63,847 nucleotides of DNA, filler included, from Reclinomonas americana ATCC 50394 (GCA_048213135.1; 8 parts of 5 records of this genome joined end to end with filler, not necessarily neighbours in it); one strand, 5' to 3'. Positions 1 to 63,847 are shown, counted from the first letter of the whole stretch. Numbers and translations are program-made. Notes: generated from the sequence alone by a model not told the origin.

Positions 1-714
1 GGCGCCGGTCCTCACAATATCTGCCGGCGTAGTGGAAGTGTGGGCGAGCTAGACAATGGAACCTACATGGCCGAGGTGAACACCACCGAGGATCCCGAGG
101 AGCTGGCCGCCGACGAGGCTGCGGCTGCATTTTGTTGCGCAATGGCAGTTTCCGCTCATATATTCAAGCGAGAGAGACACTGACCTCAATTGTGATGCAG
201 TGGCTGCCGCCAAGGGCGAACTCCAGAAACCGCTAATGCCAGTTCCAGAGGGTGCACCGGAGGCCGGTGAGGGAGCCGGTGCCGGCGGCAGTGGACGTCG
301 ACGCACGGCCATGGTGGCCGGTCTCGCCGACAGTCTGGCCGCCTTCCAGGTCATGCGCGGGCACACCACCTCCTCTGTGTCGTCGCCAGTCACCCCACGC
401 GAGCGGCACCTGTCGGACGACATGTCGCCACCGTCACGCACCGCAGTCGACGACATGAGCAATGGTACATGACCGAGTTTTCTCTATTCAGTTGCTTCAC
501 TCCACAGTGCTGACCAAGAGACACGCGCAGGCCGGCACCGCTCGTCGGTCACTCTGGCGCCACTCGATATTCGACGCGTGTCGGTCGCCGACAGCGACAG
601 CCAGTCACCAGAGCACCGTGTCGGCACGCCCTCCACACCACAACGGCCGGTGTTGCCTCCGCTGCAGCTGTCGTCGCTGCGCACGGGACCGCCATCGCTG
701 TTGCGCGGTGCCGA
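1..714 (+). CDS. Partial spliced gene, uncharacterised low-complexity protein (both ends missing)
   Basis: Protein-like ORF segments at 200-472 and 578-714 (SDSQSPEHRVGTPSTPQRPVLPPL) separated by short intron-like stretches; runs into an N gap; no recognisable domain. Confidence 0.4.
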
Positions 715-1587
715 NNNNNNNNNNNNNNNNNNNNNNNNNNNNNNNNNNNNNNNNNNNNNNNNNNNNNNNNNNNNNNNNNNNNNNNNNNNNNNNNNNNNNN
801 NNNNNNNNNNNNNNNNNNNNNNNNNNNNNNNNNNNNNNNNNNNNNNNNNNNNNNNNNNNNNNNNNNNNNNNNNNNNNNNNNNNNNNNNNNNNNNNNNNNN
901 NNNNNNNNNNNNNNNNNNNNNNNNNNNNNNNNNNNNNNNNNNNNNNNNNNNNNNNNNNNNNNNNNNNNNNNNNNNNNNNNNNNNNNNNNNNNNNNNNNNN
1001 NNNNNNNNNNNNNNNNNNNNNNNNNNNNNNNNNNNNNNNNNNNNNNNNNNNNNNNNNNNNNNNNNNNNNNNNNNNNNNNNNNNNNNNNNNNNNNNNNNNN
1101 NNNNNNNNNNNNNNNNNNNNNNNNNNNNNNNNNNNNNNNNNNNNNNNNNNNNNNNNNNNNNNNNNNNNNNNNNNNNNNNNNNNNNNNNNNNNNNNNNNNN
1201 NNNNNNNNNNNNNNNNNNNNNNNNNNNNNNNNNNNNNNNNNNNNNNNNNNNNNNNNNNNNNNNNNNNNNNNNNNNNNNNNNNNNNNNNNNNNNNNNNNNN
1301 NNNNNNNNNNNNNNNNNNNNNNNNNNNNNNNNNNNNNNNNNNNNNNNNNNNNNNNNNNNNNNNNNNNNNNNNNNNNNNNNNNNNNNNNNNNNNNNNNNNN
1401 NNNNNNNNNNNNNNNNNNNNNNNNNNNNNNNNNNNNNNNNNNNNNNNNNNNNNNNNNNNNNNNNNNNNNNNNNNNNNNNNNNNNNNNNNNNNNNNNNNNN
1501 NNNNNNNNNNNNNNNNNNNNNNNNNNNNNNNNNNNNNNNNNNNNNNNNNNNNNNNNNNNNNNNNNNNNNNNNNNNNNNNNNNNNNNN

Positions 1588-3402
1588 TGGGAGAGGGATT
1601 AAAAAACGACGCAACGTTCCACCAAAGAGCGTCATGCGCGGATGGCGGCCGGTGAGTTCCATCGAAAACACGCAAATGTGACGGGCACGAGGCGGAATCT
1701 TGCGCGCGTCCACGACTTTCCATGCTCCCGAGTCAATGTCGCCCGGACGCAAGTGATCCATCTCGGCCTGCACGGCAGCCACATGCCAGCAATCATTCAT
1801 CGCCAGCTCGGTCTGGTTGGTGCCACCAAACACCACCAAGTGGCGTCCGTACGCCGTCAGGCTCATGTCGGCGCGTGGAGAGATCTGCAGCTGCTTGCCG
1901 AGCGACGTGAATGTGTTGTGATCCGTGTCAAAGACAAACAGCTCGTTGCTGAAGCCCGGCGGGTCGGTGTAGCCTCCAAACAAAAAGATGCGTCTGCCCA
2001 CGGTGGCCATGCTGTGCCGACATCGTGGAGTGGGCACCTGTCCTTTCGGCTCAATGACCTCCTCCGTGTTGTTGCGCATGTCGAAGCGCACCAGCTGATT
2101 CGTGCAGTGCACCGCTCCCAGATCCGTCATTACGTTGCCACCGAAAATGTACACCATGTGGCCCTGCGTGAGTGGTGAGCACAAAGCAACAAAAAGGCAC
2201 GCGAGGTGTCAGAGAGATTAGCGAGCACGCACCACCCGCGCACACGCGGCCGAGTAGCGCCCACGCCAGCCCCACGGCATCACCGCTCGTTCCCACGACC
2301 GCGAGTACAGTCGAAGCGACCACACCTCGTTGAGAACCCGACCGGAGGCATCCAGGCCACCATACACAAACACCTCCGATCCCGACGAGAACGACAAGTG
2401 ATCCGTTCGCGCCGCCGGCTGCCCCGACGACGGCTGCCGACTGGACACCTGCGAAATCGACAGCACCTGTGTCAGCCATCATCGAGTCACACACGACAAC
2501 ACGCACGAGTTGATGCCACACCTGCATATTCTTCCACTGCGACCACGTGGCCTTGATCGTGTCATACGACCACACATCGTCGCAGATACCACCACGCGAG
2601 AAGCCTCCAATGACCAGCACATCCGTGTCAACAACCACCTGCGACGACCACACAGTCAGAAGGAGAAAACAATTGAGAAACCACCAGTGCTGTTTGCTCG
2701 CTCACCGCCGTATGGCCCTTGCGACCACTCGGACCCGTCACAGCCGCCGACGGGCTCGGAGGAGGCGACGAAGACGACGATTTCAAGGCGGAGACAGGAG
2801 TGGAGGCAGCTGAGGCCGCCGCCACTGCCGCGTCCTTTCTCGCCAGCACCGCACGCAGCGAATTCGTAGGCACCACTGGCGCCACCACTTCGTCGGGCAC
2901 CGGTGCTGCCACCGCCCAAACCAGAGCCCTATGCACACCAAACCGTGAGGAAAAGCGGAGGATCCATTGCTGCGTGACTGACTACTGCGCGACGCACGTT
3001 GATCGACAGTCCTTGCGTGCGAGGAAGCGATGGATACGACGCGCGTGATGGTTGGACGAGGAGGCAGGCACAGGCACAGGCACAGGCACTGCTGTCTTGT
3101 CGTCACTGATTGCGTGCTGATGTTGTTGTTGGTGTGGTTGTTTTCCGCGAGAGGCGAGTGCGTCGCGGAAAAGCGACTCGGCGTCGTCCATGATGGCGCG
3201 CTGGTCGGGAGACACGTCCACTCCACACTCCCACTCCTCTGTGGTCACTCGTGAGTGAGTGAGCAAGAGAGAGAGAGTCGATATTTCTCGCACGCGAACA
3301 CACACACACACCATCGGGAATGTCGTCGCCGTCACCCGACGGCTTGACACCATAGAAAATGCGTGTGCGGCCGCCTCGAGTGAGGACCAAAGGTGTGCTC
3401 AT
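1588..3402 (-). CDS. Kelch-repeat beta-propeller protein (spliced; 3' end in gap, start uncertain)
   Basis: Repeated Kelch motifs VLVIGG..DVWSYD...W, VFVYGG..NEVWSL...W, VYIFGG, PRCRHS..IFLFGG..ELFVFD, PRADMS..LVVFGG..NDCW. Confidence 0.85.
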
Positions 3403-3517
3403 CCCCCGCGCTCTCTTCTTCTTCTGAGTGTGTATTTGTTCGGAATCTTTTATGGATCCTTGGATTCAGCCTGNNNNNNNNNNNNNNNNNNNNNNNNNNN
3501 NNNNNNNNNNNNNNNNN

Positions 3518-3529
3518 TTAATTAATTAA
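3518..3529. other. Artificial contig-join linker TTAATTAATTAA inside N runs (also at ~12310, 31559, 40713, 47948, 52541, 60955)
   Basis: Identical 12-mer with stop codons in all six frames, always flanked by about 44 N on each side; genes (kinase, PP2A B55, cyclase) continue across it. Confidence 0.95.
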
Positions 3530-3573
3530 NNNNNNNNNNNNNNNNNNNNNNNNNNNNNNNNNNNNNNNNNNNN

Positions 3574-6139
3574 ATTTGACATGTCGCTGGCCGACGACAA
3601 GAAGCGACGTCGGCCGCCCGAGTACGATCGCCGTCCACTCCGAGCAGTTGTGGCGGTGGCGGTGTCGGCGCCGGTGCTGGCGGCGCCATTCGCGTTGTCC
3701 TCGGTTTCCACGGGATATGACAACTCGCGGTGTCTGTCGCGCTGACGATGAGAAACGAAACGCGATAAATGTACACACACGAACATAAAAGACGCAACAC
3801 TGGCGAGAACTGCGAGTCCGTATCGTCGTCGTCCGTGGTCTCGTCGCCGAGCTCTGACAAGTCGTGCACCGACGGGAACTGGCCCCACGAGCTATGAATC
3901 TTCATGCGACGGCGGGCGTCGGGCGACATACATTGCAGCGCCCTGCGCAGACAGTCGTGCAGTGTCCGCTCGATCGCAAATTGTGTTTCCAGATACGAAA
4001 ACTCTGCTCCCGCACCACTCAGCAAGCCACGAAAAGATCAAAAGGGGACACGCTTGAAAGTGAGAACGCAACTTGGCCAGGTGTTGCGCTGGCCCACCAT
4101 GATGTTGCGTCGAATGTCCTCGACAGTGGGGTTGGAGAGGATGTTCAAGTAGTCGCGCAGCATCATCTTGGGCACAATCGTGCAGTCGCCCTCGTACTTT
4201 TGCGTGATGAGCGGCTGCAGCCATGAAAACACCGACGGCATGAGGTTGTACTCGAACAGCTGCGCAGTACAAAGTCAGTGCCCGCAGAATACACACTCGC
4301 GGATGTGTGCATGCAGTGCGAAGAACCTGCAACAGTCGATGTCTGATCTCGCTGAGCGCCCAGTGTTGCACGCGACCCAAGAACGTGCGTCGTTTTGGCG
4401 TGTGCATGGCCGACGACGACAGGAACGGAATCACGTGCGGGTTGACTTGCGAGACGACAAAATGCTACACACGGTCATTGTCAGCAGCTAGTGTAGTGTG
4501 CTTGTGTGCTTGCGCACGCCTTACGCAACGTTGACATTGAACAGCTCACTGAGACGGGCCATGGGCAGGTCGGCCTCCACGGAACCGTCGGCCCAGTGCA
4601 CCTCTGCGATGCGCAGTGAGTCGCGAAATAATAAGAGCTGTGTGCGCGCGAACCAAAACAAACAAACCAAGAGAGTGGTGCGGCACGATTTGGCCCTCCT
4701 CGTCCTTGGCGTACAGTGACACGGGTGCAAACACGCCCGGAATGGCGCAGCTGGCCGAGGCGGCACTCCATACCAACACATTGGGTGCGGTGAGATAATT
4801 CAGCAAGCACGGCATTGAGTGCTTCGAGGTCGGCGACACGGTGATGTTGAGCACACGCCCTGAACGCTCGTACGCCTCACGGAAGGTGTAGTCGCCCACA
4901 TTGGCACGAATGCACTCGGTGAGTTTGTTGACGTCCATGAGCACACCCTGCGACGACGGTCAGGAGAGGGAACGCCTTGAGAAGATGGGAAAGGTAAACA
5001 CCTGCGAAAGCAAGCGGTGAAGACGCCGGCGAAACGAGCCGGGCTCCAGTCGGCGGAACACGTCCAGCTTCAGCTTGTCGGGCACAAACAAGTCGCCGAT
5101 CTCACGATCGGATTTCGTGCAAAACAGCGACGCCACAATGGCACCAGCACTCGAGCCACTCCACACTCGCGGCAGCAGTGCGGCCTCGTACAACGCCTTG
5201 ACCACTCCCTGCACAACACATCAGACGCCCTTCTGTGTTCCGCACACACTGGCCACACGCGTACCAAATGATACATGCCAAACGACGATCCACCCGACAA
5301 CAACAACGCCGTGCACCCGTACGCATGCGCTGTCTCCCGGAAGAAGGCGATCTTCTGGTGGTGCGTGAACGTCGACCCGAAATCGCTGACCAGGATCATC
5401 TCCAACGCCGAGCACACCTGCCACCACACGTGTCACACACTCTCAATCGTCGCCGCCGGAGTTGACCTGTTTGAACAGACCTCGCGAACATACTGCTCAA
5501 TGAGCTGCTTGGAGCCCACCAGTGCCTTCTCGTGCAACTCGGCACGCCCAATGCCCGCCAGTCCACGAATGAGGCCTGCGCACACCAGTCTGTCACGAGG
5601 AGCAAACAGAGAGAGAAGAGCACAGTCTGCTCACCTGCGCGAAGCTCCCACACCAGTGCCTTTACGTTGCGCATCTTGCGGAGGTGTTGTAATCGCTGGA
5701 GAGTGTGCTTGATCAGGTTGAAGTCGTACTTGTCGGAGTCGGCGCGCAGCTTCCAGTACGTGTGGCCTGATGAGCACTTCTGAGTGAGTTGCGTGGTGTG
5801 CTGTGCTCTGTGTGTGTGTGTGTGTGACTTGCCATTCGCGTCATCCAACTGCACAGCAATCGCCTTCCACTCTTCGTAGGTGGCGGCATCCTTCAGTTTG
5901 CTCTGCAACTCGGCGCGTGTGTCGCGAAACAGTCGCCATTCGCCATAGAAGAACTGAATGAGAGAGTGTGAGTGTGAGAGAGACGGTGTGTGTGTGTGTG
6001 TGTGACACAACGCAACAGCAAAGAAGCCAAAGACACTGCGAATGATGCGCATGAGCAAGGCGAGTAGGCCGTGCCATAGAACGACTGGAACATGAAGGAC
6101 GCGTGTGGCCACTGCGCGGGTGCTGCTTGCCACAGACAT
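3574..6139 (-). CDS. Patatin-domain triacylglycerol lipase, SDP1/TGL4-like (about 11 introns; 3' end in gap)
   Basis: ATYEEW..A..LD N-terminal domain, ALLLSGG oxyanion loop, GSSAG nucleophile, TFREAYERSGRVLNITV, LLNYLTAPNVLVWSA..ASCAIPG, WADGSVEADLP, ELFNVN|HFVVSQVNPH. Confidence 0.93.
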
Positions 6140-6176
6140 GGCCAGTCACCGCTCTCCTTAGAAGAAGCCGGAGTTG

Positions 6177-9100
6177 TTATGTGTTTATTACGTAGTTGTC
6201 TTCGTCTTCGTCGTCCTGCATCCATGTTCCAAGGACTTCGCGAAGCGGCCGCGGTGCACGACGACGCTTGGAGCGTGAACATGGTCGGAGCGACGGTATC
6301 GATGATGGTGCCTTTGGTGGAGCAGGCGGTGGCGGAGGAGGTGGTGGTGGAGGTGGAGGTGGAGGTGGAGGCGGAGGCGGAGGCGGAGGCGGAGGTGGCA
6401 GCGGAGGCAGTGAAACTNNNNNNNNNNNNNNNNNNNNNNNNNNNNNNNNNNNNNNNNNNNNNNNNNNNNNNNNNNNNNNNNNNNNNNNNNNNNNNNNNNN
6501 NNNNNNNNNNNNNNNNNNNNNNNNNNNNNNNNNNNNNNNNNNNNNNNNNNNNNNNNNNNNNNNNNNNNNNNNNNNNNNNNNNNNNNNNNNNNNNNNNNNN
6601 NNNNNNNNNNNNNNNNNNNNNNNNNNNNNNNNNNNNNNNNNNNNNNNNNNNNNNNNNNNNNNNNNNNNNNNNNNNNNNNNNNNNNNNNNNNNNNNNNNNN
6701 NNNNNNNNNNNNNNNNNNNNNNNNNNNNNNNNNNNNNNNNNNNNNNNNNNNNNNNNNNNNNNNNNNNNNNNNNNNNNNNNNNNNNNNNNNNNNNNNNNNN
6801 NNNNNNNNNNNNNNNNNNNNNNNNNNNNNNNNNNNNNNNNNNNNNNNNNNNNNNNNNNNNNNNNNNNNNNNNNNNNNNNNNNNNNNNNNNNNNNNNNNNN
6901 NNNNNNNNNNNNNNNNNNNNNNNNNNNNNNNNNNNNNNNNNNNNNNNNNNNNNNNNNNNNNNNNNNNNNNNNNNNNNNNNNNNNNNNNNNNNNNNNNNNN
7001 NNNNNNNNNNNNNNNNNNNNNNNNNNNNNNNNNNNNNNNNNNNNNNNNNNNNNNNNNNNNNNNNNNNNNNNNNNNNNNNNNNNNNNNNNNNNNNNNNNGG
7101 TGAACCGATGGAAGACTGGCTTTCGCCGACCAAGGCGCTCCCCGTCCCCCGCGTGCCCACACCACCACCACCACCGCCGCCACCACCACCACCGCCACCA
7201 CTGCAGCTGGTTGCTGTCGCGGAAGAGGAGGATGCCGACATGTCGTTCGACTTGTTTTCGTCGTCGAGTGGCCAGCACGAGGCTGTCGACTCGCGTTCGT
7301 CGTCCCCGTCCGAGGCATGCATGGTGGTGCCCGACTCGCAGGCGGAAGACGACGCTCTGCCACCAAGATTACTGTCGCCATCGCCATCATCGCTGTCGGC
7401 GCTCTCGACACCGCCNNNNNNNNNNNNNNNNNNNNGGCGGAGTGCAGCACAAGAACAGGAGCGCCGACCGTTTCCAGAAGCGACGTAGAAGCAGCTTCTT
7501 CGACGACAGCGGTGCTCTCCTGTTTGTGCGCAAGAGCAAACGAACGCAGTCGACCTGCACAGACACACTTCCGTGAGCACCGCAAACAAGACTACGGGAG
7601 CAAAGAAAAATATGTGTTGACGCACTGCCGAATGGCGCCACCGGCAGCTTCTCTGTTGACTCGCCGGCTGCACTGGCACGAAACACCAGCGGATCGTACT
7701 CCACGACATCGCTGCTCGAACTCTCTGAGCCCTCGCTGTCCACTAGAGGCGCTGCCGCGCTATCGGCAATGTCCTTTCTCGGTCGCTTCCGCCGCCGACG
7801 CGCCGTGTCGGATGCAGTTCGTGGTCTCTTGCGCTGCGCTGGTAATTGTGCCGCGTCCGCATGCACAGCAGGTTCATCGTCCAGCACTTCCACAGATGGC
7901 GCTCTTTTGCTGGCAGCTCGCAGATGCTCGACATGTCGCAGACGCCGCATCTCGGAGCGAGCCAGTGGCAACAACACAATCGGCATAAAGTCTGCCCATC
8001 GACACACATTTTTTTCAGCAACAAACCAACTCTCTGTCCAAGCCGGAGATGCAAGGCACACTCAACTTGGTCGCAGCACAATCACACGCGATTTGCTTGT
8101 CACCGTCGTTGCAGGTGGCGACAGTGGCCGAGCTGCAACTGTGCCTGCCTTGGACGGGAAGAGTGGAGCACTCAGTAGGTCGGGTGACGGCATCGGCGTT
8201 GGCGACGCAGTACCGCTACTGCTGCTCACGACCGGTGGCGGAACGGAGGGACACTTGGAGCCGGAATCCGCCGTCGGTGTTCTGTTCTGCGTGGCAATGT
8301 CCAGCGAATCGAGCGGGTCGAACGTTGGCGTGGACAATGAGCAAAGCGCGCCCAGTGGGAGACGCCATTCCTGCTGCTGAGGTGGTGGTGGTTGTTGCGG
8401 TTGTGGTGGTGGTGGCGATGGTTGCGATTGTGCAACATCGTCCGGCTGCACGTCCTCGTCAGAACGAGCAGGCATAGAATGCACATGCACGTATGTAAAA
8501 CGCACCGCCACCAGCACACTGTCGTCGGAGTGGAGAGTGACCTCGGTGGGGGAGTGCGGCGCAGCGCTACCAAGCAAGCGCACTCGTGAGTGGCGACAAG
8601 TTACTGCATATAAACGGGAGTGTCGCCATGAAGAACTACGCAACGCAGTGAGGGGGGTAGATGCAGGCCACTGTGTAAATGTATGTGGTTGAGTGATGAT
8701 CCATGGAACACGTGAAGGAGGGGGCATCACGCAACCGACGAGTCAAAACGAAGGGTGTGCGGAATCGGTCGTAAGCCACGCACAGCTATCTCCACTGGCG
8801 GCGGCACCAATGGCGTGAGTGGTAGCTCTCGCTGCTGCTGTGCAGAAGCGGCCATTGCAGCAACGTCGGCCTGCCTCTGCGCACAAGCAATCGAATCGCT
8901 GCGCGCACACATACACACAGTGAGTCTGCACCCAAGAGAACTGCATGTGGGCGATTCACGCACCTGCTGGCAGAGGAGCCGGAGGCTGCGAGGGGACTTC
9001 GCAGTTCGCCACTCAGCTCGAGTTGACTGGACACCTTGGAGGAGGGTGATGATCCGGCCACAGAGATTACACGTATCTGTGTACCACTGCTGGGTGTCGA

Positions 9101-10780
9101 CCGAGTAGATGTTTCTTCACTGCTGCGTGACGGACTCTGCGAAAGCTGTCGCCAACACATTCACAGATGATCCTCAAAACAGCATGGCATCGCCTGCGTC
9201 ACTCACCGGCGCAGCTACGACTCGAGCGGCAAGTGATTCGTGCGTCGGCGGTGTTCGTGGCGCAGGTCCAGGAGGGGGAGGTGCCAACATTTGCGTCAAG
9301 CGCTCCTTGGCATGCAGCGAAACCAACCGGTGTTCTGTCACTGGTCCATCCACTTGCATCGCTTCACCGCCCCCGCCGCCTTCCTTTTCATCGTCTTCCC
9401 CATCGCCATTGCTGCTCTCGCTCTCGTCACCACTGCATGGCCTCGCAATCAGGGGAGGATACTCGGACGAGGTGCACCCAGCATTCATCCGAACCTGGAA
9501 AAGGCAACCTCCGACTGTTGCAAGCCCTCGAGACCGAGCGACGTGGCTGTGGTGGTGGCCTCCAGATCTCCCAACGTCGGTTTCCTTGGAGGCGGTGGTG
9601 GTGGCGGTGGTGGCGGTGGCGTTGGTTGCTGTGATGCAGGCGGTGATGATGGTGGACGCGATGCGGCAGGCGATGGCGAAAAAGCTGGCGCCGGCGAGGG
9701 CGATACCGGCTGCACCTGTGCGTGGTGTTGACCGGCGAACATGAGTACTCATGTCATGCAATAACAGTGAACATATTTCGTCACACACCTGCTTCAGTCT
9801 CACAACTTCCTCCTCATCCTCGCTGTCGCTGAAACCGGAGATCTCGGCCAGCACCGCCTCCTGCGACAAGGAGATTATGGTCTCCCGAATTGAGTGTGGC
9901 CATGGCTGTGAAGTGACAGCACAGCTCGTCAGTCAGTCCCCACTTGAGTGTGTATGTGCGCATGACAAGGCCACTCACTCGCGAATCAACACCAGGAGCC
10001 TCGATGCCTGATCGCACCGCTCCGCTCCGAGTGGCCACCTGCAGCTTCTGCAACGCTCGCTGCACCTCTCCGTCTCTCTCCACGGGCGCCAACGCATGCA
10101 CGTCCACCTCCATGTGTCGCCCCACCGGCTTCACCGACTCTACCACCAACACAAAGTGTGCAACCTCCGTGTCGTGCTTCACGCGCAGCGTGATGTTGGC
10201 CAGACCCTGAACAGTCTCGACTGCGCGACTGTAGACCCTGTGTGCAAGCGAGAGAGTGAGGCAACACTGACGACGTGTGTGTGTGGAGCCATCGCAGCGT
10301 GCCACACTCACCGAGTGTGCGCCTCACGTGCAGCCTGCGTCACCAGTCCCTTAATGTAGTACTTGTCATCGCAAACCGTAAGCACATTCTCGGTGGATGT
10401 CTGTACCAATGCACGAGTCAGTCAACACGGTGTTCTCACACATGTACAGTGGAGCGACTGAGTGAGAGGAGAGAGCGACGCCGCACAAACACACGCACGC
10501 ACCGGTCCAAGATACACCATCCTTGTCATCCCTGCGCAGAGTGCGTTGTGTCAACGAGTGTGTGCAGTGATACACAAAACACATGCCCACGCACACACGC
10601 ACACGCACCAGAGACAGCACGAGACGCCGCGTGACCATTGGCCAGCGCACTCGGAGGATCAATGTCTTCGCTCTTCTCCACATCCTGCGTGAGCGCAGCG
10701 GCCTGTTCGCTCAGCGACTTGATCTCGTCGGCTGCGTACTGCAGAACAAGGTCGCGCAGGCTGCACACGGCATGCAGCAT
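6177..10780 (-). CDS. TPP1/Est3-like OB-fold protein with a long Ser/Pro-rich tail (spliced; may be more than one gene across the gaps)
   Basis: Exons 10609-10780, 10503-10531, 10312-10400 and 9979-10237 splice in frame to give LRDLVLQ...VLTVCDDKYYIKGLVTQAAREA...AHFVLVVESVKPVG...DGEVQRALQKL, resembling the TPP1 OB fold; downstream exons are low complexity with poly-Pro, stop at 6177. Confidence 0.55.
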
Positions 10781-10852
10781 CGTGTGCTGCGTGGCGCGCA
10801 CGTGATTGCGGAAAACGCGGGAAACCCCCGATGGACGGAACCGGTCCTGGAT

Positions 10853-10874
10853 CGATACGATACGATACGATACG
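10853..10874. repeat. (CGATA)n pentanucleotide repeat in the divergent intergenic region
   Basis: cgatacgatacgatacgatacg. Confidence 0.8.
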
Positions 10875-11299
10875 GTGCGAGCTGGGAACAAGGCGTTTGT
10901 GTATCTGGCCGGCGACCATGTCACGGGAGTGCAGCTGATTAGCGGATCATAGGGCTGATCTTCCCATGCAGAGCTCGAACATGATCAGTGACGGCATTAT
11001 CGATATCGGCGCCGAAAACCACGGATTGCCGCCCGGCCCGTCCCACGCCTTCCCCGCACGTACCACCGCCACCTGCCTCTCCAGGATGCTGCTGGACAAC
11101 GCAGTTTTTCCCATGCGATCACAAAAACGGAAACGGAATTGATTTCGGTATTTGGCAGGAACCATCGCTCCAGCGCCACTTTCCACGTATTGCGTGGACA
11201 CTGAAAACCCGCCCTTGCATCGCCACCTTTCTCGTATCATTGCATTTGCACAAGTTCACGGAGCAGACCTCGATCCTTTTTTTTTTCCCCCTTCCGCCC

Positions 11300-13344
11300 A
11301 TGTCAGACATCACTTCGCCGACCTCACGCAGCAAGCTGTTGCACCCGGCAGTGACGCGAGTGGCCTCGGCGCACGTATCCTCCATGTCGGTGGCACTCCA
11401 CCCCGCTGTCCGCGTAGCCTCCTGCCCCAACGCTGCTGACGCCATGTCAGCCATGTCGTCGCTCTCTCTTTCAATGACCATCAAGAAGCCGGCGTCTGCC
11501 GCCGCTGCTGCCGCCGTCAAGGTAAATTATACTGTACACCCTGGTTTCTGCGCTGCATTGAATACATATGTACTGATACGCTCTTTGCAACACGCAGCAC
11601 GCGGTTGCATCTGCGACCGGGCGCTTCGCTGGTCACTTTGCCGGCGGTTCGTCAACACCGCCGACCACCACCATCGAGCCACCATCACCCGCACAGTCGA
11701 CACCAATGGCGGCACCGCAGGCGCGCAGCTCTGGCATCGCCTCCTTGTCGCCTGGCACCGACGCCACGTCAGTCACTGCTGGCCGAAGGGGCAGCAGCAG
11801 CGGTCGCTCAGCTGCAGCACAACTCGACCCGACACGATGGGGTGAGTATGTTCGTGTATGCACATGTCCTTGGCACTGATATCGATTACTGACACGGTAC
11901 GCAGAGGAGTGCATCGATGCTGCAGACCCCACCGCCATCTACACCAACATGAACCGTCTGGAGAGTGGGTGAGTGGAGAGGGACAGGCATGAATCACGAG
12001 CGGGCACTGTCACCAAAATCGCTCACCTGCCTCGCAGTGCATTCGGGACTGTGTACAGTGCCGTGGATCGGCGCGACCAGTCGCGAGTGGCCATCAAGGT
12101 GCTCGACATGACAACGCTGCGACAGTACATGAAGCACGTGTCCACCGAAGTGGTCATCATCCGGCAGCTGGCCCCACGGCACGAGAATCTCGTACACGGC
12201 AAGGCCGTGCATCGCCGACGCGGTCGTGATCGCTTCGGCAAGGCCACCGACGAGCTGTGGGTACGNNNNNNNNNNNNNNNNNNNNNNNNNNNNNNNNNNN
12301 NNNNNNNNNTTAATTAATTAANNNNNNNNNNNNNNNNNNNNNNNNNNNNNNNNNNNNNNNNNNNNCCGTGTCTCACCAAAGCTGTGTGGGTGCACCAGAT
12401 TGTGATGGAGTACTGTTCGAGTGGTTCACTGGCCGATGTGATTGACGAGCACGGCGGCCTGAAGGAGAGCCAGATTGCAGCAATTCTCAAACAAGTTGAG
12501 TATCGCATGAGCACCACCCTCTCCATCGCCAGCGACAGCCGTCACTCACATTGCGTACAGCTGCTGGAGGGATTGGTGTTCTTGCACCGGGCCGGCATCG
12601 CCCATCGCGACATCAAAAGTCCAAACGTGATGATCTCAGGCTCCACCCTGAAAATCGGTGAGTCGTGCTCCCTTCCCAATGACAGTGTCAAGTAACCGTA
12701 CCCACTCTTCCTAATCCTACAAAGGCGATTTTGGGTCGTGCGCCATCCTGACCGACGAGAACGACAAGCGCGTGTCGATGAACGGCACCGTCGGCAGCAT
12801 GGCACCCGAAGGTTGTTGCTCCCTCCTGCACCACTGAAAGCCGTCGCATACTCACCGTTTCATGCACTGCAACAGTGCTTCGTGGCGACGCCTACGACGT
12901 CAGCGTCGACATTTTCAGCTTGGGTGTGCTGGCCATTGAATGTGCTGACGGGTGAGAGAGAGCACACACACAAGCATACGTTCCCTCTTTCCTCATTCGT
13001 GTGGTGTTGCAGTGAGACGCCGTGCGCCAGCCTCAACACCAACGAGGTCGTGGACCTGTACTCGGCACAGACGGCCGAACCACCCACTCTCGCCAACCCG
13101 TCACGCTGGACCGACGAGTTTGTCGACTTTGTCGCGTGCTGCACACGCATCAACGCTGCCGAGCGCTGGTCGGCCATTGAGCTGACTCGGCATCCGTTCC
13201 TGACGCGTGTGCGCGGCAACGGCAGCGATTCTACCGGCGGTGAAAAGTTGCGTGGCCTCCACCACCACTCCACAAAACTCCTTCCTGACGCATGACACAC
13301 ACAGTCCGCACCTTGCAGTTCTTCCGGGAACCGAGGCTGTGTAG
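11300..13344 (+). CDS. STE20/PAK-like Ser/Thr protein kinase (about 9 introns)
   Basis: DPTAIY..LESGAFGTVY, VAIK, IVMEYCSSGSLAD, HRDIKSPN, KIG|DFG, GTVGSMAPE|V, DIFSLGVLAIECADG|ETP, EFVDFVACC....ERWSAIELTRHPFL. Confidence 0.92.
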
Positions 13345-13474
13345 TGCTGTGAAGCGACGCAGCCAGTTGTCGTTAGAGGACACCACAATGAAGAGAGGCA
13401 AGCTTGTCGTCCACTGGCAACTATTGGGGGGGAGTTTCTTCTTCGGTTTTACGTGCACCACAGCTGTGCGTGTG

Positions 13475-15633
13475 TCACGCCAGATAACAAGTCACAGCCT
13501 TCGCAAAACAGTCGGCACATATACGTCTTCTCAAGAACGGCATCATTGACTGATCGGCAGATGGTGGCACGTCAAACGCCGCCGCCGCCGCAAACTGCAC
13601 GCGGTCACGATCGCCGTCAGTACCGACGAGAGGCGGCAGCACATTCACGGGCACTCGCCCCCTCTCACACGTACCATGCACACAAACACGCCACAGTCGT
13701 ATCCATTGCGCTGCCGCGGAACGGCGGGCACATAGTCCGTCCAGTCGGACAGGTCGAGTGTGCCGCCCTTCTTGTCGGCATACTCGTCTGCCACGTACCG
13801 ACGCAGCATCTACACACAGACACGTCAGCATCAAAATCACCACGGAAGCTGCTGCCGTCGAACGCAGCACACGCAACTGCGAGGTGCTCGGCGCCCCTGG
13901 AACCGAGAGAGTCGTAGAACTCGAAGCGACGGTCACGCACGTTGATGCACGCAAAGACCCAGTGCGCCGGCAAGTGGATGGGTATCAGCAACTTGTCCAA
14001 TTGGAAAACGTCGATTTGCGAACGCATCGTCCACCGCCTCACACTCTGATAGTTGTACTCCGTCTGCTCTGTGGTGAGCTGCTGGAAGAAGAATGTGTTG
14101 TGGCTCCACAGTTTCGGGCCCTGCCAGTCGGCCTGTTTCGCTCGTGCCACCAGCAGGCCTTGACAGTAGAAATTGACCACCTCGTCGTTGAGCCAGTTGG
14201 TGCCGGAGAGCGTGTGCAAGTCGAGCCGCTTAAGGTCGATCTTGGAAAGGGGCTTGCCGTGCACCAGAACCTCATCCTCGTCACCACGCCCAAACGCCCG
14301 ATTCACCAGTTCTTCCTCCTCGCGCCTCAGGGGCGGATACTGCACCTTGCGCTACCGATACACACACACACACAGATCAAGTGAGTGAGTGTGCAGTCGA
14401 CACGCATGCACTCTGGCGGCGACACAAACACCGACCTGTACCGCATTCTGGCGGTGGAACTCGGTGGCCTCGGCCACAATTCGCGGCTGCACCAGCAACT
14501 CCTCCAGCACGTCTTCCGCCACACTCAGCATCCATTTGTTTTCCCGCAGCGCGCCGCGCGCCACATCAAATATCGTGTCCATCAATACGGCCTCCCACGT
14601 CTCCTGCGCCACCTGCTCTCGCGTCTGCTCCTCCAGCCGTGTCAAATGCCTCTCTGGAGCCGGTGCGCGGCTCGTCACTCGCAGTGGCGAAAACATGAAC
14701 GGCGACGATTCCCGAGTGGTCGACCTGCACACACACACACGAAGCCGACATCACGAGTGACCACCAACGCATCACCACCACACCGACCACCATGCATGTG
14801 CCCTGCCACGCAACAGTCGGCGCAGCCGATAATCAATCACCAGCATCCCATGAAGTACATCAGACTCAGGATCCCAGAGCACCGCATCGTCGACTGCTGC
14901 TGCTTCTGCTTCTGCTTCTGCTTCTGCTGCTGCTGCAGATGGAGGTGACGCAGGCGGCCTGAGCCACTGGTGCTGCTGGCTAGCGGCCGGTGGTTGCCGT
15001 AATCCCTGATCCAGCGCGTCGAGGTCCATGGATTCTTGCCGCACTCGATGTCGATCCAGCACCGTCGAGCTTAGCCGCAATGGTGGACTGTAGAATGGGC
15101 TTCGCTGCGGCCGTCTGAAATACGACAACATACCAGCGTGGTCTGTGAAGGAGGTGGAGGTGGCCGTCCGCGGCGGCGACTCGGGTACATCATGAAATGC
15201 ACGCGGGCTGCGGAATGCATCTGCCGTCCGCGGCGACAACCCCGCATCATGAGTTTCACGCTCATCGGTGTCCACGTGCCGATCCTCCTCTCTCCCCTCA
15301 TCCACCATCATCCGGGTCGACTCGGCATTCTTCTGCACACACACGCACGCAAACGCGCGCGCGCGCGACATGTCAGCCGCGCAACTGCAGACCAAGGAGA
15401 CACGATGGTGGGCGACTCACTGTCGACAGTCGCGACGGGTATGTGCGTGGTGGTTCACTGCGCGGCTGCCGCCACGTCGACCAGTTTGGGGACGCAAAAG
15501 TGTGTGTTGCAGCGGGTGTGTACGTGCTGAACGCGTTGCGCGCCATGGGTGGAGTAGACGGTGAGCCGCCACCGTTAGAATGGCGGCCGCCAACGATGGG
15601 TCGTGGCTTTCGCGCAAAGGATGTGAACGACAT
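13475..15633 (-). CDS. ULP1: Ulp1/SENP-family SUMO protease (peptidase C48)
   Basis: WLNDEVVNFY, NTFFF, YQSVRRWT, IPIHLPAHW, FYDSL and QRNGYDCGVF give an intact His-Asp-Cys triad plus the oxyanion Gln; disordered N-terminus. Confidence 0.93.
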
Positions 15634-15684
15634 GCTTCGATGACAACTGCATGCACAGGACTTTTTTCTTTTTTCACAAGTCAC

Positions 15685-18600
15685 TCAGCGCCGTGAGGTT
15701 GGGGGACCGGAAGGTGCTCCACGCGGCCGCGATGTTACAGCATTCAACTGCACTTCCAGCTTGGCGGCGGCCAACGACACCAATTCCTTGCGGAACTCGT
15801 TAAGCAGCACGACGTTGCGAACAAACTTCTCCTCCTCGCCACTCAGCGGCAGATTGGCGAGATCTTGTGCGGACGTGTCGCTGGCGCGCAGGTGGTAGCT
15901 CGACCTGTGCGTGATTGATTTATCAGTGGGGCGTGAGATCACCGAGTGTGGGGAAGAGTGGGCGACGCAACATCGGAATCTGCAAGCTGCACTGGACCTT
16001 GGCCACCTTCCACTCGAATGATTCGATATCACGCGACGCCACACGCGCCGTTTCACACACCGTGTACAGCGAGCGTGACAGCGATGGATACTGGGCGGGC
16101 AGATGGATGGAGGGGTCCAGCAGGTACGTGTTGAGCACGGGGTGCGCCGACGACACGCACAGCGAGCACACCACCGAGGTGAGCGCCAAGTTCAACTCCC
16201 AGTCGTTGTGCAGGAAGGACTCCACACGGCGGAACAACTTTTGCAACAACATGCCCTCGTAGAACGGGGTCACCGACGAGGAGCCACCGGCACCCTCTGG
16301 CGCTCTCGAGACCACCAACTCCTCGGCCTCGCCAGCCACTGATCCACCAGCACGCGGTGACTCTGTCACGTGCAGAGTCAATCGCATGCACAGAGACGGT
16401 GACAATACAACGCGGGGACGGCGACAGAACTGACAGGTGAGCCAAAGAGGTCGTCTAACCGCGGCTCAACAGCCGCGGAACGCACGCGCACAGTCTTGCG
16501 AGCGTTGTCAATGTACATGGACTGAGAGACGCCACCGGCAAAGAACAGCCTGGTGGTGTGTGCAAGAAGAAGGGGGTGAATGGAAGAGGGGAAGCGTGAT
16601 GGCACGCCAAAAACACGCGAGAGAGACAAGTGGCGCGCACCAGGAAAAGTTGGGTCTCTTCATGGCGGGACTGGCGGCCAGGTCTGCGTGCATCATTGCC
16701 GCCTCTCTCCGTCCGAGACCCATGGTCTGTCCCGCCAGTCGGCCTGCGTCGCTCTCCTCAAATGGTCTCATCCAGTCGGCCTCACCAGTGGCCTCTGTCA
16801 GCGGTGCAAACATGGACGCCAGCGCCTGCAGCGACCTCAACGCCTTGTCTCGCATCTCGTCAATGTGATCCGCCGTCGACAACTGAATGCCTTGCCACTG
16901 TTTCGAATCAATGTCAGGACGCCCATACACGCTGTATCTGCTCTCTCTCTCTCACGCGCGCACACACACCTCCAGCAGCGCCTGCTCCTCCATCTGCTCA
17001 ATGACTTCCGCAATCGGACCGAGATTGCGCAGAATGAGCGTCTCCAGTAATGGAGCATAGTTGCGCGACAACAGCGCCTTGACCACCAACAGCGACAGCA
17101 CGGCAATCTGGTGGAACAGCAACATGAAAAATTGAGTGGAAAGCGCACGGCGAGTAGCGGCTTGAGAGGTGCGACGCACCGTGTCATCCAGGTCGGTGAT
17201 TCGTGACAGCAGCTGATTTCTCGCCGCCGGCACCGACGGCACTCCACGCACCTCCGGGCCCGTGGATTCCTGCGTCTATGCGTGAGCACTTCAACAACAA
17301 CAACAACAACAACAACAACAACGGGATGCACACTGATATTGTGCACGCAACTCCAAACAGTGAAAACACCAATCCCTCCAGCAGTGGCTTGCTGGAGATC
17401 TCCTCCACCACACGCTTCAGGTGATACAGCGACGCCTGTACTTCCGACTCTTGACTGCGTGCACACTTCAATGAGATGCACCGCGGAGTGAAATAACCAA
17501 CTCTCTCACACACAGACGCGCACGCAACTCGGCCGCCAACGAGGGGATCAACAACGGGTCGACAAACAGTTCGCGCCATCGCTTGCTGATTTCCTCCAGC
17601 AGAGCGACGTGCGGGGTCATGGAGATGCCGTTGAGGAAGCCAACTCGGTTCAAAAACTCGCTCAGTGGGTCGTATCGACCCTCTTCGCCACTTCGACTCG
17701 CTGTGTTGTGCCAGCAAAAGTGAGGCAACACGCGCGAATTCCCGCGCTGGCTATCACGCTGGCTGTCACGCAACGCGATGTTCTCCGAATGTCCACTTGC
17801 CGGTTCGGCGAGAACTCGGAAGGTAGCGCACGGAATCCATTCACCAGGCCGTGTATCTACACGGAGATTACACAGTGAGACAGCAACGTCACTGAAAAGA
17901 TGAGCGACCGACCGGCAACGGAACAATGAGGTCCAGCAGCTGCGTCCGTCGGGCGATAAATACGCCGAGTCCCAGCGACGGGAGATCAATGAGCATCGTC
18001 AGTGCCGCACGTGCCAGGTCACCGTCGGACTTGGAGTCGTTGACGAATCGCAGTAGCGACGTGAACACGAGGAACTCACCCTGCCCGCTCTGCACGCACA
18101 AAAGGGATCAGCTTGTCTATCGCGGCGGTAGTCGTCGCGGAATACGCACCCCATCGCTGCGCTGCTGGAAGAATAGACCCAGCAAGCTTGGATTCGCGGA
18201 CAGCTTGATGGCCAGATTGTGCAACAGGTGCACATATGCTTTCCGCGCTGTGTACACATTCAAGTTGAGCGACACCTGAATCATCGCTGCACGACCGGGG
18301 CGGATAACTCTTCTCGTCCAGATCGCGCAGGTTACACGATCGCAGCACCGTGTCGAGCGCATTGTGAATCGGCATGATCTGCACCAAATCAAAGCGCAGT
18401 TGTCGCAGCAGCGTTCCCAAATGCTCCAACACCAACGCCAGCGTTCCACACGGCGACTGCGCAATACCGACCCCATCAGCCACCGAAGACCGCACACATT
18501 TCCCGCACAGACACACGCAACATCGGCCTTGCCAAACTCGCACAGCGTCTCAAAGATCTGCTCGTCCTTGAAATACTGCAACAGCGGTCGCACCTCGCCC

Positions 18601-19006
18601 TCATCACTCAGCACAGTTCGTTGATCCTGCAGTCACTGTGAGCCATGGGAGGCAGGCACTGTCTTTCTTCAGCACGCACCTCTGTGATGAGCAGCTCCAT
18701 CATCTTGCCGAGCTTCCCGCCAATGTCTTGGTTGATCAAGATCGACGAATCGGTGCCCTCATCTGCCGCGCGCGCGCCACATGTCAATTTCGTTTTTTCA
18801 TCTTTCTCGCTCTTCACACGCATGCCGCAACTCCTTGCCACGGCATTCAAATGGCGCAAATCCGAGTTGAAGAACTCACTCAGGTCCTCCCACGTGCGCC
18901 GCATGACGTCCATGTCCGTCGGCGCGAACACGTCCGCCACAGCCTCCACGCCTTTGCTCACGGCACGCATGCCCTTGCTCCACATGCTCTTCAACCATTT
19001 CGACAT
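15685..19006 (-). CDS. FHIP/FAM160 (FTS-Hook interacting protein) family, about 14 introns
   Basis: LLQYFKDEQIFETLCEFGKAD|SPCG, FLVFTSLLRFV, LFRRVESFLHNDWELNLALTSV.CSL....HPVL..YLL, NVVLLNEFRKEL. Confidence 0.8.
17292..17322. repeat. (CAA)n intronic microsatellite
   Basis: About 10 CAA units inside a FHIP intron. Confidence 0.9.
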
Positions 19007-19117
19007 GGTTTCTCTGTTGACACACACAACACACAAAGCGCGCGCGTGATCAAAGTGGACAGTCGCCAGCGCGCGAGCTGCATCTGTCCGGTCCGTTGTG
19101 TCATCGGCCTCATCATC

Positions 19118-20909
19118 ATGGATCGCGGTGCGTGTTCCATCTCGCTCTCTTCTTTATCCAACATTGCCCACTGATTGTGTGCCTGCAGAGTTCCTCAAGC
19201 AGCGCGAGGAGGAGCTGGAGTTGGGGTTGCACCCACGAAAGGCACCGGCGTACCTGTTCCCAGTGCAAAAGGCGCCTTCGATGCACAACAACCCCGCGCT
19301 GCTCTGTGCGTCCCTCTCCCTGCTTGTCTGTCTTTCTTGTGCACGATGTGTTCACTCTGCGCGCGATGTGCAGGTTATCCGCACCTGGCGTTGCAGTACC
19401 GCAAGGCGCGACAAGAGTTGCTCGATGGTGGTCACGGTGGTGGTGGAGGCGGTGCAGTGAGTCTTCCACTGCCACTGGTGCAGTCGACGAGTCCGACGCC
19501 GGGGTCGACGGCGGCGGCGGTGGCGGGACGGGATTCGCGACAGCGAGCGCAGTTGCAGTCGAGATCAATGCCGACGACGACGACGACAACGACGACCAGT
19601 GTGAGTGCGGGGCACTCGGCGGCGGTGTCGAGTCGAGGGCAGCTCGGTGCCAGCGAGGACAGAGAGCGATTACATGAGTGGATGGTGCGCGATTTCTCTT
19701 TTGCTCGGCGCGCTCGTGAGATCGCTGACGGTTGGTGTTTTTTGCTGTTGCAGCACATGGTGGCGCAGCAGCAGCAGCAGAGTGGCGCACCGACGCTTCC
19801 ATTTGAGTTTGTGGGACTAGGAGTTCCGGGCGATGAGGCCACTCGGCAAGTGTCGAGAACGCCATCGCCGCCGGTGCGCTCGCCTGGTCTGCCGAGCATT
19901 CATCGCGTGGATTCGATGCCGCATGTGTCGTCGTCGGCGGCGGTGAGTGGTCGCCGACACGGTGGCGGCTCACGACCGGTGACGCAGCCGGCTGCTAACG
20001 CGGGCGAGACGGGCGGGTCGACACGAGTTCCGCGGTATCGAGGCGGCGTGCAGACCACCCGCGCAGAGGAGCTGAAGAACACATCGAGGTGCGGTGTGCT
20101 ATCGTGCTCTCTTTGTTGTTGCGTGTCGCTGACTTTGTGGGCCAGTGTTTCGTTGCCTGGTCTCGGCATATCGTTGGTGGTCGACCGCACCGCTCGTTCC
20201 TCGGTTACCGTTCGCAACGTGGTACGTCTTCATGCGAATGCGCCTGTCGCGAGACCATGCTCACTATTCTCCATTCCAGCCCGCACCGACAGCACCGAGG
20301 GAGGTGCTGCACAAGACCAGGGCTCGACCGACCTCCCACGTTCCCTTTAGTGTGTGGCGAGCACGACAGCAGCTCGAGTACGAAAAATCGCTGGTGGCCT
20401 CACGGCAGGTGGACCCGACGCACGGCGAGCCGTTTCTCCAGTTCCTGCAGTGGTTGCGTGGAACGAGTCGCATTTCTGCTCACCACTCCCGTTGTCATGA
20501 CCGCATATGTGTGTACAGGAAGCGGCTGTCGGAGTACGCGCAGCGTGCAGAAACCGCCTTTAATGAGCAACAGCAGCATCATCAGCAGCTGCCACCACCG
20601 CAGCTTAATCTGCACCACCACCATCACGACGACGACGACGACGACGATGATGATGATGGCGGCCACGGTGACCACGAGGGAGATGAAGTCGACAGCCCCA
20701 GGTCGTACGATGGTGTTGGCAGTGGTGACAGCCACGACGGGATTGGTGGCGGTGACGGTGGCGACGGTGGAGGCAGTAGTACTGGTGGTGGCGGTGGTGC
20801 ATCGTCCATCGTACCCGACGATGTATTTGACGGCTCAGGTGAGGACGTGCGGTCCATACTCAGAGCAGCAGAGGATCTGGTGACCGAGGCCATTTATGTT
20901 AATGAATAA
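19118..20909 (+). CDS. Uncharacterised spliced protein with an acidic/Gly-rich C-terminus
   Basis: ATG at 19118; in-frame GT-AG joins (MDR|EFLKQREEELELGLHPRK; QFLQW|KRLSEY); poly-His/Asp tail; stop at 20909. Confidence 0.6.
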
Positions 20910-20960
20910 CGAGCTGAGCTGAGCTGATCTCTGTTTACTCGCTCTCATCCATGTCTCGAA

Positions 20961-23069
20961 TCATTCGAAGAAATCGTGTACCTGCAGCAGGGCCAGATCG
21001 AGTCTGCACAGCAATGCATGGGGTGAGTCTGTGTGCCTCTTTTTTGCGTGCCCCCGTCAACAGAGCAAAACTGACACGGTGCACGCAACGACCAGGTGTC
21101 GCAGTCGGCCCCGAGATCGACGGTGATGTAGCTGGTGGCGGTGGTGGTGGTGGTGGTACCACCTGCTCCTCCATTACCGGCGCCGCTGGTGACGTTTGTG
21201 CCGTTGACCGACGCTGCTGTCGGCGTGCTCCCGCTGGGTGTCAGCAGAGTCGGCAACAGGGTCAAACTGTTGCTGTGCACGAGTGCGCTGCGCCACTCCT
21301 CGCTCCCACGCCGACTGCTGCCACCAGCATGATGCTTCACTGGGGTTGTTGGATCGGGGAAGGCAACTGGCGTGCGAGAGACGACCGCGGAGCCTGTACG
21401 CTGTGGCGATGCAAACAGGTAGGATGCAGATCGCATTGGCGACATGCCGTGCTCCAGGGCCAGCGATCGCAGTGTGCGGTGCGGCGACATACTCGGCGAT
21501 GGCAGTCGCGATGACGGGGCGGTGGCGATTGGTGGTTGTGACAGCAGCTCCAGCAGTGGCCGTGGCGGCACCAGCAGTGGCGGTGCAGGGCATCGATGTT
21601 GCAGTGGTGTCAGTGGAGCGGCCGACACTGAGTGCACCAGCAGCAGCTGGTCGTGGCTGCAGTCGCCATCTGTGGGACTGGTGTCGTCGTCGGCGGCAGC
21701 GACAGAGGCAATTGCTTTGCCGCTGGCCGTGGCCGTGGCACCTGCATGCTGCTTGCGTGCCTTGCGCGGTGGTGACGCGGCCTCTCGCAACTCATGGTTC
21801 TCCGACTGCTCCTGCGCCATGTAGTGCAGACGTCGTGGTGCTGCTGCGACGGAAGTGTCGAGTGGCACGGCCAGTGGTGGTGGTGGCGGTGGAGGTCGTG
21901 GTGGCGGATTCGCTGGACAGCGTGGAATCGCGCGGACAAGGGCCTCCAGCATGCTTCGCATCTCGGGAGCCTCTGCGTGCATCACACAATGGGTGAGCGC
22001 CACACACCACGCAACTAGGTGCGTTTTTTTCGTACCAATACTGGCGGCTTGTGACAAGTCTGTGGCAACATCGTCGCCGACCACTTGCAGCTGGCCGTCG
22101 GCATCGGGACGATAGTGATTCCACACCACCGGCAGTGGCTTGCGTCGCTGCCGCCGCAGAGGATTCGTCGGCGACAATTGCAATTCGGCTGCGGAGGCTG
22201 CCACCGCCGGCTTGTATCGATACAGACTCTTGGCGACCTCTCTGCCGACCAGCCACCGAGCCTTCAGTCGACGGGCGGGATGGAAACGCGGGCTGACAGA
22301 GACGACGCAACTTTTTCAATACAGAATTCCAGCGATTCTTGACGGCGTTGGCCGACCGACCCGGCATGGCCCGCGCAATGGCCGCCCATTGGTTCTTCAG
22401 CTCGGTCTGTGCGCGGATGATGGTGCAGTCCTCCTGCTCGGTCCACTCATCGCGTCGCAGGGTGGGATCCAGGTGATTGAACCAGCTGCGCGCAGCGAAT
22501 AACGAGGGACGACGCAGCGAATGATGATGGACCGACCACGGTGATTGCACCACCACAAAACAGAAGCGGGAGACGTACCGCTCACGGCATTGTTTTGCCA
22601 CACGATTCGGCATGCGTCGGGCCACCGCCGCCCAGCAGTTCACACCCATCTCCTGCGTATGCACAATGTGCAGTGGTGAGACCGCATACCGATAGGGGTG
22701 TAGCAGTTGCTGCATTGCACTTTTTTGATTGGACTCTCTCGCGACTCACCCCTACTACATGCCGCAACCGCTCGTCTTCATCGTGCGTCCACATGTTGAT
22801 GACTTTTTGCTTGCGTGCTCCTGCAGTTCCCGCCAGTGCACGTGGTCTTGCCTGCGCCCCACCACAACGCACACAGAGTGAGAGGTGTGTTGATCACTGC
22901 CTGTGTGTGTCTGCACTGTGACGCTCACCACTCCATCGCCTTCATCTTCGTAGTCGTTGTCGTGGCCGTCGTCGCCATCGTCGTCGTCGCTCTCGTCGCG
23001 AGGGCGGCGGCGGGGACGGCGGTGTTGCTGCTGGTTGATCCGCGCGGTATTGGTTGCCATTTGTACCAC
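20961..23069 (-). CDS. R2R3-Myb transcription factor
   Basis: WTHDEDERL...NCWAAVARRMPNRVAKQCRER|WFNHLDPTLRRDEWTEQED.TII.AQ.ELKNQWAAIARAMPGRSANAVKNRWNS; long disordered C-terminus (3' end modelled by hand). Confidence 0.9.
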
Positions 23070-24640
23070 TCTTCACTCACTCGCTCACTCGTGCGTACTG
23101 TGTGCGGCTGGCGTGCGTGAACGAACGGAAACGCGGGAGTGGAGGCAGGTGGCGTTGGATGGGCGAGAATCGGAGAATGGGAAGGCAGTGTGGAGTGCAG
23201 GAGGCATGATTTTTGGGGGGTGCGCAGGCAAGTGGCGTTGGGGGTACCATGCGGAGTCGTGCACATGCGCATGAGCAAGTGAAAGGGTAGTCAGCGATAT
23301 AGAGTCCACCGCAGCCGTGCCCTGGCTAGCCTTTTGTGAGTTTCTATTGATTCTACGCCGGCCTTCGCGATCGATCACCTCGCTTGAACGAATGCGGACA
23401 TTATTCCCCGTGGCTGGGTGTCAAAAAGAACAATCCGCGACACCCACTCCGCACTCATCTGTACGTGCACTGCTGGCGCGAGTCTCCACCACCACCACCA
23501 CCATTGTTGGAAAGTCAAGTGTATACTGAGGCGCGCCGGTGACATGTCTGCGATTTTCCATTTTTGGGGAGGCGAGGGAGACTGGCCGGAGGTCATATTT
23601 ATGAGTTGCGCTCTCTGTCCGATGATCTCCCCTGCCGCCGCGTGCGTGTGAGCACGCGCACACAGTGATGAAGAACAAGAACATGCACGAGTGCTCGCAA
23701 ATGATTCTATTTTTTTGTTGTGCGAAGAGGCAATCAAAAAAGAAAGCCTCACATATGGCGCACACGAAAAAAGATTTGTCCGACACCATTGCAGTGAATA
23801 ATCTGCGCACAACTTTTATTGCGTGTTCTCTGTGCGCCAAGACGACACGACACCCTGCACTCTGTTTCTCGCCAGTTGTGGATCGTACGTTTGTCTCTCT
23901 CCCCACCACCTGCATGCACCACCCCCCGTCCGCGCACCTCCACAGCCATTCGTGCGCTTGCGCAGGATGGCAGCGATGATGTGTTTTGTCGCTGCCTGCG
24001 TGGCTGTGGGAGTCCCCTCCCCCCTCCCCCTCTTCTCCCGCCACTCCCTCCCCTTCCGCATAGACCCACCGTTGCTACCCTGCTTCTCCCCATTGCTGTC
24101 GTAGGACTGGTACATCGCCTTCATCGCCTTCATCATCATCAGTCATCGATTGTGTGCGAAAAACCAAATCAATCTCAACACACTCGCGCACACAGACACA
24201 CGCACACACAATCACACAGCGCGTCTCTCGTTCGCGCGCGTCTGCGGATCTCAACCCAGCCTCGCCTTTTAATGCAGGTTCCTGTCAACCCCCCCTTTTT
24301 TTGCTCCCGTTTCTGTTTGCTCCTAAATCGTCGACTTCTTTTTTTTCGAACAGCGTGGCACCACTCAAAATAGTCGCCTCTCCAACGGTGCCGAGTTGCG
24401 TCTCTCTTTGTGATCATACGCGCACGCACTTTTTTTTTTGTGTGGTGGCAAAAACATCTTGGCACGAAAAAAGTAACAGATAGCATCGTAGACCCCGATA
24501 CAGCATTTCCAGTTTCTTTTGGTGTACTCTACATTAATTTGTGCGTTTTCGCGATTGTTCCATGCAGTGGTGCGCCACCTCTGGCGCACGAGGCACTGCT
24601 GCCTAGCCGCCATAAGCACCAGTCCATCGGCGACGGTGAC

Positions 24641-26589
24641 ATGGACGGCGAGGTGGACGATCATCATGGTGAACCGAATCGCGACTGGACGGCCGAGGAG
24701 GATCGCATCATTGTGCAGCTGTGCGTTCAAGTCGGCTCGCAGTGGGCGCTCATTGCCGAGTTCCTGCCCGGCCGCAGCCGCAGCTCTGTCAAGAACCGGT
24801 ACTACTCGACGCTGCGCAGGTGTGTTGACCATCGCGAGAGATGCGCACATGTTTGACTCTGTGCATTTTCCTCACGCACTGCTCTGCCAGACTGCTCGAC
24901 AAGTCGCCATACAGAAAAGAATTCCGAGAGCAACGCACACGTCAAGTTGGTGTCCGACAGGTGTGTGTGTGTGTGTGGGCGAATAGAATAATGCTGGCGA
25001 CCACGCTGCGTGCAGGTGAATAATTCTTTTGCCGTTTTCTTCTTCCTGTCGCAGTGGAAGATCCTCTCGGTCGACGACACCACCGGCGCCACAGGGAAAC
25101 TGGTGGGCCAATCGGTGCTGCCGGTGACCTCCATCGAGGAGGCGAAACAGCGAGGTTCGCAGCCACAACTGCTGCTGCTTTGCCCATATCTGTCTAGTGT
25201 TCGAATTGTGTTTCGCTCATGCACATTATTTGTTGTGCAGAAACGCCTGCGGATGTGGCCGCTCTCGACGCGCTGGTCAACAGCGTGTCGCGTCGCCAGC
25301 GTCGCCGTTCGTCACCACTGAGCTCGTCGCCAGAGCGGTGGGGCGAGTACTGTTCACCGACGATGGATCAGGTGTACGCGAATTCCATGCCCCTCGCACC
25401 TCCGCTCCCGTCTCGAGTTCTCTTCCCCGGTTTCCCTACCCCCGGTTTTGTCGGCGCTGGTGTGTCGGCACCGCTGTCGCCGTTGATTCCGACCCTGCAA
25501 CCTGCATTGGTCAGCGGCGGTCTTGCGATTGACCCGAGCCTTGCAAGTGCTGTACCCCTCTACCTCCCCGTGGTCCCAGCCACCCACATGCACATGCAAC
25601 GGGCCGCAATGTCGCCTGTTGCTGTAAATGGAGGTGAGTTTTACATGCTGGCTCTGCGAGAGCGCATGGCACACGAGAGGGCTGCGCACGAGTGGGCTGC
25701 ACATGAGATGGCCGCACGTGCGTTCCACTCGATGAGACCACCTCTGCCTGCCTTCTATGTCGATTCTGCTTCTTTCGATGGCGAACACAACCGGTCGATG
25801 ATTTCGACTATGCTGTGGATGCAGCAAGAAGCACAGCATTGTGCTGCTTCTGCGGGTGGTCATTATTATGACCGTGCCTCACATGAAGCCGGCGGTACGA
25901 GTTCTTCTTGCACCACTCCTCCTTTGGGTTCGACTGCTCTCTCTCCTTCTACTACTACCAGCAACATGCATGTGTGATGCGCGTATTCTGCGTATACGTA
26001 CGCAGCGATATGCCTCACGTGCCGCCGCAGTTTGTACTCATCGTTGCCCTTCCTGCAGGCCTCGCATTGGCTCGCAGCACTCCCGTCGCGCCAGCGGCTG
26101 GGCATGCAGTCAGTACGCTGCCGTCGGCAACTGGCTTGCATTCAAACAGCAACGTCAACGGGCTCGTGGTTCACGAGCCGGTGTTGCCTGCCGTGCACCA
26201 GTCCGCACCATCAAACATGCTCCCAAGTATCGGTGAGCTACACACGTTCACCACTGTGCGCCTTTGTTGTTTCTTCCGCTCATCTTTGCGCTGTATCAGG
26301 ACAACTGGCTGCCGCTGTACGTGCCGACCCCAGCACGTGGGCAGCTCCAGCTCCGGTTGCCGCCTATCAGCTGGGGGGTCCGGTGCCGTACGTGCCGACT
26401 GCTGTGCCACCGCTGGCACTGGTGGGCCCCCACGGCGTGCCTCCACTCATGGCCGCAGCACCTATAATTCCAATTGCGACAACAACAACAACAACAGCAA
26501 TACCGCCACCGTCAGCAAGTCGCCATAATTCTGGAGGTCATGTACAGCTCCCGCCTCCGTACGGAATTCTGCCGCCGGGTTCAAGCTGA
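24641..26589 (+). CDS. Myb-domain protein (one R3-like repeat visible; ends uncertain)
   Basis: WTAEEDRIIVQLCVQVGSQWALIAEFLPGRSRSSVKNRYYSTLR followed by spliced Pro/Ala/Ser-rich exons. Confidence 0.8.
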
Positions 26590-26752
26590 CGACCATCCAT
26601 ACCACCGACGATGCTTAGTTAATTATCGGCATCTTGTCGATGTGTTTTGTTGCCGTCGTGTTACAATAGTCACAATCTCTGTATTCTTTCTCACACTCTC
26701 TTGTTGTTTCGCGTGAAAAACTAATAATTGAGAATTAATGGCTTCGTTTACA

Positions 26753-29700
26753 TCACTGTCTCCATCTGTGGCGTCCGGCGGCGAGCCTATTCGGACTTGG
26801 TCCATTCGCTGCGTGTCCAGGACTGGCTGGCGGACCAGCAGCAGCAGTGGAGTTGGCAGTGGCGGTGGCGGTGGCGGTTCGCGCCGGTGTCCGTTGAGGC
26901 GACGACGACCGCAGTAGTTTCGATGAGCCGGGGCCAGTCGGCGACGGAACTGCTGCAGTGGTGCTGACCATCACGGCCGGGATGCGCACGCCGTTGGTTT
27001 TGACAGTGGACACAGGAGTAGTGGGACCGTTGCTGGCCAGCAGATCATTCCACCGTCGCCGATATGATGCCGCGCCTCTCTGCGGCACCTGTCGCTCATA
27101 GCCGACGGGCAGAACGACCTTGATGCCACTCGGCGAGTGCATGTCACCCGGTCGCGGACTCGGCGGTGGCAACGGCACGGGCGACGCCACGCCGGTTACA
27201 ATCGGCTTCACTGGGCTCGACTGCGCTGACCGCTGACGCACCGGTGCGGTTGGCCGCTCGTCCTGTGTAGCAGCAGCATCGCGCCAAACACGCTGCTTCG
27301 TAACCGCCACCGCCAGCGCCGAGGACGATGGGGCTGCTGCGACTGGTGGGTTCATGCCACCGGGTGGCACCGACAGCGACGAAGACGCCGACACCGGCAC
27401 AGTTGACGCGTGCATCGTCGGGGCACCGTTGACCGGCATGCGAACAGGCATCGGTGGCGGTGGCAACGCTTGAGCACTGCTGCTGCTGCTCCGAGGTGCT
27501 GTGGCGGAGAGCGAGCGCGGCGGCGGCATAACAGGCGCCGGCGACGGCGTGGGATGAGCGGGGACCATGAACGACGAGAGTGTCACACCCAGCGGCGACG
27601 ACGGTGCCGACGCAACGCCGTGCGCAGTCGGCAATTCACCATGCGAATTCGATCGCTGACGCCCGGCATAGGATGGTGAACTCGGGGCTGTGCGCGCACT
27701 AAGCGGCAGAGTGCCACCAGTGGGCGACGAGACATTCGTGTTGATTGTAATGGACGCTGCGCCGGGGTAGTGGTGGTGGTGGTGGTGGTACACGCGCGTC
27801 AGTGACAACAACAGCAACGACGACAGAGACAAACACACAAAAAAAGCACCATTGTCCTTGCTCCACTTGCGCCGCGCGGCGGCGAGGTTTGACGAACCCC
27901 ATCCAACAGCACCGCTACTGAATCCTCGCCCAATATGCGTTTGCACCACCGGCGATCGCGGACTCGGCTGCAGCGGAGGCGGCGTCGACACGTTGGTAGC
28001 CACGGGGGAGATTGGCGGTACCAGCGGGCGACTCCACCGTCTTCGTTGTGCGCTGGTCTGCTGTCTCTCACCACCAGAATCGACCGTCAGCGACTGCATA
28101 GGCGACGGTGGTGACAGTACTGGCGGGTGCGACTCGCGCTGGTGCCGCGGGGAGCGACCGACCGAAACCGCGATCGCACCAATGGCCACATCGGCCGCCA
28201 GTGGTTCACACTCGGGCGGAGGCGGGGTGTAGTTGCGACGTCGAGAGCGCGGAGACGGCGTGGCCTGCCGCGATGACGGCAGCGATGTGACCACGGGGAG
28301 GGCCAGAGAATCGGGCGGGTTGGCGTCCCACTTGCGCCGCGGTCGGCGAATGCGTTTGATCTGGCGGGAGGAGGAGGAGGAGGATGAGATTTGCAGAACG
28401 AGGCCAACGTGAAGACAGCAACAGACGTACCACTCGGCGCGGTGCGCTTTGCGACGCGGATGACGGCCCGACACTGCTCTCGTCCATGCCGTCCAGACTG
28501 TCGTCCTATTGTGCCACGAGGTCGTGAGGGATGAAACAGCGACTCGATGCGCAACAACAAGAGTACCTGAAACAGCAGTCGAGTGCCCATCAGTACAGCA
28601 TGTGCATTCTCGTCTAGCGGCGGCGTGCGGGGAAGTGGGCTTTCAGGGGGCGGCACCAGGGACGATGAAACTGTCAATGCGTGGTGCGTGAGTACACACA
28701 TGCAGTGAGAGCGCAAGTGCAGAGGGTGGGGGGCGGGAGAGCGCACCCGATCGATCAAGAGGACGGAAACGACTGGCGTTGGACGACCACAGCACACTCT
28801 GTCGTGAGACATCCAGCGTCGGCAAGTGCCCTTGTGGGGGCAACGGCAACGAAGACGGCAGCAGATTGGCAAAGCGCGAAGTGAAGGCCATGAGTGACCG
28901 GTTGCGAGAGAATGCTGCTGGCAAGGAACACCGTGAGGTGAAATTGTGTTTTGTGAGGTGCACACACAAATAGATGCACGCACGAGTCATCGCCTCGGCA
29001 CAGCGGGAGCTCGGCGGTGCTGAGCTGCTCTGCGCAGGCTGCTCGTCCTGTGCGCCTCCCATGGGTTCCAGCGAGCCGTCCACCGCCGGCGTGACGTCTG
29101 CGTCGTTCGTGGACCAGTTGGTGGCACCCACAGGCAGCTCCAACCGACTGAAATCCAGACGCAGCGGGGTGCGCAGCGCCGCCATGATATCCTCGCTGGA
29201 AAGCTGCCGCACAGGCAGAGGAAACGTACCACCCGCACCTCTCCGCGGCGTCTGCAGGAACTGTTGCGACGAAGGACCAGCATCAACAACAGCAACGGCA
29301 GCAGCGGCGGCGGTGGCGGTGGCGTTGGTGGCGACGGGAGCTGGCAGTGACGTTGCTTGTCCTGCCGGCAGTTGTGGGGCGGATTGACGGCGAGGTTTGT
29401 GGTGGTGATGGCGAGCGCCGGATACGTCGACCACGATGCCGACCCGCGAATCGTGCGTGTCGGCTTCGAGCGACGTAAAGTCAAAGGTGATGGTGGTCTC
29501 GTGTCGTGGCGACATGATGGAATGGACTGAGATGACAGATTCTTGCGGCGAGAACAATTCTTGAGGTGACGGCGCGGTTGGCGTCGACGATGCCGTGAGG
29601 CTATTTTCTACAAGGAGGCGATCAATGGCCTGCGAGAGAGCAACCGACCAGTGAGTATGATATGAGATGCTTCTCACAGCGTTGCATGTGCACGCAACGT

Positions 29701-32242
29701 CACTGACGGCAATCAGCGGACTGTGCATGTAGTGCTCTCCAGTCACTCCATACACCGGCCTTGCGGGGGCCGGTGGCGGAACGTGACTGGTGGTGAATGA
29801 GCGAATCAGCGGCGGAACCGCTGGTGCTGCCGCCGACGGTGGTGGTCGAGCAGTCGTCTGCAGTGCACTTGCCGACTGAGTGGCGACCAGTGGCGGCGGC
29901 GGCGGCTGCGGCGGCGGCGGTACCGCTTGCGCACTCGACTGCACATGGTGGGAGTGGAGTGAGCGACAGACACAATCACGATTTACGCGATGAAGACTAC
30001 GCACGTGATCAGACACTTGCGGCGGAGGCGGCGGTCGCGTCATGTAGTGCACCGACTCGTGCGCGGCCAGCGGTGGCGATAGTGTGGTACGCGGTGTGGT
30101 GTACCCTTGTTGTTGCTGCTGCTGCTGTGCCGCTGCCGCCATTTGCTCGAGGTACTCACGGACANNNNNNNNNNNNNNNNNNNNNNNNNNNNNNNNNNNN
30201 NNNNNNNNNNNNNNNNNNNNNNNNNNNNNNNNNNNNNNNNNNNNNNNNNNNNNNNNNNNNNNNNNNNNNNNNNNNNNNNNNNNNNNNNNNNNNNNNNNNN
30301 NNNNNNNNNNNNNNNNNNNNNNNNNNNNNNNNNNNNNNNNNNNNNNNNNNNNNNNNNNNNNNNNNNNNNNNNNNNNNNNNNNNNNNNNNNNNNNNNNNNN
30401 NNNNNNNNNNNNNNNNNNNNNNNNNNNNNNNNNNNNNNNNNNNNNNNNNNNNNNNNNNNNNNNNNNNNNNNNNNNNNNNNNNNNNNNNNNNNNNNNNNNN
30501 NNNNNNNNNNNNNNNNNNNNNNNNNNNNNNNNNNNNNNNNNNNNNNNNNNNNNNNNNNNNNNNNNNNNNNNNNNNNNNNNNNNNNNNNNNNNNNNNNNNN
30601 NNNNNNNNNNNNNNNNNNNNNNNNNNNNNNNNNNNNNNNNNNNNNNNNNNNNNNNNNNNNNNNNNNNNNNNNNNNNNNNNNNNNNNNNNNNNNNNNNNNN
30701 NNNNNNNNNNNNNNNNNNNNNNNNNNNNNNNNNNNNNNNNNNNNNNNNNNNNNNNNNNNNNNNNNNNNNNNNNNNNNNNNNNNNNNNNNNNNNNNNNNNN
30801 NNNNNNNNNNNNNNNNNNNNNNNNNNNNNNNNNNNNNNNNNCCGGCACTGTCCTCGATACTGCTGTGTCTCCGCGCAAGCCTGCAGGTCCCCCCGAAATG
30901 CTTTGAGTACAGGCGGCAGCAGCCACATGCACCAACACACACAAAAAACGCATACCGCTGCGCGCGAGTGCTGGCTCGCCCCTCGGTCGTCGACGGTGCC
31001 CCAGAGGCCGTCACTTCTGAATCGGGGGTGACCACCAACTGCAGCCGGCGGGCAGAGGCGCGGCGGATGAAGGGGCTGATGAGATCGACGGCGGCCAACT
31101 CAATGTCTTGTTCCTCCTGCCGACAGCAAACAGTTCGTTGTTGTTAACATTGCCGGGAGATACAAGGCGTCCTAGACGCACGCACCTGCTTCGCAGCACC
31201 CACAGGCAACCGACTGAACGAGGTATCCTGTGGCGCGAGACTGCGCGCACGCTCCCGCCGGTACTTCAACAGACTGTGATAGACGGCCTCGGGAGTTGGA
31301 AAGTCGAGTCGAGAAGACGCCGAAGGCGGCAACGGTGGCGACATGCGCTTCCCAAGCTGCGCCGCCGACGCCGCCGTCGCCGCGGCAGTGCCCATAGAAG
31401 CCGCCGCCTGCCGCCGACGCTGCCCCGGATGCTGCTGACTGCGACTGCGATGATGGTAGCGATAGAGGCCAGACGTGGGACTCGGTTGCGGCGACGGCTG
31501 GCGACTGCACGGTGNNNNNNNNNNNNNNNNNNNNNNNNNNNNNNNNNNNNNNNNNNNNTTAATTAATTAANNNNNNNNNNNNNNNNNNNNNNNNNNNNNN
31601 NNNNNNNNNNNNNNCAACTCTCAATTGAGCCAGCGAGCGACGACGACGATGATGACAGCAACGCCCCAGCTGCGTACCTCTTTGGCGACATGCCATACGC
31701 CGCACCCGCCGAGAGCGGACTCAGCGTGGACGGGATCGGCGACGCAGTGCCACTGCGCAGCTCGGGCGAGGCGGGCATGGAACGCTGCGCCCTTCTCAGC
31801 ACCTCGTCGGTAAACGTCGCCGACAAGCCGCCACTGCGGTAATGCATCGCCACGTCAATGTCCTCCAGCGCCAGTTCGTCCACGTCAAGCACTCTCTCTT
31901 CTGCCTCCTCATCGTCGTCTTCATCGTCGTCGTCTATAAGGAACGACTCCTCAAAATCGTCTTCAGCATCCCAATGCGGGTTGATCGACGACGCTGTGCG
32001 GCCAATGAGTGTGGACAGGGCGGCGTCGGTGTCGTCCTCGCATCGAGGGCGCGGCCGCGAAAACAAATTCACATGAGCTGCGCACACACACACACAAACA
32101 GCGAGTCATGAGAGTGTGAGTGGATATTCATCATGACGCACACACACACGCACGCACCGTGAAGCACAGCAGGTGCAACTGGTGGTGGTGGTGGAGGTGA
32201 TGGTGGTCCTCTGCCACTGTCGCGGTGGCAGCAGGCGCCCAT
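26753..32242 (-). CDS. Large intrinsically disordered protein(s) with an MGACC N-terminus (putative myristoylation/palmitoylation); may be two genes
   Basis: ATG at 32242 (MGACCHRDSG..LH|AHVNLF splices in frame); long Ser/Pro-rich ORFs 28643-30163 and 26753-28474 with many GT-AG introns; interrupted by two gaps. Confidence 0.5.
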
Positions 32243-32791
32243 TGAAGTTTTTTCGCGCCACCTGCGATCCACCGTCCGCCCGATCGATCGACGACAATAT
32301 CCAAACTAAACTAAACTAACTGCGTGCGGACGGAGAGATGCCGTGCTCGATACGTGATGGGATGGCGAATGGTGAAGATAACGCATGCGGAGATCGAGGC
32401 TGGGCGACAACGAAAGCACAAATTGCAATTCGAATTCGAATTCGCGATCGCCAAATTTAAAGCCGCAGCTTCCGCCCTGCAACTCGGCATTGCGACTCGG
32501 CTTGGCATGTGCAATCACCGTCTGCCATACACTTCGGAACTCGAATTGCTTCCTGCTTGCATGCATGCGCAGTCTGCGCATGCGCAACCCGGCGTCGGAA
32601 TTGTCACAGCTGTCAGAAGGCGGATCGCGGCGACACCACCGGCCGCCGGAATGACAACAACAGCCCGCGCGCGCGCGCACACGACAGCCGTGTAACACGC
32701 GATGTAAATCCACCGCCACGACAATCTCCGCAATTTCGTCCGGAAGTGCCGGGTTTTTTTGAGGGTTTGTGAGAGAGAAGACAAGCGCAAA

Positions 32792-35427
32792 ATGGAGTTG
32801 GACGAGCGCATGCGTCGACGCGTGGCAGTGACTGCCGCTCACGTCTCTGGCACGGGTGGCCTACGCACCGCACCTCGTTGCGTCTCTCTGTGCCCCTCTT
32901 CGTGCGTGCGTATGTGTGAGCATTGTTATGTGCGGCAGTTGACTGGTGCACCACAGAGGAGGAGGAGGAGTTGTCGTGCGGTGGCGAGTCATCGCGGGCG
33001 GTCGTCGCGGAGGAAGTGTGTGGCATTATGGCGTACATTGGCCCCGACCCCGCCGTGCCGTACCTCGAAGCCGGCCTCACGATTCTGCAGAATCGGTGCG
33101 CAACACCAACCGCGTGCCGTGTTCCCTCTTCTTCATTGTAGTATATCTGACAAGTGCGTGGCAGAGGGTATGACTCGGCCGGGTTTGCGACAATGACATC
33201 GACGGGTCAGTTGGTGGTCACCAAGTACGCCAGCGCCGACAAGAGCAACGACGCGCTGTCGCGTCTGATGCGCGATGTGAAGCCGCACAATGGCAACACG
33301 ATTGGAATCGCGCATACGCGATGGGCGACGCACGGTGGCAAGACCGATCGCAACGCGCATCCGCACTGTGACTACAAGAACCGCGTGGCGATTGTGCACA
33401 ATGGCATCATTCACAACTACGCCACGCTCAAGCAGCGCCTCAAGGAGGAACGCAACATTGATTGCATCTCCGAGACCGATACGGAGGTCGTCGCGCAGTG
33501 GATTGGTGCGCGTCACTCACTGACTCTGCATCGCTTCTTCAGCTCATTGCTCACGCTTGCTTGACTAGGTGCGCATCTCGACGACGGAATGACGGTGATT
33601 GAGGCGGTGCGTGCGACCGAGGCGCTGCTGGAGGGCACGTGGGGCATTGTGGTGCTGTACGACTCGACACCGCGGCAGCTGATCGCGATGAAGCGTGGAT
33701 CGCCGCTGCTGGTGGGTCTGGGCGATGGCTTTAGGTTTATCGCCAGCGAGGCAGCGGCGTTTGCGCGCTTCACCAAGAGCTACATGGAGTTGAGCGAGGG
33801 TGAGATTTACGTCGTCGACCTGGACACCAGTATGGTCGACGTGCGCCGTGTCAAGATCACCACGGCGGCGGCCCCGAAGCTGACGCCAGCGCCGTACGAT
33901 CACTTTATGCTCAAGGGTTTGTGCGGAGCGAGAGAGAGAGAGAGAAGTAGGAGACTGGCGTGTGTTGCTCATTCTTCCTTGACGTGCTGCAGAGATCATG
34001 GAGCAGCCGCAGAGTCTGTATCGCGCCATCAATCGCGGTGGCCGCTTCCGCGACACACAGTCGGTCAAACTGGGTGGTCTGGACGGCAATCGTGATGTGC
34101 TGCTGTCGATTCGTCACCTGATTGTTACGGGTTGCGGAACGGTGAGTGTCGTCGTGTCGGGGTATTTTCTCTGCTGGCCTGCAGTGCGACTCACATACGT
34201 GAGGCTGTGCAGTCGCTGTATGCGTCGATGTATGGAGCACGTCTCATTCGATCGTTCCGCTGCTTCGACACGGTGACGGCCATTGATGCGTCGGAGATCA
34301 ACGAAGACTACCTGCCGCACCACCATGGTGGCGTGCTGGTGGTCTCACAAAGCGGTGAAACCAAGGACGTGGAGGAGTTGCGTGGTGGTCTTGGCGATGT
34401 AGGTGGTGATGGCAAAGAAGGGGGGCGCTGACGGTGGCCGGTGGTGCTACAGCGTGGTCAAGCTGGCCAACAGGAACAATGTGCCCGTATTTTCCGTGGT
34501 GAACACTGTCGATTCCAACATTGCTCGCCTCACCAAAATCGGTGGGTTGCAATCTCTGTGGCACGAGACGTTTCTCCGTTCCCTTGACACTCATCCACTC
34601 ACACAACAGGCGTGTATTTGAATGCGGGACGCGAGACGGCCGTGGCGTCGACCAAGGCCTTCACTTCACAAGTGGTGGTGTTGGGTCTGGTGGCGCTGTG
34701 GTTTGCACAGAACCGCAACGCCGTGGAGACCTCGGTGAAGCGGTGCGCACCGTACCTGCACCTACATACCTATTTTTCTTCCCACCCACCCACTGACCGA
34801 TTTCTGTCGACAGCGAGAAAATGGTGTCGGCCTTGCAACGAATCGGACCGCTGGCCGGCACAGTGTTGAACCTGCGTGAGAAGATGCACGAGGTCGCCAC
34901 GTCCATGGTGCACGCCACCAGTCTCTTTGTGCTTGGCAAGGGTCTGGGCGAGTCCGTGGCCTTTGAGGGCGCTCTCAAGATCAAGGAGGTCACCGAGATT
35001 CATGCAGTTGCGCACGACGTCTACGGCAGTCTTCTCGCTGTTTTTCCACCGCTCTCTGACATGGTACGCACACACACACGCACAGGAGGGATTCCCCGGC
35101 GGTGCGCTGAAGCACGGTCCGTTTGCACTGATCGACAACGGCACACCCATCATTCTGCTGGTGCTCGACGACGAGTATTCGAGTCTGATGCTTGTGGCCG
35201 CTCGCGAAGTCAAGGCCCGCCACGCCCGCACCGTGGTCATCACGAACAAGGCCTCGCTGATCTCCGCAGCCGACGCCGACGACGTTGTCGTCATTCCCTC
35301 TGCCGATCACATGACCGCCCTGCTGGCCGTCATCCCGCTGCAGCTGCTGGCCTACGAGCTGGCCGTGCTGCGGCAAAAGAACCCCGACAACCCACGCAAC
35401 CTGGCCAAGGTTGTCACCGTGCATTAA
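32792..35427 (+). CDS. glmS: Glutamine-fructose-6-phosphate amidotransferase (GFAT/glmS), 9 introns, with a 49-aa N-terminal leader
   Basis: [106 protein letters not shown]. Confidence 0.97.
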
Positions 35428-35813
35428 TCAAATACGAGCACTGGCGAGCCGGGGAAGGAGCGCTCGCCCGTTTGCCCTTTTTTAAACCTCACAATGAACG
35501 ACTACGACGGACGTTCTGAGTTGTCTTGTGTCCTGCCAGCCTCCCGCGCTTTTTTCCGATCACCCCAGTTTGCCTTATGTTGGCGCCGCCCAAGGTCTCC
35601 CTCTCTCTCGCCTCACTTGACACGCACACCACCTGACGCCCATGCTCCTCACGCACAGGTGCCACAGGGCAGTGCCTCACCACTCACACCACCGCCCCCA
35701 GCACACCCGCCACCATTTCGCGCCTTTCTCGCCTCCCCTCCTCCTCCTCCTCCTCCGCACATTCTCTCGCCAAGGTGGCGCAGTGGAGCAGTCACAGATG
35801 CGCTCTCCCCTGT

Positions 35814-38257
35814 AATGTACATCAGCAGCGGTCAGTTGGCACAACATCGACAACCAGCAACACCACCACCACCACTGCAGCTGTTGACACCGCCATTCGG
35901 TCCATTGGAGTCTCGTGCCTCTCCTCGAATGCGCATGCGAGCGGCCGCTGCTCGCTCCTCACAGGCCTCATCACTGTCCGCGCTGTCGCAGTCGTCGCCA
36001 TCGGCATCTGCGCCTCCTGCACTGACGAGTTACAGTTGTCTTGTCTCCTCTGCTCTCTTTGTAAAGGTTCTTGTCTCTGATTGTTGTTGTTGTTGTTGTG
36101 TGTGTGTGTGTGTGGTGCAGATGGTGATCGCATCCAGCGGTTGCACTCGATTCTGGATCATGGTGCGCGTCGTGGTGTTGCAGGGGACAGCGAGGGCGCA
36201 GCAGAGGAGGCGACAGCGGTCGAAGAGGACGAGGAGGTGATTGTGTTGAGCGGAGGAGTGGAGGTGCGATCGAGAGTGTCGGCGGCGCCGCTGATGCGGC
36301 CGGTTCCGCGGCGTGCGGCTGAGGCGCCGACACCGCCGATTACTGTGTCGCCGAGGGGACGGGTGCGGGTCGAGAACCTCTTCTCTCCTGTCCACGTTGC
36401 GCCACCTCCACCTCCACCTCCTCCTCCTCCTCCACCTCCACCGCCGCCTCCACCGCCGCCTCCACCGCCTTCCTTGCCAGCGGCAACGACACCGACAAAG
36501 AAGCCGGCTGACGACTTTGTGTTTGCGGTGCCAGTTGCGTGTGGCGATGCGCTGGTGAGCTCCCAGTGTAGGTCAATTGTAAACTGTTTTTGTGTGTGCA
36601 GGTGGGTCGACCGAAGCGGCCGCCATCTGCCAGCGCGCCGAAGAAGCTCACGTTTCCCACGTCGCCGTCTTCTGCCTCGTCGACATCCACCACCACCACC
36701 GCATTGTCGTCTCGGTAAGTCTTGTGTAAAAATCGTCATGGTTCGGAAAAATGTGTAGGTTTACAAAACAACGACAGGAGTTCCGCGGTCCACGCCAATC
36801 GCATTCCCTCCAACAAGGTGCGACCCGTGGCCGGTGGAAGACCTTCGGTACCGTCGTCAACAACAACGACGACGACGACAACAACGACGACAACAACAGC
36901 ACCTCCGACCATTAATGTTTTTCGCAAGTGGCCGCCCACTGCTGGAGTGCCGACGCGCGACAGCGCACAGCAGCAGCAGCAGCAGCATCGTTCGGCGCAG
37001 GAGGTGTGGTTTTCACAGAGCATGCAGTCGCTTCTCTTGCTTGTTTCTCATTCTTTGTGTGCGCAGTCACGCGGGGTAGCCGCCTTGTTGGCAATTAATC
37101 GACGGCGACCACGGCCGCAGGAGATGGTGGGTCAAGTCAGCGTGTATGCTCCCGGTCCCGCGGCACCTGAGCTGCCACCGTGTCCCGCGATAGTGGAACG
37201 TGATGACGCGGTGCGCTATTGTCTGTCTCTTGAGTGGTGACGATTTTTCTGACCAGTATCCGCAGTTGTCATCTCCTCCCGTGTCTCGCCCATCGTCGCC
37301 CGTTGACCTGGTTCGCGCTCTATTTCATGGTCGCGCTGGCACCTTTTTCTCTGCTGCTCATTGTCGCTCCTCTCTTCTTGCAGGACGATGGATCACCGTG
37401 TCTGAGCAATCCTCTCCCTCTGTTGGACTCGGACGCTGCTGACGAAGTGCGTCATCCTCCACCCCGATGAGGCGCTGTCGTCGTGGCTGTGGATCTCACG
37501 CGTGTGCATTCGCAGCTGCTTCTCTCGGACGATGCTCCGGTCGCCATGTCACCGCCTTCGTCGCCAGTGCATCCGTGCTGGAGCGACATTGACGACGCAG
37601 CGGAGAGCGACATAACCGTGCCACCACTACCCCCACTGGAGCACGTTTCATCGCCGCCCGTGGGCGCGTCACCGCCTCCAGCCAGCATGTCACCGGTGCT
37701 GTCGCCGGTGTACAACAGCTGGGCGGACGGTCTGCTGGACGACGTTTTTTCGCCACCTTCTTCGCCACTTGCTGTAGCGCAGGTTTCGTGTTGTTCTGTT
37801 TCCTGCTGCATTCGTTCGTTTCTCTTCTCACCAACTTGATCCGCGTAGATGAGTGACGTGGACGATGACTCTGATTGCCTGTCACCTCCGCCATCGCCAC
37901 TTCATGCTCGCGCAGTGGTGCGTGTGTGTGTGCTCCCAGCTTCACTCACTCTTCTTCTCACCGCCGTCAGCAGCAGCAGCCACTCGACGGTTGCGGCAAG
38001 CGTGCCGCCGATGGTGAGCTCTCTCCCCTTTGCGGCCGCGCAGAACGCTGGCTTTTGATCTCACCCACTTCCTTTCTGCAGATTTGATTTATGGCACTCC
38101 GTCGCCACCCCGCAAGCGAATGCGCGGCGCCGTCGACCCGAGTTGGTGGTTCGCGACCAGCGACACACCCGTGCAGTGGCCGTCACGTTTCGGGCGTCCA
38201 CGATTGTGTCGGCCACTGCGCCAAGTCTTATCCGCCTGGCTCACTCCGCCGCAATAA
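35814..38257 (+). CDS. Uncharacterised Pro/Ser-rich spliced protein
   Basis: Series of low-complexity exons with poly-Pro (36402-36470) joined by plausible GT-AG introns; ends in RPLRQVLSAWLTPPQ*; start uncertain. Confidence 0.5.
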
Positions 38258-38327
38258 TCCAATCCTCCTCTCTCCTCTCACAAGTAATACATAAATGCAT
38301 GTTGCAGTTCGTGGCATACAGCGGCAT

Positions 38328-39363
38328 TCACTCCGCCGGTGGCGTACTCTCCTTCAGATCGGTGACAAACATGTGACCCGGCGCATGCGTGATGCATAGA
38401 GGCGGCTTGGCGGAAATCGCTGCCGTGATGGCAGTGACACCGCACGCCCAAAACACCGGTACCTCGCCCTCCTTGATGGTCACGGCATCGCCGAAATCCG
38501 GCTGCGACAAATCCGCAATGCCAATGTCCTCGGGCGACCCAATGTGCACCGGTGCACCGTGACAATCGACGAAGCGCGACGTGATCTGCACCGCCTTTTC
38601 CACCAGTTCCGCGGGAATCGGTCGCATCTGCAAGTCGTTGAGAGAGAGAGAGAGATAGAGACACAGTCCATCAGTGGACGGAGCCACTCACCGACACCAC
38701 CATCTTGGTGGAAAAGGGTCCGGCCGATGTACAGTCCATATTGGTGCGATACATCGACACATTGCGTCGCTCCTCAATGTTCCGCACCGGCACGCCGGCC
38801 TCCATCAGTGCCAGCTCAAACGAGAAGGAGCAGCCGAGCAGAAACGCCACCATATCATCGGCGTACACATCGGTGACACTTGTCGGCTGCACATGCAAGT
38901 GAGAAGATGATGGCGAAGAGGTACAGAGAGACAAAGGGTGTGAGTGAGAGACCTCAGACTCGAGCTGCCCATCGCGGTACACCCGATAGCGCGGAATGTC
39001 GGTGCGCACCGACGCACCATCGCTCGCCGTCTGCGTCACCTCACCAGCTGCCCACGAAATGAGGCACAAGAGACTGTGAGAGAGAGAGAGAGATGCATAA
39101 CAAACCATGTCGACTGATCTCCAACAACGGACACGGCTGCGGATTGCGTCGACAGAACAAGGCAAAGTCGTCGGCGAGCTCCGCAGGCAGAATCACCACA
39201 CTGCACACACACAGACAAAGATCAGTCTCTCTCTTGACACTTTCTCTCACTTCTCCGCTCACTTTGCCTGCTTGTAGCCGCAGCACACGCCGCTGGTGGG
39301 CTTCCCATCCCACACGCCATCGCGCACCGCTTGACGGAACTCACGCCCGCTCACACTCTCCAT
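38328..39363 (-). CDS. D-glutamate cyclase / DUF1445 (UPF0317, YcsI-like) family protein, 4 introns
   Basis: [104 protein letters not shown]. Confidence 0.93.
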
Positions 39364-39460
39364 CACGATGCAGGTTACCGAGAGGCCTCTGGTTACCGCC
39401 TGGGAAATTGCATCGTAGAACGGCCTTTTGTGTGTGTGTGTGTGTGTGCAAAGAAAGAAG

Positions 39461-42400
39461 ATGTTGCGTCTCCTTCTCTGCCTCTGTCTGCGTTGCTTGT
39501 GTGCGCGGTGACACACTTGCGCGCTGGTGGCTTGTGTGTGTGTGTGCGTGCGTGTGTGTGTGTTGTTTGTGCGTGCGTGCCTCATGCCGCGCGCGCTCTT
39601 GTTTTCTTCACTTTTGTTCTCCACTCCTCTCCTCCCACTCACTCTCGCCTGTGAGTGCCTCTCCTCTTGCGCGTCACTCTCTCTGTCTGCCTGTGTTCCC
39701 GACAGTGAGCATTTCACACAATGTTGTTTTGCTCTCTTAGTCTCTCACGCGCTTTCTCTCTCTTGTCTGTGCAGGGCGGCGGCGGCCTCGGCGAATCCGT
39801 TTGCGAGTTTGCCGACTGAACTTGAGTGGAAGTTCACTCAGGTGTTTGAGGACAAGAGGTGTGCACCACGCTTGTCTCTCTCTCGCGCAAGTCGCTCCCG
39901 TTTCGCGCGTTTGTGTACTCACATGTTGTCACTCTGCGTGCGCGCTCTCTCTACTCTCTCTCGTGTACGCATAGTCTCAATGAGGAGGCCACTGAAGGTG
40001 AGCACACGCGCGCATGCAACACAACGTGTTGTTTTCTCTCTCTCGCTCTCCGTGTGAGATTTCCTCCCGCGTGACTTGCCCTTCCCCCCGCGCGCGCCCT
40101 CTTTCTCTTGTCTTTCCCACGAGGAGTGTGCCACTCTCATGCTCATGTGCTGCCCACTGTTGTGTCCAGCCGACATTATCTCGGCTGTCGAGTTTGATCA
40201 GTCGGGCAACTTCTTGGCCATTGGCGATCGCGGAGGCCGTGTGGTCATCATTCGCCGCATGCCCGTCGGAGTTGAGTGGCACTTGCATGCATACACACAC
40301 ACGCGCGCGCAGCTATATACGCACCGAGGGAGCGGCGCACAGGCGTAAATAGGAATCGTGTGCGCATTTCAAGCAGCGGCTGATTGCTATTTTTTGTGTT
40401 GGGCAGCGGCCCGGAGTCGGTCCGTCGCGCTCTCCCGGTGGCGACTACAAGTTGTACACTGAGTTCCAGAGTCACGAGCCCGAGTTCGACTGCCTCAAGT
40501 CGCTGGAGATTGAGGAGAAGATCAACCAGATCCGCTTCTGTCCGAAGCAGAACAGTGCACTCTACTTGCTCACCACCAATGGTTGGTCTTGCTCTCCGTC
40601 TCCCCCCCCCCTCTCTCTCTTTCTCTCTTTCTCTTTCGTGTCGCGTGCTCACTACTGCTGCTGCTGAANNNNNNNNNNNNNNNNNNNNNNNNNNNNNNNN
40701 NNNNNNNNNNNNTTAATTAATTAANNNNNNNNNNNNNNNNNNNNNNNNNNNNNNNNNNNNNNNNNNNNCCTGTGCCGTGTTCATGTTCCACAAGTTGATG
40801 CGCAAGTCGTCGGCCGACAGGAAACTCTCGCCGTCCGAGTTGATCGAGATGGAGTTGATCAGGTACGCGTGGGCATTGGCGTACACTCGGCGTGGTGTGG
40901 CGGCCACCACTGATCTGTGAATGAAAGAAGAATAGTGAGCGCCATGCTTGGCAATGCGCACACAGCTGCAGAGGGGGCGTTCATACCGTTCCGGAATCAG
41001 CGACGGTACTCGCAGCTCGCGCACTGGCAGCGCTGGCGGTGTTCTGGCACCGGCAGCCGGTTGCGGCAAATTCAACGACGCCACGCGCTTGACCTTGCGC
41101 TCCTGCACCTTCCACAACTTGATGGTCTTGTCTGTGTGGGCANNNNNNNNNNNNNNNNNNNNNNNNNNNNNNNNNNNNNNNNNNNNNNNNNNNNNNNNNN
41201 NNNNNNNNNNNNNNNNNNNNNNNNNNNNNNNNNNNNNNNNNNNNNNNNNNNNNNNNNNNNNNNNNNNNNNNNNNNNNNNNNNNNNNNNNNNNNNNNNNNN
41301 NNNNNNNNNNNNNNNNNNNNNNNNNNNNNNNNNNNNNNNNNNNNNNNNNNNNNNNNNNNNNNNNNNNNNNNNNNNNNNNNNNNNNNNNNNNNNNNNNNNN
41401 NNNNNNNNNNNNNNNNNNNNNNNNNNNNNNNNNNNNNNNNNNNNNNNNNNNNNNNNNNNNNNNNNNNNNNNNNNNNNNNNNNNNNNNNNNNNNNNNNNNN
41501 NNNNNNNNNNNNNNNNNNNNNNNNNNNNNNNNNNNNNNNNNNNNNNNNNNNNNNNNNNNNNNNNNNNNNNNNNNNNNNNNNNNNNNNNNNNNNNNNNNNN
41601 NNNNNNNNNNNAGGGATTCAGTTCTGTGTCTCTCACTCGCTTCCCCTCCCGATTCCTCTCTCTTTCTGACTCGTGCCACGCTGCAGACATTGTGGATTTG
41701 AAGCCGCCGAACATTGAGGAATTGGCCGAGGTCATCACGTGCTCCTCGTTCCACCCCAGCCAGTGCCACACGTTTGTGTATTCGACGTCTCGTGGCTCCA
41801 TCAAGCTCGGCGACATGCGACAGAATTCGTTGTGCGACCAGTACTCGAAGCGTTGCGTTTCTCTCATCTTCGTGGTGCCTGTTGCCTCTCTCTGTTCCTG
41901 GTTTCGCACTCGACACATGCATGATGAAATCCATCCTTGCACTCAAGAGTCGACCGCGACCACTGTTCACTCGGCGGTGCGGTCGCTGAAGACAATCTGG
42001 GCGTGAAGTCGCACAGACTTCACCTGATCATGTGTCACCACCACCACCACCATTACCGCACACTCATTCATTCACAGACATGCACGCACACTCGCACTCG
42101 GGCACACCTGCTTTCTGTGTTTTGCTGACTCCTCCGTGTCTGCAGTTTTTGAGCCTTCGGAGGGCTCGTCGTCAAATTTCTTTGCCGAATTGATCTCGTC
42201 CGTCAACGACGTCAAGTTCTCCAAGTGCGGCAACTACATGTTGTCGCGAGACTACCTCACCCTGAAGGTGGGGAACATTTTGTCTCTCTTGCTGCTGTGA
42301 TGAAAGGATTACTGACTTTGCCTGTTTGTAGGTGTGGGACATTAGCATGGAGCGTGAGCCGCTGCAGACGATCCACGTCCACGACCATCTGCGCCAGCAC

Positions 42401-43119
42401 CTGTGCGATCTGTACGAGAACGACTTCATCTTTGACAAGTTTGAGTGTGTTTTCAGCGGCGATTCCAAGTTGCGTCGTCACCAAGAGACAGAGTGACAGA
42501 CAGAGAGAGAGAAAGAGAGACAGTGTGAAAAGAAACAGTACGTGAGAGAGAGGAGAGAGGAATGATCGTTAAGAAGAGGGCAAAGAGAGTTGAGAGGTTG
42601 GATGTGCTTGATTTCTGTCTCTCCCTCTCCCTCTCCCCCCTCTATCTCCCACACACGAAGCTCACGTTGTCTTGCATTGCACCGCAGGTTCATGATGACC
42701 GGCTCGTATCACAACATGTTTTACGTGTACGATTGGGAGGGACGAACGCACTCCACCATTGAGGCTTCCAAGGCGGCGCCAAAGCGACGCCAGAGCGTCA
42801 AGGGCAAGGGTAAGTGATCGTGTGTGTGTGTGTGTGTCTATCCTCTCCCCGACCTGCCAGCATTGCTGACCTTCCTGCAGCAGCGAAGAGCCCAGTGGCG
42901 AAGCGCCCACCGGCGTACGAAAATATGGACCTCAACAAGAAGGTGCTGCGCATGAACTGGCACCCAACCGACTACCTCGTGGCCGTGGCGTCGCTCAACA
43001 ATCTGTACATTTACGACGCCTCTGGCCCCAATCCGCCATCTCTCACCATCAACGCGCAAGCCAATGCCGCTGCAGCGTCGGCTGCATCGCCAGCCGGTGG
43101 CGCCTCGGGCTCCACGTAG
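39461..43119 (+). CDS. PPP2R2: Protein phosphatase 2A regulatory subunit B55 (WD40; PPP2R2/CDC55 family)
   Basis: [106 protein letters not shown]...WHP. Confidence 0.96.
40769..41142 (-). other. Two internal exons of the PP2A B55 gene on a mis-oriented contig
   Basis: Minus-strand DKTIKLWKV...|[36 protein letters not shown] is exactly the segment missing between LLTTN and IVDLKP on the + strand; bounded by N gaps on both sides. Confidence 0.9.
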
Positions 43120-43464
43120 AAAACCCAACACCATTACAAGGGAAGGACACGGATCGTGCACCAGCTGCCGCCATCACGACCGCCGCCCAACACAAGACAA
43201 ATCGTAGCACCATGCGCTGCTACACCTGGCAACACGAGTGGCTGAAGCGGATTGGACAGTGGATTTCCGATGTGGTTTATTCTTTCACCATGATCGCTGA
43301 GTCTGCTACTTCTTCCCTCCCCGTCTTCATCCTCGTTTGTTGTCTGTGTGTACAGTTGTGCTTGTGTTTTTTTGGGTGGTGTGCTATTTGTTCCTCACCG
43401 CCGCTTTCCGCCTTTTTCCGTTCCTCTCCGTCTTCATGTCTACGTTCTGCTTGTCGTTATCGGT

Positions 43465-43466
<2 letters not shown>

Positions 43467-43501
<35 letters not shown>
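43467..43501. repeat. (GT)n microsatellite (many shorter (GT)n/(GA)n tracts occur in introns throughout)
   Basis: About 17 TG units between the convergent PP2A and LRR genes. Confidence 0.9.
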
Positions 43502-43502
<1 letters not shown>

Positions 43503-43549
43503 TGTGTGGTAAAGAAAGTGTATGCTGATTATCGGTTTACGGGACAGTG

Positions 43550-45674
43550 CTAGTGTACAACAGGGGCGCGACTCGGCTGCCGCCCCACCATGCCGTGTGA
43601 GATGAGGTGCCCGCTCGGACTTCGCTCCACCATGGGCACTGCGGCGGCAGCGGCGGCCACTGCAGCTCGCCTCCGAGCACCGTTCTCCACGTCGGCATTG
43701 GTGGGCGACACGGGCACCACTGCGTCGCCCATTGGAGCAGCTGCGATGATGCATGCATTCAGCAATTTTATCCAACGAAAACACAAGAGTGTGGACGCGC
43801 GTATACCTGCACCGTGAATGGTCGACAGACGGCGCTGGGCCATTGCTCGCTGCGCCTCCTGCACCTCCGCCAGTCGCCGCTGGTACTCCTCCTCGTTGGA
43901 GCGGAACGAAGGCAGTGCCTCGTGTCGCCCACTGTTCGCGGCACTTGGCGCTCCGACCGGCACCGACAGCAGGGGAATGGTGGCGCGACGTGCTTCTCCC
44001 TGCTCGGTTGAGAGCTGAGCACGAGGAAGCAAACACAATGTCCCACGGTAGAGGACTCACCCTTCCGGCTGCCGCCTCGGTCATCGCCGCCTTGGCCTCG
44101 GCCTCCGCACGCTTCAGCAGGTCTTTGATGTTGCGCTCTATTCTCGCTGTGACGTCTTGAATGATAGAGGGATCCATCGGGTTGCCGTCGAGCACAATCG
44201 TGCGAATCACCGTGTTGAGTGTCAGCGCGACAACAATCTGCTCGCCAACCCGACCCGACAGTGAGCAGTGCGAAATGTCGAGGTAGGTGAGCACCGGGTT
44301 CTGATTCAGCATGCTGACGAGAGCCTCGGCGTCGGCATCCAACGGAATGCCTCGCAGCGACAGGCTCGTCAGCGAACCCGGATGCAGTGCGAGCGCCTCC
44401 AGAATGTGACCACCATGGCCGTTGTGCGCAAACTCCATCGACCTCAACTGAGGCATGGAGGCGAGAAGTGTGGCCAGCGATCTGCGGAGCGCATGAGTGT
44501 ACTTTGCCTCCTTTGCCCTTCCTTCCCTCTTTCCCGTCACTCACCGATCGCCGGGCTTGCCGGCCTTGTTCAAACCGAGGTTAAGTGAAGTCAGCGACGT
44601 GCAGCCAGTGAGGCGGGCGCACAGCGACTGAATCGGTTCCGTGCCGCATCCCTCGCCAAACAGATCGAGGGTAGTGAGGCGGTTGGTGGCCACAATCGCC
44701 CTACCAATCGCATCCATGCACGTTCTCTCCAGCTGATTGTTGCGCAGCCGCAGTGTCAAAATCGACGTGTTGCGTCGCAGCATGCGCTCCAGTGCCGGCG
44801 CGTACTCCGCACCAATAGCGCAGCCGTTCAGCGAGAGCGACGTGAGCGTGCGGTTCTCCTCCAGCCGCTCCAGAAACTCAATGAGCGAATCCGACGGCGA
44901 CAACTCCTCCAGCCTGCTCTCCAAGTTGTACCCAAACGAGAACTCCACCAACGATGGGTGCCGCAGCACCACTCCCAGCGTCTCACCCACCGCCGCCTCC
45001 ACCCGCGAATCGGCCGTGAACAGGCGACACAAGTTCAGCGATGTCAGCGCCGGCATCGAGGCCACCACACCCGCCACACCGCGCAGCGTGTCGGGATTCG
45101 AGAACCGATCGAGACCGCCACAGTTCTCCAAGTCCAACGAGGTCAGGTAGGGGTTGTTGGCTGCGCGCAGTCAGTGAGCCTCCGCACATATCGATCTCAC
45201 ATGATACACACACGCTTTCAACATCGAACCACAATAGGCAAAGACATGCTCCGACTGCACCGCATCGGTGATCGTGTACCGCAACCGCAACGCCTCCACA
45301 TGATCATACGCATGCGCTCTCATGGCCGCAAACAGACAACTGCTGTGTTCACTCGATCCTCGCGGCAGCGCGTCACAGATGTTGCCGTCGATCAATCTCG
45401 ACTTGCCACTGGAGTGCGCGCGCGTGAGAGTCTACGCAACACACACGCACGCGCACACGTACACTAGAGACGCACTCACCGCGCGCACTCACTCAGCCAC
45501 TGTCGCACTCGACTGCTCGGCTGCACCGCAATCCCCGTGCACAACGTACAGTACTCGCGATCAATCGCCCAGCACACCTCGGCATCAGCCGATTGCCTGC
45601 GTGTGTGAGAGAGAGAGTGTGTGTGTGATAGATGTGAGGTTCATCACACAGAGGAGCACTCACCCGCAGCCCAT
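43550..45674 (-). CDS. RNI-like leucine-rich-repeat protein with an MGCGQS N-terminus
   Basis: ATG GGC TGC GG|G CAA TCG start; repeats LTSLDLEN, LTSLNL, LTSLSLNGCAIG, ILTLRLRNNQL, LTTLDL, LTSLNLGLN, LTYLDISHCSL, IRTIVLDGNPM. Confidence 0.85.
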
Positions 45675-45834
45675 GTGACTGTCAACGTGTTTTTGAACGA
45701 AATTGCGAGCAAAGATATGTTTTTCTCCGCGCTTTGTTGTTCCTTGGTGATGCTGGCCTCGGTCACTCGGGACGGGTTTTGTAGTTTGCACACACGGTTC
45801 GCTGAGCGGTGACGCAGTCGAGACACAGAGAAGA

Positions 45835-47699
45835 ATGGACTGGCGCGCACATACTCCGGTCAATGGTGAGGACGATGAGTGGTTGAGTGGCGGCAGCAGC
45901 GGCAGCAGCGGCGACGTGGACATGCTGTCGTCGTCGTCGGCAGACACCTCGTCGGCCTCCTCGCCCATGATGCCAGTGCATGCGACAAACTACTCTGCAG
46001 CAGCAGCAGCAGCTGTGGCGACGCAGCAACAGCAGCAGCAGACGCGCAGTCGACCGTTACATTGCGCGTTGCGTGTGTGTAATCGCAGTTGCGTGTGCTT
46101 GTGTGCCATCGCTGCGCCGTGTGTGTGTGTGTGGCGACTGACGTTGAGTACACAAGATGCCAACTTGCGCTTCTTCCTGCACGTGCTCGGCATGCAAGTG
46201 CTGCGGCATGAGGAGTTCGACGAACGCATTGTGCGTGATCGGCGTGCGGCCCCAGTTGCGTTTGCTCCTTCCCGCCTTGTCTCTTGTTGCTGCGTGTCGC
46301 TGACGTCGTTGCGTTGTCGTCTGCTGTAGGGATGGAGCGGCAAGTGGTCTCGTACCATGATTGGCTTTGGGCCGGAAGGTGTGTGTGTGTGTGTCTCACA
46401 CTCGCGCACATGATTTTCCGAGAGAGAAATCGGGCGCACTCACTCGGGCCACCCAGAGACGCACTTTGCGGTGGAGTTGACGCACTTTTACGGGGCCACG
46501 GTGAATCAGGCCTCGCGGGGACTGATGGAGGCGCAGACGCCACCTGCGAGTGCCGCGAGTGGCCGAGCTGCGGACATGACGAGAGGATCCGAGGGCTCCT
46601 CGAGTGTGGCCACGGCCGGCAACGATGCCGCCACGCTCGTGATATGCTCGGATGTGGTGTACAGAAGAGTGCTGGAGTCGCAATGGCCGCGCGATGTTGT
46701 CGGTGAGAGGAGTGAGCACCGACCAAATGGGGGAGAGTGAGACGCGATTCTCATTTGTACTTGTTGCTGGCCGCAGTGGCACCGGCGTGGATGCACACGT
46801 TTGTGTACGGTATCAACCGCATGTGCGTGTCGCTGCAGTCGCCCGACGGGTACACGGTGATTGTGGGCCCCACCGAGTTGCACCCGGATCCAGTTGAGTG
46901 GCACATGCAATGTTGTTCGCGTTTTCGCTCACTCCTCATTCCTCACTTCTACCCTTGCTCTCGACAGCAACGCTCAGTGGATCCCGTCGCAGCCATCTGC
47001 TACAACGTGTCGCACATGGAGGACTCGCTTTGTTGCGTCGTGAACTCTGCCGCCTGCCCTCGACATGTTGACTGACGAGCATGCAGCATTCTATGTCGTC
47101 GGCCTGGGCATGACGGTGGAGCAGCGAGCGCAAGGCGACGAGTATTGTGTGCTGTACTTTTCGCGATGCAGCTGCCGGTTGGTGCTGGTGCCGACGCCGC
47201 ACCAGTCACGCATCGTGCATGGCGATTTGAGCGGACGACTGGTGCTCGGTGTCACGAACATTCACGCCGCCGTGGACCACCTGCGTCGCGTGCATGCCAC
47301 CTTGCTGTCTCCAGTTGTGCAGCTGTCGTCGTCGTCCAGCCGTTGCGTCTGCATGCGCACGTCCTTCACGCCACCAAGCCGTCATCTGACCTTTTTTTCT
47401 CCTCCACAGAGATGGTCGATGTGGCGTTGCTGGCAGACGCCGACGAGTACATTGTGGCACTCGCGCAAACACCCGAGTTCTTCGCAGTGGCCAAGTACGA
47501 CACGACAGCGGCGTACGAGGTGGCGCGCCTGCTGGGCCAAGATGGGACTTCGGAACTGCCGCAGCTGTCGCCACTGTCGAGCATGCACGGTGTGCAATTG
47601 CGCGCGGGCGGAGAAAATGAGGACGCCAGTGGCCGCGCAGCCGACTGGGCCATGACATCCAGCGTGCTGTGGGATGACTTGGTGGAGGAGGCGTTTTAG
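45835..47699 (+). CDS. GLOD4: Glyoxalase-domain protein, GLOD4-like (7 introns)
   Basis: RPLHCALRVCNR|NANLRFFLHVLGMQVLRHEEF, GKWSRTMIGFGPE, THFAVELT, LQSPDGY, DPV, VALLADADEY. Confidence 0.8.
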
Positions 47700-48003
47700 A
47701 AAAAGAGAGAAATAACAACTACGTGCAGAAAACAACAACCAAGAAAAACGATAATACAATTATAACTGTGTTTGCATTAACATTCCCATTCTCCATACAC
47801 ACGCACACACCATTCTACAAAAAGGCACAAGCGGTATAGCACACTTAAAATCACACACACAATAAACAAGCAGCCAACAAAACAACATATAACAAAACAA
47901 AAANNNNNNNNNNNNNNNNNNNNNNNNNNNNNNNNNNNNNNNNNNNNTTAATTAATTAANNNNNNNNNNNNNNNNNNNNNNNNNNNNNNNNNNNNNNNNN
48001 NNN

Positions 48004-51000
48004 GCGCCTGATACTGCTTCTGCAGCTCCTTAGACACGTACTGCGCAACGGCAACACAGTGAGAATCACACACTTTTCATCCCTCTCGCCCTGTCTTGCA
48101 CTCACCTGCCAGCACTCGTCAATCACCGACTCCTTGGCCACAATGTTGACCACACCGGCGGCGTTCTCCGACGACATGTTGAACTTGGAAAAGTAATGCT
48201 CCACCTCCTCCTTGCGTCGAACGTACGTCACCCACAACAGGAGCAGACAGGCCGAGGCGCGCACAGTCTCTGCGCGCAGTTTGACCTCGTGCTCGCCCGG
48301 CGACAGCACACTGACCAGCAGGTCGTAGCATTGCTGCCACTGTAGACAATCGAATGAGAACACTGAACCATACAAACGGTGCGCGATTCTGGCCCTACAA
48401 AACCTCTTCCGGTCGAATGTCGTCACTCCCCTCCTCTGTCGTGCCGTCCACACCACGTCGCAGCCGCATGGCCAGCGCGAAAGCAATGCGTCTCTTGATG
48501 AGGATCCACGGCATGCGCTGCGATTCGCGCTGCTCCATCGCCTCGAACAGGTTCTTCAGCACCACCAGACAGGCCGAGTACTGTTTCTCGCGGAACAGCA
48601 TGTCGGCCACCGGAATGGCAAACCACGGCAGCAGCTGGCGATAGCGACTCAGGGTCTCCAGTTGCTGTCGCAGCATCTGCATCAGTTCTGGCATATCTGT
48701 GACGATCTCCAAGTTGGCATCGTTGAGGATGCGCTCCGGGTGCTTCACAATGCGCTCGCCTGTACCACTCGAGACGTGAGAAATGGTTGCTCTCCCCTCA
48801 CACACATTAGAAAACGCGCTCTCACCCATGCGCAGCACGTGATAGTCGCTGAGACGGAGGAAGAACTGGCCGATGCGCGAACACATTGGACTCTCCGTCT
48901 CCTCGCCAAACTGGTACGCCTGCACCACCAACGAATTGAGAAGGAGAGAGACAGAGAGCGAGAGAGAAATGAGTGGCTGAGAGCCCGACGGTGTACCTCA
49001 ATGGCGCGCTCGGCCACCAGCTGATACTCGTTGATCACCCACAACGGGAATAGTACGCGACTGAGGAAGTACGCGCGAGTGGAGTTGTGCTCCTTGATGC
49101 CCACCAACTTGCAGCTGTGTAACAATCTCAGCAAGACTCGAGCACAGGTGAGCATGAATCACCGCGGGTGGATGGTACACACCACTCATCGTAGCAGCGC
49201 CAGGCGCTCCAGCGCTCGCCAAACAGAGCATAGTTGGTCATGGCCTCCACAAAGCCACTGACCACGGGGTCCACCACACGCGGGTACGACTGCAGGATGT
49301 TGCTGAAGCGCGGTCGATCGCTATCAAACACCTGCTCCATCGAGCGGAAGTGTTTGAGGGCCGTGCGCAGGTCACCAACTGTGCACACGTGCGAATGAGA
49401 AGACTGGGGAGGAAACGCAGGTTGACGACACACACACACAAAAAACGCAACGCTCAGAGTAGTGCATGACACCGGTGCGGTGGCCGTCGATGAGACGACG
49501 CGCGTCGACCGGACAGTCGAGGCTCCAGATGTGTCCCTTCTTTCCCGGATCGAGGAAATCGCCCATGTACTCAACAATGCGCGTCCACACGTCGCACATT
49601 TGCCGCAAATGGCCGTCGCGATCCAAGTTCAAGTACACAAACCACAAGTTCGACAGCACGTCGTAGTGCGCCTCACGTGGGAAGAATGTCGCCTGCCACC
49701 CACGAAAGGTAAGCAACTCCGCGCGCGCACACACACACGCCTCTCATGCCCGCCCGCCACGCAACATTCTCCAGCAAGCGGACTGCGTGGTGCAACACCG
49801 ACTCGGTCTGCTCGTTGATGATGTTGCAGGCCAGCAGCGAGGTACTGAGCTGGCACACCAGGTTGAACTCAAACATTTGCATGTCACGATCTGGGCAGGA
49901 GGAGTCGAATGAGAAGGCATCGGCGGGCGGGGGACACCACGAAAACATGCGCGCGTACCTTTGAAGCGACACTCGGCCAGCAGCTTCACAGCATTTTCCA
50001 GCGTGGAAATGGCCGCCCGCTCCATACTCGAATCCACCATGCGCTGCGCGTGATCCTCCATGTAGCCGACGGCCTCGCGCACACTCGAACTCAGCTGTTT
50101 GTCTGCTCACAGTGTGTGCGTGTGTGAGACGTAAGTGGTCGGTTGCGAATGATATACGCTCGATGAACGCAACTGTCGGCACGGTCGTCCGGAGCCACAT
50201 GCATCAACGCATCCATGGTGGCGTGGAAGGCATGATGGGCAAGCTGATTGACAATGCCCGCCGACACCGAGTCGGTGTCCTCGCTGAGTTCCTTTTCCTT
50301 CAGCGGATCGTAGTCCGGCTGCGTGCATGCAGGTGTGTCAGTGAAGCGCAGCGAGGGCATGACGCGCAGCAGAATGACAGCGAGAGCGCACCGGCAGCAG
50401 GCGCTTGAACCAGTCGTAGATGAACTTGTGCGCCTTGCCACGTCGCGAAGGCATCATCTGATGGTACAGTGCGTACGCCGTCGTGTTGTGGTGGAACTCG
50501 TACATTTGCTACTCGAGGAGAGTGTGTGTTAGCGCACGACTGACGAAGCGAAGACACCGCACACACCAAACAAACCTCCTTGAACGGATACACAGTTCCG
50601 GTGTTCTCGACGCCCGACGGATCGCGTTGCACCAGAATCTTCTCATCGACCAGGTGCTGCAACATATTGTAGATCTCCTCCTCGGAGAAGTCCTCAGTGT
50701 CCACATGTGTCAGATTGAACACTTGCAACNNNNNNNNNNNNNNNNNNNNNNNNNNNNNNNNNNNNNNNNNNNNNNNNNNNNNNNNNNNNNNNNNNNNNNN
50801 NNNNNNNNNNNNNNNNNNNNNNNNNNNNNNNNNNNNNNNNNNNNNNNNNNNNNNNNNNNNNNNNNNNNNNNNNNNNNNNNNNNNNNNNNNNNNNNNNNNN
50901 NNNNNNNNNNNNNNNNNNNNNNNNNNNNNNNNNNNNNNNNNNNNNNNNNNNNNNNNNNNNNNNNNNNNNNNNNNNNNNNNNNNNNNNNNNNNNNNNNNNN

Positions 51001-54000
51001 NNNNNNNNNNNNNNNNNNNNNNNNNNNNNNNNNNNNNNNNNNNNNNNNNNNNNNNNNNNNNNNNNNNNNNNNNNNNNNNNNNNNNNNNNNNNNNNNNNNN
51101 NNNNNNNNNNNNNNNNNNNNNNNNNNNNNNNNNNNNNNNNNNNNNNNNNNNNNNNNNNNNNNNNNNNNNNNNNNNNNNNNNNNNNNNNNNNNNNNNNNNN
51201 NNNNNNNNNNNNNNNNNNNNNNNNNNNNNNNNNNNNNNNNNNNNNNNNNNNNNNNNNNNNNNNNNNNNNNNNNNNNNNNNNNNNNNNNNNNNNNNNNNNN
51301 NNNNNNNNNNNNNNNNNNNNNNNNNNNNNNNNNNNNNNNNNNNNNNNNNNNNNNNNNNNNNNNNNNNNNNNNNNNNNNNNNNNNNNNNNNNNNNNNNNNN
51401 NNNNNNNNNNNNNNNNNNNNNNNNNNNNNNNNNNNNNNNNNNNNNNNNNNNNNNNNNNNNNNNNNNNNNNNNNNNNNNNNNNNNNNNNNNNNNNNNNNNN
51501 NNNNNNNNNNNNNNNNNNNNNNNNNNNNNNNNNNNNNNNNNNNNNNNNNNNNNNNNNNNNNNNNNNNNNNNNNNNNNNNNNNNNNNNNNNNNNNNNNNNN
51601 NNNNNNNNNNAGCAAGTCGGCATTGAAGCTCTGCCCAATCACACTGGCAGTGCGCAGCAAGTCCTGCACGCAAACCAGAGTAAGCAAGCTGCGTCTTCAC
51701 CTTGTTAACTCGTGCGATACGCACCTGCTCGTACGCCGGCAGCTGGTCGAACTGATGCTCCAGAAGCGAGTCGAGATTGTCGGACACTTCCAGGATTTTG
51801 CTGTGCCCCGTACGAGCAAACTAGAGAGAGAACGTGGCTGGTGAGTACACAGAACGACAGTTGACGACAGCACGCGGCAACGTACCCGGCACACGCCGTC
51901 TTCGACCTCCACCACACCCGACTTGATGAGAGCATCGAGAGCCAGACTGAGTCGCGTCGGACAGCCCTTGGTGCTGCGGTAGAGCTCCTGCAGCACAGGT
52001 TCGGTGACTTGTGCTGACAGCGTGAGCGTCAGGTACTCCTTGGTCTGCGGCAGTGACAAGGACGGCACTCGCACAATCTGAACCACGGGTGAGCACCAAC
52101 CAAACAAGAGAGCAAAAAAAGGTTGTGGGTGGATGGCATATACCTGCACGCGCTGCTGCGGAGTGCGGAGCTTTCGGAGGCCGAGCATGTGCAACACCTC
52201 TGTCTCCACCGAATACGCCGTCTCGTCCATGCCGTAGATGCGCGGTCGCGTTGGAATGATAATGTAGAATGGCAGGCGGCGGATCGGCTCGCCTTGCATC
52301 GTCCAAGCCGGACGCAGGAACTGCCAAACGCGCCACACGTCAAACAGTTGCACAAGGCGTCAAACCACCTCTCCTGCAATCTACGCACCTTGTGCAGCAT
52401 CTGCATCGAGGCCGCATCCATCATGTGCGAGTTCTCAAACACCAAAACGCAATAGCCGGACTCGGAGCCGTACACGCGCTTGGCCAAGTGATCGAANNNN
52501 NNNNNNNNNNNNNNNNNNNNNNNNNNNNNNNNNNNNNNNNTTAATTAATTAANNNNNNNNNNNNNNNNNNNNNNNNNNNNNNNNNNNNNNNNNNNNCAGC
52601 ATGACGGCGGCCTCCAACCGCAGTTTTTCTTGCTCCTTTTTCGACAGCACTTGCAGTGGCTTGGTGTCGGGATAGTGCGTATCCAACAACGGGTTCAGCA
52701 GCGACGCCAGGTGGCGCAGCTTGATTTCCTCAAGCATTGCATTGAGGACTTGCACCTTGGTTGGGTTGGAAAATCTGCGCGTCACGTGCTAGCGGTGAGT
52801 ATCATCGAGTGTGCAGCAAAGAGTTGCCGCTGCGTAAAAGCGCGCACCCGTAAATCACGGCAAGGCGGGGCGACTTGCGAATCGCATTGACCAGCCGGTT
52901 GACGGCACTCTTCCACGAGGAGAAGGGTGCGCCCTTCTGAATGCTGTCGCTGGTGCACATGAGCAGTGGAACGTTGACCTTGAACTCCAACGATGAGTCA
53001 AAGTGCGCTCGGCGAGCTCGCTTCGCCTTGCTCTTCGGCTCCGTGGCCTTGCCGGCGGGTGGCGGCGACGGCGACGACAGCGGCGGTGATGGCGTACCGG
53101 TTCGAGCCTGCGACGGAGAGTGCGCCGTTGGACTGTCGGCGGCACCCACACTGTCAGGCGAAGTCGGCTGCGCAGAGGGCGACTCGCTCCGCTGGACCGG
53201 CGATGTCGACGTGGTGTTGTTGCTCGACCCTCCAAAACGCACGCGGCGTCCACTCTTGTGCGACGGTGCCGCGTCGCCGCTGCTGGCGGGTGCGACTGCA
53301 GCTGCCGCGGCGTGTCCGTGACTGCGCCCGGCACTCCCTCCTCGACTGCTTCCGCTGCCACCGCCGCGCTTCTTTGATCCCGACGAGGCAGACGAAAGCG
53401 GTGGCGACGCGGTCTCCGCCTCGCGTGTGGCACCGGCCGACAGCGGTCGCTTCTTCGGCACCGCCGCGGAGGCCCGAGTTGCCTCCTCGTCGGCATCTGA
53501 GCCAGCATCATCGTCGCCACTGTCACCGTCGTCCTCCAGGTCGTCGTCGTCGTCATCATCATCATCACCGTCGTCATCATCCCCAAAGTCATCATCATCG
53601 TCCTCATCAACCTCATCACCCTCCTCGACGTCGTCGTCACCGTCGTCACCAATGTCCTCGTGCTCCTCGTCGACCTCACCAGTCTCGTCCTCATCGTGTC
53701 CATCAATGCTCACCGCCGAGGGAGGCAGCAGAGGGGAGAGCGGAGGTGGATTCGTGGGCGAGGCAGCGGCCTTGGCCGTGGGTGACGAAGTAGCAGACGA
53801 ATCTGCGGCGTTCTCGGGCGATGGTGAGGAGTCCGCACCACCGCGGTGTGCGGAGCGTGCCAACTCCACAACGTTTCGCACCAGCCCGGCCAACGCCGTC
53901 ACCTTGCTGTTCGACGACGTTGAAGACGACTTCTTCTTGATGGAGGCCTTGAGCGACTGTGCGGCGCGCTGCACGAACGACGAGTGTTTCGGCGACTTGC

Positions 54001-57000
54001 CCGAGGTGTTGCCGCCGCCGCTGCTGCTGCTGCTGCCGCCGGATCCACTCGCCGCACTAGCACTGCCACTGCCGCTGCCACTGCCACCGCTGCTGCTGTT
54101 GCTGCTGCCGCCGCTGCTGCTGGATCCCGCTCCGCCCCCACTGCCGCTGCTTCCGGCAACACGCCCACCACCGTGCCGCGCCGACAAGCGGGCAAGGAAG
54201 TGTCGAATGAGCGTGCTCGAACCGCGGCCGGGCGGAGCGTACAGGACCACCACTCGGCCGCAATCCGGCGTCGCCTCCAATCTGCAACACAACAACAACA
54301 ACAACGACACGCATGCAAATGAGCGTCTCTCACCACCATCACTGCACGAGTTAGTACGCAACGCGTCGTGCGGCTGGGTGAATGTGTAGCCGGCGGCCGT
54401 GTTGGAGGCATTGACAGTGGAACCGCCAGAGGTGCCACCGAGACTCTCCACCAGCGCCACCACCTCGTCGTGTGCGTTCATCAACATGCCAATCTGCTCC
54501 TCACCACCAACTGCACACCGAGAAGCATTCAGCAAGAGAAGAACGTGGACAGAAGAAGGTCAATACACGTCTCCTAGTACTCACTGAACACTTTGGAGAG
54601 ATGAATCGGCTTCTCCTCCTCTTCCTGCTCGGCGCCCGATCGAGTGGCCGACGCTGTATTGCTGGTCGATGCCTGGCGCATCACTTTTAGCTGGTATGCG
54701 CCGACCGGCTCAGTCTTGCCTGCACACAGGACAGCGTCAGATGGGCGCTCCCAAAGCTCTCATTGACTCACTCACGCACACACACACACACACACACAAA
54801 CCCTTCAGTGTCAGCGACAGTGGTGGTTCGTGCAGCGCAGTCGAGTTCTTGGCCAGCACTGCTGCACCGCCGATACTGCGACACACGGCTTCGTGGCACA
54901 ACACGGGCAGCAGTCGCCAAGTTTCGCCTGTGGAGTGCACTGAGTGAGCGCACCAGAAATGACAGAAAGGCAGCTGGCGGCGACGCTTATCGCAACTGCG
55001 GTGAGTCTTGGCTCGCAGATGGTAGTGCACGTGACCCATGAGGCGAGCAGCAGTGTTGACGACATCGCCGAGAAGAGTGAAATCGAGGCGCTGCGTGGAA
55101 CCCACAGGGCCCGTGTACGCTTGACCGGCTCTGCACAGTCATACACAGTTCAGCACACGCACGGTGGGGAACATGCAGAGAAGAGAGACAAACGCACGTG
55201 ACACCGACGGCACACTTGAAACCAATGTCTTCGAGAGTGCGCGCAATCTGGGCACTCGCCAGCACGCCTCGCTGACGATGCTCCTCCAACGACGCCACAG
55301 TGAGACCGAAAACCACCAGCGCGCCCACACCCTTCTCGTCAGCAAAGAGGTTGCACATGCTGCCGTCAAACGAGGCGGCAATCTCTTGCGTACGGTACAC
55401 GCCCTTGTGGAAATCGCTGTGTGTGCACACACATTCAGAAAAAATGCACTGAAGTGCAAGCACCAGTGCAGCGGTCTCACCTGTCACTGCCGCGCAGCTT
55501 TTGGATCGAGTCGTCGGGATTGTTGGTGAAAGACACGAAAATCACCGTCACGTTGCGCAGTTGCGGAGTGATGGAGCCCTTCAACACCAGCGCCTGCAGC
55601 AGTCGCGGTTCAATCATGGAGCGCAGCATCTGCACCGTGGCAGGCACAGTCGGGTTCGGCAACACGTTCTTCAGGTTCAGTAGCAGCTCTGCAGGACAGA
55701 CGGCGATGAGGAGACACAGTGTCAGAGGAGACAGAACAGCGAGCAAACTTACCTGGGTTGGGCTGTCGACGAGCCGTATCAAACATGATCTTCCACACGA
55801 GTTTGCTGGCCGGTTGGTCCTTGTCGTTCAGCGGCCCCTCAATGCCCTGAATGCGCGTGTTGGGAATGGATGGATCCTGCACACACGAGGGCAGGTGTGA
55901 GACAACTATTCGCTCGCGACTGAATGTCATCATGTACGTGATACCACCGTCGCACCTGCAGCGTCAGCTCCAAGTACGTCTTACTCTCATTGTCCACAGT
56001 GACATCGCCACTATGCGAGTACTCGACCGCACTGTGCAGCGCACGGAACGCAGTGCCCGCACAGATAAACTTGTACGTATCGTCGTAGCCGCCAACCAAA
56101 GAGCACGTCAAGTCGCCCGTCGACATGCCTGTCAACCACTGTCAGTGGGCAAAAATAAAACACACAAAAGCGCTCGATTCTAGTAAACGCAACCAATGTG
56201 CAGCTCCAGTTTGATGCGCCGATAAATGTACACGCCGGCTTCCTGCTGCAACTCCACGGCGCATGTGGCCGCACGTGTGATAACCTCACGCATCACCTCG
56301 GTGCGCGTGAGGGCACGAGGCGAATCCACATTCTCCGACAGCAGCGAGTTCGTGGAGCCACTCGAGGTGAGCATTTGAGTGGCAGCACTGCTGCTGCGCG
56401 ACAATGGCAGCGTGGAGAAACTGCTGTCGGCCACATCGATCGGACCCGGCACGCGCTCGGCCATGCGTTGCCGGAAAGTGGAGACAATCGGCGTATCGTC
56501 CTCCTCCTCCTCGCTGGTCATTGACTCCGAATCCAGCGTGCTCGGCGAGTATGACGACCGGGGCGACGTGGGCTCTGAAGCGTGGGGCGTAATAGACGGT
56601 GAAGCACCGGGGCTAATGTGCTTGCGCTGCCAGAACCCAGACAGCGGCCGCTGTGCTGCTGCTGCTGCTGCCGCCGCACCTGCTGCGGTGGTACTGGCTG
56701 TCGAGCGTGCTGAGAATGACGAGTCGGGTGCCAGATCCATTGAGCTGCCGAACGATGACGCAGAGCCAGAGCGGTGGTGGCGAGTGCCGCCGGCGGCACC
56801 CGCCGTGGCCGGACTGCTGGGACGTTGCGAGGACGATGCTCCCTGCGCATCCCACAGTGTACGGCCGGCTTTGGCCTGATACAGCGCTCGTCGACGCGCT
56901 TCGCGCTGCGCCGCCACACTGCCGTCATCGTCCGAGGTCGCCGTGCTGAGATCGACGGGGAAGAAGGCGACCAGCGCATCACCGACAAAGTACAAAATGT

Positions 57001-57303
57001 CGCCTCCGTGCCTCGACACAATCCCAATCAGATGCGTAAAGTAGTCGTTGATGACTTGCACAAGCGAGTCGACACCGGCAGGGCCACGGGCGCACAGCGT
57101 CTCGGCGAGGTTTGTGAATCCTGGCCAGCGCAGTGAATGTGTGAGGAGACGCTGAGAAGAAACAACCGACGGAACGCAAACGCAACCACTAATGTCGATC
57201 AGCATGAGACTGCCACGCATGCTCTCCTTGCAGCCAGGCGCCAGATCCTTCTTGGCTTTCACCAGCGAGTCCACCAGGTGGAAAATGCATCGCGGGATGT
57301 ACT
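48004..57303 (-). CDS. Soluble adenylyl cyclase-like (ADCY10/SgcA architecture): cyclase C1 + C2, STAND-type NTPase and helical/TPR-like C-terminus; many introns, several gaps
   Basis: C1: LIDISG|FT.LAE...VINDYF....GGDILYFVGDAL, LELHIG; C2: QLRNVTVIFV, DEKG...VVFG, GVT.G.AYTGPVGS..R.DFTLLGDVVNTAARLM; NTPase: VVVLYAPPGRGSSTL, PFSSW, VLVFENSHMMDAAS. Confidence 0.88.
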
Positions 57304-57378
57304 GACTGCGAGGGGTGACAGAGAGAAACGGGCGTGAGACAGGAGAATGTGTGTGAGAACTTGACACATAAAACGAAC

Positions 57379-60300
57379 CGAAGATCGGCCTCTGCTCGCC
57401 GCACGCCGTCCCCAAACGTGATGCTGTCATCTGATGGCGTATGGACGACGGCGGTGCTCGACGAGCCGGCGACAGCACCGGCATCTGCGGAACCTGGAAC
57501 ACTGGGCACGGGCGGCAACCAGTTGTCGCCGCTGATCGGCTCGGCCGGCGGCACCAATGGCGGCCGTTTGACCAACTCTGCCGCCCCGCTGCTTGGAGTC
57601 CCCGAGGATGTGGCGGTCGACGGCAACGATGCCGAGGGAGACGACGAGGAGGCAGAATCGGGTGATCCACCTCTGCCTGCCGCACCATCGGGTGTGCCTG
57701 CCGATCGTCGCTTGACCCAGAAGCCGCCCTTCTTGCCACCCGACGAACTATTCGCGTCTGCGCGATTCGCGTCGGGTCGTGGTGGCAGCGCACGGAGGTC
57801 GGCCGCCGGCGCAGTGCTCGTGCGATGACCAGCCAGGAAGAGATCCAAGTCGGCTCGGGACTCGCGGCGACTGTGGGTGGGGACGTGTCCACCTCGTGAG
57901 TGTGGTCGTCGCGCGCCCGTCGGCGTGGTGGGAGTGCCTTCTCGTGCTCGCGGACTCGACACCGATCCGCTGTCAAACTCGGAGCGCCCCGACAACGCCG
58001 GTGACGGTGGCATGTCGTGCACCGACGGCGACGGTGTGAATGACGATCGTGCTTCCACCGAAGAGATGGAATGCGGCGACGAGCTGCAAAAATAAACAAA
58101 CAACGGATTGAGACAGAGATTGTCGCTGACAAGGGAGAGGAAAAGTACGCACACATTGGACATGGTGAGTGAGATGGATGCCAGATCCGATGCACGCACA
58201 GCAGTCGATGGTGTGACGGGTTGCGCTGAACTGCCACTGCTGGAGGACCCGGTACCCTTCTTGAACCAGGTCTTCTTTCCGCGTTGACCACCCGCTTCTC
58301 CTTGCGGTTGCTGCGGCAGTGGCGGCTGTTGTTGTTGTTGCTGTAGCTGCGGCGGCTGCTTGATGGCTGGCTCGCCTGGTGTGCTCGCACCTGACGCAGC
58401 TGGCACAGGGCGCTCCACCCACTGCGACGACTGCACGGCGTTGGCACCACCGACACCGAGAAACCGCGGATGATTGATGACTTCGACTTCGGGCGATGTT
58501 GTACGGCTACGCGTCCGATCACCGCTCTCTGACGACGAGTCCATCGACAGCTGTTGGGAACGACGGGCCGCCGAAAACATCACCGAATCGGTCATGTCAA
58601 AACTGTTGCTGCGACTGTGCGCGGCCGAGCGCCGAATTCGCTCGGATCGCATACCACCGCTGGGTGACTGCTGCTGCTGCTTCTGAGCCGCGGATGTTGG
58701 CGACGGCGGCAATTCGTTCTCGCCCAGCAGCCGGGCCGGCACTGACATGTCGCCGGCTGCAGCACGCCGCGGCTGTGGTGCCGGAGGCACGGGCGGAATC
58801 GTCTCGCGCAGGACGGCCATCAGCTCGTCGCGGTCAAATGCACTACCGCGGCTTGCCGTCGGACTCAAGCGTGGTTCGGCCTCATCGCTGCTGCTAATGG
58901 AGCCGTTGTTCAGCTGCCGCTCGCTGTACAGGGAGCCCACTGACTCCAGGCCGAGGCTCCCTCGCCGCCGACTGAGAATTGGAAACGCGCCAGCAAACGA
59001 CTGTGCGTCGTCGGTGAATTCTGNNNNNNNNNNNNNNNNNNNNNNNNNNNNNNNNNNNNNNNNNNNNNNNNNNNNNNNNNNNNNNNNNNNNNNNNNNNNN
59101 NNNNNNNNNNNNNNNNNNNNNNNNNNNNNNNNNNNNNNNNNNNNNNNNNNNNNNNNNNNNNNNNNNNNNNNNNNNNNNNNNNNNNNNNNNNNNNNNNNNN
59201 NNNNNNNNNNNNNNNNNNNNNNNNNNNNNNNNNNNNNNNNNNNNNNNNNNNNNNNNNNNNNNNNNNNNNNNNNNNNNNNNNNNNNNNNNNNNNNNNNNNN
59301 NNNNNNNNNNNNNNNNNNNNNNNNNNNNNNNNNNNNNNNNNNNNNNNNNNNNNNNNNNNNNNNNNNNNNNNNNNNNNNNNNNNNNNNNNNNNNNNNNNNN
59401 NNNNNNNNNNNNNNNNNNNNNNNNNNNNNNNNNNNNNNNNNNNNNNNNNNNNNNNNNNNNNNNNNNNNNNNNNNNNNNNNNNNNNNNNNNNNNNNNNNNN
59501 NNNNNNNNNNNNNNNNNNNNNNNNNNNNNNNNNNNNNNNNNNNNNNNNNNNNNNNNNNNNNNNNNNNNNNNNNNNNNNNNNNNNNNNNNNNNNNNNNNNN
59601 NNNNNNNNNNNNNNNNNNNNNNNNNNNNNNNNNNNNNNNNNNNNNNNNNNNNNNNNNNNNNNNNNNNNNNNNNNNNNNNNNNNNNNNNNNNNNNNNNNNN
59701 NNNNNNTCTCCACCTCCTCCTCGTCTGCGTCTCGCGGAGGCGACTGATTCTGCTTGGCGGCAAACTTGGCCGCCGCCGCCGCCATTGCACGTGGGTCGAT
59801 CGAGGAGTTGCGTCGTGACACGGCAGCTGACGTGGCCGGCGGCGGTGGCGCGGCACGTAGCTGCAGAAACGTGTCGGCAAACGAGGAGCGTCGCGAACCC
59901 GACAGGTAACGCGCCAGAAGCGCGGCCGATGGCGGCGCCGCATCAGAGTCAGTGTCGTCAGCATGTGCGACAGTGCTACTGCTATTGGCGCCCATGCTGG
60001 TGGGAGTCGGTGGACCGCCGTCGTCCATCGACAGCGTTGACAGGTCCAACTCGAACATGTCGTCGCCATCCGACAGCGGTGACGACCTCCGTCCACGCCG
60101 TCCACCTCCCCCTCCGACGTCGCCACCATTTGTCGCGTCTGCAGCCTCCTGCAAACGGACGCGCTGCTGTTGCCGCTTCTCGCGCTCTTTCCTGCGCTGC
60201 TTGCGAGCCGAGTCTCGTGCCAGCTTCTTGATGTCGCCCCAGGNNNNNNNNNNNNNNNNNNNNCGACCGGGCAGAGTTCTCAGCCGTCGGAATCAGTGTG

Positions 60301-60910
60301 GCGTTGGCCGAGAAAGATGAGTGTGGCCGTGGCGGCGACGGGCTGGAACGGCCACCATCGACACCACCCGTCCATGCGTAGTTCACGGCGGCTGCCGGAC
60401 CCACTCGCTTCAGCATGTGGCCTCCACCCATGATGGGCGGCGACTCGGTGGTGCCTGCGCCGCCAGTTGCAGGCGCACGCTTGCTGACCGACGACATGAA
60501 CAGGAGCGACGATGACGGTGGTGAGCGCGCCGCCGAGGGTGGCGAACGAGCGGACGACGGAGGCGAGCGCGCCGAGGGCGGTGAGCGGATGAACATGGGT
60601 GGCGAGCGTGGCGACACTGTCGATGCGGCCGACGATGGTCGGGCAGAGGTCGGCGGCGATCGCCACGAAGTCGGAGGTGACAGTGCAGAGGGAGGCGACA
60701 GAGCCGATGGCGGAGAAAAAGGACCCGAAGACGACGCCGGAGATCCACCACTGCTGCTCGTAGCCACATAGGCGCCCGCCCGGCGAGAAGGTGGACTCCG
60801 TGGCGACGCATCGCTGCCGCTGGCCATTACTCTATGTGGCACAGCGGACGATGGGCGAGAGCGGGGTCCCGTTGAAGAAGGAGGTGAGGCAGGCAAAATG
60901 TCTGGGGAGT
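57379..60910 (-). CDS. Long disordered Ser/Pro-rich coding region, probably the N-terminal extension of the cyclase gene
   Basis: Long open frames 57189-58940, 58910-60154 and 59982-60896 on the same strand, directly upstream of C1; interrupted by gaps. Confidence 0.55.
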
Positions 60911-62004
60911 NNNNNNNNNNNNNNNNNNNNNNNNNNNNNNNNNNNNNNNNNNNNTTAATTAATTAANNNNNNNNNNNNNNNNNNNNNNNNNNNNNNNNNN
61001 NNNNNNNNNNCTGAGTTTCTGGTGCTCACTCGAGATGGTGATCATCATGCAGCTTTGTTGCTGTTTGGATTAGTAAAGTTGTTGTTGTCGGACAGACAGA
61101 TTGTCTCTCACTCCCTCTCTTTGCGTTTTTCTGTGAGCAGAGGCATCGTGTGGACATGGCTGGTCATGAGCTCTTCTCGGACGCTGCCAGTGCGGCAGCA
61201 AGTGTGCTTGATCATGAAGCTCCTTCTGATTCGGATTCACCACCAGTGTTGTTGCGTGACTTCATGATCAATTGAAGAAGGGCACTTTGATCTCATGCAC
61301 ACACACACTCGATGAGTGTTTCTGCTGGTTTTTTTTTGTGTGTGTGTGTGCGTCTGTCGATCGTGGGCCACTCTCTGCCACGCGCTCGTTGTCAATGTGC
61401 ACAGGAAAGAAGAGAGAGCAGCAGCATCTCTTGCTTGTTTGTTTCTTTTGTGCTCGTGGGAGCGCCTTCATGTTTCTCCCTCTCTCCCTCTCCGTGCGAT
61501 ATTCTGCGCGTGGAGCGCACACTCTCACGCACTGCAGTGAGAGTGAGAGCAACAGCGTCGCTCTCGCGTTGTGTAAGTGTTGTCTCATCAAAGTGCCAGT
61601 TTTCTCTGCTTTTCTCTCCGTTTCTCCCACTGTTATTTTGCTTTGCCTGCACACACTCAAACACACATACGCTCAACTTTGCGGAGGAGATCTAGAGTGC
61701 TTAGAGCGTGGCGAGTTGTGGGGGGTTTCCCATGGTCTGATCGAAGTGCCTATATTTCCAAATTTGGCATATCCTTTTCAGTATTGCATGATTTCTCTCT
61801 TCACGCATTCACGCTGTTCTTCCGAACAAGAGAGAGAATGAAATTGATAGTACACACCAACGCGGCACACGGTGTGTGTGTGTGTGTGAGTGCCTGTGTG
61901 ATCGTGTGTTCATCTTTACACCGCGATCCTTCGTCGAAGCGACCTACTCATTGATCATGAGTTGCCGATGCTAACCAGTACTGTGTGTCGTGTGTGCGTG
62001 CAGG

Positions 62005-62577
62005 ATGCCTGTACAGAACTCCACACACCAGTTGGTGGTTACTCTGCTGCAGGAGCAGCGCGAAATGCGACAGGAGCAGCGACAGATGCTCCAGGAGCTC
62101 ATGCAGCGACAGCAGCAACAGGGACAGATGCTCCAGGAGGTCATGCAGCGACAGCAGCAACAGGGACAGATGCTCCAGGCGCTAATGGATGCGGTCCTAG
62201 GCCGTGATGCCGTGCAGCCGCCACAGCAACTGCAGTCCAGTGATGGCGGTCTCGAGAAGACATTGGGGCACAACACGGTAAGATCGGTGGACATATCGCG
62301 ACGTCTTTTCGATGGGAAGCTGCTTATTGGATTGTGTGCCTGCAGACGAGTGATGGCTAGCAACGAAACAGCTCAGATGCGTTCCAAGGCCCAGGCAACG
62401 AAAGCAGTCTCGCTGCTTCCCACACTTGAGTGTACGCCTGCAGCCTACTCCAAGTCCACTGCCTCACAAACAAGACCAAGGGTTTTTCTCCGCCCAGCCC
62501 TTCACTCAAACAATCCCCGCTGCACCTCGTGTGCACACGAGGCTCCCTCACTCACTGACTCACAAATTCGTTTGTGA
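62005..62577 (+). other. Gln-rich coiled-coil ORF fragment, possibly a degraded gene
   Basis: MPVQNSTHQLVVTLLQEQREMRQEQRQMLQELMQRQQQQGQMLQ...; no coherent downstream spliced model found. Confidence 0.3.
62081..62179 (+). repeat. 42-bp tandem repeat, about 2.4 copies (coding QMLQE[LV]MQRQQQQG)
   Basis: gacagatgctccaggag(c/g)tcatgcagcgacagcagcaacagg at 62081 and 62123, partial copy at 62165. Confidence 0.9.
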
Positions 62578-63433
62578 CCCTGCTGTGCTGCCACCAGTGA
62601 TGTCAATCTCGGCATCGGGAGGACTGCCCGGCATCTGGCGCTCCACATGCACATGCACACTGCATCACACACGAAGAAAGTCAGCACTCTCTCTCTGCCT
62701 CCACTCATACACACACACGCGCGTAACTTGTTCAGCGTGCCCAGCACAGTCGTCTGCGTCATGACACTCACATGTGAGTGCGACTGTGTGAGACTTCTCG
62801 CACGCACGTTCTCTCTTGCTCACCTGCGCATGCGACACGTGCGTGATGACAGTGTCCGTCGAGCTGTGTGATCCGCCCATGTTCTGTCTCCACACACACA
62901 CACACACACACAATGAGCAACACGAGCACAGAGGCAGAGAGATGGCCTTTGCTCACGATTTCGTTTGTATGTGGAATGAAATTTTGCACGTGCGCGTCTT
63001 CTCGCACACACGTTCTCGCACCAAGTCAAAACGCAATGGGTGGATCATCATCACACGACGTCTCTGTCAACCTGCACGCGGTCTCGTTGCGTAATGAAGT
63101 GTGCACTCAGCTGCGAAACACACAGAGCACTCACACTTGCGCGCAGACACGTGACTGTGCTCGGCAACGTTGCGCCTTACTCTCACTCTCTCTCTCTCTC
63201 TCTCTCTGTGCGTGTGTGTGTGTGTGCTTACCTCGTGCTCTTCATAGACCAACAATGTGCATCAAGTGGTGACGGCCACGATGCGCGAGACACCGCCGGA
63301 CATTGGCGCTCATGCTGCGGATGGCGACTTGACGACGTCGTCTCACAAGTAGCATGGCCAGTGTGTGTGTGTGAAGAAGAGAGAGACTCTGTCTTACACA
63401 AGGCATTGTATCATGCATGATATGGATGAGATT

Positions 63434-63847
63434 TTACGAGAACAATGCGGTGCGGATTGCTGGTGGAAGCATGCTCCAACGAGGGTTGGAGGAGAGGCGT
63501 GTGCGGTTGCGCTGGAGGTAGGTCTTGCAGCTGGCGATCACTGGGGCGCTGTCGGCCTCGGCAATGGACATGGCCAGCTGGAGCACGTCAAAGACGGTGT
63601 CGTCGTCCACGAGATCGGAGACCACACGGGCGCCGTTGGTGCTCAGCGGGCGGATGAAGCAGAGAGCGCCGAGGAGCCACACCTCCACAGCAATGTCAGG
63701 CGACAGCATCGCCAGCTCGTCCGTGTACAGAAAGTTGACCATGTACTCGACCGCCGCGCGAGTGTAGTTCTCCAGCACCCACTCGCCACGCTCGGCCTCG
63801 GAGAAGCCCGAGCGCAGCAGGCGGTTAAAGTAGCCGGAGCGCACCGC
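63434..63847 (-). CDS. BTB/POZ-domain protein, C-terminal part (5' end outside the window)
   Basis: RSGYFNRLLRSGFSEAERGEWVLEN....AVEYMVNFLYTDEL. Confidence 0.85.
   Translation of the reverse strand, partial: AVRSGYFNRLLRSGFSEAERGEWVLENYTRAAVEYMVNFLYTDELAMLSPDIAVEVWLLGALCFIRPLSTNGARVVSDLVDDDTVFDVLQLAMSIAEADSAPVIASCKTYLQRNRTRLSSNPRWSMLPPAIRTALFS

Follow-up and report, generated by a model that had tools for sequence, protein, structure and literature searches.

At the level of sequence, our analysis confirms GTTGCGT as a genuine, abundant and mainstream donor of ordinary U2-type GT-AG introns, used by an estimated ~20–30% of introns. It is the commonest single donor heptamer here, yet in the human work cited below this donor type is a rare oddity, and a literature search found no publication of the GTTGCGT donor motif. 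As to how the motif is recognized, we see roughly an even chance that it is first read by U1 in a +1 shifted register.

The window (the whole stretch of DNA presented, 63,847 nucleotides with filler) supplied 59 kb of sequence for analysis, and the genes judged were of our own choosing. The host sequence is intron-rich, GC-rich and eukaryotic. The support for donor use comes from protein homology and gene finding, the latter run donor-blind, with GT..AG as the sole knowledge of donors and acceptors, in further donor-blind single-strand runs, and in a second version with self-trained donor weights.

The initial annotation had listed 33 positions carrying GTTG[CA]G, and the motif is present at 33/33 on the strand given, as 26 GTTGCGT, four GTTGAGT and one each of GTTGCGC, GTTGCGG and GTTGCGA. 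Over both strands, GTTGCGT occurs 50 times against 15.88 ± 3.97 expected from 100 dinucleotide-preserving shuffles, at least 50 copies being reached in 0/100; 26 of these copies are claimed donors, eight are further predicted donors, and 16 are without an intron, which is the number expected by chance. GTTGCGT differs from the ordinary donor GTGCGT by one inserted base, which is specifically T (GTAGCGT, GTCGCGT and GTGGCGT occur 0, 12 and 26 times, respectively), and the T at +7 is also part of the class signal (91%, vs 53% T at canonical +6). In genes totalling 30.8 kb, whose orientation was set solely by protein homology, GTTG[CA]GT is found 26 times in sense and seven times in antisense orientation, and GTTGCGT alone 25 and five times. 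The proposed GTTGCGT/GTTGAGT class is upheld as a real donor class, but one that is almost monomorphic for GTTGCGT, with GTTGAGT (three sense copies vs 25) as a minor form.

The top donor hexamer of the donor-blind gene finder is GTTGCG (23/173 introns), and a strict intron-likeness test is passed by 15 of 59 GTTG[CA]GT copies, compared to 289 of 7847 other GT sites. The gene finder recovers 18/33 claimed sites donor-blind and 23/33 with self-trained weights, and the single-strand runs additionally recover 40271, 46893, 47032 and 47342; its noise includes two wrong canonical donor calls, put right via homology. Ten junctions, with donors at 4072, 4529, 12495, 17351, 17528, 18521, 34377, 35007, 41852 and 42469 in the patatin lipase, GFAT, PP2A-B55 subunit, kinase and FHIP genes, are rated homology-verified, that is, without an alignment gap at the junction relative to homologues. 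Among the protein motifs by which junctions had originally been fixed, ELFNVN/HFVVSQ, EIHA/EGF and GDSK/FMMTG are homology-verified (a slash marks the junction), and DISG/FT, across the 57186 junction, is gene-finder-supported and contains what we take to be a class III cyclase motif. None of the gene-finder runs recovered 6016, 18831, 20453, 21089, 46088 or 39463; a compatible acceptor and frame are still present at the first five of these, while 39463, which sits in ATG/TTGCGT, is unsupported because no frame-compatible acceptor lies within 200 nt. The claim that all 33 sites are used donors is supported for the ten fixed by homology and for others backed by the gene finder, but not for 39463 (Table 1).

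Table 1. GTTG[CA]G introns, candidate introns and claimed donors in the window, with the evidence for each.
Coordinates	Strand	Donor	Length (nt)	Gene or position	Evidence
4004..4072	-	GTTGCGT	69	Patatin/SDP1-like lipase	Homology: gapless junction vs P0121 (76% identical) and 9 further homologues; donor-blind finder
4465..4529	-	GTTGCGT	65	Patatin lipase, ELFNVN/HFVVSQ	Homology-verified; in-frame TAA immediately after donor, boundaries unable to slide
5954..6016	-	GTTGCGT	63	Candidate; variable N-terminus of lipase	Frame-compatible; acceptor shared with gene finder's alternative donor 6036, homology compatible with either
7992..8066	-	GTTGAGT	75		Donor-blind finder only
8671..8735	-	GTTGCGT	65		Weak; donor-weighted finder only
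12495..12560	+	GTTGAGT	66	STE20-like protein kinase	Homology, chain 7l26_A; retention would add 22 residues inside kinase core; halves overlap at residues 111-114 of 7l26_A
13810..13877	-	GTTGCGT	68	Ulp1/SENP protease gene	Donor-blind finder; upstream exon Peptidase_C48, E=7.6e-17
15905..15971	-	GTTGCGT	67	FHIP, 3' of DUF5917 exon	Donor-blind finder; frame runs on into conserved C-terminal block, junction in variable linker
17270..17351	-	GTTGCGT	82	FHIP/RAI16-like gene	Homology; recovered with donor weights; preserves hydrophobic-Gly motif conserved in FHIP homologues, which gene finder's alternative donor removes
17455..17528	-	GTTGCGT	74	FHIP	Contiguous with P0243, P0246, P0251, P0271; donor-blind finder
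18457..18521	-	GTTGCGT	65	FHIP	Gapless, within conserved FHIP block; donor-blind finder
18763..18831	-	GTTGCGG	69	Candidate; FHIP	Homologues all gapped there; gene finder read through because in frame and stop-free; no branch motif found in this intron
20453..20518	+	GTTGCGT	66	Candidate	Frame-compatible; gene finder used GT 3 nt upstream
21004..21089	-	GTTGCGT	86	Candidate	Frame-compatible; short open frame downstream
29630..29698	-	GTTGCGT	69		Donor-blind finder only
32877..32956	+	GTTGCGT	80	GFAT N-terminal extension	Donor-blind finder; links N-terminal motif, common to some homologues, with catalytic Cys exon; junction region variable
34377..34452	+	GTTGCGT	76	Glutamine-fructose-6-phosphate aminotransferase (GFAT)	Gapless vs 12 GFAT homologues, just past SGETKD block
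35007..35085	+	GTTGCGC	79	GFAT, EIHA/EGF	Gapless vs 12 GFAT homologues
36534..36601	+	GTTGCGT	68	Low-complexity gene after GFAT	Donor-blind finder only
39463..39469	+	GTTGCGT		Copy claimed as donor	Unsupported
40271..40406	+	GTTGAGT	136	B55, N-terminal part	Donor-blind single-strand run; junction in variable insert
41852..42145	+	GTTGCGT	294	PP2A regulatory subunit B55	Homology, chain 8uo5_B; upstream exon to residue 267, downstream query residue 2 = residue 271; fit within one residue, variable loop
42469..42687	+	GTTGCGT	219	B55, GDSK/FMMTG	Homology, 3dw8_B; exons = 310-354 and from 356, split codon = 355, exactly contiguous
46088..46156	+	GTTGCGT	69	Candidate	Frame-compatible, branch motif; gene finder preferred another donor
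46255..46329	+	GTTGCGT	75	Gene 45969-47699 (+); absent from initial annotation	Donor-blind single-strand run
46893..46967	+	GTTGAGT	75	Gene 45969-47699 (+)	Donor-blind single-strand run
47032..47086	+	GTTGCGT	55	Gene 45969-47699 (+)	Donor-blind single-strand run
47342..47409	+	GTTGCGT	68	Gene 45969-47699 (+)	Donor-blind single-strand run; flanks both strongly coding
49379..49451	-	GTTGCGT	73	Large cyclase gene	Donor-weighted finder only; local frame/coding check positive
49693..49765	-	GTTGCGT	73	Large cyclase gene, helical-repeat part	Donor-blind finder
50103..50173	-	GTTGCGT	71	Large cyclase gene	Donor-blind finder
54928..54996	-	GTTGCGA	69	Cyclase gene	Donor-blind finder
56129..56193	-	GTTGCGT	65	Cyclase gene	Donor-blind finder
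57121..57186	-	GTTGCGT	66	Class III cyclase domain, DISG/FT	Donor-blind finder; class III adenylate cyclase match (E=5e-6) in downstream exon, alignment beginning 15 residues past junction

In terms of share, the class makes up 3/9 introns in GFAT (2/8 strictly verified), 2/9 in the patatin lipase and 2/3 in the B55 segment. Across the three genes in which every intron could be judged, this gives 6/20 introns, or 7/21 when 32877 is counted, which matches the earlier manual tally of ~30% (21/69). The class shares in the gene-finder output (24/173 donor-blind, and 33/175) are both diluted by false introns.

Class introns have the same length, branch motif (CT[CG]A[CT], 12–26 nt upstream of the AG) and CAG acceptor as the remaining introns. 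The canonical class consists of short introns with GTGCGT/GTGCGC donors and a CTGAC/CTCAC branch motif, and its donors are degenerate (GTGCGT, GTGCGC, GTGAGT, GTGAGC, GTTTGT, GTACGC and others); the statement that ordinary donors have G at +5 proved too strict, with GTGTTT, GTTCTT and one GC-AG intron all homology-verified. That the heptamer is no splice signal at all, and instead reflects a repeat, an introner-type mobile family, a coding bias or U12-type introns with misplaced junctions, is very improbable. The noise of the gene finder (two wrong donors) and the 16/50 copies without an intron would fit such an explanation, but that number of copies is the chance number, the sense-strand bias is strong, protein alignments place ten junctions exactly, and the boundaries at 4529 are fixed. 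Intron bodies align locally with a mean score of 7.87 among class introns, 7.88 among canonical introns and 7.85 for class against canonical; the bodies share no similarity, and class introns are not copies of one another or members of a repeat family. A U12-type origin is contradicted by a branch motif and distance that are of the major type here, and no resemblance to U12-type donors was found.

The motif had been suggested to be read in a shifted or bulged register, and the exon side fits a +1 shift better than a bulged U, since G at −1 is depleted: it is present at 4/33 class vs 27/34 canonical donors (Fisher 2e-8), and A at −1 at 16/33 vs 5/34 (p = 0.004), the canonical −1 statistics being built on gene-finder calls of which some were wrong (two corrected by homology). 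Among the ten verified class donors, seven have A and none has G at −1; A at class −1 is just modestly above A at canonical −2 (42–48% vs 21–31%). Loss of the −1 G points to a shift, since G+1 would then fill the usual −1 G slot. The string xA/GUUGCGU equals the canonical xAG/GUGCGU with one G-to-U change, and because of this relation U1 should be able to dock on AGUUGCGU as on AGGUGCGU, with a single mismatch (U+2) and with UGCGU occupying slots +2 to +6. The cut would fall at the sole GU, one nucleotide 5' of where it normally lies, and the U6, U5 and Prp8 steps would have to tolerate an additional U separating the scissile bond from the GCGU core; the near-invariance of C at +5, G at +6 and U at +7 may be the price for the base pair lost. 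Rather unlikely, by comparison, is a bulged register, in which G+1 and one U pair normally, the other U (+2/+3) bulges, GCGU pairs as +3 to +6 would, and the same bulge forms with U6. Such a bulge is made possible by the two U's, is a register known in humans (PMC4856993), and leaves the U1 positions of G+1 and U+2 unchanged. It also retains the −1 slot, however, so that the −1 G should persist, in conflict with its scarcity in the class and its absence from the verified donors. ViennaRNA calculations with a human-type U1 end, which may not be that of the host, give helices including G+1 in the shifted register at 10 sites and in the bulged register at five of 33, all five with G or C at −1, whereas at 18/33 sites the best duplex omits G+1 in either register (unpaired or paired elsewhere).

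The same calculations yield a mean of −2.0 kcal/mol for class and −6.9 kcal/mol for canonical donors with this human-type end, and C occupies +5 in 29/33 class donors (21/34 at canonical +4). Compensation by stronger U1 pairing explains the heptamer poorly, because +5 prefers C where canonical U1 would pair with A. This very weak pairing, together with a C that such a U1 cannot pair, keeps a variant snRNA in play, and we regard dedicated or altered machinery as a possible, if tentative, alternative: a second U1 variant, a changed U1 or U6, or a protein factor would read the heptamer, for instance through an snRNA complementary to all of it (ACGCAAC), so that two donor codes would run in parallel. 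Its near-monomorphism (26/33 exactly GTTGCGT; 25 sense copies vs three of GTTGAGT) against degenerate canonical donors is in line with this. To our knowledge, the U1 5' end is nearly invariant across eukaryotes, which counts against it. Lineage-specific U1 and U6 changes in tunicates provide a precedent (PMC13326754). A search for snRNA genes within the window found none, and the +1 shift accounts more simply than altered machinery does for the single mismatch that separates the motif from the canonical nine-mer.

In humans, Roca and Krainer reportedly described atypical 5' splice sites that U1 reads in a +1 shifted register (2009), and Roca et al. reportedly described bulge-register sites (2012). 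The likeness drawn in the initial annotation is borne out, in that the architecture is that of rare human noncanonical-register sites, in which one extra base separates GU from the +3 to +6 core. According to PMC4856993, all validated noncanonical registers together make up 1.5% of 201,541 human sites, far below the share of the class here, and the 'Shifted +1' model site (Table 2 there) carries A at −1 and, between GU and the core, one extra base. As at those sites, cleavage would be kept at GU here, with A instead of G at −1. The human shifted sites are reportedly a handful, weak and with two mismatches (model ACA/GUCAAGUAU), compared to one mismatch, a near-fixed heptamer and ~20–30% of introns here; their register use was reportedly tested with suppressor U1s, whereas here we infer it from sequence. 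Human bulge +2/+3 sites resemble the class in GUU, a single extra U and a core pairing one position later, but Table 3 of the same source (Tan et al. 2016, PMC4856993) gives 68 predicted and 54 curated examples among the 201,541, set against the commonest donor here, and the −1 G loss argues against equating the two.

As with U12-type introns, a second sharply defined donor class stands alongside the major one; the donor and branch consensus of U12-type introns are, however, unrelated, whereas in this class the acceptor, the branch motif and its distance are those of the major introns. For tunicates, PMC13326754 describes a non-standard splice-site rule made mainstream along with machinery changes (changed U1/U6 modification and U2AF). 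Tunicates, on that account, abandon the GT/AG rule itself, whereas here GT-AG is retained and the spacing after GU is altered.

Sequences beginning GTTG[CA]G, i.e., an ordinary GTGCGT-type donor carrying one extra T, stand on the assigned strand at all 33 intron start positions claimed in the initial annotation (26 GTTGCGT, 4 GTTGAGT, and 3 in which GTTGCG is followed by C, G or A), and we consider it very likely that this GTTGCGT/GTTGAGT donor class is real. GTTGCGT occurs 50 times in the window, against 15.9 ± 4.0 occurrences expected from dinucleotide-preserving shuffles (0 of 100 shuffles reached 50), and the inserted base is T only, with counts of 0 for GTAGCGT, 12 for GTCGCGT and 26 for GTGGCGT. 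Across 30.8 kb of genes whose strand was taken from protein homology alone, GTTG[CA]GT is found 26 times in the sense and 7 times in the antisense orientation, and GTTGCGT alone 25 and 5 times, respectively; if the T at +7 is dropped, the remaining hexamer shows no strand asymmetry in the same genes. On the basis of the shuffle excess and the sense-strand bias, we reject a motif arising by chance or from coding bias. The density of GTTGCGT is 84.9 per 100 kb in the window and 6.9 per 100 kb in 348 kb of metagenome loci encoding lipase homologues, which are a crude control comprising other eukaryotes and no close relatives (80 loci with lipase homologues, at identities of ≤65%).

Ten of the junctions are verified by protein homology (4072, 4529, 12495, 17351, 17528, 18521, 34377, 35007, 41852 and 42469), in that the alignments to homologues are contiguous across them and excision restores both the reading frame and the conserved protein. 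The junctions at 34377 and 35007 lie inside conserved blocks of GFAT that align gap-free with 12 homologues (top identity 64%), and those at 4529 and 4072 in conserved blocks of the lipase that are gap-free with respect to 10 homologues, one of which is the top match at 76% identity; at 4529, the donor is followed by an in-frame TAA, and the boundaries are unable to slide. In the FHIP gene, homologues align without interruption through the junctions at 18521 and 17528, and splicing at 17351 restores a conserved motif that is deleted by the alternative donor chosen by our gene finder. The evidence at the kinase and B55 junctions is listed in the table below. The class junctions at 32877, 15971, 18831 and 57186 are less well supported; in the case of 57186, a cyclase domain is confirmed downstream, but the PDB alignment begins 15 residues past the junction, and the preceding exon gave no usable PDB match. 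For the claimed donor at 39463, which sits in ATG/TTGCGT, no compatible acceptor was found, and we count this site as unsupported.

The same class emerges from a dynamic-programming gene finder that scores codon bias, GT..AG ends, intron length, the acceptor and the branch motif, with a donor model that knows only GT. GTTGCG was the top donor hexamer in this donor-blind run, opening 23 of the 173 predicted introns (GTGCGT 13, GTGAGT 9, GTGCGC 9), and the run picked up 18 of the 33 claimed sites. Once donor weights were self-trained, the finder recovered all 22 homology-fixed junctions and 23 of the 33 claimed sites, and GTTG[CA]G accounted for 33 of 175 introns. In regions that had gone to the opposite strand, donor-blind runs restricted to a single strand further yielded 40271, 46893, 47032 and 47342, together with a new site at 46255. 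When sites were tested strictly, one by one, for an acceptor, a branch motif and a coding frame on either side, 15 of 59 GTTG[CA]GT sites passed, compared with 13 of 173 for GTG[CA]GT and 289 of 7847 for other GT sites. We note that the finder is noisy, and its class percentages are thus lower bounds; homology proved two of its odd donors wrong, the true donors being GTGAGT at 34142 and at 38691. The observation of a second donor class is confirmed by the motif at 33/33 positions, the shuffle excess, the donor-blind finding and the ten verified junctions. The gene at 45969–47699 would carry five class introns if the claimed donor at 46088 replaces the first donor chosen by the finder; its N-terminal exons may resemble glyoxalase-domain proteins, and PDB searches with two of its exons gave no usable match.

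The share of the class was counted in three gene segments in which every intron could be judged, picked for conservation and not at random, and comes to between 6/20 and 7/21, or about 30%, in agreement with the rough tally of 21 of 69 offered initially. The homology-verified donors also include GTTCTT, GTGTTT and GTGGGG, which are without G at +5 or have an otherwise odd core, and outside its two sharp modes the donor signal is loose.

By their ends and products, these are U2-type GT-AG introns, as the ten contiguous junctions all start with GT and end with AG. Class introns of 58–116 nt compare with 53–100 nt for canonical introns (those with ordinary GT[GA][CA]G donors), and both have CAG acceptors and a CT[CGA]A[CT] branch motif mostly 12–26 nt before the AG. 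An introner-type mobile family was rejected since there is no excess similarity among the intron bodies, with mean local alignment scores of 7.87 within the class, 7.88 within the canonical introns and 7.85 between the two. U12-type introns, considered by comparison with the U12 donor and branch consensus, were likewise rejected, as these introns open with GTTGCGT and share their branch motif with the major introns of the window. The class thus consists of ordinary introns and is neither a mobile family nor a minor-spliceosome one. The two B55 class introns are unusually long against a median near 70 nt, and the second holds a weak miRNA-family match on the opposite strand (E = 0.042, well short of the gathering score), which is probably due to chance.

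What sets the class donors apart is one extra nucleotide between the GU and a core resembling +3 to +6 of the ordinary site (GT-T-GCGT vs GT-GCGT), together with a different preference upstream. G at −1 is found in 4 of 33 class donors, compared with 27 of 34 canonical donors (Fisher 2e-8) and 36 of 49 canonical donors in a second gene set, and A takes this position in 16 of 33 class donors (Fisher 0.004 vs canonical); of the ten verified donors, seven have A at −1 and none has G. Compared as strings, A/GUUGCGU is AG/GUGCGU with a single G-to-U change. T at class +7 reaches 91%, against 53% for T at canonical +6, and C at class +5 reaches 88%, against 62% at canonical +4. In the published +1 shifted register, to which this string relation corresponds, G+1 would take the slot of the usual −1 G and every U1 pair would move by one position. 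Were the class instead read in the bulge +2/+3 register, with the extra U looped out, the −1 slot and its preference for G would be kept, but this G is rare, and the data therefore favor a shift over a bulge. The interpretation offered in the initial annotation is partly supported, in that the class is real and major and, given the loss of the −1 G, that the shifted register is favored over the bulged one; for the shifted-register mechanism specifically, we put the chances at about even.

Two results weigh against this reading. With a human-type U1 5′ end, which may not be that of this organism, the mean predicted energy is −2.0 kcal/mol for class donors vs −6.9 kcal/mol for canonical donors, and the best duplex is shifted at 10, bulged at 5 and in neither register at 18 of the 33 class sites (G+1 unpaired or paired elsewhere). 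In addition, the preferred C at +5 is unable to pair with canonical U1, which the rarer A could do. The weak predicted duplexes, the C at +5 and the near-invariant heptamer leave room for a partner that is dedicated to the class or has been altered, for example a variant U1. There would then be two donor codes in the major spliceosome, with the whole heptamer GUUGCGU read by a dedicated partner and not merely tolerated by canonical U1; complementarity to GUUGCGU could come from an additional U1 snRNA, or from remodeling of the U1 5′ end or of the U6 box. We regard this possibility as rather unlikely. If true, it would explain the near-invariance, the C where canonical U1 cannot pair, and the top rank of the class despite very weak predicted binding to a human-type U1. 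No snRNA was found in the window, where an Rfam search gave 0 matches at gathering scores and, at E ≤ 1, four weak matches unrelated to splicing.

According to PMC4856993, human sites in all validated noncanonical registers number 3119 of 201,541 (1.5%), those in the bulge +2/+3 register number 54–68, and the +1 shifted model site is ACA/GUCAAGUAU, with A at −1 (Table 2 of that paper). The A at −1 of the human model site agrees with the window class, which has no preference for G there and has A most often, whereas the noncanonical registers are rare exceptions in humans and the window class is a mainstream donor. Judged from its sequence, the window class may be this known rare recognition mode, or a look-alike, in use as a mainstream donor. 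Full-text literature searches with the motif, written as DNA or as RNA, and splice terms returned only primers, miRNAs and aptamers (a donor logo present only in a figure would be missed), and searches for shifted-register or bulged-U1 work led to human, tunicate and methods papers only. In the 5′ splice site, the spacing from the GU to the core downstream of it is regarded as invariant. A eukaryote with a one-base-longer commonest donor would be a natural system for studying how the position of cleavage is set by U1, U6, U5 and Prp8, and would reveal whether an extra nucleotide can be tolerated on a large scale as U1 hands over to U6 and whether snRNA variants evolve for a second donor class. 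Annotation of this genome by standard gene finders, with their training on six-base donors, would go wrong at a quarter of the introns.

Coordinates of features in the window, with donors and supporting observations
Feature	Position (strand)	Donor(s)	Observation
Seven 100-base linkers	3474-3573, 12266-12365, 31515-31614, 40669-40768, 47904-48003, 52497-52596, 60911-61010		N44-TTAATTAATTAA-N44, stop in all six frames
Lipase donors in order		GCAAGT (GC-AG intron), GTGAGC, GTCTGT, GTACGC, GTGTTT, GTTTGT, GTTGCGT, GTTCTT, GTTGCGT	class 2/9
GFAT donors in order		GTTGCGT, GTGCGC, GTGCGC, GTTTGT, GTGAGT, GTTGCGT, GTGGGT, GTGCGC, GTTGCGC	class 3/9 (2/8 without the unverifiable first)
B55 segment donors in order		GTTGCGT, GTGGGG, GTTGCGT	class 2/3
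GC-AG intron of lipase gene	5767-5832 (-)	GCAAGT	66 nt; unspliced, gives 22 residues absent from all ten homologues
Odd verified donor	4260-4326 (-)	GTTCTT	homology
Odd verified donor	4948-5001 (-)	GTGTTT	homology
Odd verified donor	42268-42331 (+)	GTGGGG	homology
Kinase class intron	12495-12560		unspliced, gives 22 extra residues; flanks align to overlapping residues of MAP4K1 chain
First B55 class intron	41852-42145 (+)		294 nt; flanking exons fit to within one residue, variable loop
Second B55 class intron	42469-42687 (+)		219 nt; flanking exons are 3dw8_B residues 310-354 and 356 onward, split codon is residue 355
B55 gene pieces	39364-40668 (+), 40769-41142 (-), 41612-43528 (+)		middle piece between linker and N gap
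GFAT N-terminal extension	32792-32956 (+)		Arg-rich motif
Gene with possibly glyoxalase-like N-terminal exons	45969-47699 (+)		eight predicted exons; 4/7 predicted introns start GTTG[CA]GT
Very large gene or gene run	48004-59023 (-)		interrupted by N gaps

The window (63,847 bases, G+C ∼59%) is a dense array of intron-rich eukaryotic genes, and those named through Pfam or homologues encode a kelch protein, a patatin/SDP1-like lipase, a STE20-like kinase, a Ulp1 protease, an FHIP/RAI16-like protein, a Myb protein, GFAT, a D-glutamate cyclase homologue, the PP2A subunit B55, an LRR protein and a very large class III cyclase. Pfam scans of single exons were mostly too short for placing junctions, and a homologue search with one B55 exon gave no match. 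The linkers join eight contigs, which contain further N gaps. The kinase gene continues over the linker starting at 12266 and the B55 gene over that starting at 40669, and with genes continuing over at least two linkers the contigs appear ordered and not random; the middle B55 contig looks inverted in the assembly. The motif in the N-terminal extension of GFAT recurs, by alignment, in dictyostelid, Pelomyxa and Acrasis GFATs, and the extension may serve as a peptide for targeting or regulation. In the very large gene on the minus strand, a class III adenylate/guanylate cyclase domain (E = 5e-6 against photoactivated cyclases) is accompanied by an extended N-terminus of low complexity, by stretches that are acidic or rich in Gly/Ser, and by an extended helical part at the C-terminus. 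Low-complexity proteins rich in Pro/Ser/Ala are encoded by several long open frames whose codon bias is weak, and the commonest heptamers of the window come from (CA)n/(GT)n runs, at ∼200 each, often within introns.
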